Source: Chiloscyllium plagiosum (taxonomy: Eukaryota). Taken from it: 62,908 nucleotides of DNA. This document shows positions 1 through 62,908 of this stretch, piece after piece (positions within the stretch are counted from its first letter, which is position 1; every line of letters starts with the position of its first letter). The stretch lies in contig NC_057751.1 in the NCBI RefSeq assembly GCF_004010195.1, positions 6,704,863-6,767,770 on the forward strand. Direction: 5' to 3'. Below the pieces are notes generated by a model that saw nothing but the letters and a program-made list of their open reading frames with translations, did not search any database and was not told the origin of the DNA. A program made the translations under genes and the position numbers.

Positions 1-536
1 ACTGCAATCTACTTCTTCATTTCTCACTCGGTTTAACACAACAACATAAAATTGTATCAGGTGGCAAACAACGCTGTATCAGACTGAGGCTTGGTTATTA
101 CTCGCATTACTGAGGGCTAGCTGGAACAGGTTTCACTCACTCACCTCTATTTGTTGTTCTCTGAATTCCAAGTCCTGCTTCTGAGTTAGTTGTCCTGAGA
201 TCACTCTGCCCATGTCTTTGAAACACTAATTTATACCTTTTCTCTTGAAACTTTGAGAAGGTTTGACTCCCACCCAGGAATTTGTGGCTTTAATATCATG
301 CATCCATGGGTTGTACAGAGAAGTCACACCTGATTCCTTGTCCTCCCTTTGTCTAAAATTTAGTAGACTTGGTAACCAAGAAGGTCAAGCAGTATTTTAG
401 CAGACCTTATCACCAGATTCCTGAACAGGCAGCGCCTGGTGCTGGCTGGCAGAGTGAGCTGTTGTTCTTGAGAAGTTGGCCAATTTTTCCCATCATCATT
501 ACTTTCCGTCATTAGTTGTTAACCACTCTGGTAGAG

Positions 537-775
537 TGTTAGATTTAAGATGCTGTCATTCGAAAGGGATTTGGAAAGGGAACTACGAGGTCCTTGAGCG
601 GGTTTGTTTTAACCTGGGCCAAAATTGCTCTGGCTGTTAAATACAAACAAAGGATTTAGAACGTCCTCAGTTCAAGGGACTGACACCGAGCTGGCTGGCC
701 GCAGCTGGTGTACTAAGTACTAGTAAATAAAGGGTGACTTGGTGAGGGGATACCGGCTTCCCTGCAGTTATTTCA
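537..775 (+). mobile_element. Possible solo LTR (short)
   Basis: TG start (TGTTAG), AATAAA at 726-731, ends ...GCAGTTATTTCA. The 5' boundary is uncertain and no TSD was found. Confidence 0.35.
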
Positions 776-1140
776 AAACTACAGAGTTTTGCTCACATCT
801 TGTCCAAAATCAAACAATTACAACACTTAATACATTGCAACTTGCTCAAACCAGAAGTTGATGTAAAGGTGGGAGGTACTTTGTTTGATAACATTGATAT
901 CATTTTGAAGGGGATTCTTTTTTAAAAACCAGCAGTCTGTGCAGCTAGCTGGTGCCTCAAGGAAGCCAAGGTTGCAGTCAAAAGATCAAACTTGACACTG
1001 CCTCTAAAAATCTTCAAAACGTTTGAATATTTAAAACCATTAGACAACCTCGAGCCCAGTACTTCAACTTTTTGCAAAACTACATTGGAAGTTGTCTGTT
1101 CTATCTTCCCGTTCCCACAAGTTATAAATAATTGAAAAAA

Positions 1141-2890
1141 AAACAAAGAACTATGGATGCTGTAAATCAGAAACTGAAACAAAAATTGCTGGGAAAGCTC
1201 AGCAGGTCTGGCAGCATCAGTGGAGAAAGAGAGTGAGTTAATGTTTCGGGGAAAGTCCAAAAGGTCTGAACTGACCCCATCTACCTCCAAGTTCCTCCAC
1301 CTGGCTGAGTTTGTTCTCGCTTTGAACAACTTCTCCTTTAACTCCCCTCACTTTCTTCAGTTAAAAATCACACAACAGATTATAGTCCAGGTTATAGTGT
1401 GCGATTTTTAACTTTTTACACCCAGCCCAACACCGACAGCTCCAAATCGCTTTCTTCATGTCAGACGTATGGCCATCGTTACCTGCGTGGACCCCAGTTC
1501 TTTGTGGGGTATGTAGAACGTACCTTATTCCAGTCCCACTTTGGTCCCTACCCACAACTCTTTCTCCAATACATTGATGATGTTGGTCCTGCTTCCCTCT
1601 CTCTTCTGGAATTGGAAAGGTTTATCAGTCACGTTTTCTAATATCACCTTGCTCTCACCTTCACCTGGTCCATCTCTCACTCCTCCTTTCCCTTCCTCCA
1701 CATCTGTTTCCATTTCCAAGAATAGACGAGCCACCAATATCTTCTCCAAATCCATTCAGTCCCACAGTTACCTGTATTATGCATTCTCACACTCTGCTTC
1801 CTATAGGGACTCCATCCCATTCTTCCAGTTCCTCTGTCTCCATCACATCTGTTTCGATGAACCCAACTTTGAAAAGGGGGCCTCCGAAATATCCATCTTC
1901 TTCCTCTACCAAAGATTCCACAGTACCATGATTGACAGGGCCTTCAGCTGTGTCCAAACCCCCCCATCTATTTCACCTCAGCCCTCACCTCTTCCCTTCC
2001 GTCTCACAACAGCAATAGGATGCCCCAGTCCTCAATTAACACCCAACTCGCATCCATATCGAAACAATCATTGGTTGCCATTTTGATCACTTTCAACAGG
2101 GTGCCACCACTAGACACATATTCCCCTCCCTTGTCAGTCTTCAGCAGGAGCTGTTCCCTCCAGGACAACCTGGTCCACTTCACACCTCTCCACACTGACT
2201 TGGGACATCCCTGTGCAATGTAAGAAGGTGCTACATTTGCCTGTTAACCTCATCTCTCCTCACCATCCCAGGTGCCAGACACACTTTCCAGGTGAGGCAG
2301 TATTTTATCTGCACGTCACTCAATCAAGCCTATAGTATTAGCTACGCACAATGTGGTCTCCTCTATACTGGGGAGAAGAAACACAGACTGGGCGATTGCT
2401 TTGTGGAACACTTACATTTTGTCTGCAAAACTGACCCTGAGATTCCTGTTAACTGCCATTTCAACACACCACCGTGGTCCCTGGCCAACACTTCTGTCTC
2501 AGGCTTACTGCAGAGCTTCAGCAGAGCTCAGCGCAAGTTGGAAGAACAGCACCTCATTTTCCGTTTGGGGACCACGCAGCCTGCAGGACTCAATATCAAG
2601 GTCATAAATTTGAGAGCCTGAGCACCTTCTGTTATCTGCTTATATCGACACCTATTTCCACACGTGCTACGACCACCACCATTGTGAACTACTAGTAGTC
2701 CGAATTAGCCAATGTTGATTCCCCCAGGCTGACCTGAATCCATTCCTTTGCCAAACTGTTGTTTTCTCTCTCCCCCTGGGCTTCATCGTTGATGCTGAGT
2801 TCTGAAGGGGGGTCATGGCACCCGAAACATGGATTCTGCTTTCTTTCCATAGATGCTGCCAGATCTGAGTTTCCCCAGCAATTTGTTTTT
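1141..2890 (+). mobile_element. Penelope-like retroelement (RT + GIY-YIG remnants), 5'-truncated, with inverted pLTR arm at 1141-1250
   Basis: Frameshifted motifs HLAEFVLALNNFSFNSPHFLQ and FVGYVERTLF..LFLQYIDD (RT), and YSISYAQCGLLYTGEKKHRLGDCFVEH..RKLEEQHLIFRLGT (GIY-YIG). 1176-1250 is an imperfect reverse complement of 2821-2890. Degenerate hammerhead at about 2800-2833. Confidence 0.9.
1360..1449 (+). mobile_element. Mini fold-back PLE-terminus insertion (family A) nested in the Penelope RT
   Basis: GTTAAAAATCACAC...GTGCGATTTTTAAC hairpin plus tail; TSD CTTTCTTCA at 1351-1359 and 1450-1458; same sequence family as 6656 and 34969. Confidence 0.8.
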
Positions 2891-3783
2891 AGAATCATAG
2901 ACTCTCAGAGATGTACAGCATGGAAACAGACCCTTCCATCTAACTTGTCCATGCCGACCAGATATCCCAACCCAATCTAGTCCCACCTGCCAGCACCTAG
3001 CCCATATCCCTCCAAACTCTTCCTATTCATATACACATTCATATACACATCCTTTTAAATGTTGCAATTGTACTAGCCTCCACCCCTTCGTCTGGCAGCT
3101 CATTCCATACACGTACCATCCTCTGCAAGTAAAAAGTTGCCCCTTCGGTCTCTTTTATATCTTTCACCTCTCAACCTAAACCTATGCCCTCTAGTTCTGG
3201 ACTCCCCCACCCCAGGGAAAAAACTTTGTCTATTTATCCTATCCATGCCTCTCATGATTTTATAAATGTCTATGAGGTCATCCGTCAGCCTCCGACACTC
3301 CAGGGAAAACAGCCCTCGCCTATTCAACCTCTTCTTATAGCTCAAATCTTCCAACTCTGGCAATATCCAAGTAAATCTTTTCTGAACTCTGTCAAGTTTC
3401 ACAAGAACTTTCCGATAGGAAGGAGACCAGAATAGCATGCAATATTCCAACAGTGGCCTTACCAATGTCCTGTACAGCCGCTACATGACCTCCCAACTCC
3501 TGTACTCAATACTCTGACCAATAAAGGAAAGCATACCAAATGTCTTCTTCACTATCCTATCTACCTGCGACTCCACTTTCGAGGATCTTTGAACCTGCAC
3601 TCCAAGGTCTTTTTGTTCAGCAACACTCCCTAGAACCTTTACATTTGCTTTCCCAAAATGCAGCACCTCACATTTATTGAAATTATCTCCATCTACCACT
3701 TTTCAGCCTTTTGGCCCATCTGATCAAGATCCTGTTGTAATCTGAGGTAACCTTCTTCGCTGTTCACTACACCTGCAATTTTG
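2891..3783 (-). mobile_element. CR1-clade LINE (HER1-like) 3' fragment
   Basis: Minus-strand ORF2 C-terminus KCEVLHFG, VRPLLEYC..FWSP, GLFSLECRRL, RTRGH; shark-type 3' tail ...CTGTACATCTCTGAGAGTCTATGATTCT. Confidence 0.93.
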
Positions 3784-4149
3784 CTTTTAATTAATCGAAA
3801 CGCACACTCAAAATGTTGTTGCTTCCTTGAATCAACTTCTTATAAAGCCCCGTGTGGGCTGATGGACTCACACAGTGGGGTAGATTTGCCAAGCAATCAC
3901 AATCTCTTGGAAATTGCCACTTCGCTCTTTTTGTCAAAATGCCACAAGAGAGCTCTGTATTTCTGACAGGAGATTCCGATCAAGCCATACATTCATTCTG
4001 ACAGTTCCCTTGTAGTGCAGAACTGTTGGCGAAAATCAAAGCATGCCCCCTTCTCCCCATCAAACATCTGCTGTAATCTGAGATTTAAAGGTCCAGGATT
4101 ATGTACAGCCACTTTGACAACGATTATCAAAATATAAGTGCATGAAGTA

Positions 4150-4760
4150 AATATGGAGGTGAGGATGCTCGGAGGAAGGTAAGCCGTCAGGTGAATAGAG
4201 TATCATGTGGCTTGTGAGGTAGAGTGCCAGTGAAGTGGGGTACCAGGCAAGTGATGGAGTGTCCAGGGTTGGTCAGTGCGGGTGAGAAGTAACGGGTCAG
4301 GCAGGATGTTGGTTGGAACATTGGTGCAGGTGGTGAGGTGGCAAGAGCGCTTGATGGGGAGCAGAGAGGGCGCGTACGGTTCGTGTATCAGAGGTTGAGG
4401 TGAGTGACAGTGAGTGTGGGAAGGTACTGCCTGCATTTGAGAGGGTGGCCAAGCATGAGCCTTGGTGGGAGGTAGGTGCAATGGCACAGTTAGGATGAGT
4501 TTTAGGTCGCAGCAAGAAGATGGTGGCACTTATTCCTTCCTGCGCTGTTAGGTATTTCTCTGAACTATTGACACTACAGTGACTGCATTCGCCACTTTGG
4601 ACCAAACTGGCAGATTCTGGTGCCAGGGTCTCCTACAGGGGTTCTGAGGAAAGAGGTTGGCTCTCTTCTCCACCAGTCCAGTTCATCAGGCCTCTGACAT
4701 TCCTATGGGTGATGCAGGGTGATGCAGAGTGCCAACTCCCCTTTGTCAGCCCTGGACTTC
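4150..4760 (-). mobile_element. Harbinger/PIF-type DNA transposon remnant (Myb/SANT-like gene fragment)
   Basis: Minus frame 4679-4530 reads GLVEKRANLFPQNPCRRPWHQNLPVWSKVANAVTVVSIVQRNT*QRRK, matching the W-x2-V-A-x2-V...R-x3-Q-C-R-K pattern of Myb/SANT-like (MSANTD/NAIF1-type) domains; it has in-frame stops. Confidence 0.6.
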
Positions 4761-4879
4761 AGACTTGTGCAAAACATTGAAAGGCAATTCCTGACTTTCA
4801 GGCTTTGACCAAGTGCACGGCTGGCGGAGGTAGCACGAATCCCCAAAGGTCTTGACAGCGGCCATTACCTCCACTGATG

Positions 4880-5045
4880 CTTTTTTAAGCAAAGATAGAT
4901 AGATTTTTGAACAGGAAGGGCAAGAAGGGTTATGGTGAGCAGGCATCTAAATGGAGCTGAGTCCACAAAAAGATCAGCCATGATCTAATTGAATGGCAGA
5001 GCAGGCTCAAAAGGTCAGATGGTCTCCTCGTGCTCCTATCCTTCT
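4880..5045 (+). mobile_element. CR1 LINE 3' UTR fragment
   Basis: GATCAGCCATGATC..TGAATGGCAGAGCAGGCTC..CTCCTA tail, closely matching 12477-12540. Confidence 0.85.
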
Positions 5046-6594
5046 GCTGAACACAGGATAACCTGACAGCAGTGTTACAGAGGGGTCTAGCATACAGCAT
5101 AAAGTCAGCAGTGGAGAATAGCATGAAAGCATTAGCTGGAGAGAAACAGTCCAGAAATCTCACCAAGTTCTGCTGAAGTTCAGTCCTTATGTTTGCCCTT
5201 TGCCAGTGAGGTGGTGCAGGAGACTGAACAGCTTTTTTTTTAACACAAAAGCAATGAGCTGATGATCAGTCAATCTAATATCTGTTGAGGGATTAGGATG
5301 AGTCACAACATAGCCTCTCTGCTGTCCTTTTGTTGAGAAAAAACAGGTCAGGCCAAAGTTCTCAACCAAAAGACAGCACATCGACACTGAAACATGCCCT
5401 TTTCTATTGTATTGGAAGGCCAATGGGAATTTTATGCTCAAGTCCCTGTTGCAGGTTTCTAACGTTGCAGGCTTCTCACTCAGATAAGAGTGTCCCTCCA
5501 GAATTCAGGCTGTACCTCTCCAGAGAGCAGGCAATCTGTTGAATGATGCACTCAGTCTACACGGAGAGGAGTTTAGAGAGTTGAGACTGCCAGTACAGGA
5601 GAGCCAGTGGGTTTGCAAAGCTCAGACGATAGTTTAATTGGGCCTTGTCAAGAGTGAGGTGTGGTCTGAGAGATCATAATAACTTTGTCTGTTACTCAAG
5701 CCTTTAAGCTTGTTTCTTTCAGCTGAGCTCGCTTTTCAACCATGTATACACAGTAGACAGTTGGTGAAGACGTGAAATGAAGCTCTCTCCAACAAAGTCA
5801 TACCTATCAGCATGGTGGCACAGTCAGGCAATTAGGAGAGCTGGTTGGATCGCCAGGAATAGATTTTGTTCATCTCTTTAAGATTGGTAAAATACTGTAA
5901 TTTTTCAAAATCAATGTCCAAATAAATGAGCATTACAGCTACTGTGAGTATCTTACAAATGTTCTGAGTTAAGCTGTTTCTCAAAGTCTAGTTCATGAAA
6001 TGAATCCTCAGCAGAAATTTTAGATTCCCAGTTCTCCTGTACATGTGCCTGTTCTTTCTGCCGGGAACACAGTAATTGCAATAGCTGCTCCTGGCATGTA
6101 ATTTCTCATTTTGTTTCATTTCCTGGCTGTTTTGAAAGCTAAAAGAGAGAGAAATTCTGTATGAATTTGATTGCCATGACCTCCTTAACAGCCTGATTAC
6201 TCTATTGAAGGAGGTGACGTGGAACCCTCTTTCTACTGAGGTGTGATTGGTAGAGAAAATGAGTTTGCTTCACTTTAAGGGGTCTGTGAACAGAATCCAA
6301 CATTAATAGGATGAAAGACAGGGTCAGTGAGCAATGGTTAAATTTGCCATTTTTCCAAGTTCGTACATACTGTCTGCCCTTCTTGGGAAATGCTCTCTCT
6401 CTATAGATTAACAATGCTACAAGATAACTTTAGGGGATTAATAAGATAACCCAGAGGGAAAAACCAGTAAGAGAAACAACAATACTTGGAAATTAATGGA
6501 TTGGATTTGTTGGAGCTCCTTTTTGAAGTGTACAAGACTGTTGGGACCAATATGTTGTCGAAGGAACAATTAGACAGCTGATAGTATTCTTGTT

Positions 6595-6608
6595 ACACAC
6601 ACACACAC
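6595..6608. repeat. (AC)7 microsatellite
   Basis: Direct read. Confidence 0.9.
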
Positions 6609-6655
6609 GTCACCTTTACTACTTGCAATGCAAGTACTCAACCTTTAAGGGACAA

Positions 6656-6803
6656 GATTTGGAGATGCTGGTGTTGAACTGGGGTGTACAAAGTTAACAA
6701 TCACACAACACCAGGTTATAGTCCAACAGGTTTAATTGGAAGCACACTCACTTCCAATTAAACCTGTTGGACGATAACCTGGTGTTGTGTGATTTTTAAC
6801 TTA
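6656..6803 (-). mobile_element. Fold-back PLE-terminus insertion (family A)
   Basis: About 52-bp near-perfect inverted arms (6691-6742 / 6751-6802), 35-nt unpaired tail at 6656-6690, TSD AAGGGACAA at 6647-6655 and 6804-6812. Confidence 0.88.
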
Positions 6804-7922
6804 AAGGGACAACAGTTGCCTTTGTCCCGAGAGCCTGTCTTTTGGCAGTTGCAATCACGTTTTTCTATACAAATCACATCAATTAAATATTGATTGTCAA
6901 GCTTTGGTAACATAATAAACCAATCACATTGCGCTTTGACTACATGGCAAATGAAGTTTAGCATTAGATCAATTACTTCAAACTTCTGCAACACAGGCTT
7001 AATGTGGTTTAGTTTCCTGTTGTCTCACTGAATTTGGACAAAATACAATAAGCTAGCATAGCTTGTGTACGTACCAGGCTACATGTTTATTTGTTAAGTG
7101 GAATCAGGTCTAATTAACTCTACCTCGTCTATATGTTTAGCTGCACATTTATTGTCTCCCCTCTTGAATAGCTTAGGTGACCAACTTTTAGGTTCTGGCC
7201 CCGTGTTTGATACCTTACACATTCCTCCCTTTTTGTCCTGAAGGAAGTTAGAAGTTATCTTCTGGGATGATCACTGCTGGACCATGGCGTTGGCTGTAGC
7301 CTTTTCACAAAACTGGTCCATAGGGTTGAAATGCACCCCATCAGGACCAAGACCATCATGATCAAGACCAGTACCAGATACACTACTGAGTGACTGAGCT
7401 TCCCCAATTCCCCAGGGTGACTTTAAGCCAGCCTATTGGGCTCCTGAAACCAGGGAGCTGCCTTAGCAAGTAGTCAGTGTGGCATGAGTTTTTCCCTCTG
7501 GAAAGGGACTTCCTGTTGAACAGGAGATGTACCTTAAGGGCAACAGTGAAGGGTCATTGAATTGAAACTTTACCTCTGTGCTGAATTTTCCCAGCATGGC
7601 ATGGATATTGGCGTGAAAGTTGAGACGAACACATGAGATCCCTATATTAGCAACAAAGTCTATCCCCCACAGGGATAGAAACAAAGTCAATCTCCCTCTA
7701 CTCTTTTACATAGAAAATAAAATTACCTCCCCAACAGCATCCACAGTAGAGGTATGGCATGGGGTAAGCCACAGGCTAAAGCTCTCTCTTGACTGGGCGG
7801 CTGGGCTGGGTTTAAAAGTTGGTGTGGTGCCTGAATTCTAAGAGCTCATGGCAGTGGCCACGACTTGTGCCTATGGGAAAGAGAGGATACGATGAGCAAG
7901 ATGTCTTAGGGAAGTGCTGCAT

Positions 7923-8108
7923 AGCAGGCAGTGAAGAAAGCTAATGGCATGCTGGCCTTCATAACAAGAGGAATTGAGTATAGGAGCAAGCTGTGCTTTT
8001 CCAGCGCCATACCTTTACACCCTGTTCAACATCTGCAGACCACATGTTCTCCTACTAATCCAGAGATCTAGGTAATGTGCTAGGTACCAGTGTTCAAATC
8101 CCGCCATG
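7923..8108 (+). mobile_element. Composite of a CR1 ORF2 fragment, a PLE tail fragment and a tRNA-SINE head fragment
   Basis: QAVKKANGMLAFITRGIEYRS (7923-7989); CTGTGCTTTTCCAGC..CATCTGCAG (7991-8053); B-box-like GTTCAAATCC at 8091-8100. Confidence 0.6.
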
Positions 8109-8346
8109 CCTCTTCAATATTAGTCTGGGTGCCTGGATTGTTGGTCAGTGACAATTACCACCACCTCCACATAAATAGTTTCTGGCGCCACCTGGAACAG
8201 GTCCCACTGAGTTAGATTGTGAGTGGTGGAACTTTGGGGTGACAGAAGCCAGTAAGAGGGAATAGAGGAAGACTTCTGCTCTTGAGAGATTTTTTTAAAT
8301 TTATATCTTGGATTAAGTGTTTGACACATATGCGTTTGTTAACATT

Positions 8347-8797
8347 CAGGAGGCTGGAAGAACACAGCAATCCAGGCAGCATCAGGAGGTGGAGAAGCCA
8401 TTGTTTCAGGTATAAACCTTCTTCAAGAATGGAGGTAGGGGCAGGGGGAGTTGCAAGTAAAGAGAGAGGGGCTGAGGGTTTGGGTGGGGAGAGAGTAGAG
8501 TTGTGAGGTAATGATAGGTGCACACAGATGGTGGGTACAACCTGGTTGGTGATGGGAGGAATGAATTTGGGTTCCTTCCACCTACTAACTGGATTCATTC
8601 TTCCCATCGACCAACCAAGTTGTACCCTCTACCGGTGTTAACCTACCCCCACCTCACCACCCTACATTCACCCCCCCCAACCCATTTATCTACAGTTCCC
8701 CTTATACCCACCCCCAGTCCTGAAGAAGGGTTACACCCGAAACATTGACTTCTCCACCTCGTAATGCTGCTTGGCTTTTTGGCCTCCTTCCTGTCTA
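8347..8797. mobile_element. Older, large fold-back of two PLE pLTR arms (family C, related to 47507-48812)
   Basis: 8347-8568 is an imperfect reverse complement of about 8592-8797; hammerhead motif at 8716-8750; arm sequence resembles 48590-48810. No clear TSD. Confidence 0.8.
8716..8750 (+). ncRNA. Minimal hammerhead ribozyme motif, degenerate
   Basis: AGTC-CTGAAGA-AGGGTTACACCC-GAAAC-ATT-GACT. Stem I is AGTC/GACT; the cleavage triplet GTC has decayed to ATT. Confidence 0.65.
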
Positions 8798-9036
8798 AAA
8801 AGAACAAAATGCTGATTTCTAATAAACCTTAGCTCTCTGTTTCTTGCTTCCCAGCCAACTTCTAGCCTGCTGAGTGTTTCTAGCATTTGTACTTTAATTT
8901 CAGACTTCCAGGGTCCATCGTGTTTTGTTCATTTATAAATAGGGAGGGAAGTCTGTGATTCAGGATCTAAAATAGATCTCAGGTTATCCAAAGTGGAAAG
9001 ATTCAATACAATTCACACATTGATCGTTCAGAAGGT

Positions 9037-9675
9037 TAGATTCATACAGCATAGAAAAAAAGGCCCTTCAACCCATCAAGCGTGTGCCAGCCAAATAAAC
9101 CCACCGACCTACTTTAATCCAATTTTCCGGCACTTGGCCCCTTGATATGTATGTCTTCGCATTGCAAGTGACATCTATATCATTCTTAAATGTTATGAGG
9201 TTTTCTGCCCCTACCACCCTCACAGGCGATGAGTTCCAGATTCCCACCATGATCTGGGTGGAAAAAAAATTCTCACATCTCCTCAAAACCTCCTGAACTT
9301 AGCTTAAATCTATGACCCCTAGTCATTGATCCTTACACCAAGGTTAAAAGTTTCTTCCTGTCTACTCTATCTGTGCCCCTCAATTTTATACATCTCATTC
9401 ATACCCCCTGAGTGTCTTCTGTTTCAGGGAAAACAATTCAGTCCATATCCAATTTGTTTTCATTACTAAAACTCTCTAGCCCAGGCAAGATCCTGGTAAA
9501 TCTCATCTGCACTCTTTCCTGTTCAATCACGACAATGTGAATTCCAGAGCTGCATGTGTTACTGTAGTTGTGGCCTAAAACAACATTGAATACCTCTGTG
9601 GTGGAAATTAGCCTGCTCTTAAATTCTACGCCTTGGCTAATAAAGCAAGTATCTCATGTGCCTCCTTAACCACTC
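9037..9675 (-). mobile_element. CR1-clade LINE 3' fragment (older)
   Basis: Minus ORF RRCENFFSTQIMVGIWNSSP..TFK; CR1-type 3' tail. Confidence 0.8.
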
Positions 9676-10074
9676 TGGGGTTTTTGAGAGAAATGGGGAT
9701 AACTATAACAAGAATTAAACAAGACGTGGATTAGTCACTCTTGGCCAATGAAGGGTTTGATTTTGTTGTCTCCAGTTCACAGCAGAAATCCTCAACTTTT
9801 CCCTCAATCAGACAGCTTAGTCAATATGCTCTGTGGGTCTTTTCAGCTACCTCCTCTTCAAGGGATATATCTTTGTTGAGTAGTGTTGAGGAAACCTGTC
9901 CTCATTTGTTGACAGGAGAGGAAACTGGAATAAGATTCATTCTCCATTGCTCACAGCCTTTAACTTGACAAAAACAAAAATATTTATCAAGTATGTTTTC
10001 TGGTGAGTCAGACCTCAGGCGAAGGCTTATTAGAAACCTTGACGTATGTCTTCGGTCTGGCCATCAGGAACAAA

Positions 10075-10130
10075 TAGGGAATTAGGAATGGGCAATAAAT
10101 GCTGGCCTCGAACAGTCCATGATCGAATAT
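10075..10130 (+). mobile_element. SINE/LINE 3' tail remnant
   Basis: GGGAATTAGGAATGGGCAATAAATGCTGGCC, a tail I recognise from shark SINE/LINE families. Confidence 0.5.
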
Positions 10131-10693
10131 TCTTTAAAAAAATGCTCAATAAACATTGATTTTCAAATTTATTGCATGTCACCAGATGCTTTTCTTTGGT
10201 GATATATGATACATTTATTCCTCATGATTTTCTCTTCCTTTCCACCAGACGATTTAGGTTTCGTCAGCCTTCCCAATTACTCACTCTCTGGGCAGGATCT
10301 TGTGCTCCCAGATGGAGCGAGGCAAGACATGGGAATTTCATTTAATTAGGGAGAGGTGGGAATATAGCAGATCGTTACCATCCTGAATCCTGGCCTTGCA
10401 GCCTTCACTGGAATTAAGTTTGAACAGCATTGCCTATTATCAACCTTTCACCCCGCCATCATTGAAGCCTTGAAGTGGGCAATTATGAGGTTCAACCTGC
10501 TGCTTGTGAGATTAACTTAGCTGCAAGTGGGTCTGCCAACATTTGGACTTAGCGCAATTGGAAAGAGCATGGACTGCCGTGGCCTGGTGAAGAGAATGGC
10601 TCTCATCCAAGGCACTCACTACCTGATTGAGGGCATGGACATTGGGGCAGGGGGTGTGTCTGAGAGCCACACCTCAGCAACTCACGTTTGACC

Positions 10694-13027
10694 TGTTATT
10701 GACCAGACCAGATCAGACTCCCTCAAATTATTTTAAGAAGGTAGCCCAGACCCTTACGTTTTCTTATTTTTAAGATAAATGTAAAGTGCTGTATTCCAGA
10801 TATAATGCAACTGGTCAAAGTACTTCGTGTACAGCTAAAACATAATTTATTAAAACACTATAGTTAAAATACAAGCAAAGAAAGAAGAATTGACAAATAG
10901 ACAAGGGTAGGTGAGGATCTGGAAACAATCATTATCACGAAAGAGGTAGTGTTGGGCAAGCTAATGGAGCTAAGGGTAAACAAGTCTCCTGGCCCTGACA
11001 GAATGCATCCCAGGGTACTAAAAGAGGTGGCAGGAGAAATGGCCAATGCACTCAAGGTAAGTTTCCAGAATTCTCTGGACTCTGGAGCCGTTCCAGCAGA
11101 TTGGAAACAGCAAATGTAATGCTACTGTTTAAAAATGGTAGACAAACGATTATAGACCGGTCAGCTTAACCTCTGTAGTGTGGAAAATCCTTGAGTCTAT
11201 TATCAAGGAAGAAATAGCAAGGCATCTAATTAGAAATTGCCCTGTAAGGCAGACATAGCATGGGTTCATGAAGGGTAGGTCGTGCTTAACTGATCAAGTG
11301 GAATTCTATGAAGACATTACGGGCATGACAAACAATGGGGACCCAGTAGATGTGGTGTATTTCCAAAGGCCTTTAACAAGGAGCCGCACAAAAGGCAGCT
11401 GCATAAGGTAAAGATGCATGGTGTTACGGGTAAAGTATTAGTATGGACAGAGGATTGGTTAACTAATAGGAGGCAAAGAGTGGGAATAAATGAGTGCTTT
11501 TCTGGTTGACAGTCAGTGCCGAGCAGTGTGCCCCAGGGATCAGTGTTGGGACCGCAATTATTCACAATTTATAGAGATGATTTGGAGTTGTGGACCATGT
11601 GTAGTGTGTCAAAGTTTGTAGATGACACTAAGATGAGTGGTAGGGCCAAGTGTGCAGAGGAATGTGAAACTTTGCAAAGGAACATAGATAGAACAAGTGA
11701 GCGGGCAAAGGTCTGGCAAACAGAGTACAATATTAATAAATGTTAAGTCATCCATTTGGTAAGAATAACAGTAAAAAGGCCTACAGTTTGAATGGTAAGA
11801 AATTAAAGCATGCTACTGTGCAGAGGGACCTGTGTCATTATGCATGAATCAGAGAAGGTTGGTCTGCAGGTGCAACAGGTAATGATAAAGGCAAATGGAA
11901 TTTTGTCCTTCACTGCACAAGGGATTGAGAGTGTAAAAGCAGGGAGGTTATGTTGCAGCTGTATCGGCTGCTGGTGAGGCCACACCTGGAGTTCTGTGTG
12001 TAGTTTTGGTCTCCTTTCTTGAAAAAGGATGTACTTTCACGAGAGGGGGGAACAGAGAAGGTGCACTAGGTTGATTCCAGAGTTGACGGGGATGGTTTAT
12101 GAGGAGAGACTGAGTAGATGGGGATTATATTCATTGGAATTCAGAAGAATGACGAGGGGGGGGGGGGCGGCACTTATAGAAACATATAAAATAATGAAGG
12201 GAATAGATAAGATAGAAATAGAGATGATGTTCCCACTGGCAGGTGAAACTAGGACAAGAGGGCATCGCCTCAAAATTAGCGGCAGCAGATTTAGGACTGA
12301 ATTGAGAAGGAACTTCTTCGCCCAGAGGGTTGTGAATCTGGAATTCCCTGCCCAGTGAAGTGGTTGAGACTTCCTCAGCAAAACTTTTTAAAACTAAGAT
12401 AGATAAATTTGTTGAACAGTAAAGGAATTAAGGGTTATAGTGAGAGGGCAGATAAGTAGAACTGAGGACATGAAAAGATCAGCCATGATCTTACTGAATG
12501 GCAGAGCAGGCTCAAAGGGCCAGGTGGCCTACTCCTGCTCTGAGTTCTTATGTTCTTATGTAATTTAGAATAATTTAACTGCACTGAAAAACTTAACCAA
12601 TGATTGTCACAGTAACTATTACTAATTAACTGTTGTAGTGTAGTAAGATTCCAGGAACACACCGGTTGGCAGAAAGATAAAATCAGGAAAACAGCTTTTG
12701 TTTCAAATACAATCTGGCAGCCTTGGAAGAGAACCCCCAGGTTTTACCTGTAATCGACAGGGGTAAAAATAGCTTCCACTTTTTCAAGTCCACAGCAGCA
12801 ACTGCTTAAAGTTAAACCTAAAAACTGGAAAAAAAAACCTAGAAATCCTGGTCTGACACAGCTGGGCACACCCATCCAGGCTGCTTCTATTGTTCCAATT
12901 TTAAAATATACTCACCAGCTGTTTACTCCAGGGGTTTTGGTAGGCTGCTCCACGCCTCTGCTTTACAACCTCTCTCAAACAAGAAAACCAGGGCAAAATA
13001 ATCCCTTAAAGCCACAGCATTGTCACA
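10694..13027 (-). mobile_element. Solo LTR (Gypsy-like), split by a CR1 insertion
   Basis: TG...CA termini; flanks GACC (10690-10693) and GATC (13028-13031), a 4-bp TSD with 1 mismatch. Both ends are homologous to the + strand LTR at 37476-38267 (GGGTCT.GGCTACCTTCTTAAAAT). Confidence 0.8.
10900..12562 (+). mobile_element. CR1 LINE, 5'-truncated ORF2 RT plus 3' UTR
   Basis: KSPGPD..HPRVLKE, QHGF-like segment, SVPQGSVLGPQLF, KFVDDTK, GLYSLEFRR, RTRGH; tail (GTTCTTAT)n. Confidence 0.95.
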
Positions 13028-13914
13028 GATCTCCTTTCTCTCTGTCTCCCAGCTACCCTCAATGCTGGAGACATATTCCATCACATTTCACCTTGCTCCT
13101 TGATCTTTGATCTTTGATTTTGACAGCTTTTGTGATAGCTGCCATAGTCTCCTGTTTGGTGCTGCCAAGTGCAATGACTTGCGAGCAGTTCCTGTCAGGC
13201 TTTTGTGCATTCTCGAAGCAAAATGCCTGTTGTGGTTCCACAGTCACTGTGGATTTTTCTCTCACTCCAAGCAAAGCAAATGTTCCAGTCTTTTACCTCA
13301 CAACCTCTAACCTGTAACACGTACAGGGCCAAATCTTCTGTGCAAGACGGGCAGAGACATCAAAGGAACCTTGCAAACCACCTGCCAAACTGCGCACCCG
13401 CACAATAGCCACAGACCGGCTCTCAAACGAAAAAGCAATTTAATTATCTTTTTACCTTCAAAACACCATTTGTTTTTATGAACAATTTACATGTTTATTA
13501 CATATACTTGCCATCTCTTCAGACTTTCTGGGCTCTGTTAAGGAGCCCCCATGTCGATAAACCACTCTTGATTTATTTTTTTAAATCTCCGACTGACACA
13601 ATTAATTTAAACAATTCCTTGAGATAAATGGAAACCTTTTGGCAATATGTAAAGATCAAAGACAGGTCAGTCATTATTTCAGTTTCCTCCGATCTACTTT
13701 GACCTTTATTGAATAAACACAACTTTACATTTTAACTGTAATTAATTCAGGTGATATTGATTTAATTTTACAGTGTTATACTGTTTTTCCAGGCAGGTTT
13801 TCCATTTATCTTACATTTAACATTTTTAACTCCAACCTAGAAGTTACATGTTCAACACTTACACCCTAAAACAGATGAATTTTAGATTCAGATATACATA
13901 ACATAACACAACAG

Positions 13915-14195
13915 CGTCATAGAATGCCGACAGTGTTGAAGCAGGCCATTCAGCCCGTCAAATCCACACAGATCTTTCAAAAAGCATCCCATCCAGACTC
14001 CCTCCGCTACCCTTGAAGCATAACCTTGCATTTATTATAGAAAATTCATCTAACCTGCACATTTTTGGACAGTTGGAGGAAACCCACACAGACATGGAGA
14101 GAACGTGCAAACGCCACACAGGCAGTCGCCTAAGGGTGGAATCGAACTTGGATCCCTGGTGCTGTAAGGCAGCAGTGCTAGCCACTCTGCCACCC
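13915..14195 (-). mobile_element. HE1-like V-SINE
   Basis: tRNA-like head GGTGGCAGAGTGGCTAGCACTGCTGCC..GTTCGATTCC, V-domain GTGTGGCGTTTGCACGTTCTCTCCATGTCTGTGTGGGTTTCCTCC, LINE-derived tail. Confidence 0.9.
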
Positions 14196-14778
14196 ACAGT
14201 CAGTTTTGTTCTTTCTCTCACTATCACTCTCCCTGTCCTTTTTCTCTCTTTCTCACTACCTTTCTCTCTCCCCCTCTCTGAAACTGAAATCAAATAGAGC
14301 ATTGACAGAATTTCTGAGTGAGTACACCTGAGGATCAGTTGTAGTCATGCCATGGTACGATTTTATTTGTTAATGTGGACTGGTGTTAAGAATGCAATAA
14401 CCAATTAATCCCAGGATGAAAAGATAATGTAATGTTCAACACTTGCTTTGCAGTGAAGAATGTTAATATTGATGAAAAGAAAGAATGCTGCCTTTCATCT
14501 TAACATCAGCAGGACAAATGAAAAAAATGCCAATTTTGTTTCATTTTTATAGATGAGGGGAGGAAATGAGTCAGCATTAGTCACAAAGACATTCCAGTTC
14601 AAATTTCAGAGACCACGTGCTGCAGTCAGGTTTCCTCAATACTGCAAAACGCATAATCTAGATGTGCTTCTCAGCTTGGAGACATAGCGATAGAGTTGAA
14701 ATGGTGTCAGAGACATGAAGCTTCAGGGCAGGAACGGTTTGTTATTGGAGTAATTTTTGACAACTGTAAGGCTGAATT

Positions 14779-15396
14779 AAGACCATAAGACCATAAGACA
14801 TAGGAGCGGAAGTAAGGCCATTCGGCCCATCGAGTCCACTCCCCATTCAATCATGGCTGATGGGCATTTCAACTCCACTTACCCGCATTCTCCCCGTAGC
14901 CCTTAATTCCTTGTGACATCAAGAATTTATCAATTTCTGCCTTGAAGACATTTAGCGTCCCAGCCTCCACTGCACTCTGTGGCAATGAATTCGACCAGGC
15001 CCACCACTCTCTGGCTGAAGAAATGTCTCCGCATTTCTGTTCTGAATTTACCCCCTCTAATTCTAAGGCTGTGTCCACGGGTCCTAGTCTCCTTGCCTAA
15101 CGGAAACAATTTCCTAGCGTCCACCCTCTCCAAGCCATGTATTATCTTGTAAGTTTCTATTGGATCTCCCCTTAATCTTCTAAACTCCAATGAATATAAT
15201 CCCAGGATCCTCAGCCGTTCCTCATATGTTAGACCAACCATTCCAGGGATCATCCATGTGAATCTCCGCTGGACACGCTCCAGTGCCAGTATGTCCTTCC
15301 TGAGGTGTGGGGACCAAAACTGGAATCAGTACTCCAAATGGGGCCTAACCCTGAGCTTTGTAAAGTCTCAGTAGCACATCAGTGCTTTTATATTCC
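14779..15396 (-). mobile_element. Young CR1 LINE 3' fragment
   Basis: MIPGMVGLTYEERLRILGLYSLEFRRLRGD..RTRGHSLRIRG; intact (TAAGACCA)n tail; CpGs retained. Confidence 0.95.
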
Positions 15397-16474
15397 AGTG
15401 CTTTTAATTGACGTGCTTCTGAAACGTCCTGATGGATGGTTTCTACTTCGCTATCACTGAATTTAATTCGAGTCTTTTTGTTCTGGAGTGCTCAAAGCCA
15501 GTTTGATTCCAGGACAATCACTCTCTGGCACCAAGTTGTCGGTCTATCCTTAGCAACAATGTGGATTCATAAAGCACCTTTAATAAGTAAACATCTCAAG
15601 CTGTTTCACTGGAGTGTTATCGGAAAATAAATGACATTGAAGCCCTCCAGGAAATACTGAGGCACATGTCTCTCCGACCACATCTGGACTTAAGTTTTAA
15701 GAAGCAGCTGAAATTCAGAGATGTTTATGGAAGAAACTGCATATTTTAGGGCCTACGCAACTGCAGGGAAATTCGCCAGTGTCGGTGCAGTAAAAAGCAG
15801 GGAAGTTGAAGATGTCAGAGAATTTGAGGGTCTGGGTGACAGCAAACAGTTACAGGGTTGGAGGTGTACAGTACAGATAGGAGCTAAGTCACGTGCAGGT
15901 TGAAAACAAAAAGAAGGATAATTTACACATTGTGTATTGCTCAACATGTCACAATTGGTGAGAGGTTTTTCTACCACATTGAATCTATTCCCATTCAGAA
16001 CGTTATAAACTTGAAACCAGGTTACTGAAGTACATGGAATTTCAGCACACATTTCTCTTCTTCTATGTTATCAAGATGTGCCAAAAGTTCTCTTCTCTTA
16101 TTTGGATTGCTGGTATAATATCCTGAATGCATACTCTCTTGAACAGTTAGACTTACAACAGCATTCCATGGCTGTTGTAAATTTGACCAGTCTCTGGATG
16201 CAAGATTATTTAATTTGATCTGTTAATTAAAAATAACAGGCAAAATGTTTCACTATTTTCTGGTTTTTTTGCATTTGTTAGATTACTGGTGAAATTGGTC
16301 GATTTGTTCAAAAGTAATTTTTGTGCAACCTGTTGAACATTTGTTGGTTCAGTTGGAGGCCATTTGGCTTGCAGTGCAGTGTAAACTCCACAAATCCTAA
16401 TCCCAGTTTCTTGTGTTTTCTTCTATTCTGTGATAGAAAGTATGTGACTTATGTATATGTCTGAATATCACTTA

Positions 16475-16646
16475 GAAACCAGAAGTAGTGGTGGATGCAG
16501 TTACAGTTAAAACATTTCAAAGACATTTGGACAGGGACATGAATAGGAAAGGCTTAAATGGAAATGCACCAAATGCAGGCAAATGGGAAACTTGGTTGGC
16601 ATGGGTGGGTTGGACCGAAGGGTCTGTTTCCTTGCTGTATGAGTCT
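16475..16646 (+). mobile_element. CR1/HER1 3' end fragment
   Basis: VVDAVTVKTFQRHLD and tail GGACCGAAGGGTCTGTTTCC..CTGTATGA. Confidence 0.8.
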
Positions 16647-16894
16647 AAATACAATTTATTTAAGATATTGGGTTTTGAATTTGTGGGTTTTGGTCTGTGT
16701 ATATGGGAGAGTTTAATTATTAACTTGCCAGAAGTTCTGGAGCGACTGTATTTTTTAAACTACTGTGGGAGAGAGAGAACTCCTAGGGTGATAATGGATT
16801 TGTTTGCATTAGGCGAGTTTCACAGGTCAACAGACTGAACACAGAAAAGCGCTTGTTTGCTTTCAATATGAAGGGTGAGGAATTGATTTTTATT

Positions 16895-18860
16895 TTAACT
16901 TTGGGATCAGTTTTAACACTGGAAGAAATCAACAGTAAACCAGAATTTCAGAAGAGTCAGGGGGACAGAGATGAGTGTAGTGGCCGTCAGGAAGGAGAAG
17001 GTGCTGGGAAAGCTAAAAGACCTGAAGGTGGACAAGTGATCTGACCAGATAGACTACACTCCAGAGTTATGAAGGAGCCAGCTGAGGAGATTGTGCAAAC
17101 ATTGGTGGTGATCCTTCAGAAAACCCTGGAGTCAGAGAGGGTGCAAAAGGAGTGGAAAATGGCTCAAGTTGTGCCTGTGTTAAATTAGGGAGGGACACAG
17201 AATTCAGGAAACTGTAGGTTAGCCTGACATCAGTCATTGATAGGATTTTAGACTTTATGGAGTATTTGGAAATACAGCATAATTAGGGTTGAGTAAACAT
17301 GACTTTGTCAAGGTGAGGTCATGCCTGGCAAATCTGTTAGAAAACTTTGAGGAGGTAACGAGCAAGTTAGGCCAAGTAGAGCCAGTGGACACGATCTATT
17401 CGGATTTCCAGAAGGCCTTTGACAAGTTGCTGCACAGGAGACTGCGAGACAAGATTAGAGCCCATGTGATGAGGGCAAGGTGCCAGCATAGGTAGAGTAT
17501 TGGCTGATTGGCAGAGAGCAGAGAGTAGGGATAAAGAGACCTTTTTCAGGATAGCAGTCAGTGTTTTCCATTTGTGACCCCAACTATTCATGTTATACTT
17601 TAAAGATCTGTACAAAGGAACTGAAGGCATTGTATTGAAGTTTTCAAAATAGCTGGAGTATGCTGAGCAACCAGCGAGGCTGCAGAAGAACTTGAACAGG
17701 CTAGGAGAGTGTGCAAAGAAGTGGCAGATGGAAAACAATGTGGAAAAGTGAGATTCTGCGTATTGGTGGAAAGAATAGAATAGTTTTCTCGAAGTGAGGA
17801 AAAGCTGAGAAATCTGAAACACGAAGGAACTTAAGTTCAGGATTCCACAGTGGCTTCATGGTTAGCACTGCTGCCTCACAGTGCCAGGGACCCAGGTTCA
17901 ATTCCAGACCTGGCAGACTGTCTGTGTGGTGTTTACATATTCTTCTGCCTGTCTGCGGTTTCTGCCGGGTGCTCCAGTGTCTTTGCACTATCCAGAGATG
18001 TGTAGATTTGGAGGATTGGCCATGCTAAATTGCCCCATAATATCCAGTAACGTGTCGGTCTGGTGGATTTGCCATGGTAATTGCAGGGCTACAGAATAGG
18101 GTGTGAAGTCTGGGTCTGGATGGGATAGTCTTCAGAGGGTTGGTGCAGATCTGATGGGTTGAATGTCCTCTTTCCCACTGTCAGGATTCTATGATTCTCA
18201 TAAGGTTAACATGCAGGTTAAGTTGACAGTTAAGAAGTCAGACGCAATGTTAACATTCATTTTGAGAGATCAAGAATACCAGCACGAGGATATCTTATTG
18301 AGTCTGTATAAGGCTCTGGTCAGACTGCATTTGGGATTCAGTGAGCAGTTTTGGTTCCCGTATTTAAGGAAAGATGCATTGGCGTTGGAGGGGTCCAGAG
18401 GAGATTTGCAAGAATGATCCCTGAGTTGAAGAGACTCTGGGTCTGTACACAATGCAAAATGGAGGTGGTGGTGGTGGGGGTGAGGGTGAGATCTCATTGA
18501 AATGTTCAGAATACAGAGAGATCTGGGTTGGGTGGACATGGACAAGATGTTTCCATTAGAAGGACAGACTCTGACCCAAGGGCTCGGTTTCAGAGTGGAC
18601 GGACAATCCTTTAGAACTCAGGTGAAGAGAAATTTCTTCAGCTTGCAGATGGTAAATCTGTGGAACTCATTGCTGTAGAAGGCTGTGGACGTCAAGCCGT
18701 TTCAGATAGAGATAGATGGTTTCTTGATTGTTTAAGGGATGAAGGGTTACAGGGAGAAGGGAGGAGGATGGGGTTGAGGAACAAGTTAGCCACGATTGAG
18801 TGGCAGAGCAGACGCAAGAGGCAGGATGGCCTTATTCTACTCCTATATCTTATAGTCTTT
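16895..18860 (+). mobile_element. CR1 LINE ORF2 remnant, degenerate, interrupted by a SINE
   Basis: HDFVKVRSCLANL, DFQKAFDK, LYKALVRLHL; CR1 3' UTR near 18770-18860. Confidence 0.9.
17846..18198 (+). mobile_element. HE1-like V-SINE
   Basis: GGTTAGCACTGCTGCCTCACAGTGCCAGGGACCCAGGTTCAATTCC head, V domain, tail GGATTCTATGATTCT. Confidence 0.88.
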
Positions 18861-19384
18861 TATTGTTAAAATGATATCTGCAGCATTGCATGCTGGTATT
18901 TCAGTGAAATAACAATAGAACAAATCTGACTTGTCCAGGAATATCTCAACGAATATGCTACAAACTCTTTCGTAGTCCTATTTGACCTTTAACAGGTATC
19001 CCCTCAGTTTTCTCCTTGACCACAAAGTATTGAATTTTAACCTTTCAGATACGTTAGCCACCATTGCTACCAAGCAGGCAACAGTTTATACTTTATCCAT
19101 TTTCTTTTCAATCAGCTTCTGTTGATTGGTGATAATGATGCTAACATAGTTTGAATCCACCTGGCTTTTTATCCTGCTTGTTGACTGTTAAACTTAAGGC
19201 AGTTAGCTCAGTTGCAGACTGAAAAACAAAGTGTAAATGTTTGCAAAGATGAGTAGCATCAGGGCAGTATGAAGCTGCAGACAAAGTTGGGCACCAGAAG
19301 AGAAAATTGCTTGGAATGGCAATATATGAATTGGGAAGGGCAAAAATATAAATGGACAAAATCACAGCAGCTGTTGGTGTCTGG

Positions 19385-19620
19385 TGGAGCGAAATTGATT
19401 TATTTGCATATATTGTCGTGATGTTTTGGCATTTGGGAAATTGCCAGAAAGATTAAGCATTGTTTCAGCTTAAAAAGTGGGTAATGCCTTTTAATTTTTG
19501 CTACACAGGATTTGCATTATGTTGTAATAGCTCACCATCTGCTATCGGCAACATTTGTGCTTAAAATGCAATTCGGCATAATTTAGTGCAGAGTGATCAG
19601 CAACTTCAATAAAAATGGAA
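19385..19620. promoter_or_regulatory. Candidate conserved non-coding element or enhancer
   Basis: No repeat recognised; TGATTTAT (19396-19403), two ATTTGCAT octamers (19402, 19510), CATTGTT (19458). Conservation not tested. Confidence 0.3.
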
Positions 19621-20164
19621 AAAAATGTTTCTGTTCTGATAAACTTTAAATCCCACAGACAACTATAAAAGATCTCAAAGATGAATATTTTGCAATCGTA
19701 TTTTTAGCCAGTTAGGCAAGGACATCCTGTTGGAACTTTCCACAATATCTTTTGTCCAATATTATGCATTCAGATGACAAAAGCCTGAAACTATATGATC
19801 ATTTGTGCCTTACTCTTGTGCACCAGCAATCTCACCCTCCGCAGAGCGACATTGACAGAGGATGCAGAAAAGAACAAACTTGGACTGGGGATAAGATTTG
19901 AGAAGATTTTGAAAGCTCCAAGAAACTTCAAAACATCATGGTTAATGGGAACACAAATAAGTTCTGACTGGTACAGATAATTGGAAATGATTTTTCAAAC
20001 ATCAGTGTCAGCTATAGTACCATTTATTTGGTCTTTAGCTATGGGTGCATTTGCTTAATGAAATAACGTGATCAAACATTCTGATAAACTTGAGTTTGAG
20101 GAATTTCAGTTACCGTTCCTGTGCAAAAATATAAATGGTATTGAGGTAGGAGTTGGAAATGGAA

Positions 20165-20560
20165 GAATGATTTGCATTTCTGTGTCCCAAAGTGTTCCAA
20201 AACTATGAAATATATTTTAAATATCGTCACTATTGCAATATAAGAAACATAATGACCAACTTGCATGCACTCGGTTCTGACAGACCACAACATAATATGA
20301 CCAGATAATCAGTTTCATGTGATATTGATTGAAGATTAAGTAATGACCGAGAGTCCTGGGGTCAAGTCTACACTCTTTTTCATATTCCTGTCATGGATCT
20401 TTCATTTCTGTTTGAGAGAAGAAAAGGATCTTGATTCAACTTCTTGACTGAAAGACAGCCTCTCTGATCATGCAATCCACAGATTTCATGTTGTTGGAGT
20501 AGGACTTGAATGGACAGCTTCTAATTTGGAGGTGAAAGTGGTACCAATCGAGGCACAGCT
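20165..20560 (-). mobile_element. Old Deu-domain SINE (SacSINE1/AmnSINE-related)
   Basis: Degenerate GTCATGGATCTTTT...CTGAAAGACAGCCTCTCTGA..GGAGTAGGACTTGAA layout, resembling the reverse complement of the Deu core and tRNA head. Confidence 0.6.
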
Positions 20561-21042
20561 GGAAGCAGAGCAGGTGTTGCATTGATAGCTTTCAAGCAGT
20601 CGCATGGAAATGGTGTATGTTATGTATGTTATAAATTAGTCATCTTTTATTGGTTCTTACTTCTGCTATTTACAGTTTGCTTAGCATAATTTAAATTAGA
20701 ATATATTGTTAATAATAGCATGTGAGCTGTTTGAACACTGGTGTATTATTTGACTAAGTTAGCAATAATCTTTTGAAGACTCTTCTTTTATGTTAACCTA
20801 GCACCGTTGTGCTTTGGAAAAGCAGAGATTGTATCTGTGAAAGTTAAAGTTGCATTTTTAAAAAAATTAAAAATCAGAGGTGGGCACCACCTTCAATGGC
20901 AAGATTAACATTTGTATCCCTATTGGCCCTTGAGAAGGTAGCGGTGATTGCATGTTTCAAACATTTACATTTACACAATGGCATGCAAATCTTCAAATGT
21001 TCTAAAACACTTCACAGGTCAGGCAGCATCCAAGGAGCAGGA

Positions 21043-21080
21043 GAATCGACGTTTCGGGCTTGAGCCCTTCTTCAGGAATG
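21043..21080 (-). ncRNA. Minimal hammerhead ribozyme motif, core intact
   Basis: Minus strand CATTC-CTGAAGA-AGGGCTCAAGCCC-GAAAC-GTC-GATTC; palindromic ACGT stem III, short imperfect stem I. Confidence 0.75.
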
Positions 21081-21349
21081 AGGAAAGTGTGTCCAGCAGG
21101 CTAAGATAAAAGGTAGGTAGGAGGGACTTGGGGGAGGGGCGTTTTTTGTCCGCAAATTGTCCACAATTTCCCTCCCAGATGTAATCGACGATGCCCTCCA
21201 CCGCATCTCCTCCACTTCCCACTGGACAGCTGGAGGAAGAGCACCTCATCTTCCGCCTAGGAACCCTTTCCACCTATCGCATTTCCAACGCCCCTCCCCC
21301 AAGTCCCTCCTACCTACCTTTTATCTTCGCCTGCTGGACACACTTTCCC

Positions 21350-21387
21350 CATTCCTGAAGAAGAGCTCATGCCCGAAACGTCGATTC
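21350..21387 (+). ncRNA. Minimal hammerhead ribozyme motif (stem II mismatch)
   Basis: CATTC-CTGAAGA-AGAGCTCATGCCC-GAAAC-GTC-GATTC. Confidence 0.65.
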
Positions 21388-22834
21388 TCCTGCTTCTTGG
21401 ATGCTGCCTGACCTGTTGCGCTTTTCCAGCAACACGTTTCCAGCTCTGATCTCCAGCATCTGCAGTCCTTACTTTCTCCTAAAACACTTCACAGTCAATT
21501 ACATGCTTTTGTAGTGTTATCACCATTTCAATATAATGTACAGCAACAAAAGGATCTCAAAGAGTCACCATCAGTAACTGAACTCCTGAAAAAAAGATAA
21601 TGGCACCTATGTTAATGGTAAGGTAGGTTCCAAGCAGAGTACTTGAATTACGTGCAAGTATACTCGCTATCAAATCAAATTCTGATTTTAAATTAGACTA
21701 ACCGATTTACATATTTTCTTCCTGATCCCGAGAATCAAGCAGACGTGATGCGCACTGGCAATGATGCAATTTCAAGGTGGATTTGTCAGTGCCAGTGTCA
21801 AAATTAAATTTGGAGGAGCTAGGCGGTGTTTTAATGTTGCACAAAGTTTTGGTGATTCTTCCTTTGAATTGTGCCTGAGCATACTCAGGAGAAAGAGGGA
21901 CATGCTGTTGTTCTGAAACAGGAAGCATAAACCTACTATTCCGAGTGCCTTTGGAGGAGGTGCAGGAGAGGACCTGGACTTCCAGGTCTTGGGTACAGTG
22001 CAGGAAACAATTCAACAAATAACCAGGTCAGGAGAAGTGAGCACTGAATGATTGACTTGCTGTGAACAAACAACCCACCCCATCTCCATCTTGCCAAGTA
22101 TATTTCATCACAGCAGTCCTCGTACCCATCATGTCTTCAGCATTACGCAGACTTCACTTTATGTTACTCCATACTTCTACATTTATTCATCCTGTATATT
22201 GATTGTGGTGTGATAGATGCCCTCACCGAACGCACTGTTCTTTCTTTCACCTGGGAGAAGAGCATGCAAAGTATGAGAGGAAGGTCTACCATAAATAATC
22301 CAGTTCGTCACTGCGGAGACTAGAGTCACGGAGATAATTATCACGTTTGAATCCATCTCAGTGGATGTTGTAGACACTGAGAATTTGCATATATTTTGTG
22401 ATAGTATTTTTAAGAACAGTCTTGACACACAGGCCAACTTCATTTCATCAATGACTCGATTATGAGAAAGCAGAGTCTGACAATTGTCAAGACAGTTATT
22501 TTTTAGGATTATTTGATGTGATTTTCTTCAGTCTTGCAAAGTCTTCATATGCAGAACAAGAGCCTGTGGGCATGCAGGATGACAATTGCTGAGGGGTGTT
22601 TATTCATTCTGAGGATGCACCATCCCAGCCCATATAGCCATCTGAGTTCACACACTTTGATGAGCCCAGTTAGACAATTAATTTGGCTTTCACCTGCTGA
22701 TTCATTATTCACAAGTGAGCACAATAGAAACGGATGAGGTGACACAAAACTCTTTCTGTTAACCACTTGAAGTTTTGAGATTATTTTGTTACCACCCATC
22801 TCTGCAGAGGTTAAAGGTTTAACCAAGTGGTCTG

Positions 22835-23045
22835 AGTTGACTGAGTTTAATTCATTGCCACAGAAAGCTTTGGAGGCCGTGTCGTTGACTGTGTTTAAGA
22901 TAGTGATAGATTCTTGATTGTCTAAGGGATCAAGGGTTATGGGCAGAAAGCAGGAGAATGGGGTTGAGAAACGTATCAGCCATGATTGAAGGCAGAGTAG
23001 ACTTGATGGGCTGAATAGCCTACTTTCTGCTCCTGTGTCTTATGG
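22835..23045 (+). mobile_element. CR1 3' end fragment
   Basis: AATTCATTGCCACAGAAAGCT..ATCAGCCATGATTGAA..CTGCTCCTGTGTCTTATGG. Confidence 0.85.
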
Positions 23046-23559
23046 ACTTGTTCCTGGATGAATGAAGTGGAATTGTCCAAGGACAGCAGATGTAATGTGT
23101 TGCTGAGTAGGCTCTGATGGTATGTATAGTGCAACACAACCTGAAAATGTTTTGTTTTGATCCTGAGTCAAATATCCAGGTTGTGAAGGAAAATACTTAT
23201 CCATTTCTGACATTTTTTCATGACAGTAGATTAAACAGAGGAGTGGCAGATGTTGAGAAGCCCTTGATTTTCATGCACTAATACTATGATGTTCATGTTG
23301 AGCACAAAATTGCTTTCTTATAAGGTGCCCATGAGGCTTTGTACACGTCAATTGGATGCAATTTATTTCCTTGTACCCTTAGTCCTGATCATCCTGTTGA
23401 TTGTTCAAATGATTACCAACTTGGCCTTTAACATAAAGCATTTCCATTCGGTAGAAGCACTTGACTTGAGGATGATAAGTACCCAAGCAAAACTCAACAT
23501 CTTTCTGTGAACATGTTGTGCAATGTCGGATCCAGCCTGACATACTCTCACTCACCACT

Positions 23560-24005
23560 GAAAGATGCAAGACAAGGAGAGGCGGTGATATTTAAAAAAA
23601 AACAAATGGCTTCATGAATGGAGTACAGTAGAAGGTCATTGTTCCAAGACAAAATTTGAGTCTTTGTTGGAATATTGTGTTCCTTTCTGGGCACCACTTG
23701 GAAAAAGGTCAAGGCCACAGAGAGAGTGTGAAGAATTTATTGGAAAGTACTGGGGATTGAAGGACCTCAGTTACTTGCAGAAACCAGAGAAGCTATGGTT
23801 TCTCAACTGGATGGCTAAAAAGAGGTTTAAAAATTATCATAAAGTGACTGAGAAGAAACTGTCTTGTGACATGATAGTAAGCAACTCATGGATACAAATG
23901 TAACATGTTTGCCGAAAGCAGATGCTGTGGAGGAATAGAACTCATCAGTTAATTCCTTTCTAGAGGCTGCACAAGCATGATGGGTCAAATGGCTTCCTTC
24001 TGTGC
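23560..24005 (+). mobile_element. Very old CR1-like fragment
   Basis: LLEYCVPFWAP; tail GATGGGTCAAATGGCTTCCTTCTGTGC. Confidence 0.6.
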
Positions 24006-24994
24006 AATATAACTTCCAGCATCACTGGGTCTTTCCAACTCATGGCCTCATCAAGCCAGCGGGAATGAATTCAATGGAATTGATAACTGGAAGATATTTA
24101 AAAGCAGCGGTTGACAGAACCTGATGCATTTTACACTTTCAAACAATATCAAAACTATCTTTGTCTCATGGGGAATGAATGATCCAGAAAAGCAAAATAT
24201 TGTGCCATCCTCATGCACCATCTTCTCCTTGTGTTTGCCTTCATAAACAAGGGCTTGAAAGTTTTGACGTAGCATGTGGGATTCAGTCCCAAACACATTA
24301 GCAGTCAACAGTGATGAAGACACCTGAACAATGATTTTGGCTGTTGTTCAGAATAATTAAGATTTTTTGATGATTTCAGCTAAATATTTTAGATAGAAAT
24401 CTGTGTCCAGATAGTGCTTTGCTATTTTTATGCTCTGAGTGGCCTTTTGAATAAATGAGGGATTTATAAATGTCCCTTTGAATTCCCCAAGTTCTTTAGA
24501 TTTCAAAGATCATATTTAAGCAGTGCTAGTGCTAAATCCATGTTTTGGGCAAGGGATAGTAAATGAACAAAAGCAGATCGACACTTTGGAATCTTAGAAG
24601 TGCAGAAATCTGTAGTGGTGTTGCAACCCTCCTGTTAATAAGACTGCCATAATCCGATGGATGGGAAAGGTCTTAAAATCTGAGCAGTAAAATGAAATAG
24701 GGGTTTACTGCATTCCCAGTGAACAGCTGCAGTGAAATAAGCGTTGTGGAAATTTCAACACAGTCTCCACAAGCCCAGCGCTCAAAAACAACTTTTTTTT
24801 GCTTTTGACCACAGTTTATTTTCTCACTTGATGCCCTGCTTCAAAGAACGGTTTCAGTCAGTGTGAATAACTCAACTCGCTGGTGAGCTTCACCATTTCC
24901 TCTGATGTAATTGTCACGATCAAAGAATCTTTCCGAATATGTCAAAATTTCCAAGTTTACATGTTTGAAGGACACTTAATCAGGAAATGGCAGT

Positions 24995-25950
24995 AGAATT
25001 CTGGGGGAACAGAGAGATTTGTATCTGGTGCATGAGTCACAAAATGTTAGATGCAGATAGAGTGTGCAATCACAAAGACTAATGGAATGGCATTCTTTAT
25101 TATAAGATAATTGAAAGGCTCATTGTGGCTTTTATATTTCAGTTATACATGGCATGAGTGAGACCACAACTCTAATACTGTCACAGGTTTTGGTTTCCTT
25201 ATTTAATGAATGGTGTAACTGAATTGGAGATGGTTCAGAGGAGGTTTACCAGAGTGACACCTGGAACGAGTGGATTATCTTCTGAGGCAAAAGTAAGGAC
25301 TGCAGATGCTGAAGGTCAGAGTCTAGATTAGAGTGGTGCTGGAAAAGCACAGCAGGTCAGGCAGCATCTGAGGAGCAGGAGAATCGACATTTCAGGCAAA
25401 AGCCCTTCCTCGGATGCTACCTGACCTGCTGTGCTTTTCCAGCACCACTCTAATCTAGGGTTATCTTCTGAGGCTAGATCGGAGAGACTGGGCTTGTTTC
25501 TGGAGTTTAGAATGTGTGAGAGAAGACTTGATTGAAGTATAGAAATTCCTGAATGGCCCTGACAAGATGGATGTGTAAAGGATGTTTCCTGTGGTGTGTC
25601 AGTCTAAAACTGGGGGCACTGTTTTAAAATCAGAGGTCACAATGACATTGATGAGATTTCCTTTCTCTCAGGTTTGTGTGACTTTGGAACTCTGCATCAG
25701 AAGGCAGTGGGGACAGGGATCAATGAATATTTATAAAACAGAGGTGGATTTGTCATTGTTCGGTAGGGGTCCTGCAAGTGTAATCGGCAGGGACGTCGAT
25801 GGCATCCCTCACCTCATACATGTTGCAGGAGGAACATTGCACTGTTATTGGGGGAATATGGAATTCAGAATAAACAAATGAGCCATAATTTTCTTGAATT
25901 GCAGAATGCATGTCAAGGGCTGAATGATCTACTTGTCCTTTTGCACATGT
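24995..25950 (+). mobile_element. CR1 LINE 3' fragment interrupted by a PLE fold-back
   Basis: Degenerate KTNGMAFFI, VQRRFTR, MFPVV..SKTGG; CR1 3' UTR at 25875-25950. Confidence 0.8.
25289..25457 (-). mobile_element. Fold-back PLE-terminus insertion (family B)
   Basis: Arms 25323-25374 / 25408-25458, 34-nt tail; TSD TTATCTTCTGAGGC at 25275-25288 and 25461-25474; the long arm stops inside the hammerhead; matches 62095-62215. Confidence 0.92.
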
Positions 25951-28304
25951 TTATTTGACATGCATGAAAAACAAAGTAAAGATCATTTTTTTCCCTTTGC
26001 TTACAATGCCTTCATGTTAATCTCCTGAGTCAATGTTTTATGCAAATACTTGTCATTCTCTAAGCCAAACTCTTGCACTCTAACATTCTGCTTTAACAAT
26101 AGCATTCTCCATATCAGAAGGATAAATAATTGCTTATTATGAAACACTTGATTATCTTCATATTGTAATTTCTTTTGGACTTCCAGGCTCATATTCCCAT
26201 CCTCTTTTTGGACCATGGATGCTATTGTTCTGAATCTCTGAGGGCAATATTGGACAGTCAGATTCCAGATTGAAGCATTGACCCTGGAAGAAAATCAATG
26301 GAGATGAAAGAATTTGTCTTAAAATCAATCATAAATCCTTTATTGGTGCTGCTTCCTTCCTGTTGGGTATGTTTGGGGAGAATGCCAGAAACTGTGGAAC
26401 TTGTTGTCTATTGCTAGCTGTGTCAACTTCTCTGGGCAACATACACTTTTGGTTGGTTCAAAGAGCATTCCCTCAACTGGTGTGCAGCAATACCCTGCAA
26501 GATGAACTTCAATCCAGAAGGGATGTGTGAACACTAATGAGCAAAGCAGGACACTGCAGCCACTGCAAATCTTGCAAGTTTGGAAACGCATCTGTGTGAC
26601 CTTCTGCCCTTCTGAAATTTCCTTCAGTGTGAACTCTCATCCAAATGTGCTCTTTAACTAGAGAACACAGAGACTAAATCCACTGCTCTCCATTTGCAGC
26701 TTTTTTTTTATTGCTGCAAACATGTTTCAGGCAATCTGTGAAATTAAATTTAAATAAGAACATAAAACAAAGGTCGCATTCCTTGATTGGATTAGTTTTT
26801 CTTCCTGCTTTGAATATGTCTATTCTCTGTTAATCACAACTTGGAGAGGGAATTGCTGTCCAAAGTGACCACTTTAAATAAAAACATGTGTTCTCTTTGA
26901 GGTGATAATTACATTTTTGTAACTTGAAGATGATATTCCCAGCAGGCTGAAGTGTTAGCTCAGTAATTACTACCAGAACCCTGAGAAATCTTGCATTCCT
27001 ATGCTAGTATTCTGTTGCTGGCACAGTGGTCCTTTCCCTCTCTGCATTTTTCTCGAGTGTGCCAATAATCAGAAAGCTGCATGTTTTTGGGATTGACCCT
27101 GGGTGATTGCAAGAAGTTTCAAATCATCTCATCTGGAAACGTTGGTATCCAAGATATTATTACCTTAGTTGCAGAAGTAATACTGATGAAAAAAATAATC
27201 TTTTTGGATGTCTGTTTCTCGTGGCTGGATTTACACAAGCCATTTGCAGCATACTGATGTACAAACAACAGTATTTGGAGCCAAATGTTTGGATCTGCTT
27301 TGTGCCAGTGCAGATATGGGAATCGCAGCATGAGAGCATATTGAGGAATTCATTCAAGCAGAGAGCTGGGATATTTTTTGTCTGCTTCATCGAAGCAATA
27401 TTAGAATTTCAAATTATTTCAGAATTGTCACAGAGTTGGTCAAGGCAGATGTTGCAAAGTTATTGAACCTGTGCATTCATCAGATCAAATGCATGGCGGC
27501 ATGGAAGGCAGGATGTGGCCAATCTAGTGACTGGATGACAAGTTGACTCAGAATCAATCCCTACAAGGTCTGAGACTTGATAAACTACTTGTTATGCCAG
27601 CTTAGGTTTGTGCGTAATCTTGAGTAGTGATTCTCACTCTTCCATTCCCAAAACCAGTTTGCATCCTCGCAAAGCTCACCTTTTACAAGCTCCTTGAGGA
27701 TCTGCCTGGCACAAAAAACAAATGGGTATAAATGCCTTCTGTCTCAACACTCAGTTCTAAAGAGCACTTGTATACCTCATCTGTGCATTTTCCATTGAAT
27801 TAGTCATGGAATACACAGAGACTCTTCAACTCCACTATGGTGAAGGTGCATTGTAAGTCATGAAGAATTTGCCAGGAATGAGAAGCAGAGGTTTAGAAGA
27901 GAGACGAGTGACATATCTTTTTTTTTGGAATTGGAATAAATACGGCCACCAAAAGGCATTCAAAGTTTTGAATGACTTTTGTTCTTTCTCTTGGTTTATT
28001 CTGTTTCTGTTGCCCCGTGAGTTACAAACCAGAGGTATGATGGACTGAATGACCTCCCTTCTGCTGTATCGTTGCATAATTTTGGTGAGATTGGAAACAA
28101 ATGGTCTCACCTTTTCACTGACCATCATGTGATGAAGGGACAAGATTGCACAAACGTTGGAGTGATTTATAAACATCGTGCACCAGATACAAATTTCCAT
28201 CATTAATTTTAATTCACAAGATCTTATGATTCAGAAGTGTCATTTGCCCTGTCAAAGTTCATACATCCGAAACAATGCTAACTTTGATTCCACAGTGCAT
28301 TGTT

Positions 28305-29035
28305 CTTACTTTCTATTCAAGTCCAGAATGTGAGGTTCACTGACTGAAACAGTTTTTTTTCCCATTATTGAGAAGGTGGTGGTGAACCACCTTCTTGTGT
28401 AGCTGCAATCTGGCATAGGTGCACCCACAGTGCTGTTACGAAGTAAGTTTCCTGATTCTGAATCAGTTACAGTGAAGAAATGGAGCGATATTTCCAAGTG
28501 AGTCTGATGTATTAGTTGGAGGGGAGCATACAGTTGGTATTCCCATGTGCCTGTTTTCCATGTACTTCCAAGATATAGAGGTTGTGGGTGTGGAAGGCTA
28601 CAGCAGGATCCAATCTCAGTTGCTGCATTGCAACCTATGGATGATTGACACTGTTGTCACTTTGAGTCGATGGTGGAGTGAGTCAACACGTAGGCCAGTG
28701 GATAGTGTGCTGATTAAAGGGATTACTTGGTCCTGGAAAGGATGGAGCTGCGCTCATTCAGGCAACAGGAGAGTATTGCCTCACACTCTTGACTTGTGCC
28801 TGCTATATGGTAGACAGACTTTGGAGAGTTTGGAGGTGACTGACTCACCTCAGAATCAGCCTCTGATGTGCTGTTTTAACTGCAGCATTTTTATCAATGG
28901 TCCACTTGAGGTCCTTGTCAAAAGTAACCTCAGGATGTGATCGAGAGAGACTTTGCAATGGTGATACTCTTGATTTTCATAGGATGACACTTAGATTCCC
29001 TGTTTTGGGTTGTTGTCATAACCTCGCACTTGTTT
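28305..29035 (-). mobile_element. Old CR1/L2-clade LINE 3' fragment
   Basis: TTGAGAAGGTGGTGGTGAACCACCTTCTTG..CCCACAGTGCTGTTA..ATATTTCCAAGT; homologous to 56620-57410. Confidence 0.6.
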
Positions 29036-29039
29036 GTCA

Positions 29040-30240
29040 CCATGAGACCACAAGTAATAGAAACGGGAGTGGGCCATTTAGGTCCTTGGATCTGGTGCAC
29101 TATTCAAAAGGTATACATTCTTCATGTCCACTTTGCTGCCCTTGCCCCACCATCTTTGATTCCCCTATTTTTGATCAAAAATCTCTCTCAGCCTTAAGTA
29201 TTCTCAAGGACTGTGCCCCATAGCTTTCTGTGGCAAGGAGTTCCAAAGACTGTCAACTCTCTGAGAGATGAAGTTTCAGTCTTAAATTGGCACCTCTTTA
29301 GTCTGAGACTATGCTGTCAGGTCTGAGACCCTCCCACGATGAGCAACAACCTCTCAGCATTTGCCCTGTCAAGCATCTTAAGTAATTTCCATCTTTCGAT
29401 GAGATCACCTCCCATTCCTCTAAACTCGAATGGGTAGAGTCCCAATGTGCACATTATTGGCTCATAAGACAATCCCTCCCTACCAGGGATTATCTGAATA
29501 AATCTCCAATGAAATCATACTTATCCTTCAATAGTGTGACCGAAGCTATTTGCAGTACTCCAAATGTGGCCTAACTAACATCTTATACAGTTGTTGTAAG
29601 ACTTCCCTAAAATTATACTCAAATCCCTGTGAAATATGTGCAAACATTCCAATTGCCTTCCTGATTATATGCTGCATCTTTGTGCTAGATTTCTGTTTTG
29701 TGCACAAATACTCCCAAGTCCCTTTGTGCTTTCTGCACCTTTTCCCCTTTTAAATAAAGCTCTTTTCTTTCTCCCTTCCAAAATGAACACATTCACATTT
29801 CCCGCATTTACTCCTGTTGTCAACGTTTTGCCCACATATGTAACCTATCAACAACTCTGAACAGCATGTATCCCTCTTTCAACGTGCCTGTCCCCCTATT
29901 TTTCCTCCGGGTGTTCTGGTTTCCTCCCACAGTCCAAAGATGTTAGGTGAATTGGCTATGCTTAATTGCCCACAGTGTTCAGGGATGTGTAAGTTAAGTG
30001 CACAAGTCAGGGGAAATGTAAAGTAATAGAGTCGGGGAATGGTTCTGGGTGGGATACTCTTCAGAGGGTCAATGTGGGCTTGTTGGGCCAAATGGCCTGT
30101 TTCCACACGTAAGAGATTTATTGATTCTCTGATTTTCGTGTCATCTGCAAATTTAGCTACAGTACATTTCACTTCCTTCCTCCAGGTCATTAATATATTC
30201 TGTAAACAATTGTCGTCTCAGCGCAGTTTTAGCACACTAC
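29040..30240 (-). mobile_element. CR1 LINE fragment with a nested V-SINE piece
   Basis: VAKFADDTKI, VRPHLEYC, CR1 3' UTR at 29045-29110. Confidence 0.85.
29900..30115 (+). mobile_element. 5'-truncated HE1-like V-SINE
   Basis: TTTCCTCCGGGTGTTCTGGTTTCCTCCCACAGTCCAAAGATG...GGCCTGTTTCCACAC. Confidence 0.85.
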
Positions 30241-31202
30241 TATGTTAAATCCTCCTGAGGGTTTACTTCCATTTTTGGACAGGAATGCTTTATTTTCTTG
30301 CCCTCACACATTCAAACTTGATATATCAAAGAAATTCCTGGCTTCGGTCCTACCTGGGTTTGCCTTGTTTTAGTCCCTGCAGTTTAATTTGTACCAATGT
30401 AATTTCCAACCTCAACAAGATTCAATAATGTTTAGACATGCAGTTTAAATGAATTAAGTTAATTAGGACAATGGATCAATGGACAAGGGCACGAGCCTCG
30501 TTGATTATCGACAGATCTAATTACTTTCATTTTCACCAATTATAATTTGCACACTATGATATTTTTTATTGAGATTCACATGAATCCACTTTCCAATTTT
30601 CAGATTAATAATTTTGCAAGTACATAGCCTTACAAGACTGTGCAAGCAGCACTTTGACTTTGCGTTTAATTCAGTACCCAGTTGGATGTTGCCTGACTTG
30701 TTCAAATAAGATTGAGCATATGTCTTTGCTTTTTCACTCATGGACATTGCTTTGCAGTATCCCACAAGGGAGTACTCCCTACCAATCTTCAGTGGGTTGC
30801 GAAGCAAAACTCTAGATTAATGAGGCGGTAATTCTGCTGGTTTCTTGGTTTTTCGCAACCTGTTCATTTTCTCACTTGAGCAAAGAAGTTTCCGTTCAAT
30901 TCGTCAAGCTCAGAATTAAGAGCCTGTGAACTCTAGATAAACCCAATAACGATTCAGAAAAATAGTTATGTTAAAACCTTGGTTTTTTCCCATAATTGTT
31001 CGTTAAGAAACTTGTGCAGTTATTTGGAACAAATAGCAGGCTTCTAATCAGAGGATTAGACAGTGACATTCGACTGAAGCCTCTTCACCAAACAGCACTA
31101 GCAACAACTTGTATTGATGTAGTACTTTTGATACCTTAAAATGTATCATAGGAGCACTACTCAGTAAAATGTGATGGAGCAAAATAAGGTATAAATGCAG
31201 AT

Positions 31203-31300
31203 GATTCTCCTGTTCCTTGAAAGCTGCCTGACCTGCTGCGCTTTTCCAGCAACACATTTTCAGCTCTGACCTCCAGCATCTGCAGTCCTCACTTTCTCCT
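31203..31300 (+). mobile_element. PLE 3' terminal fragment (family D) starting at the predicted hammerhead cleavage site
   Basis: Aligns to 21383-21480; similarity begins exactly at GATTCTCC. Confidence 0.85.
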
Positions 31301-34300
31301 CTTGAACTACATCACATGATGTTCCAGCATAATTTTGGTTTTTGAGGGATCTCCACAAGCAATCACGACTGCCTGACTAGAAGAAAGCATTACAAGTGAA
31401 GAACACAGATGAATTCTCCCATAATAAACATTGTATTTTCATTTTCACTTGAGGCAGTTTTCACTGACTTGTTAATTCAAAATAAACTCAGTTTTCACTT
31501 GGAGATTTGGCAGGGATCTGAAACAGAGCGTGAGATCAGCATGCTTGAGAGGGTTCGGTGCAATTTGCTTTGCTTATGGATGATCTCGTTACAGCTGATC
31601 TCAAGCACACTGCAGTTTGAAATGTATTTTTCAGCTGATGTCATGTCTGAGGGGAAAGTAATTCTCACAGTGGCAGTTTTCTTACCACCTTGTGGAGTGA
31701 ACTGTGTCTGTGTGGGGTAGTAGCCAAATCCCTGGGTGCTGTTTCTATACACAGTACATATACTACAAACCTGAATACCTTGGGAATCATTGCAGTTTTT
31801 ATAAACCATGAAATGCTTTCAAGCAATGGTGAACACTGCACTGAAGAGGGCCAGCTGCACTTGAGATCCATTTGCACTCGTCATCTGATACAGTAGGGGG
31901 CTAATGAAACTCTCAATAGGACATGCATTAGATTGAATTCTTCTGCAGGAAAAGCCCAAGTGGAAAATGGATTTGATTTGTGACTTGCATCACACAGATG
32001 TGTTTGAACATTTATGACCTGGTCACTCAGTGCTTGGAGCTTACATAAAATACCTTGCTCAGAAACTGGCCAGTTGGCCTGAGCACTCCACAATGGTGCT
32101 TATGATCTGCTTGATTTGCATTTTGGTCCAATGAAGATGGATGTGTGTTTGAACTGAGTTTAATATTCCACACATGGTGCGGGCTTCATGAAAGCTCTGT
32201 GACACAAATAGCTAGCTTTCAATGAATATTTTGTCTCAAAGCTTTGAAGATTTCTATCATTACAGAGCTTACATTTTACTTTTGGTGCTAGAAAATTATA
32301 GAGGCTATTCATAAAGCCCAAAGTTTGGGAGATAATTGCAATAGGATACCTCCTACTTCTGACATTACATGGGGAGGATTTGGATTTTGAAACCTGAGGT
32401 GCCAGTTGGAGGCCGTGTAGTTTAAAGGAATATGCAACAACTTAAGACCATAAGATATTGGAACAGAAATTAGGCAGTTCAGCCCATCAAGTCTGCTCGG
32501 TCATTGTATCTGGCTGATACCTTTCTCCCACTTTCTCCCATAACCCTTGAACCTCTTGATACACAAGAATAAACTATCTCAATCTTAAATTTACCCAATG
32601 ACCTGGCCTCTACAGCCTTCTGTGCAGTGAATTCCATAGATTCACCACCCTCCGTCTGAAGACGTTTCTCCTTATCACCGTTCTAAAAGGTCTTCCCTTT
32701 ACTCTGCCCTCGGGTCCTTGTCTCTCCTACCAATGGAAACATCTTTCAAACATCTGCTCTGTCCAGGCCATTCAGTATGTTTCAGTAAGATCCCTCCACA
32801 TCCTTCTAAACATCAAGTATAAGCCGAGAGTCCTCAAACGTTCCTCACATGTTAAGCTTTTCACTCCTGGGACTATTCTTGTGACCCTCCTCTGAACTTG
32901 TTCCAGGGCCACTACATCCTTGCTGAGATACGGGGCGCAAAACTCCACACAATATTCCAAATATAATCAGACCAGAGCCTTATAGAGCCTCAGAAGTACA
33001 TCCCTGCTTTTATGTGCACGTCCTCTCAAATAAATGCCAGCATTACATTTGCCTTCCTAACGTGCAAGTTTATCTTACGAGAATCCTGGACTAGAACGCC
33101 CAAGTCTCTTTGCACTTCAGACTTCTGAATTTTCTCCCCATTTAGAAAATAGTCCATGCCTCTATTCTTCCTACCAAAATGCATGACCTCACACTTTCCC
33201 ATGTTGTACTCTGTCTTCCACCTCTTTGCCCACTCTCCTCACCTGTCCAAATCATTCTGCAGGCTCCGCACCTTCTCAATACTACCTGTCCCCTTACCTA
33301 GCTTTGTTTCGTCTGCAAACTTAGCCACAATGCTCTCAGTTCCTTCATCTATAAAGTGAAAATTTGTGGTTCCAACACTGAGCCCTGTGGAACACCACTT
33401 GTCACTGGTTGCCATCCTGAGAAGAACCTTTTTATCCTCACGCTCTGCTTTCTGCCAGACAGCCAAGCTTCTACCCATGGTAGCACCTTGCTTCTAACAC
33501 CATGGCCCCTTAACCTACTCATTAGCCTCCTGTGCAAAGGCCTTGTCAAAGGGGTCTCCTTGGGTCCATTGGGTCCCCTTGGTCTAACCTGCTTGTTACT
33601 TCCTCAAAGAATTCTGTTAGATTTGTCGGGCATGACCTCCCCTTGCTGACTTTGCCCTTCCAAACCTTCAGAAATCTCATCCTTTGCAATGGATTCCAGG
33701 ATCTTACCCATGACCAAGGTTAGGCTAATTGGTCTGTAATTTTCCATCTTTTGCCTTACTCCCTTTTTTAGCAGGGGTGTGCCGTTAGCGATTTTCGATC
33801 CTCTGGGACCCTCCCTGATTCTAGCGATTCCTGAAAGATCACCACTAACACATCTTTTATCTCTTCAGCTATCTCCTTTAGAACTCTGGGGTGTAATCCA
33901 TCTAGTCCAGCTGATTTATCCAGCTTCAGGCCATTCAGATTTCCAGCACCTTCATCTTGGTGATGGCCACCTTACTCAGCTCTGTCCTTTCACTCTCTTG
34001 AATTTTGGGGTTATTACTGGTGTCTTCCACCGTGAAGACTTACGCAAAATAATTATTCAGTTCTCAGCCATTTCCTTGTTCCCCACTATGGCCCTCTAGA
34101 AAATGTCACTGGAGAGCACATGTCCACTTTTGCCTGTCTTTTGCACTTTATATATTTAAAGAAACTCTTTCTTTATATTACTGGCTAGCTTGCCCTCATA
34201 TTTAATCTTCTCCCTCCTTTGTTTTGTTTCCCTTCTTTTGATGTTTGTAAGCTTTCCAACCCTCTGGCTTCCGACTGCCCTTTTTTCCATATTATGTGCT

Positions 34301-34399
34301 TTCTCTTTTGCTTTTATGCCATCCAAGACTTCCCTCGTCAGCCATGGTTGCCTCATCCCCCCCTACACCGTGTTGCCGTTCGCTCATAATGAAGCTTCC

Positions 34400-34663
34400 A
34401 TTAGATTACTTACAGTGTGGAAACAGGCCCTTCGGCCCAATAATCCACACCGACCCTCCGAAGAGCAACCGACCTAGACCCATTCCCCTACATTTACCCC
34501 TTCATCTTACACTACGGGCAATTAGCATGGCCAATTCACCTAACCTACACATTTTTGGACTGTGGGAGGAAACCAGAGCACCGGAGAAAACCCACGCAGA
34601 AACAGGGAGAATGTCCAAACTCCTCACAGTCAGTTGCCTGAGGCAGGAATTGAACCCAGGTCT
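34400..34663 (-). mobile_element. HE1-like V-SINE, 5'-truncated at the B box
   Basis: V domain and GGGTTCAATTCC; tail GTAAGTAATCTAAT on the minus strand. Confidence 0.9.
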
Positions 34664-34968
34664 AATCTAGTAAGTAATCTAATCTAATTTTGGTCTGCGC
34701 CACAAGCTAATTTACTTTATTTCTTGTACTGCGTACATTCAGATATATCACTTTCTGTCCAGTATTAACCATCCCCCTTCTCATTGTCATTTGTTTGTCC
34801 AGTGTGCTTGAAGTTTGATTGCTGACTCTTTCCAAATGCCGTGTCCTCTTTGAGTCTGTGCTGGAGATTTTTAGAACTTCTCCTGAATTCTGTACTCTTA
34901 CTGCCTCCTTTAATTCAGGTTTTCTAATTTCCCCTAAAACTGAACACCCGCAACCATCTATTTTAAAG

Positions 34969-35177
34969 TTAGAAATCACACAACACCAGGTTATCGTCCA
35001 ACAGGTTTAATCAGAAGCACACTAGCTTTCGGAGCGCTGCTCCTTCATCAGGCGGTTGTGATGAAGGAGTGGTGCTCCGAAAGCTAGCGTGCTTCTGATT
35101 AAACCTGTTGGACTATAACCTGGTGTTGTGTGACTTTTAACTTTGTACACCCCAGTCCAACACAGGCACCTCCAAAT
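34969..35177 (+). mobile_element. Fold-back PLE-terminus insertion (family A) with hammerhead sequence in both arms
   Basis: About 85-bp arms 34965-35050 / 35059-35144, roughly 35-nt tail; TSD TATTTTAAAG at 34959-34968 and 35182-35191 (14 bp with 1 mismatch). Confidence 0.92.
35018..35056 (-). ncRNA. Minimal hammerhead ribozyme motif (CUA cleavage triplet)
   Basis: Minus strand CCGC-CTGATGA-AGGAGCAGCGCTCC-GAAAG-CTA-GTG; palindromic AGCT stem III; 3-bp stem I. Confidence 0.72.
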
Positions 35178-35189
35178 CATTTATTTTAA

Positions 35190-35640
35190 AGCCCTGTCTA
35201 CAGACCTAGTTATGCGATTCGTGAGGACTCTGCTCCCAGTATGGTTCAGATGAAGACCATCCCATCAGAACAGGATCCTTCTTCTCTGAAACTGGTGCCA
35301 ATGTCCATAAATTCAAACCCATTTGCCCCACACCAATCTTTGAGCCACGCATTTACCAGCTTAACCTTATTGACCCTATGCCAATTAGTTCGTGGCTCAG
35401 GTAATAATTCAGACATTATTAACTTTTTAGTTCTGCTTTCTAATTTAGCTCCGAGCTGTTCATGCTCCCTGAGCAGAACCTCTGCCCTAGTTCTTTCTAT
35501 GTCGTTAGAACCTACATGGACTATGACCACTAATCTTTACCCTCCCATTCCAAGTTCCTTTGCACTCCAGATGAGATATCCCGATTCTGAGCACCAGGCA
35601 GGCAACACAACCTTCAGGACTCTCGATCCTACTCACAGAG
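35190..35640 (-). pseudogene. CR1 ORF1 SGNH/GDSL-esterase domain remnant
   Basis: CLPG-like segment, HVGSND block, DG..H-type terminal motif (ORF 35246..35530). Confidence 0.85.
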
Positions 35641-37559
35641 AACAGTGTCTATGCCAGTAACTATATGATCCTCAATTACGACAGCATTTCCTTTTCTCTC
35701 CCCTCACTTGAATGGCTTCCTACACCATGGTGCTGCATAATAAAGGGGACATTCAGAGAGGGCATTTCAGCAAGTGGGTGCCAGTTTAGTCACTGCAGCT
35801 ACTTCAGAAGATCCGAAAGCTACCAGCACACGACTGTGTGCAATTATGGGGTTGGGTGTGCAACTCTACCTGGAGTCCTTTGCTTGTATCTCCAGCTTGT
35901 AAGACAGACCTTGGTGGCAGTGCCAGGGACCTGGATATTATATTCACCCACTGATGCTGGTGCATGGCAGTTGAAATGCTGCCACACAACCCCGATTCAC
36001 TGAAAATTGAAAAATCCCAGTTAGTCGTCTTAATCTCTCGATAACAAGGCCATTTGTTAGGATCTCCATGAGAGCATTCAGATAAGAAATTGGACTGTCA
36101 GTTAATGGCTAATAGGATGACACAGCAAGATTGCCCATTTCAAGACTTCTGCTATCCCAAACCAAAACTAAAAACATTATTAGCCAAACACTACTTTTCT
36201 CGGCAGCTGAGAGCCAAACTCCCCACTTGACTTTGAACAGAGCTGAAAAATAAATAACTTCACTGGTAGACTTGACACTGTCCTTCAAGGAGACAGTCAA
36301 CTCTTACAAACCTAGTCAGAAGTAACCCTCAGCTCCTAAAGATTTACTTCCATGATTTACCTTTCTCAGCCCAGAACGTTTGAATCCCAGAATTGTCCTT
36401 CATGACAGAGGGCTTTCCTGGAGAATTTCTACATCCCCACCCCTGAAGCTTAAGCTCAGCAAATCTTCCAATCTCATCTAAACCCTGATTAATTTTGGCT
36501 ATTTGACCTGAGTGCAAGCTCTCATCTGTATCCATTTGCAGTTAAAACCAGAGAGACTTTCAGAGTCAAGATGCACGTCCTCCCAGACCCTAGTTGGTTA
36601 GACACTCAGTTTCCAGGATATCTGAAAAACCTTGTAGTCTCAAAGTCTTTGCAATATAAATCACTTCAACTGCGTGTCCAGATAGAAATGAGGATCCTTT
36701 AAAACCTACCTCTTTTACCCTGGAAGTCAAATTCACAGTTTGCAGAAGAAGTGGTGACATCTTGACAGGGTCAACACATTCCTGGGAAGTTGGAGACAAG
36801 CATTTCCATCCACTGAAAACGGTTGCTGCTTCTATTATTTTTGCTTCTTTCTTTCACAGGATGCAGACATTGGTCGCCGTCCTTAATTGTTCCTGGAAAT
36901 GCTGGGCCATTTCCAAGATCAGTTAACAGCCATCAGTCTCCAAGGGAGGATTTGAGCCCTTGCCCCTACACATAAGCCTCTGCTACTGGATTATGGCCAG
37001 TGGCAGAACTACAGTGCTACCATCTGCTTGTACCTTCTTCACAAATAAACACCTGGGCCTTGAAACTTGCAGAATCATGTCACTCAAAGTTACACCTGCA
37101 GAATATCAAAATGGTCCCATTGCTTCCCCCTTCATTTTGCTCCAAATTTTAAAAAGTCCTCAACACACATATATGTATATGTTACATATTATGTATATAA
37201 CAACATGCATTTACACTGATACAATTTCAACATGACTTTTGTTTTCCATTTTATTAAATTGTATTCTAATGTTAGATTTTCAAAATGCATTAAGTTCTTG
37301 CAGTGTGTTGGCAGGGTCATGACAGGTCTATAGCCGCCCCCCCCCCATGCTGCAGTCATTCTTAAATTCCATTTTGCAGGTTACCAGTAATTCCTGTTAA
37401 AGTAAGAATAAATAAAATGAAAGTCGAATCTGCAGTTGTCATTGTTTGACAACGTTTAGTTCTGTTCCTGAAACATGCGATGATGCTGTCACTTTGAAAA
37501 AGGTCTTTTGTCCTTGGTTTTGTTTTGAAGAGAGGCCTAAAGATAGAGGTACCAAAAAG

Positions 37560-37763
37560 GTAAAAACAATGACTGCAGATGCTGGAAACCAGATTCTGGA
37601 TTAGTGGTGCTGGAAGAGCACAGCAGTTCAGGCAGCATCCGAGGAGCAGTAAAATCGACGTTTCGGGCAAAAGCCCTTCATCAGGAATGAATGCCCGAAA
37701 TGTCGATTTTACTGCTCCTCGGATGCTGCCTGAACTGCTGTGCTCTTCCAGCACCACTAATCC
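37560..37763 (-). mobile_element. Fold-back PLE-terminus insertion (family B), young
   Basis: Arms about 37595-37669 / 37692-37766 with a single mismatch; perfect 15-bp TSD AGAGGTACCAAAAAG at 37545-37559 and 37764-37778. Confidence 0.95.
37651..37688 (-). ncRNA. Minimal hammerhead ribozyme motif, core intact
   Basis: Minus strand CATTC-CTGATGA-AGGGCTTTTGCCC-GAAAC-GTC-GATTTT. Confidence 0.8.
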
Positions 37764-39339
37764 AGAGGTACCAAAAAGTCTGCTATACCAATGGAAAGGG
37801 AGTAGTCACTTCTCCCAGTTCAGATTTTTTTTTTTAGTTTGTTTTAGTCGTAGCAGTCACAAGATGTGAGAGTCCAGGGGTGTTGCAAGCTTCAGTAAAG
37901 AATTCCTCTGACTTTCTTCTGAGATCTCTCTCTGGATGCTGCACCCTTCTGACCATAAGAATCTGTGTTTGAATTTACCTTTTTGCCAATGGGTGTATTT
38001 ATGGCAGTTGAAAGTTACTGCATTAGAATGGTTAATTAATAATAGTTACTGTATCAGGTCAGTTAAGATTTCCAATAGTTCAGTTATGCCAAATTTCCCT
38101 TTCTTTTGTTTGTGTTTCAACTGTAGTATTTTGCTTAAAGCGGAATGGTTTGACCAGATGTATCACACCTGGAACAGCCACTTCACATCTGTCTTCAAAA
38201 TAAGAAAAGTTAGGGTCTAGGCTACCTTCTTAAAATATTTTGAGGGTGTCTGGCTTGGTCCATAACAAATGCACTTAGTCCACTTAACACCACAACCCAC
38301 CGCTGGAGAGGAGTTCAAAAGGAGGAAGAGAAATGTCTCGTCCTACGCCAAACCAGGAAGCAAGTTACAACAGAGACCTGAATTTAATCTGCACCTGGAA
38401 GGACAGATCTTCAGGATGCCCACTTGTGACTCAGTTGCCCAGCTGTATATTTGGTGCACTTTGTGGAAAAAGATCAAGGAACAAACTGCTGCTCCCCAGA
38501 TGACCTGTTCTTGTGTCTTCAGGATTGGAAAGTTCATTGGACTTGGACATTTGAACTTTTCTTACCTTGTCAAAGAGATGCACCTGGTGTGCCACCGACC
38601 CGCACTCCAACCTTCTCTTCACCTCTACAGCTTTTAAAATCAGTAATCAGTAATTGCTTGCTGAAATGCCTCCTGTCATGTTGATGGATGTGAATACTGA
38701 AAAAAACAGACGCCTGTTGGAGTGCTTATTGTTGAAAACCCCTGGCTCTGCTGAAACTTTATTATCAAGGCAATGAAGTGTTTATCTCCCAGTACCAGTA
38801 GCAGAAGTGACACAGAGAAACTGAACTTATTTCATTGTATTTCATGTCATGGGTGGGTGTTAAATTCAATCTGCCAATTGAAGAAGTGTTTATCAGATTT
38901 CTATCACAACGCTAAAGTTAAACCAAGAATTACATCAGCATTCAAATCTCATAAACCAAATGATAGAGTTCCAAATACAGTTAGGTTGCTTCCTTATCTC
39001 TTGCTTCTCTGTTGTATGCATTTTAAAATCTGCAGTTCCCAGTGCTCCAGAATCAGCGCTGTGTATAGATACAGATCTGCAAAGTGTGCTTGGAATCAAA
39101 ATGCTTCACATCCTCCACATGCTGTAAACTTTAGTGGAAGCCGGGCATTGTGAAGTGGTTCTGGCTAAAGATTCCAACATTTTGCAGCTAGAAATGTGGA
39201 GTAGGGAGTCAGGTGATTGTCAGTTTGCAAACCCGAATGTATAATTAAGTTTGGTAGCATTGTGGTTGTGAGAACTGAAGGCTACTTGACATTATGGCCA
39301 GTGAAACCATGACACCCCATTACATTACACATAGATCTG

Positions 39340-39690
39340 AATTTATATATTGCCTTTCACAATCTAAGGATATCCCACAGTACTTGGTAGTCACTTTACA
39401 GTTTTGAATTGTCACCCTTTTATCATGGAGGAAGTGTGTAAGCCATGTTTGTGCACAGCAAGCTCTCATAAAAAGCTGTGTGATTGTGATCAGATCATTG
39501 ATTTTTTTTTTTAAGTGTTGTTTACTGTCGAAATATTGGTGAGGGTAACTTGCATATTGTCCTCCAAGATAGTTGCCGTTGGGAGCCTCAGCTTTATCTC
39601 TCATCTGATAGATGGCACCTCTGACATGGTGGCGCTTGCTCACCACTGTACAGATTATGCACTCATCTTCACCTTGTGCTCAAGTTCCAG
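39340..39690 (-). mobile_element. Old Deu-domain SINE
   Basis: CCTCAGCTTTATCTCTCATCTGATAGATGGCACCTCTGACA resembles the reverse complement of the Deu core; tail TTTATATATTGCCTTTCAC. Confidence 0.65.
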
Positions 39691-40739
39691 TTTGGAGAAG
39701 CGTCAAGGATTCACGGTCATATTATAAGCAACGATTTTTTTCTGGTGTCCTGAGAAGCTTTCATCCAGTGCCAAAACAACAATTGCTGATTAATAAGCTG
39801 TTCATCTCAGTGCTCAGATTTTGCTGTGCACAAAATGTGTGTCCAACTTGACCACAGAAGTGAGTGCTGTTCAAAGGAGCTGAATTATACATGAATTGTG
39901 TTGAAATGTTTGAGAAACCCATTCAAATAATACGGATGTGCAACAGTTTTCTAAAATGTATGATGTGCAATGTGGAGCCTCATGACCAGGCTGTAATGTG
40001 AGGAGATTTCCAGTAATCTGTATGACAGCCATTTGTATTGCTACCATCCAAGGTAATAGTTCCATTATTCATCAAGATTTAAAAACCTTGATAACAGGAG
40101 AGCCGAACTGAATGGCTCACAGCTACGAGCCACATAAATAACAAGGATCTTGAGTTCATGTGTTGTTGCTTATTTGTCAATCACTGATGCCTGGTTAAAG
40201 TACAATTATATTGTTCTGTTCGACAGAAACATGCCAAACTTTGAACAAAATGTGGAATTCCTCAGTCGACTATCTTAAAACAGAGGTGCTAACCCAGTTC
40301 AAATACACGTTAGAACTTCTACTAGAATAAGCAATGATAAAATTCTCCACAGACATGTTGCAAGTATTTTTCAACTTATGCTATGGACAAATTGCAGTGT
40401 TGTTGTGGACTTATTTTTCCCCAGGGTGCATTGTGAGAGCAGGAAGAAGTTTAAGTCAATAGATCCCGTGGGATAAATTTATTAAGTTGTTCTTTCAGGC
40501 TAATGGATCAAGTGGAATAGTTGGGGCATGTGTCAGAGGTGAGCAGGGAGAGATCGCTATGGCATTGCAGCTTGCAATTAATTGATTGCAATTCAATTGC
40601 CTGTTTCACTCCTTTCTTACTTTCTGATTGAAGCCTATTGGGAAAACAATATCAGGTAGACTACAAAATAGATCTTGTATTGTGCCACTAACAAAAAAAC
40701 AACAGGAGGCCTGGCAGTGTCTGTGGTGAGAACTGAGGG

Positions 40740-40880
40740 AAATCTGAAGAAGATTCATTGTGGACTGGATACAAATTCTCCTTTTCATCTCCACAGATAC
40801 TGCCAGATCTGCGCAGTTCTGAAAGTATTTTCTGTGTTTGTTACAGATTTCCAGCATCTGCAGTATTTTGCTTTTATTTG
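40740..40880 (+). mobile_element. Old PLE 3' terminal fragment
   Basis: CTGAAGAAG remnant, CTCCACAGATACTGCCAGATCTG, TTTCCAGCATCTGCAGTATTTTGC. Confidence 0.7.
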
Positions 40881-41307
40881 AGTTGTGTCAGACTGAGACA
40901 ATTTGACTTTGTTTAAAAAAAAGATGGTTTCCTGTTGCCTTCCTCATGTGTGCTTGAAGGAGACACAAATTGTCTTTGTGATGGATTATCCATCTGTCCC
41001 GTGAGACTTGTTTTATAGCATGAGTTTCTCTTCCCATCTGGAGTTGGGAGAAAAACAGTGAATGTGAATCTAAAATGAACATGGCCTCCCTCTTTAGTGG
41101 GGGAGCATCATCGATGAAATGGCCTTCTCTGAATGATTTCTAAGGCTGTTTGTAATTTCTCACACACTTCAACCCCCCCCCCCCCCCCCGCCCCCGATCA
41201 AAACAGTCATCAGCTTCACTTTCTCTTCTGTTGTTTTTGCTCAAGAATGACAATTGCACTTGACTCTGGGTGTGTCACTGAACTTACTAAGTATCTAGTC
41301 CTTCCTG

Positions 41308-41528
41308 TGCTCTGGTTTCCTCCCAGTCCAAAGATGTACAGGTTAGGTGAATTGGCCATGCTAGATTTACCATAGTGTCCTGCGATGTGCAAGCTAGGTG
41401 GGTTAACCATGGGAAATGTAGGGTTGCAGGGTCAGGATGGCAGGGGGTCGAGGTGGGATGCTCATCGAGGGTCGATGCAGACTTGATGGGCTGAATGGCC
41501 TGCTTCCTCACTGTATGGATTCTATGAT
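41308..41528 (+). mobile_element. 5'-truncated HE1-like V-SINE
   Basis: GTGCTCTGGTTTCCTCCCAGTCCAAAGATGTACAGGTTAGG...GGATTCTATGATT. Confidence 0.85.
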
Positions 41529-42954
41529 TACTTAGTTACTTCAGGTCGACAAAAGCCTTGTGTGTTTGGCCTTGACATTGGTGTGAAGTTTGATCATTCA
41601 GGATTCACAACGATCAGAATCTCTTGATGCCTCAGTAAACTAATCCAATGAATCGGCAATCTCAGAAGACATCGACAGCCATTAGAGACATGGTGACACT
41701 TAAAGAGGTCACTTCCCCAATTGTTTCAATGCAAGCCTGTCAGTCAGGCAGTCCAGCCAAGCCACTGAAATTGGCCTCATCGACCTTAACTTTGTAAGAG
41801 AGAGACGTCACCCCGATCTGTCCATTCGTACGTGAATCCTGAATAAGGAAATGGTCAGGCTGCTTGGTCTGGTAACTTCCTAAAATACAATATTCAAGTG
41901 AGCAGATGATGCCTGGAACCCTGTGCCTCTTTCAGAATAGGGCCACACAGAACTGGGGTGGAGGGCACCGAGGAGCTTGCACTCCACATCATCAACACTC
42001 AGTCGAGATGGGAACAAAAATCCTCCACTTGCTGCCATCTAATATAATATCTCATTGTTGAATGTTGACACATTTAACTTCAAGGAACTGAAAATATTGT
42101 GCAACTTCCAAGAATCTTTTGAAGCTACTTTTGTGAAGGCAGTTCTTGACATCCATCGGGATGCTGCATAACATTGTAAACCATTTGACTGTAGCAGCAA
42201 ACATTTGATCTCCAAGATGAATGCAATTATTTGTAGGTATTGTGCAAATAAAAAGACGTTTGGTGTTGGAAAAGCTTTTGACAGCATTTATACATCAGCC
42301 AAATATTAAATGGTTATTTTGTATATCTCCCTGAAAGGTAGGAATGAAAATACTCCCACCTTATCTGCTATTTCCCCTGAGACAGTGCAGACCTCAGAAG
42401 ATGCTAATGTCAGTGCTGAATGTAGTTGAGATTTAACAAATCAAAATTTTCTGAGCCATGCAACTATGTATAGAATTCAGTTATACAGTGAATAACTTCC
42501 TTCTGTCGGAGGTTATTGCCCTTCAGTTACAGAGTTACCTGGCTACCAGTGACTGCTGTGGCATTTGCCACCCAGAAACTAAGTGAGCTAATAAAGAAAT
42601 GACTTTGCTTTCAACACATGTCCAAGTTGGCATTGCACAGTAGAACAAATCGAATAACCAGAATGGAAGTGTCTGTGAGTTAAGTGACCTTGAACAGTTA
42701 AGGTTAATGACCTTCCATTTGTGTAAAAATTATCAGTTGCCTCTATTCCTGAATGTTCGTACTCTCCAAGATCTCTGCACTACTCAACTTCTGACATGTT
42801 GCCCACTCCCAATTTGCATCGTTCCTTCAACTGCCTTGGCCCTAAGCTTCATAATACCCTTCCTAAACCTCTCCACCTCTTTTGCTGACTCCCTTCCCTC
42901 AACATAATCCTGAAATTGCACTTCATGGTCTAAAGCATTTGGTCATTTGACCCA

Positions 42955-44720
42955 TTAGAATCACAATCACAGAGAGGTACAGCACAGAAACAGACCCTTC
43001 TGTCCAACTCATCCATACCGACTATATATCCTAAATTAATCTAGTCCCATATCCCTCAAACTCTTCCTGTTCATGTACCCATCCAGATGTCTTTTAAGTG
43101 TTGTAATTGTACCAGCCTCCTCCACTTCCTCTGGCAGCTCATTCCAAAGACGCACCACTATCTACATGAAAACATTGCCCCTGAGGTCCCTTTTAAATCA
43201 TTCCACTCTGACCTTGAACCTATGCCCTCTAGTTTTGTGCTCCCTACCCTAGGAAAAAAACCTTGGCTATTCATACGCATGAGATTAAAAATGTCTATAA
43301 GGTCACCCCTCAGCATCCAACATTCCAGTCAAAATAGTCCCCATCTATTTAGCCTCTCAGAAAAGCTCAAATCCTCGAACCCTGAGCAATATGCATGTAA
43401 TTGTTTTCTGCATCACTTCACATTTAACAACATCTTTCCTACAGCAGGGAGACGAGAACTGAATGCAATACTCCAGAAGTGGCCTAACCAATGTTCTGCA
43501 CAACCGCACTAATGACATCCCAATTCCTGTACTCAATGCACTGACCAATAAAGGCAAGTATACCAAACACATCCTTCACGATCTTGTCTACCTGTGACTT
43601 CACCTTCAAGGAACTATGAATCTGCACTCCGAAGTCTGTTTGTTCAGCAACACATCCCAGGACCTTACCATTAAATGCCTAAGACCTTCCCCGATTTAGT
43701 TTATCAAAATGCAATACCTCACATTTATCTAAATTAAACTCCATCTGCCACTACTTGTCATAAAGGCCCATCTGATCAAGATCCCATTGTACTCTGAGAT
43801 AACCTTCTTCACTCTCATCACCAATTTTGGTGTTTTAGAGTCATAGAGATGTACAGCATGGAAACAGACCCTTCGGTCCAACCCGTCCATGCCGACCAGA
43901 TATCCCAACCCAATCTAGTCCCACCTGACAGCACCCGGCCCATATCCCTCCAAACCCTTCCTATTCATATATTCATCATCTGCAAACTTACCAACCATAT
44001 CTCCTATATTCACGTCCAAATCATTTGTACAAGTGACGTAAAGCAGTGAACCCACCGCCGGTCCTTGCATCACAGACCTCCAGTCTAAAAAAGAATCCTC
44101 CACTAACATACTGTCTCCGACTTTTAAGCCAACTTTGGAGCCAAATGGCTAGCTCTCCCTGAATTCCATGTGTTCAAACCTTGCTAACCAGTCCACCAAA
44201 CAGAATTTCCTCGAACACCTTGCTGGAGTCTAGATAGACAATGTCCACTGCCTTTATCAATCCTTTTTAGCATTTCTTCAAAAAAGCTCAATCAAGTTAG
44301 TCAGACATGATTTCCCATGCACAAAGCTATGTTGACCATCCCTAATTAGTCTTTGCCTTTCCAAATGCATGCCAATCCTGGCTCTCAGAATCCCTTCCAA
44401 CAAATTCTCCACCCCTGACATCAGGCCCACCGGTCTATAATTCCATGGCTTTTCCTTATCATCTTTGTTAAATAGTGGCATCATGTTAGTCACCCTCCAT
44501 TCTTGCAGCACCTCACTCATGGCTATCGATGATACAAATATCTCATCAAGGGGCCCAGTACCCACTTCCCTTGCTTCCCACAAAGTTCTAGGATACACCT
44601 GATCCGGTCCCAGGGGTTTGTCCACATTTGTGTTTTTAGATGTCCAGCAGCTCCACTTCTGTAATAAGGACACTTTTCAAAGAATCACTAATTATTTCTG
44701 CAAGTTCTAGAACTTACACA
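42955..44720 (-). mobile_element. HER1-like CR1 LINE, RT to 3' end
   Basis: GPDQVYPRTLWE, NYRPVGL, QHSFVHGKSCLTNLIE, KFADD, LVRPLLEYCIQF. Confidence 0.93.
43836..43970 (-). mobile_element. Young HER1 3'-tail insertion inside an older HER1 (same orientation)
   Basis: Near-consensus AGAGTCATAGAGATGTACAGCATGGAAACAGACCCTTCGGTCC; interrupts the host between FADD and TKIG. Confidence 0.88.
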
Positions 44721-44763
44721 TCCTTCCATGACTACATCTAGTGAGGAATGACCCCTTAAAGGT

Positions 44764-44885
44764 ATTCCTGATGAAGGGCTTTTGCCCAAAACGTCGATTT
44801 TACTGCTCCTCTGATGCTGCCTGAACTCTTCCAGCACCACTAATCCAGAATCTGGTTTCCAGCATCTGCAGTCATTGTTTTTACC
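44764..44885 (+). mobile_element. PLE 3' terminus (family B) beginning at the hammerhead 5' edge
   Basis: ATTC-CTGATGA-AGGGCTTTTGCCC-AAAAC-GTC (G12>A), then a tail matching the reverse complement of 37559-37650 with a short deletion. Confidence 0.9.
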
Positions 44886-45099
44886 CTCTTCAACATGTAA
44901 GGGAACCCGGCTGATACATGTTGCACTCAGTCGAGCTTTTTTGTTTTGAAACTCTGTTGATAAAGAACACCTGAGTATCATGGTCCAAAATGTGTGAATG
45001 ATCTTCAAGTCTATGAGTATTCACAACAGGTAATATCTTGGGATCATTCTTTGTCTCTCCACATTTAATGAAGATGAGGACTTCAACAGGCTTGTCAAT

Positions 45100-45390
45100 T
45101 TACTTCAGAGATTGAGAATCTAAGCTCCATTGTGATATTCCAGTGCAGAAACCAGATTTGCACTCCTGTCCACTGCTGAACAGAGCCCTCCTTCAGATGG
45201 AACATTATACTCCAGTCTGAGTGACCACAGTGCAAACTTCTCCCTCAAATCCCACAGGCAAAGCAACTTAACTGGTCATTGTTCTCAGTCCTTTTTGAGA
45301 TCTTGGTTTGGACCAAGTGGCTTGTGAATACTCATACACTTGAAGATCATCTACACATTTGGGAAGTTCCTTAAATATGTGATAAGACCT
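45100..45390 (+). mobile_element. Very old Deu-type SINE remnant
   Basis: GCCCTCCTTCAGATGGAACATTA..CTGGTCATTGTTCTCA..GAGATCTTG; weak similarity only. Confidence 0.35.
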
Positions 45391-45699
45391 TTGTGTGTTC
45401 ACTTAACTCCTGGTTCCTTGTTTGCTGTTCACAGTTCAGACCCATGCTGAAAAAGTTCAGAAATGGCAAAATGTGAAAAGCTAACTTCTATTTCTTGACA
45501 GGCAAAGAATATTGTTGAAATGGCTTTTCAAGTTGAGAATGACACGTGAGACTGGCTGACTCCTCCTCCCCTTCCCCCATCCCCGAGATGTCACAACCTG
45601 TTGGAATATCTATTTCAGACTGCTTAGAATCCTTTTCTGCTTTATTATGCAATTTATTGCTTGGACTTGGAAGTAAATGTTTTTGGCGGTACTTCATTT

Positions 45700-46085
45700 A
45701 GTTAATCATAAACTCAGATTGAGTAATTCACTTGAAACCAAGTCATTACGTGCAAAAATGATGACCAAGTTAATGTCACAACATAATGCAAAGTTTTCTT
45801 CTGCACAGTCGAATTGATTACAAAATTGTAATTAGACAGCAATTATGATGCAGTAATTATAAAATAAACAGACTGGTCTGCATGATGAATACAGTCTGTA
45901 ATTGAACCACTTCATAAATTATATGGAGACTTGCAAAGTATGCCAAAAATGAGAAAATGTGTTTTAACAGTTTCAATTATGAATCTAAGCATGAAAATAA
46001 TTGATTATTTCTTGATTGAGGAACACTGCAAAAACTGGTGCGCATGATGTAAAATGAGGCAATAATAAATAGGAGTCATGCAGAG
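45700..46085. promoter_or_regulatory. Candidate conserved non-coding element
   Basis: No repeat recognised; AT-rich and dense in TAAT/ATTA, TGATTACA, CATAAATTA; short internal palindromes. Conservation not tested. Confidence 0.4.
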
Positions 46086-47506
46086 TTTGTTCTTAATGAC
46101 GGCTACGTCTGTTCTTTGATTGAAATAGTCTCTGGAGTCTTGTTATCAAATGTGTTTTGGATTCTCCCCTCCTGCAGTGCCGTTGGTATCACACCAGCTC
46201 TGTGCATCTGTTCCTTTGGGAAGGCAACATCCTCTGATGGTCTAGCAAGTGTCTTGCAACTAATCCAAGAGTGGGGAGCCATTAGGTACCTAACCTTTGA
46301 TCACTGTTCCATCAGCTGATTTCACTGGAGTACTTTAAATCTGAGAGAAATACTTTCAATTTGCTGATTGGATGTCTAAATGCTGGGACACATCAACCCC
46401 CTTTTGTTGAAACTGCTTCATTTTAATTTCCTTTGGTCCTTGCTTTTGATAGTTAACTTGCTTCACAATAATGTGTTTTGAACAAGCATAAGATACTTGG
46501 AGTATGAAGCACATGACTTAATTGCAACTAGGTGATCAGCTCACTGTTTTCAGAATGAACACGGAAAGACACAAATCAAAACAATCTCTCCATCAGTCTA
46601 CTGAAAACCATTTCTGTGTACCCTCATTTTGCCTGCTGAAAATTCTTTACAAATCTGGGTAATTTTTGGGCTCTGCATAAACACCACTAGCCCAGTATCC
46701 TCCCCTTGTAATGTTACATTTGGGAGCCTACTTCCTCTCATTCAGAGCGAGTCATCAAACTTAACCATTGAAAACTGTCATGAGGAGAATGGACAGATTG
46801 AAACTGATTGTGGAGCAGCCTGAAACTGTAAGTGCCGGGAAGCGATTTACTATGCTCGGGCTGCACAGTGCAAAGTACAAATATGAAATGTTATTTCTTG
46901 GAAAAGCTTGCGAATTTCCCCATGTCATGACTTAACAGAGCAGAGTATGCAGATATCATGACACACTGTCTGCAAGTCATCACAAAATGTATGAATGTTT
47001 AAAATCCTAGTTAGAACACCAAAATGACCAATTTGCCTTATTAACTGTGACCCAATACAAAAGCAGTAGCAAAAACAATAATTTGTCACACATTTAACTT
47101 TATTAAGCAAAGTGAAAAGAAAAAAATCTATGCAATTTTACTTCTATCCCATCAAAACTCAAAACACACGCACATTCATGACTGAGACAATTAGTTTATC
47201 ACATATGCAATGGTTGGAAAATTAATACAGACATTGTGAACAAAACTCAAAAGCTCAAACTCAAGACCACAAGATGCAGAGGTTTTGTCCTTACAGAGTC
47301 CTTTTGATTTTTGCAATGCTGTATGGTAACCGTTCTTCAACTTGTGGGTTGCTCAGTTAAATATCAATCTTTTCTTGTGTAAATTATTTATTTCTTTCAA
47401 GCTGTCTGCTGTTTTGTGTGTTTTTCCCTTAAATGGGGATAGAAGGACAGATGCTGTCAACCAGCAGGCACTGGATCTTCTCCATTCTCTGCTGCTGTTG
47501 GCACTT

Positions 47507-48812
47507 TGGCGGCTATGTCAAACAGTCCCTCTTCAATATCTACTCAGGCACTGTGCCCCTAATCTTCCGCTGTTATATTGATGTCTGCATCGGCGCAGCG
47601 TCCTGCACTCCGGCTGAACCGGGGCAGTTCAACGATTTCACCCACAACTTCTACCTTGCCCTCAACTTTATTTGGTCCATCTCAGACACTTCCCTCCCCT
47701 TTCTTGACCTCTCCATTTCCAATTCCAGCAACAGTCTCTAGATGGATGTTTACTACAAACCCACAGACTCCCCTAACTACCAGGACTATCCCTCCTCCCA
47801 CCTCCTGCAAGAACTCCATCCTGTTCTCCTGATTCTTCCACCTCCACATCTGCTTGGACAAGGAGACATTACTCTCCCAAGCACCCTAGATGTTCACCTG
47901 TTTCGAACAATGTGCTTTTCCTCCCTCTATCATCCACACAGCCCTCCACTGCTCCACCTCCATTCCCCGTTCCACTGTTCTAAACCCCCCACCTCCAAAT
48001 GTAATGAAGACAGAGTCCCCCTTGTCCTCACCTAACATCCCATTAGTCTCCGCATCCAACACATCATTCTTAATCACTTCTGCCAACTCTGACTGGACTC
48101 ACTGCCAAGAATATCTTCCCCTGCCTACCCTTCTGCAAGGATCGCTTCCTTCTTCAGTCCTTGGTTCACACCACACTCCCCACCAACCTGCCTGAACCCC
48201 TTGGAACCTTCCCCTGCAACCAGAAAGGATGCAAAACCTCCATCCAGGGTTCCAGACAGAGGTTCACTTGCCTCTCTTCCAACCTAGTTTGCTGCATCAG
48301 TTGCTCCCAATGTGGTCTGCTCTGCATCGGGGAGACCAAACATAAACTTAGGGAACTTCTCAGCTGGGCCCACAGGGGCTGACCAGATGACCCAGTCACC
48401 GCCCATTTTAATTCCCCTTCCCACTCCCTTTCTGACATGACCATCCTTGGCCTCTTCCTTTGCCGCAGCAAACCAAACTGCAAATTGGAGGAACAAGACC
48501 TCATCGTCTGCCTGGGCAGCCTACAGCCTGGAGGACTCCAATTTCAAAATAATCTCCCTTCCCATCCCCCCGACTCCCTTCCCAGCCTCTCCCCGCCACC
48601 TACCAGTCCTCCCATTGACCAACCGGGTCGTACCCTCTGCCTGTCTTCACCTATCCGCACATCACCACCCTGCCCCCCCCCCGCCGTGATCTGCAGCTCC
48701 CTTGACATCCACTGCCAGTCCTGAAGAAGTGTTACACCTGAAATGTCGACTTCTTCACCTGCTCATGTTGCCTGGTTTGCTGTGTTCTTTCAGGCTCCTG
48801 CTTGTCAACTTG
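47507..48812 (+). mobile_element. Penelope-like retroelement (family C), 5'-truncated
   Basis: GYVKQSLF..FRCYIDVCIGA, SLPFLDL, VYYKPTDS, LVCCISCSQCGLLCIGETK, KLEEQDLI; degenerate hammerhead at 48717-48751. Confidence 0.92.
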
Positions 48813-51019
48813 GCAGTAAATAACTGTTGTCGCACTCTGCAACTCAATCAAAGGGCTGTTATCAGGTAGAATTCCCTCAACTCCAAGGATCTATCGTGCT
48901 GTGCAGTTTCAAATTATCTGTCTTTTTGCTTCCGAAATGCAAATTTGAATTGCACAGCTCAACAAGGTGCAACACTTGACTTAGAAGTTGTCCAGCTTTT
49001 GATATTCCAGCTACCGTACTTCAATTTCCATTTCACTTTATTGTCCCAAAGAACTGACAAATATCTGGTCTCCTTGCACCCTGATATTTTTAACGCATAA
49101 AAAGTGAAAACCATGCCCAAGTTATCTTTGAACAACAAATTTAGAAAATTAGATTGTGCCTTCCTCGTGGAATGCGCCTGATTATTGATTAAATAACATG
49201 ATTATTTTCTGCACACTAGCAAATTGTTTTGGAATGGGAGGGAAATGAGGTGGACCTGCCAATTGAATTTCACAGCCTTTGATTGGAAGGCACATAAAGT
49301 CATCTTTTACAGTGTGAAAATTGAAAAAGTACTTTCTTGGATTTCTGGACACAGCCTAGCAATGGAAACTGTGTAGGTCTGGTGTATCAATTCAAATTCT
49401 GGGCTTGTGTGGAAAATCTTTATTTCTTTGTTTTGCAATAATATCACAATGGCTATGAATGGAGCAAGGAAATTATAGATATTGCAAATGTGCAACAGAG
49501 CAAAGTAGTTATGGGAGTTCTTTCTAGCATCTGTAAAGGGAAAGCACAGTTTGGTCAGCCATTGTAGAGGTTGTGTGGTGCAAGGAACTTGATGCTTTCA
49601 TGAAATTAGAACTACAATTTGTGTGCTATCACACCTAGTCAAAACAGGTGCCCGTTGTGTGGAAGAGAGCAGCAAACCGCTCACCCTATTATAATGTCTC
49701 ATTCACCACTGACAGCAGTGGACCTAGGTTTTGGTGTCACTGACACAATCTACTCAATTTTGTGCTTTTCAGAAGAAGATTTTCAACTTGCCGTTAGAAA
49801 GCAAAAGTAAACGAACGGCCTGCTGCCGATTCATCAATGTTCCATTGCAAACTAATCCTGCTCCCTACTGCTGCTCAATCTACTTCTCACTTCCCATCAT
49901 CAGTTCATCAGAATTTGTGAGCTCCTTGCTGTTATTGCTGACAAAGTACCTTATGGAATGAAATCATTTTAACAGTTTAAGCTGCACAAATATTTTGCTG
50001 CAGTGAGTGAAGTCTGAGAATTTAATGTCCTGTTCCTGACCTACATTAACAATTTTCTACTTCGATAGCAGCTTCAATGTCCAAAGGCATCCCACAATAA
50101 CATGTACCTATGACCTTAACCTTTTCAATTGAGAAGCAATTACTTTGCTCTGCCATTTGCTTCCTTGTTGGACAATATTAGAATAGATGCATTTGCATGC
50201 TGAAGTATTTCAGATATCATTCTTACATAACAATTTTTCTGCTAATCAATACACACGTCATCAGAAATGCCAAAATGAATCAACAATGGTGCTTGTGCTG
50301 TTTTGATGTCTGTTCACCTTGTTTCAAATGAGATTAATGACATATCAATTTATAACTGACCAAGAGCCATAAATTGACCTTGGTTGTCAAGTTTTTAGGT
50401 GGAGATTGGCTCACTCGCATTGATCAGTGGTGCCTGAGAAATGGATATTCCGCTATTCATGCCTGCGTCTCGAGTATTCAGTGTCCTTGAAAGGAACAAA
50501 CCTGACTTGGAAGGGAAGCAAAACCATAGTGTAGCAGACTGTAATACTGTCTAAAACATTGGACAAACTGATAAGGACCCTGAGAAACAGCAAGAAAACT
50601 ATCCTATAATTCTGTAGTAATAGAGAGTCAGTGCAGAATGGCTCTGTCTGATTTCATTACTGAGAGTTATGGATAAATTCATACCTTTTTTGCTCCATGT
50701 CCCATTTCGTCCTAATTAAAAAATAGAGAACTGTTTGCAATTCAGTGACTGCTGGAATAGTGGCTGTGGAATATTCAGAAAACAGAAGATTTCGCCCTGA
50801 AACAACAGTCAAGTCCTTGGCAGTTCTGTCAGATAGTGTTTTAATATTGTTGAATATCAACCTAAGTAGTTTTCTATTGTATATGTCTCAATGAACTGCT
50901 TTCACTCTTACACACTTATTACAAACCAACTGATAAAGAGGATTGTGCCTCTGTTAAAGTATTTGTCCACTTATTTTTGGAACTGAATCATTCCATGTGC
51001 CTCAGTTTATTCTCAAACT

Positions 51020-53150
51020 GTTCATAGAATGACAGTCCAGAAGAGGCCCTTTGGCCCATTTGTCTGTAATATCAAAATTATGCTGAGTTGACAAGTCCGA
51101 CTTGGCCCATAGCCTGCAATTTAATGACATTTCGAGTGCTCTTCAAGTACTCATCCATGTTCCTCAATATTATTCCCCCTCAGCCTTTGCTGCTGAAAAG
51201 TAAACAACCTCAACTATCCAGCTTCTCTACAGCTGAAGCGTGCCAATCCAGGCAATCTCCACTGCACCCATGCCAGTGCATCTTTCCTGTAGTATGGTGA
51301 TCAGAACTGCATACAGTACTCCAGCTGTGGCCCAAGCAAAGTCCTGTACAACTCCCTGTGCTTATAACCTACGCGGAGAAAAAGTGAATACTGCAGATGC
51401 TGGAGATCAGAATCGAGAGTGTTGTGCTGGAAAAGCACAGCAGGTCATGCAGCATCCAAGGAGCAATAGAAATTGATATTTCAGGCTTAAGCCCTTCATC
51501 AGGAATGAGGCTTGTAGGCCAGGGGGGATGAGAAACAAATGTGAGGGAGGTGGGGTTGGGGAGGGCAAGATAGCTAAGAATGCAATAGGGAGATGAAGTG
51601 AAGGGAGAATGTGATAGGTAGGAGAGGAGGGTGAAGCGGATAGATGGGAAAGGTGATGGACAGATCAGGAGGGTGGTGCTGAGTTGGAGGCTAGGGACTG
51701 GGATAATGTGGAGGGAAGGGGAATTGAGGAAACTGGTGAAATCCACATTGATCCCATGTGGTTGCAGGTTCCGAAGGTAGAATATGAGGCGTTCTTCCTC
51801 TAGGTGTCGGGTGCTAAGGGTTTGGTGATGGAGGAGGCCCAGGACCTGCATGTCCTTGGCAGAGTGGGAGGGGGAGTTGAAGTGTTCAGCCACGGGGCAG
51901 TGGGATTAGTTGGTGCGGGTGTCCCAGAGATGTTCCCTGAAACTATCCACAAGTTGGCATCCTGTCTCCCCAAAGTACAGGAGACCACATTGGGTGCAAT
52001 GGCTATAGTAGATGACATTTATGGAGGTACAGGTAAATTTCTGTCATATGTGGAAGGATCGTTTGGGGCCTTGGACGGAGGTGAAGGCAGAGGCTTTACA
52101 CATCCTGCGGTGGCAGGGGAAGGTGCCAGGAGTGGAGTGTGGGCTGGTTGGGGTCGTGGACCTGACGAGGGAGTCGCGGAGGGAATGGTCTCTCCCAAAT
52201 GCTGATAGGGGTGGGAGGGAAATATCTCTGTGGTGATGGTGTCCGTTTGTAGGTGGATGAAGTGGCAGAGCATGATGCGATGTATACGGAGGTTAGTGGG
52301 GTAGAGGGTGAGGACCAGGGATTGGGACGGGTTGGGGAAGGGGTTCTGCCTAAACTTATAAAGGCAAGAGTCAGATGCTTTCTTAATTAGCCTTGTAATC
52401 CACCCTGCCACCTTCATAGCTTGAAGGTAAAGCATCCCAACATTCTCTGTTCCTCAGTTTCCTGATGTCCTGTCATCCATTGAATACGCTTTTGTTTTGC
52501 ACTTTGGAAGACATATCATCACCTGGCCCTTTTCAGGATCAAATTCCATCTGATCTATCCATTTATATCTTCCTGCAACCAAAGACTTTCTTTCTCACAG
52601 TCAAGCACCTAGACAATCATTTTGTCACCTGCAAACTTAGCTAAGATTCCTCCCACATTCTCATCTATCTCCATCATTAATTAAAGTCACAAAAAGTAAG
52701 GGACCCAACACTGATCCCTTTGGTATGCCACTGGACACTAGCTTCCAGCCACACAAACAGCTTTCAAACACCACCCTGTGCCTTGCTGTAAATTCAATTT
52801 TGGGTCCAACTTGCCCTGTTACCCTTGATCCAATGTGCTTTCAGCTTCTTCATCAGTATCCATTGCGGGACCTTGTCAAAGGCCTTGCTGAAATCCATAT
52901 AGCTGCATTATCGTCACTGTCCTCATCTGCATGCTTGGTCACTTCCTTGAAAAATTTAACTAGGTTTGTTAGCCAGGACCTCCCTCTGGCACATGAACGT
53001 AAGTTGTGATCAGACGTTGCCTCTGTAAATGGAGATAAATTCTCTCCTTCACAATTTTCTCCAGTTGTTTCCCTATCACTTGAGACTCACTGGTCTGTAA
53101 TTTCCCTGGTTTATCTCCAACATCCTTCTTGAAAAGTGGAACTACAGTCA
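51020..53150 (-). mobile_element. Degenerate CR1 LINE split by a Penelope insertion
   Basis: VVPLFKK..DKPG, DFSKAFDKV, SGIPKGSVLGP in 52340-53150; LEYCMQF and 3' tail in 51020-51370. Confidence 0.8.
51376..52340 (-). mobile_element. Penelope-like retroelement 3' part (GIY-YIG plus pLTR)
   Basis: AEHFNSPSHS..QVLGLLH..LEEERLIFYL..LQPHGINVDF; C-x2-C-G..Y-F-G-E-T-type segment; decayed hammerhead at about 51470-51507. Confidence 0.92.
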
Positions 53151-55187
53151 CTCTGGAATGTTGCCATTGAGATCTTATTAAACAGCAGTTTATTTAAGTG
53201 CTGCCTGCTTGGCATTAATCATTGTTTGGGCATCTTGACAGTTTAGGAACACAGGCTACATTGACTCTACATTCTTCTGGGGAGCCAATGGAATTCACAC
53301 ATCAAGCGTGAGATCAGAGTCCTGGGACTTGGCCTCATTCATGGCTAAAGGAATATTCTCATTAAAAGCTGTTGGTTAAAATTGCTGCTACATAGCAGTA
53401 ATGCCTGACCAATTAGTTTCCTCTTGCCAACCTACCAGAATCCTTTGCTCATACAATACAAAATTGTTGATATGTTTGAAATTTGGCATTCTTGCATCTG
53501 CCCTGCGGAATACAAGATGGAAAGTTGTCACAGCACAATATCTTAGTTCAGCAGTAGAAAAGTTCTGCATCACAGAAGAATCCTCTCCAGGTATGGGAAG
53601 GAGTGTGTCTTGGCATTTTGCCAACTGGTTTCAGCTGATCAACTGACTTAACACACGAATAATTACTGGCTGCTTTCTGTCTCTGCTTGTTTTGTGCCCC
53701 CATCAGAACTTGTCCGTTGTGCTGTTCTGAGTTTGGGCAGGAACGTTGAGCTGGTCTCCCAGTGTCTCATTTCTGTGTTTGCTTGAGAACCTCTCTCAAA
53801 TCAATAGTTCAATCAGAATAAAATGAATTGTGTTTGACAGAGTGGGAGGTGGTTTGGTGCTGGAAGAGCGGGGCAAGATTGGGAGTGGACATCATACCAT
53901 TGGATGCCATATCCCATCACTTGCACGGCAAACAGCGGCCATCATTTCCAAATTGTGTCGTTGTTTCTGATCGTAAATGCCCCAAATTGTTCGAAAAGAT
54001 GACAAAACTGACAAACGTGCTGTGACGACTTTGTTTCACAGTCATTTTGTTCTATTTGAATTATTTTTACCATCTTCTTGGTTATGATTTTTTTAAAAAT
54101 AGTTATTCTTTCTTTCTGCGTGTGCTTAATGCACCCTACTCTGGCAAATTTCTACTACAAAACCAATTCTGGAGCCTAAGTAGTAACATTTTTATGGGTG
54201 CATTGTAAAAGTGCATTGAAATTTTTATGAGCTGAAGGCTTCTGAGCTAAATGGAATTGAACAAAGGTACTTATTCTTTCAGACCTTGAATAGTATGTGT
54301 GTGAGAAAATCTTTTAAGCTTATTGGATAATAGCCTTTTGCTTCCTGCTGATTGACTGAGAGAAATGTTCTATCCCAAGTTCCTGAGTCTTTCAGTAATC
54401 CATCCAAAGCAGCTTGAGATCGGAGTTTATCCATAGGTCACCACACAAGATTTAATGGCAGGCACCTGCAAACTTAAAATGAAAGCAGATAGTTTTAAGA
54501 CTCCGTTATATTTCAGGAATTTCTATACGGTCTACATTTATTCAAATCTACCTTCATCATCTACGAACAACCTTGGCATTATGCCCAGGAATTAATCATT
54601 TGCTTTTGGTTGCATTACCATTGTGTTCTTCACTGCATGTTCTATAGTAAGTAACACATACTAAAGACTAAAGTAATGCTCACGGGAGAAAAGAGCCAAC
54701 AAATGCACTCGCATACAAATCTCCCAGTGTCTGTCTCCCTCCATTTCTCCGTTTCCCTACACCCCTTTTTAGCATTTCTTGTTTTCATTTTCAGCTGTTC
54801 ATAATGTAATCGCAAATGATCACTTCATTTTGCACTTACCAAACACTGCATCCATTTAACAGTTTGATGGATAATATTGTTTCCATTGAATAAACTGAAA
54901 GTAGACCAGCCTCGCGCAGATTGTAGTTACTGAAGCCTTCCAGAAGCTATCTTTGGTGGGATGATTCATAACTCACTCCTATTGGTGGAGGAACTCATTT
55001 GGAGATCAAGCAGGAGCTTTTACCAAAGCTGACGATGACATCGCAAAAACTTATTTTCAGAATTGAGTGTATGAATTGAGGCAAAGACAAATTGCCATGA
55101 AGTGTTCTTGGAAAAGGATTGCATTTACATCTTACTTCTGTGCAGCAGCAGTAACATGCTCATTATTTACATAAACTTACAACACGA

Positions 55188-55529
55188 GTTAGAATTAGAA
55201 TTTGTACAGTGTGAAGACAGGCGCTTTAGCCCAACAAGTCCACACCAATCCTCCAAAGAGTAACCCACCCATACCCATTCTCCTATCCTATATTTGCCCC
55301 TGACTAATGCACCTAACCCACACGTCCCTATGGGCAATTTAGCATGGCAATTGACCTAACCTGCAAGTCTTTGGACTGTGGGAGGAAACCGGAGCACCCA
55401 GAGGAAACCCACGCAGACGTGGGGGGAATGTGCAAACTCCATACAGACATTCGCCAGAGGCTGGAATCGAACCTGGGTCCCTGCTGCTGTGAGGCAGCAG
55501 TGCAAATCACTGAGCCACCGTGCCACCCC
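55188..55529 (-). mobile_element. Full-length HE1-like V-SINE
   Basis: Head GGGGTGGCACGGTGGCTCAGTG (A box), GGTTCGATTCC (B box), V domain, tail (TTCTAA)n. Confidence 0.93.
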
Positions 55530-55610
55530 AAAAGAGTTGTTTTATCATTTGGCTTAAGTCAGGCTATGGGAGCAAAAGATAAAAGATTTTTATTTTCGCA
55601 TCTAATTTTT

Positions 55611-55975
55611 GAGTCATAGAGACGTACAGCACGGAAACAGACCCTTTGGTCCAACCTGTCCATGCTGACCAGATATCCCAACCCTATCTAGTCCCATCTG
55701 CCAGCACCCGGCCCATATCCCTCCAAAACCTTCCTATTCATATACCCATCCAGAAGACTTTTCATGTTGTTGCAATTGTACGAGCCTCCACCACTTCCTC
55801 TGGCAGCTCATTCTACACATGTACCACGCTCTGCGTGAAAAAGGTGCCCCTTAGATCTCTTTCATATCTTTCCTCTCTCACCCTAAATCTATGCCCTCCA
55901 GTTCTGGACTCCCCACCTCAGGGAAGAGACTTTGTCTATTTATCCTATCCATGCTCCTCATGATTTTATAAAGCC
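55611..55975 (-). mobile_element. HER1-like LINE 3' fragment
   Basis: Matches 2891-3265; YKIMRSMDRINRQSLFP. Confidence 0.92.
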
Positions 55976-56619
55976 CTATATTTTGATGGACATAATTTGT
56001 TCTCAAAGCCATGGAGCATGTTTGCTTCAGAATGGAAGTCCTGAAGTAAAATGTCAATTGAATGAGATAAATCAGTGAGGACTGACAACATTGAAAATGG
56101 CCAGCTGACCCCCAACTAATCTCTTTTGAAATCAAAGGTGAAAGACGTTATGTGCTTTAATAGTCGACCAATAGATATCCCTTTTGAGCCAAATACATGC
56201 AGAAGAAACTGATCTTGACACAAATCGTGATTCTTGTAATTTTTATGTTCAAAGCAGATTTGCAAAAGAAATATTGCTGTTCTACAATGACTTAGCTAAA
56301 ACTGGTTCAAGTTTCACATAAATTCACTGTTCCTTTTCTTGTCAGAAAGCATATCAATCATTTTACATACACCAAGATTCCTCAAACACCAATTAGTACC
56401 AGGGAACTTGTTCTTTAAGTGCCATTCAAGGGAAAATGTTAGTCAAGATATCGTGAGAAATGAATAGCATCAAGGGAGGTTTCACTGCAATTTGTTGAAG
56501 GTTAATGCAAATGCATGAGGCTTCAGCGTGAGGGTTTAAGCAAGCTTACACTAACCAGGATACTGAAAAATTTAGCATAGACCATAGACAGATTCAGTAA
56601 ACAGTGATTGCACTTTTTT

Positions 56620-57410
56620 GTTTAGGATTTTGTTGTCCCTGGAAAATGTGTCACTCATTGTTCACTCTGAGTCTTTAAATAAGTGATGATGAACCACTTC
56701 CTTGATCCATTGCACCTGAAATGGTAAAGGTATTCGCACTGTGTTTTTGGGAGACATTTGCAAGATTTTGATCCAGTGAGAATGAGTAGTAGTAATACAT
56801 TTCCAACTTAGAAAGATGAGTAACTTTGGAGTGGAAAGTGCATTTAAGTGGTGCCTCCTCGCATCTGCATGACTAGTTCTTCTGGGTGGTGTTGGTTGTT
56901 AATTTCTAAAGCTGCTTTGGTGAGTATATGCACTGACTGGTGTCGAGGATTCACACTGCTGCACAGTGGGGTGAGTGGATTGTTTAAGGCAATAGAGAGG
57001 ATACCCTTCAAATTAACTGTTTCTCCTGTATCCTGAGAATTGTTTCATTCAGCCAGGCCTTCCGTGATAGTCCTCACTTTCAGGTGATTATCAGGTAAGC
57101 AAAGTTCTGAAGTACACTGTCACTCACCTTGTCTTGGAGGTATCACACTTAGGTGATAATGGCAGTTGAGTATTGGTCAGCAGTGACCCTTTGGATGAGT
57201 GTTTCATTAACAGTAATGCCATTAAATGTGTGAAGGTTGTGATTATGCTTTCTAAGTACTAAACGCTGAAGAATCAGACCAAGTCTAGGTCTTATCCTTG
57301 TCTGATTAATGCCTGAATACCTCAGGATTTGCCAAATGAGCTGAGCACTCATCAGTTATTAGTGCACAGCCTCACTTCTGCTGGAAGACAGGTCATTCAC
57401 AGAGGAGCTG
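56620..57410 (-). mobile_element. Old CR1/L2-clade LINE 3' fragment
   Basis: Homologous to 28305-29035 (GATGAACCACTTCCTTGA..GATTTTGATCCAGTGA..ATTTCCAA). Confidence 0.55.
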
Positions 57411-57759
57411 AAGGTAGAGGAACATATGCAGCATAAATTGTTGCCTTTTCTCTCTTTCCATCTGCACATCTACATGTTGGAGGGAAGGGAACGAAAGAGA
57501 AAAAAAATTATATTTGAGAAGTGTCTATATATTTTCCAAAGGAACTTGGAGGGCTGAGGCTAGGAACGAGTTCCAATTTTGAGAGATAATGGGAGAGATT
57601 TTTTCCAGCCTGCTTTTTTATTTCTTTGTTATAGCAACACAAGAAATGTATCTTTCCCCGTTTGTGAAAATCGCCTTGATTTCCATAGAAGGAAAAGATG
57701 GCAAAAGCAGATGTTGAGAGGCACCACAGTATGTTTCTGTGTTGCAGAACACTGGTTTA

Positions 57760-58090
57760 ATATGTGCATCTGTTATTTCTTATGCAACTTAATATCTTGT
57801 CACAACAAAGGAAATATTGAGATGAACATATACAAGGTTTTAAAAGGTTTAAAGGTGAAGTTCTCTCACTCAGATTTAGGATCAAGAACTGTGATTCAAC
57901 GTGGAAGAGGGAGAAACTCTTGCAACATTGAAAAAAAGAAGTGTTTGGATATGTGTCTGAGGTTCCATAACCTACAAGGTTGGCTATTAAGAGCTGTAAC
58001 AAGAGGAATGAGACTGGAAGGTTATTTGTTGACTATCATAGACATGATGGACTGATGATCTTCTCATATACTGTAAATATCCGTAGTCTA
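57760..58090 (+). mobile_element. Old CR1 3' fragment
   Basis: GNIEMNIYKVLKG; tail GACATGATGGACTGATGATCTTCTC..CTGTA. Confidence 0.55.
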
Positions 58091-58264
58091 TGAAGTCTGA
58101 AGACCAGAAGGATTTCTGAGGGGCAGCTTTGTTCATGCTCTCTTATACCTCCTCCTGCCCTTGCTCCATGACAGACTGGGTCTGCTCTCTGAAAGGTAAG
58201 ACAGGGGCTGAGTGGTGAACACTCAATAGATGTTTTTAATATTCTGAAAGACTTCAGTACAGTA

Positions 58265-59010
58265 TGTTATGAAGTTGAAGGCGTGTACTGTACCTTTAAG
58301 AGAGCACTAATGTGTTCTGACCTGACAGCTTACAAGGTCCTGTGTATGTGACTTGATGGCAGTCCCACATTGTATTGGACAATTGAAAATTTGTAACATT
58401 TGGCTGTGAAATGGACACCTGAGTTTTGGTTGCTGTTTTGACAATAATTCAAATTTAACTAGTTTAAATTATGCCCCAGGATATTATAACCCAATTGAGT
58501 TTGAATTTTATTGTTTTGCCAACATCAAACTACTGAGACGATCTGATTTTGGGGATATAAAAAGGCAGGCATTTTGAAAATTGCGGATAGAGCAACTGCC
58601 ATCGAGAGAGACCCAAGAAATTAGGAAACACTCTTTATCAAAGGTACCTTTCACATGAAACATATTTGCAGTAAAAAGAAAGACTACAACCCAGGAAGAT
58701 CGTCAGCTGGAAGAAAACAGACACTGTGTGGTTTTGAAATGAAGTTGATGCAATTTTAATAAATGTCTTATGGGAACAGCATATTATTATAAAGTTGAGG
58801 CAGATAGTAAGCAGGTAAGAGAAAGGGAGTGGCTTAGAGTTGTGAATAGTTGTTGTTTAATGTTCATTTTTAGAGTTAAAAAATGTTATTTTCTTTAAAT
58901 AGCGCAATTTGGGATTTCTTTGTCACTCATATTTTAACAGATTATGAGAAAAGGTCAGCTTTTCTGGGTGTTTGGCTTAATTAAGAGGGGTTCACTGCTG
59001 TGTCATAACA
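58265..59010 (+). mobile_element. Intact solo LTR (Gypsy-like) inserted in an old CR1 3' fragment
   Basis: Perfect 8-bp inverted termini TGTTATGA...TCATAACA; flanks AGTA and GGTA; TATAAAA at about 58556; AATAAA at 58758. Confidence 0.85.
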
Positions 59011-61074
59011 GGTAGGTGTACAGATGCTTCCATTTGTAGGAGTGATCTCATGGCTGGCAGTGGTAAATACTGGATGGTTTTTACAGCCACAGTAAGGAAT
59101 TCAGGAAATATTGTTCACGTGGAGAATGCTGAGAACATGAAACTTAGTCCCACAAGGATAGTTGAATAGCATAGATGCAAAACTAGGTAAGCCTGTCAGG
59201 ACGATAAATGGAAAAAAATGGAATGATATGTTAATAAGGTGAGAGGAAGGCATGTAGGAAGGAGCTGTGAAGAGTAAACACTGTGCTGTTAACATTCTGT
59301 AATACCTTAAGAGCCCTGGGGATAGCTCAATCATATTAGTGCTGTAAATGCAATGTGACCCCAGTAAGGATTTAAACAGGTACATAATGTTAATCACGGT
59401 GATGTTCATTTCCAGGACAAATTGCCCAGAAATAGAGGCTTGATTGTGGACAAGAGAGATATTTAGAGTTCTACTCTGGTTAACGGAGGCATTGCATGAT
59501 TAATCAGATCCTATCTCAGAAAAATCTCAATCTCGTAAATTGGAGACTCTCCCTTTTATTATCCCTTGGTAACAGAGGTGAAATGACTATTTGCCTTGAG
59601 GACCAAAAGCAAAGTTACATGACTGCTGGTTCCTTCCTTCACATCCCTTGAACACTAATTTGCAGTTTCAAAAGAAACCTGGATGAAGTCAGTCACTGGT
59701 TGAGCAAACAGATGCCAATGAAAATGGATTTATAATAGCGCTCAATAGGCTTTTTATATGAATGACGAGGCTTGAGAGATTGGGTTAATGGTAATGGGCC
59801 ACAGCAAATGGACTGCAATAGTTTCAGTGTTGCTACCAGTAATTTCATATTTTAGTGTTTGAGCTACAACCACATCAGGCTCCAAAGGCACTGAAATGAG
59901 GTACTTTTCTATGCTTTCACTATTAGATGGTATATCAAAATGCCGAGAAATTTATTCATTAGTTGAATCTTTCTAACATGTTCCCATCTCAAGCCCTGAC
60001 AGTACATTTTACAATCCGTTACCCTTTCACTTTACTTCTTCCTTCACCAACCTGTGAAGGAGAAGAGACATTTCTCAGCAAAGACAATAATTTTCTTCTG
60101 GGCCCACTCCATTTGACATGCTCTTCATGCCTGGCCGACACTGGCTCATCAGCAGCACATGCCAAACTAAACTAGCGTGTTAGTGTGAACTGGGCACTCT
60201 AATTATTGTCATGAATATTCATGATCACAATATGAGCAGGGATAAAACTTGGCCACACTCTCTCATCCTCCCAAAAGTACCCAATGGCATTAACTTTCCA
60301 AAGCAATCCGAAAGTGACATAATCAAGCAGTTATATTCTCCCAGCGTCAATCCCCTTCCCTCGAACATGGAATAGCTGATCCTCCCAAAAGTAAATATTT
60401 GCTGGGGTCTGGGTGAAGGCTTTCCCCTGCCGTCTTGGTCTGCCGTTGTGATATTGTCTGAAAATATAACTCTTGCTTGCCTTTTTTGTATGCTTTTACC
60501 ATATGCTTAGTTTTAGGGGTCCTCAGGTGTTGTCTTCTGAAGTTCAAGGGCCTCACATGACTTGCTTTGGGAAATTACTCTGCGCACTGAAGATCAACCT
60601 TGTCTCCAAACTTTTGCATCCAAACCAGGTGGGGATGATCAGGCCTACATCCAGAACTCAACATAGAACTCAAGAGCTTCAATTAGCATTTCGAGATTTG
60701 AGGAAAATTGATTGGGAATGTTGCCCAGCTTCCTGTTTGCTTTGTTAATTGTTCCCTTGTCTTGTTTGAACGAGCCATGTGCTGCAGCAAAGCGCTACTT
60801 TTTAAAACCCATTTATCTAGCCCTTGGGCATTTTCTACTGCGAGCAATACTGGTACCCCTCGTGTTTTTGTTTCCAACAAGCAATATTTGTCTAAGATCA
60901 TTGACTGACCTTAAATAGACTACTGTTCTCATCAGACCTCTTCTGGTGTATAAGTTTTGACTCTTGTCCCATTCTTCTGTTTGCTTCAGAGACTTGTACA
61001 GTCCTTCAGTAACCAACTGGAAAATCCTGTCACTGTTGTTATAACCAGATGAAAAGGCTCTCTTTTAGCCCGCT

Positions 61075-61945
61075 CAGGTGTTTACTATAAGCATGTTTTG
61101 CTTTTTCCCCGCTCAGATATGTCATGCAGTTCTGGCTTAACAGTTGTCTGATCTCTTGATCATTCTCATCAAACCAGTCTTGGTGTTTCCCAGTTGAGTG
61201 GCCAACCAGACAGTTTTTACAGACATTGATAATGGCTGTCCTAAGGACTGACTAGGGCTGTCGGGATCAGTATCACTGAGGGTCACTAGGTTTGTGGAGA
61301 GCATCGTGGTTTAGAGAGCTCTGGTGGTTCCAGCCCTTGATATGGCTCTGAGATGTGGACTGTCCACACAGCCACTTCAAGGTGCAAGAGCAGTCCCACC
61401 GACACTGCCTGCACGACATCTGCAAATCCACAGGAAAGAAAGACACAGTAACACCAGTGTCCATGACAAGGCCAACATTCGCAGCATCGACACACTGACC
61501 ATCCTTGATTGGCTGCGATGGGGCTGGGCTTGTTGTCTGCATTGACCAACATGAGACTCCCCAAGCAAGTGCTCTATTCCCAGCTCCGAAACGGCAGTTG
61601 AGCCCCAGGTGGACAGAGGGAGTACTTCAGGGATACCCTCAAAGCCTCGCTGGTGAAGTGCAGCATTCCCACAGACACCTGGGAATTACTGGCTCAAGAC
61701 TGTCCAAAGTGGAGGAGGAGCATCCAAGAAGGCATCGAGCAGCTTGAGACATGCCGTCGGGAAAAAGCAGAAGCCAGGCCAAAGGAGTGTGCTGCCATAC
61801 CAATGTCCCACCAACCCCTCCTGACGCCCACCTTCTGTCCCACATGTATCAGTGCCTATGGTAGCTGTGTTGGTCTGCAGAGCCATCTACAGACTTACCC
61901 AGAGAATGGTGGAGTCATCCTAGTCTATGAGGGACCACCAATGAT
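61075..61945 (+). mobile_element. RTE-clade LINE with an inverted 5' segment
   Basis: Plus 61314-61945: RALVVPAL..GSEMWT, RLPKQVLYS, GGQR, DTLKASL, DTWELLAQDCPKWRRSI, CPTC..H. Minus 61313-61075: GHSTGKHQDWFDENDQEIRQLL. Confidence 0.85.
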
Positions 61946-62094
61946 AAATGTTTGTCATTTTTTGGTCAATAGGCAGCTACCGCACTTGAATTGGAACTTA
62001 GTTAACTGGATCAAAATGAAGGAGTCAGTTCATTTACAAGATTTTCTGGGGCTACAAGAAAATAAAAATACAACATTGAACACACATAGGTAGG

Positions 62095-62830
62095 CAAACG
62101 TGAGGACTGCAGACGCTGGAAATCAGAATCAAGATTAGAGTGGTGCTGGAAAAGCACAGCAGGTCAGGCAGCATCCGAAGAACAGGAAAATCAACGTTTT
62201 GGGCAAAAGCCCTTCATCAGGAATAAAAGCAGAGAGCCTCGAGTGTGGAGAGATAGATGGCGGGGGGAGGGGGGTGGTGAGGCTAGAGAGAGGGTAGCAA
62301 AGAGTACAATAGGTGGATGGGGGTGGGGATGAAGGTTATAGGTCAGAGAGAAGGGTGGAATGGATAGGTGGGAAGGAAGATTGGCAAGTAGGACAGGTCA
62401 TGAGGATGGTGCTGAGCTGGAAGTTTGGAACTGGGGTGAGGTGGGGGAAGGAGAAATTAGGAAACCGGTGAAGTCCACATTGATGCCCTGGGGTTGAAGT
62501 GTTCCGAGGCTGAAGATGAGGCGTTCTTACTCCAGGTGTCAGGTGGTGAGGGAGTGGCGGTGGAGGCGGCCCAGGACCTGCATGTCCTCAGCAGAGTGGG
62601 AAGGGGAGTTGAAATGTTGAGCCATGGGGTGGTGGGGTTGATTGATGGGGTGTCCTGGAGATGTTCCTTAAAGCGCTATGCAAGAAGGTGTCCAGCCTCC
62701 CCAATGTAGAGGAGACCACATCAGGAGCAACGGATACAATAAATGACATTGGTGGATGTGCAGGTGAAACTTTGATGCATTTGGAAGTCTCCTTTGGGGC
62801 CTTGGATAGAAGTGAGGAGGTGGGGGAGTG
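62095..62830 (-). mobile_element. Penelope-like retroelement 3' part (family B; GIY-YIG plus pLTR)
   Basis: NVIYCIRCS*CGLLYIGE segment, LE*ERLIFSLGTLQPQGINVDF; hammerhead at 62187-62224 with CpG-type decay. Confidence 0.92.
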
Positions 62831-62908
62831 GCGTTTTTGATAAGAGATAGCATTACTGCTGTACTTAGGGAGGATATTCCTGGAAATACATCCAGGGAAG
62901 TTATTTGG

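Follow-up and report, generated by a model that had tools for sequence, protein, structure and literature searches.

Within a 62,908-nt window of the Chiloscyllium plagiosum genome (contig NC_057751.1, positions 6,704,863 to 6,767,770), a first-pass annotation had placed seven hairpin insertions at 1360, 6656, 8347, 21018, 25289, 34969, and 37560, and all seven were present at these positions (Table 1). The locus raises the question of which part of which element these hairpins represent, and whether they are copies of one another or separate products. In each hairpin, the 5' leader of a Penelope-like element (PLE), with its ribozyme, is present as two short copies placed head to head. We consider it probable that these were made anew at each insertion by both strands of a staggered cut priming at two internal sites, with the cDNAs running off the capped RNA 5' end before joining.

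Table 1. PLE-derived features of the window; positions count from its first nucleotide
Feature	Position	Strand	Details
Older 1.7-kb PLE copy	1177..2890	+	RT motifs to GIY-YIG region; inverted arm 1177-1250 matches 2821-2890
e1, family A hairpin	1351..1458	+	TSD CTTTCTTCA, 1351-1359/1450-1458, 9 bp exact; short (inner-site) arm starts ~1359; tailed long arm ends 1449
e2, family A hairpin	6647..6812	-	TSD 9 bp exact (6647/6804), 13 with one mismatch; short arm 6751-6802; tailed arm 6656-6746, sense on the - strand
e3, family C head-to-head pair, old	8338..8777	.	Reaches upstream of ribozyme; arm complementarity 76%
e4, family B1 hairpin	21002..21494	+	16-bp exact TSD (21002/21479); 130-nt arms
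e5, family B hairpin	25275..25474	-	14-bp exact TSD (25275/25461), 17 bp if one mismatch allowed; 34-nt tail
Single-arm family B1 stub	31203..31300	+	From ~+28 to outer site
e6, family A hairpin	34959..35191	+	10-bp exact TSD (34959/35182), 14 bp if one mismatch allowed; 86-nt arms, each with minimal hammerhead motif; tail 35145-35181; short-arm end at -9 (5' edge)
e7, family B7 hairpin	37545..37778	-	15-bp exact TSD (37545/37764); 35-nt tail; tailed arm 37560-37690 reaches 5' edge; short arm 37692-37766
Single-arm family B7 stub	44762..44886	+	Predicted start (ATTCC before CTGATGA core) to outer site
Long 5'-truncated family B copy	51378..52200	-	Endonuclease C-terminus, 3' UTR, leader, tail
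Long 5'-truncated family B copy	62096..62815	-	Endonuclease C-terminus, 3' UTR, leader, tail

The source element and its copied segment

The hairpins are short head-to-head pieces of an EN+ PLE, of the Neptune/Nematis type by its features. [quoted passage not shown] Such downstream halves were read in two ORF copies, one of them largely N, and the RT evidence comes from family A copies. A pLTR with a minimal hammerhead lies both before and after the ORF, and the inverted truncated copy, the 30-40-nt tail, and the target site duplication (TSD) are all present. We identified the hammerhead motif (CTGATGA-stem II-GAAA-palindrome) by eye against the available text of PMC4209133; an Rfam scan gave 0 matches at the gathering score, and a Pfam scan of four degraded window fragments gave no relevant match.

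According to the accessible portions of the sources, EN+ PLEs (Neptune/Nematis) insert as units with an inverted, 5'-truncated head-to-head copy, a one-ended tail of 30-40 nt, and a TSD (PMC8557442; Pen2a_Av, PMC3846280), and Schistosoma carries opposite-strand hammerhead pairs 100-700 bp apart (PMC4209133). A hairpin layout of this kind has thus been reported before in PLEs, and the older copy at 1177..2890 is the long form of it (e1 is located within the RT region of that copy). As far as those portions allow comparison, our insertions share with EN+ PLEs the head-to-head truncated copy, the tail, the TSD, the pLTR hammerhead, and the RT with CX2-5CxxC linker and C-terminal GIY-YIG. They differ in their TSDs of 12-16 bp (~12-13 bp in family A, 14-16 bp in family B) and in the minimal 130-240-nt form, which accounts for between one-third and more than half of the insertions in the genome sample described below (60/181 in family B and 31/56 in family A, both lower bounds). 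We also considered the non-LTR retrozymes, defined by tandem head-to-tail hammerhead units (bioRxiv 10.64898/2026.07.22.740005), and rejected them: the pairs here are head-to-head, and no such arrays occur in the window.

The first-pass annotation had derived the hairpins from Penelope 3' ends. The assignment to PLEs stood, but the arms turned out to be the element's 5' leader: copies that include the ORF (MTTIDTTN...) carry this leader ahead of it. In family A the arms correspond to the stretch bounded by a TATA-like box and the ORF's ATG. Priming at the RNA 3' end, as the annotation proposed, did not hold. The family A start sites lie at about +85 and +122; the outer one sits on the ATG with the ORF continuing past it, and polyadenylation in RNA reads occurs ~25 nt before the inner one. 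It follows that neither start site is terminal and that both lie close to the mRNA 5' end, in agreement with Frangieh 2024.

Pairing of start sites and diversity of junctions

We counted family A and B insertions in a position-blind sample of 1.53 Mb of the genome and found 91 hairpins. Hairpin counts are lower bounds, because at least five "single" copies visibly carry an inverted arm missed by the script. The annotated frequency of about one hairpin per 9 kb held within the window, whereas families A and B in the sample gave one per 17 kb, again a lower bound. Extrapolation puts the number of short inverted repeats thus placed in this vertebrate genome at ~200,000.

The exact TSDs of 9-16 bp reported for six of the seven window hairpins were recovered; a search for a credible TSD at e3 and for any TSD at the 44762..44886 stub found none. 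In the sample, TSDs of at least 8 bp flanked 67 of the 91 hairpins versus 4 of 227 displaced control sites, so hairpin TSDs are not due to chance. Non-edge single-arm copies fit less well, as only 16 of 114 had TSDs. The long arm exceeded the short one by 36 (e1), 35 (e2), 34 (e5), 37 (e6), and 35 nt (e7), matching the annotated 34-37 nt; this value is not fixed, however, as the sample ranged from 26 to 45 nt, centred on 34-38. e4, which was outside the annotation's five asymmetric hairpins, has an asymmetry of 62 nt. Its 143-nt loop consists of PLE ORF pieces from the thumb region and the endonuclease C-terminus (frames give FFVRKLSTISLPDVIDDALHRISS and QLEEEHLIFRLGTL), for which the sequence makes template jumps the likely source.

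Start sites were paired almost without exception. Among the 73 hairpins with both ends classifiable, 71 joined an outer to an inner site, 2 were inner plus inner, and 0 were outer plus outer (p 6e-19 against 0.5; one end was unclassifiable in 18/91). Inverted partners lay at the head side of 57/79 (A) and 111/202 (B) non-edge arms, compared with 2/77 and 16/221 at the tail side. The annotation had noted 1-4 nt of overlap with the TSD at the short-arm start, which we confirmed and extended to both ends: mean target overlap was 1.89 nt at the outer site (27 flush junctions) and 1.72 nt at the inner site (29), versus 0.55-0.59 nt for shuffled TSDs, although TSD ascertainment inflates the overlap and a rough estimate puts the null at ~0.8 nt. 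The pairing and the RNA-target overlap at both ends bear out the proposal that both target strands prime, at two fixed sites. Arms were closer to their own partner than average (0.104 versus 0.149 in A; 0.121 versus 0.196 in B), and 8/8 arm pairs agreed at each of two diagnostic words, as one RNA or two RNAs of one subfamily would predict alike. At the central junction, microhomology was not in excess of what simulations of blunt joining gave (p 0.73 and 0.38).

Priming from one side and then self-priming by fold-back, for example on an antisense template as the available text of PMC3846280 proposes for head-to-head PLE repeats, could account for those junctions that are near-perfect palindromes, and family B RNA reads do occur on both strands. 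Such a process predicts that the same end is retraced, whereas the second arm starts at a separate fixed site that directly abuts the opposite TSD copy and shows a target overlap of its own. Many loops are asymmetric and contain gaps and templated inserts, and a cap-like G (below) marks the sense 5' end; we regard fold-back as quite improbable and retain priming by both target strands.

Junctions were distinct in 31/31 family A and 59/60 family B hairpins (90/91 junction triples). Shared loop junctions, which the annotation had named beforehand as evidence against its own view, were thus nearly absent, and the hairpins are not a clonal MITE but probably arose de novo, as it had proposed; the MITE class, in which the terminal inverted repeats are symmetric and clonal copies have a common interior, is also at odds with the ~35-nt asymmetry. 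Amplification from MITE- or SINE-like non-autonomous masters would fit two observations: all 40 scored matches to e6 were near full-length hairpins, and one junction occurred in 67 exact copies. Those 67 copies, however, compare with 39,679 exact arm 23-mers, and, with 29 of 30 loci parsed, they sat on different subfamily backgrounds, with differing ends and with arm mismatches that were only private or of CpG type. We consider clonal amplification largely refuted, its residual probability being very slight. The window's loop junctions likewise all differ, as annotated, but breakpoints are not free: they pile up at a sharp 5' edge that often carries an extra G.

The 5' edge and the ends of the transcript

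This edge lies ~32 nt past the TATA-like box. Arm ends fell within 15 nt inside it rather than outside in 33 versus 4 of 87 cases (A) and 107 versus 7 of 241 (B). There were 3,459 genome matches, and among the first 100 of them 99 shared the same spacing from TATA-like box to ribozyme, while the spacer itself varied. ORF-bearing copies fit the edge less well: of 20, only 2 start there, 12 start further in, and 6 reach upstream of it. An extra G was found in 1,996 of 2,911 family A arms with a non-C at -9. In the first 100 rows each, counted by eye, the G:A ratio was 65:11 at -9 versus 10:14 at control position -3 (p 5e-5); only G and A were compared, because a subfamily carrying T at -3 confounds that control. 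The partner arm could have templated ~25 of 64 junction G's in family A rows, and without these G still made up 39/52. Family B showed a modest excess, with G at 10,641 of 17,302 purines before ATTCC (61.5% versus ~42% by composition). At locus L265 both arms carry the extra G, and in single-arm copies it often falls within the TSD. An identical extra G would result if an untemplated C were added at an end lacking a cap. The sharp edge with its extra G is as expected for, and suggests, run-off at a cap.

Twin priming could also operate with an edge that is not a cap, if RT stalls past the ribozyme fold or if the template is a short processed RNA ending at the outer site, a version near to that of the annotation, with C added without template. 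Neither of two RNA read alignments listed a read-start pile-up at the predicted start, the edge adjoins hammerhead stem I, and many arms end 0-15 nt inside it, all of which favor this alternative. RT would, however, already be past the structure on reaching the edge; the edge keeps a constant spacing from the TATA-like box and falls on a CA (initiator-like) dinucleotide; the G excess is position specific; and target overlap at the outer junction matches an RNA running on into the ORF. We judge this alternative unlikely and favor run-off at a cap.

Templates might instead be hammerhead-cleaved monomers or circles, as in retrozymes, given that most arms contain a minimal hammerhead with palindromic stem III and that two arms, the long one of e2 and that of the 31203 stub, stop close to the cut site. 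Ends did not pile up at the cut site: they numbered 3/87 in family A (+25 to +29) and 7/241 in family B (+26 to +30), where 1.9 and 4.9 per 5 nt would be expected. Arms mostly pass through the cut site, a circle would leave no edge, and cleavage was unnecessary in vitro according to the accessible text of PMC11167929, which together make a cleaved template highly improbable relative to a capped, uncleaved one.

Family A transcripts were polyadenylated at +57/+60 (one RNA run, related species), and family A copies can supply polyadenylation sites; family B RNA reads contained no poly(A) pile, and a further RNA run aligned with 0 reads. With polyadenylation upstream of both start sites, the family A leader would have an LTR-like U3-R-U5 layout. 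Genomic copies of the poly(A) junction, a sign of 3'-end priming or of a nonhomologous jump, numbered 7 versus 43 for the reversed control.

Proposed mechanism and related systems

In the mechanism that we favor, a staggered double cut would leave 3' ends 12-16 nt apart, and two RT active sites, probably in a dimer, would each take a different start site, ~35 nt apart. The edge would be the transcription start, predicted at -8 (A) and -4 (B) relative to the CUGAUGA core, and the G a copied cap. Trimming of both cDNA ends and end joining would follow, in some cases preceded by short template jumps. Stubs would be dead-end products, and long copies may arise when a tandem read-through transcript is copied from its downstream repeat, or after a jump.

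The closest biochemical parallel is TPRT in vitro by PAc (Poseidon, Anolis), in which, in the text available (PMC11167929), both strands are cut and extended, two internal start sites bound the tail, ribozyme cleavage is dispensable, and a dimer is predicted. Extension of both strands, the tail-bounding sites, and the predicted dimer resemble the hairpins; in contrast, the PAc sites are within the ORF, whereas the family A outer site is at the ATG. The accessible part of the same study (Frangieh) reports that the two strands did not differ in their use of the start sites, which means that the one-each rule was not reproduced there, and contains no analysis of paired products, cap, or transcript ends. 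L1 elements, in the available text of PMC11702581, likewise show twin priming in which the second target strand primes on RNA with microhomology and the TSD is preserved, and an extra G from cap copying at complete 5' ends. The L1 type was rejected for the hairpins: there, first priming takes place on the poly(A) 3' end, and the adjacent cDNAs essentially do not overlap, whereas here both sites are internal, the same 85 nt are copied twice so that the arms overlap fully, and poly(A) junction copies are rare, as above. In the accessible portions of PMC8557442 and PMC3846280, the one-outer/one-inner rule, the 5' edge with its extra G, and the polyadenylation site are without description, and an open-access literature search found no earlier account of a cap edge or a strong-stop model.

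The replication cycle of PLEs, the sister group of telomerase RT, including the rebuilding of their end repeats, has long been open, and strand pairing together with the cap model would make the question testable. The stubs amount to thousands of in vivo snapshots that favor a capped template of sense orientation, a single start site for each strand, cuts staggered by 12-16 nt, and a transcript whose start and end are mapped. In LTR retrotransposons and retroviruses, which use a tRNA primer and an integrase, minus-strand strong-stop DNA is primed just downstream of the leader and runs off at the capped 5' end. The hairpins would share priming just 3' of a putative U3-R-U5-like leader and the predicted run-off; they differ in using target DNA (both strands) as primer and GIY-YIG in place of integrase, and transfer to the 3' repeat is putative here.

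A bolder reading, which we hold tentatively and at less than even probability, is that the pLTR is a working LTR. The monomer mRNA would have its capped start 8 nt ahead of the hammerhead and its poly(A) site ~60 nt after it, so that both RT start sites would occur once per RNA, near its 5' end. Every insertion would begin as target-primed strong-stop DNA on both strands, long copies and new pLTRs would come from a putative jump, like that of retroviruses, onto the 65-nt R segment repeated at the RNA 3' end, and the ~200,000 hairpins would be failed jumps. Upstream and tail subfamilies of long B arms were concordant in 35/40 cases and discordant in 5 (one or two possibly chimeric).

Penelope-like hairpins in the window

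The hairpin arms are part of Penelope-like elements (PLEs): each hairpin consists of two head-to-head copies of the PLE 5' leader, which in ORF-bearing family A copies lies immediately 5' of the ATG. The family A ORF matches Pfam RVT_1 (E 2e-9) and encodes a C-terminal GIY-YIG domain with a CX2-5CxxC linker, and the arm repeat recurs downstream together with its tail; this ORF and repeat layout agrees with the Neptune/Nematis definition in the excerpted text of PMC8557442. For family B, the link is to the C-terminus of the PLE endonuclease, present in long but partial copies within the window. Within the arms is a minimal hammerhead motif whose stem III is palindromic, resembling the hammerheads in the accessible part of PMC4209133, and Rfam returned zero matches for the arms. 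Locus L194 has a 110-nt tandem duplication that takes in both the family A tail and the DNA flanking it.

All seven hairpins described in the first-pass annotation were found in the window sequence, which spans G000:C42:6704863-6767770, together with their six TSDs and five arm asymmetries of 34 to 37 nt. They are real, abundant insertions of a known kind, with a layout already described in PMC8557442 and PMC3846280 (excerpts), and their minimal form gives unusually clear information on mechanism. The loop of e4 is composed of PLE ORF pieces, and its stitched structure points to repeated template jumps within a single event. A separate inverted pair in the window is possibly a MITE-like element unrelated to the PLE hairpins.

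Locations of hairpins and related features (window positions unless a contig or locus is named)
Feature	Location	Observation
Hairpin e1	start 1360 (region 1300-1460)	landed in RT region of older PLE copy
Older PLE copy, host of e1	1177-2890	has an inverted arm of its own
Hairpin e2	start 6656	
Hairpin e3	start 8347	no TSD found
Hairpin e4	start 21018	asymmetry of 62 nt, unlike the five 34-37-nt cases
Loop of e4	21144-21286	one 3' UTR piece plus two pieces from separate parts of the ORF, all from the same element
Hairpin e5	start 25289	
Hairpin e6	start 34969	
Hairpin e7	start 37560	
Separate inverted pair	44984-45364	43-nt arms (91%), 295-nt interior, no match to PLE arms
Family B leader	62080-62247	read on both strands in organism B RNA; many A>G differences, strand-switch joints
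Family A leader	L218:1433-1454	strong polyadenylation site in organism B RNA
Junctions, studied genome	G000:C1, e.g., 2752615, 8237448, 45870716	extra G, then a few bases re-copied from the RNA's first 20 nt (CCTGATGA..)
Head-to-head long-arm pairs	G000:C1, e.g., 69010955/69011419, 70886805/70887954	0.5-2 kb apart

Abundance, independence, and end pairing

The census covered 18 large contigs, from which 160 segments of 10 kb were taken at round coordinates (1,529,246 non-N bases of a 3.56-Gb genome). The sample held 56 family A insertions, 31 of them hairpins, and 181 family B insertions, including 60 hairpins. The resulting density for A and B together, 1 hairpin per 17 kb or ~200,000 genome-wide by extrapolation, is a lower bound, with family C left out and at least 5 hairpins scored as singles. 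Junction triples were distinct in 31/31 family A and 59/60 family B hairpins, upholding the earlier claim that these are not copies of one MITE. Exact matches in the genome number 67 for the e6-type junction and 39,679 for an arm 23-mer. Because the loci with this junction differ in subfamily letters and ends, with arm mismatches that are private or CpG-type (29 of 30 loci parsed), the recurrent junction is, judged from sequence, convergence at a hot spot. The long-arm pairs on contig C1 link mini-hairpins with canonical inverted pseudo-LTR (pLTR) insertions in a graded series.

Arm 3' ends were bimodally distributed between an outer and an inner start site; in family A the outer site is at ~+122, on the ATG, and the inner site at ~+85 (positions are counted from the C that opens the CTGATGA hammerhead core, taken as 0). 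Among 91 hairpins, 71 combined an outer with an inner end, 2 had two inner ends, none had two outer ends, and in 18 one end could not be classified. TSDs of ≥8 bp flanked 67/91 hairpins versus 4/227 controls, with length modes of 12 to 13 (A) and 14 to 16 (B), and were present in only 16/114 non-edge single-arm copies. RNA-TSD overlap was 1.89 nt (outer) and 1.72 nt (inner) versus 0.55 and 0.59 nt with shuffled TSDs, values raised somewhat by TSD ascertainment; this test used those 33 whose TSD was exact over at least 9 bp, out of 52 family A elements (24 from the sample and 28 e6-like matches).

The 5' edge and the extra G

Loop breakpoints differ between copies, as originally proposed, but are not free: they cluster at a sharp 5' edge. 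Arm ends lay within 15 nt inside versus outside it in 33 versus 4 of 87 family A arms and 107 versus 7 of 241 family B arms; in these same arms, ends were not in excess at the ribozyme cut site. The family A edge is an A at -8, 32 nt downstream of the first T of TATAAA; of the first 100 matches (3,459 in total), 99 share this spacing despite a subfamily-variable spacer. In family B it is an A at -4, within TCATTCC/CTATTCC. TTTATCT, non-canonical as a TATA box, lies ~33 nt upstream of that A.

Non-consensus letters at -9 in family A were G in 1,996/2,911 cases. By eye, the first 100 departures comprised 65 G, 24 T, and 11 A; ~21 were intact copies with a point change and 79 were junctions. G occupied 64 of these 79, and 39/52 once cases templatable by the partner arm were dropped. 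Control position -3 gave a G:A ratio of 10:14, against 65:11 at -9 (p = 5e-5). Family B had G in 10,641 of 17,302 purines before ATTCC. The extra G was seen on either arm, and on both at locus L265. Such a G marks cap copying in L1, according to the excerpt of PMC11702581. It may instead be non-templated C addition, and two observations count against the cap reading: RNA reads had no read-start pile there, and only 2/20 ORF-bearing copies begin at that point. At several C1 junctions, leader bases follow the extra G as if RT had jumped from the cap back to the leader. Single-arm family B stubs at eight loci (L227, L231, L234, L239, L247, L248, L250, and L251) have GAT(T) within the TSD at the 5' junction, suggesting base pairing between the target overhang and a cDNA end that carried the extra base.

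Insertion mechanism and polyadenylation

Hairpins probably arise from two start sites on sense, capped RNA: each target strand would prime at a different site, the cDNAs would reach the cap after 90 to 130 nt, and their ends would be trimmed and then joined, in some cases after template jumps such as those that would build the e4 loop of ORF pieces. Central-junction microhomology was not in excess over simulation. For another PLE in vitro, the accessible text of PMC11167929 reports that both strands are cut and extended, that two internal start sites bound the tail, and that ribozyme cleavage is dispensable; a dimer is predicted. Antisense self-priming was proposed in PMC3846280 (excerpt), and PMC2377424, as excerpted, places the Penelope promoter within the pLTR and leaves pLTR regeneration without an obvious mechanism. 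Retrozymes, in the portion of the retrozyme preprint consulted, are tandem units, unlike PLE hairpins. The pairing rule, cap edge, and strong-stop model are undescribed in the open-access literature searched; the excerpt of PMC13000458 and PMC7353768 hold nothing further on PLE hairpins. Read-through tandem RNA may be the ordinary route to long copies, and a jump to the 3' repeat is a conceivable but rather doubtful one. Among 40 long family B arms, the upstream part and the tail agree in subfamily in 35 and disagree in 5, of which one or two may be chimeras.

The family A RNA reads came from one raw polyA single-cell run (X19) of coded organism B, which may be another species than the one studied here. 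A-tails followed +57 and +60 in 449 and 537 of 3,583 aligned reads, 12 to 15 nt downstream of an ATTAAA/AATAAA hexamer, and read depth fell from 1,477 to 316 at the tail point. Because only 7 genome copies have an A-run there (43 in the control), the tails are likely post-transcriptional and uncopied by the element. The tailed reads may also derive from a few host transcripts that end in PLE copies. Taken at face value, both family A start sites lie 3' of the polyA site, a U5-like position. A polyA pile was absent from the RNA reads for family B. Family B hairpin transcripts may be double-stranded RNA or editing substrates; their A>G differences could equally reflect subfamily divergence. Family A copies, for their part, may terminate host transcripts.
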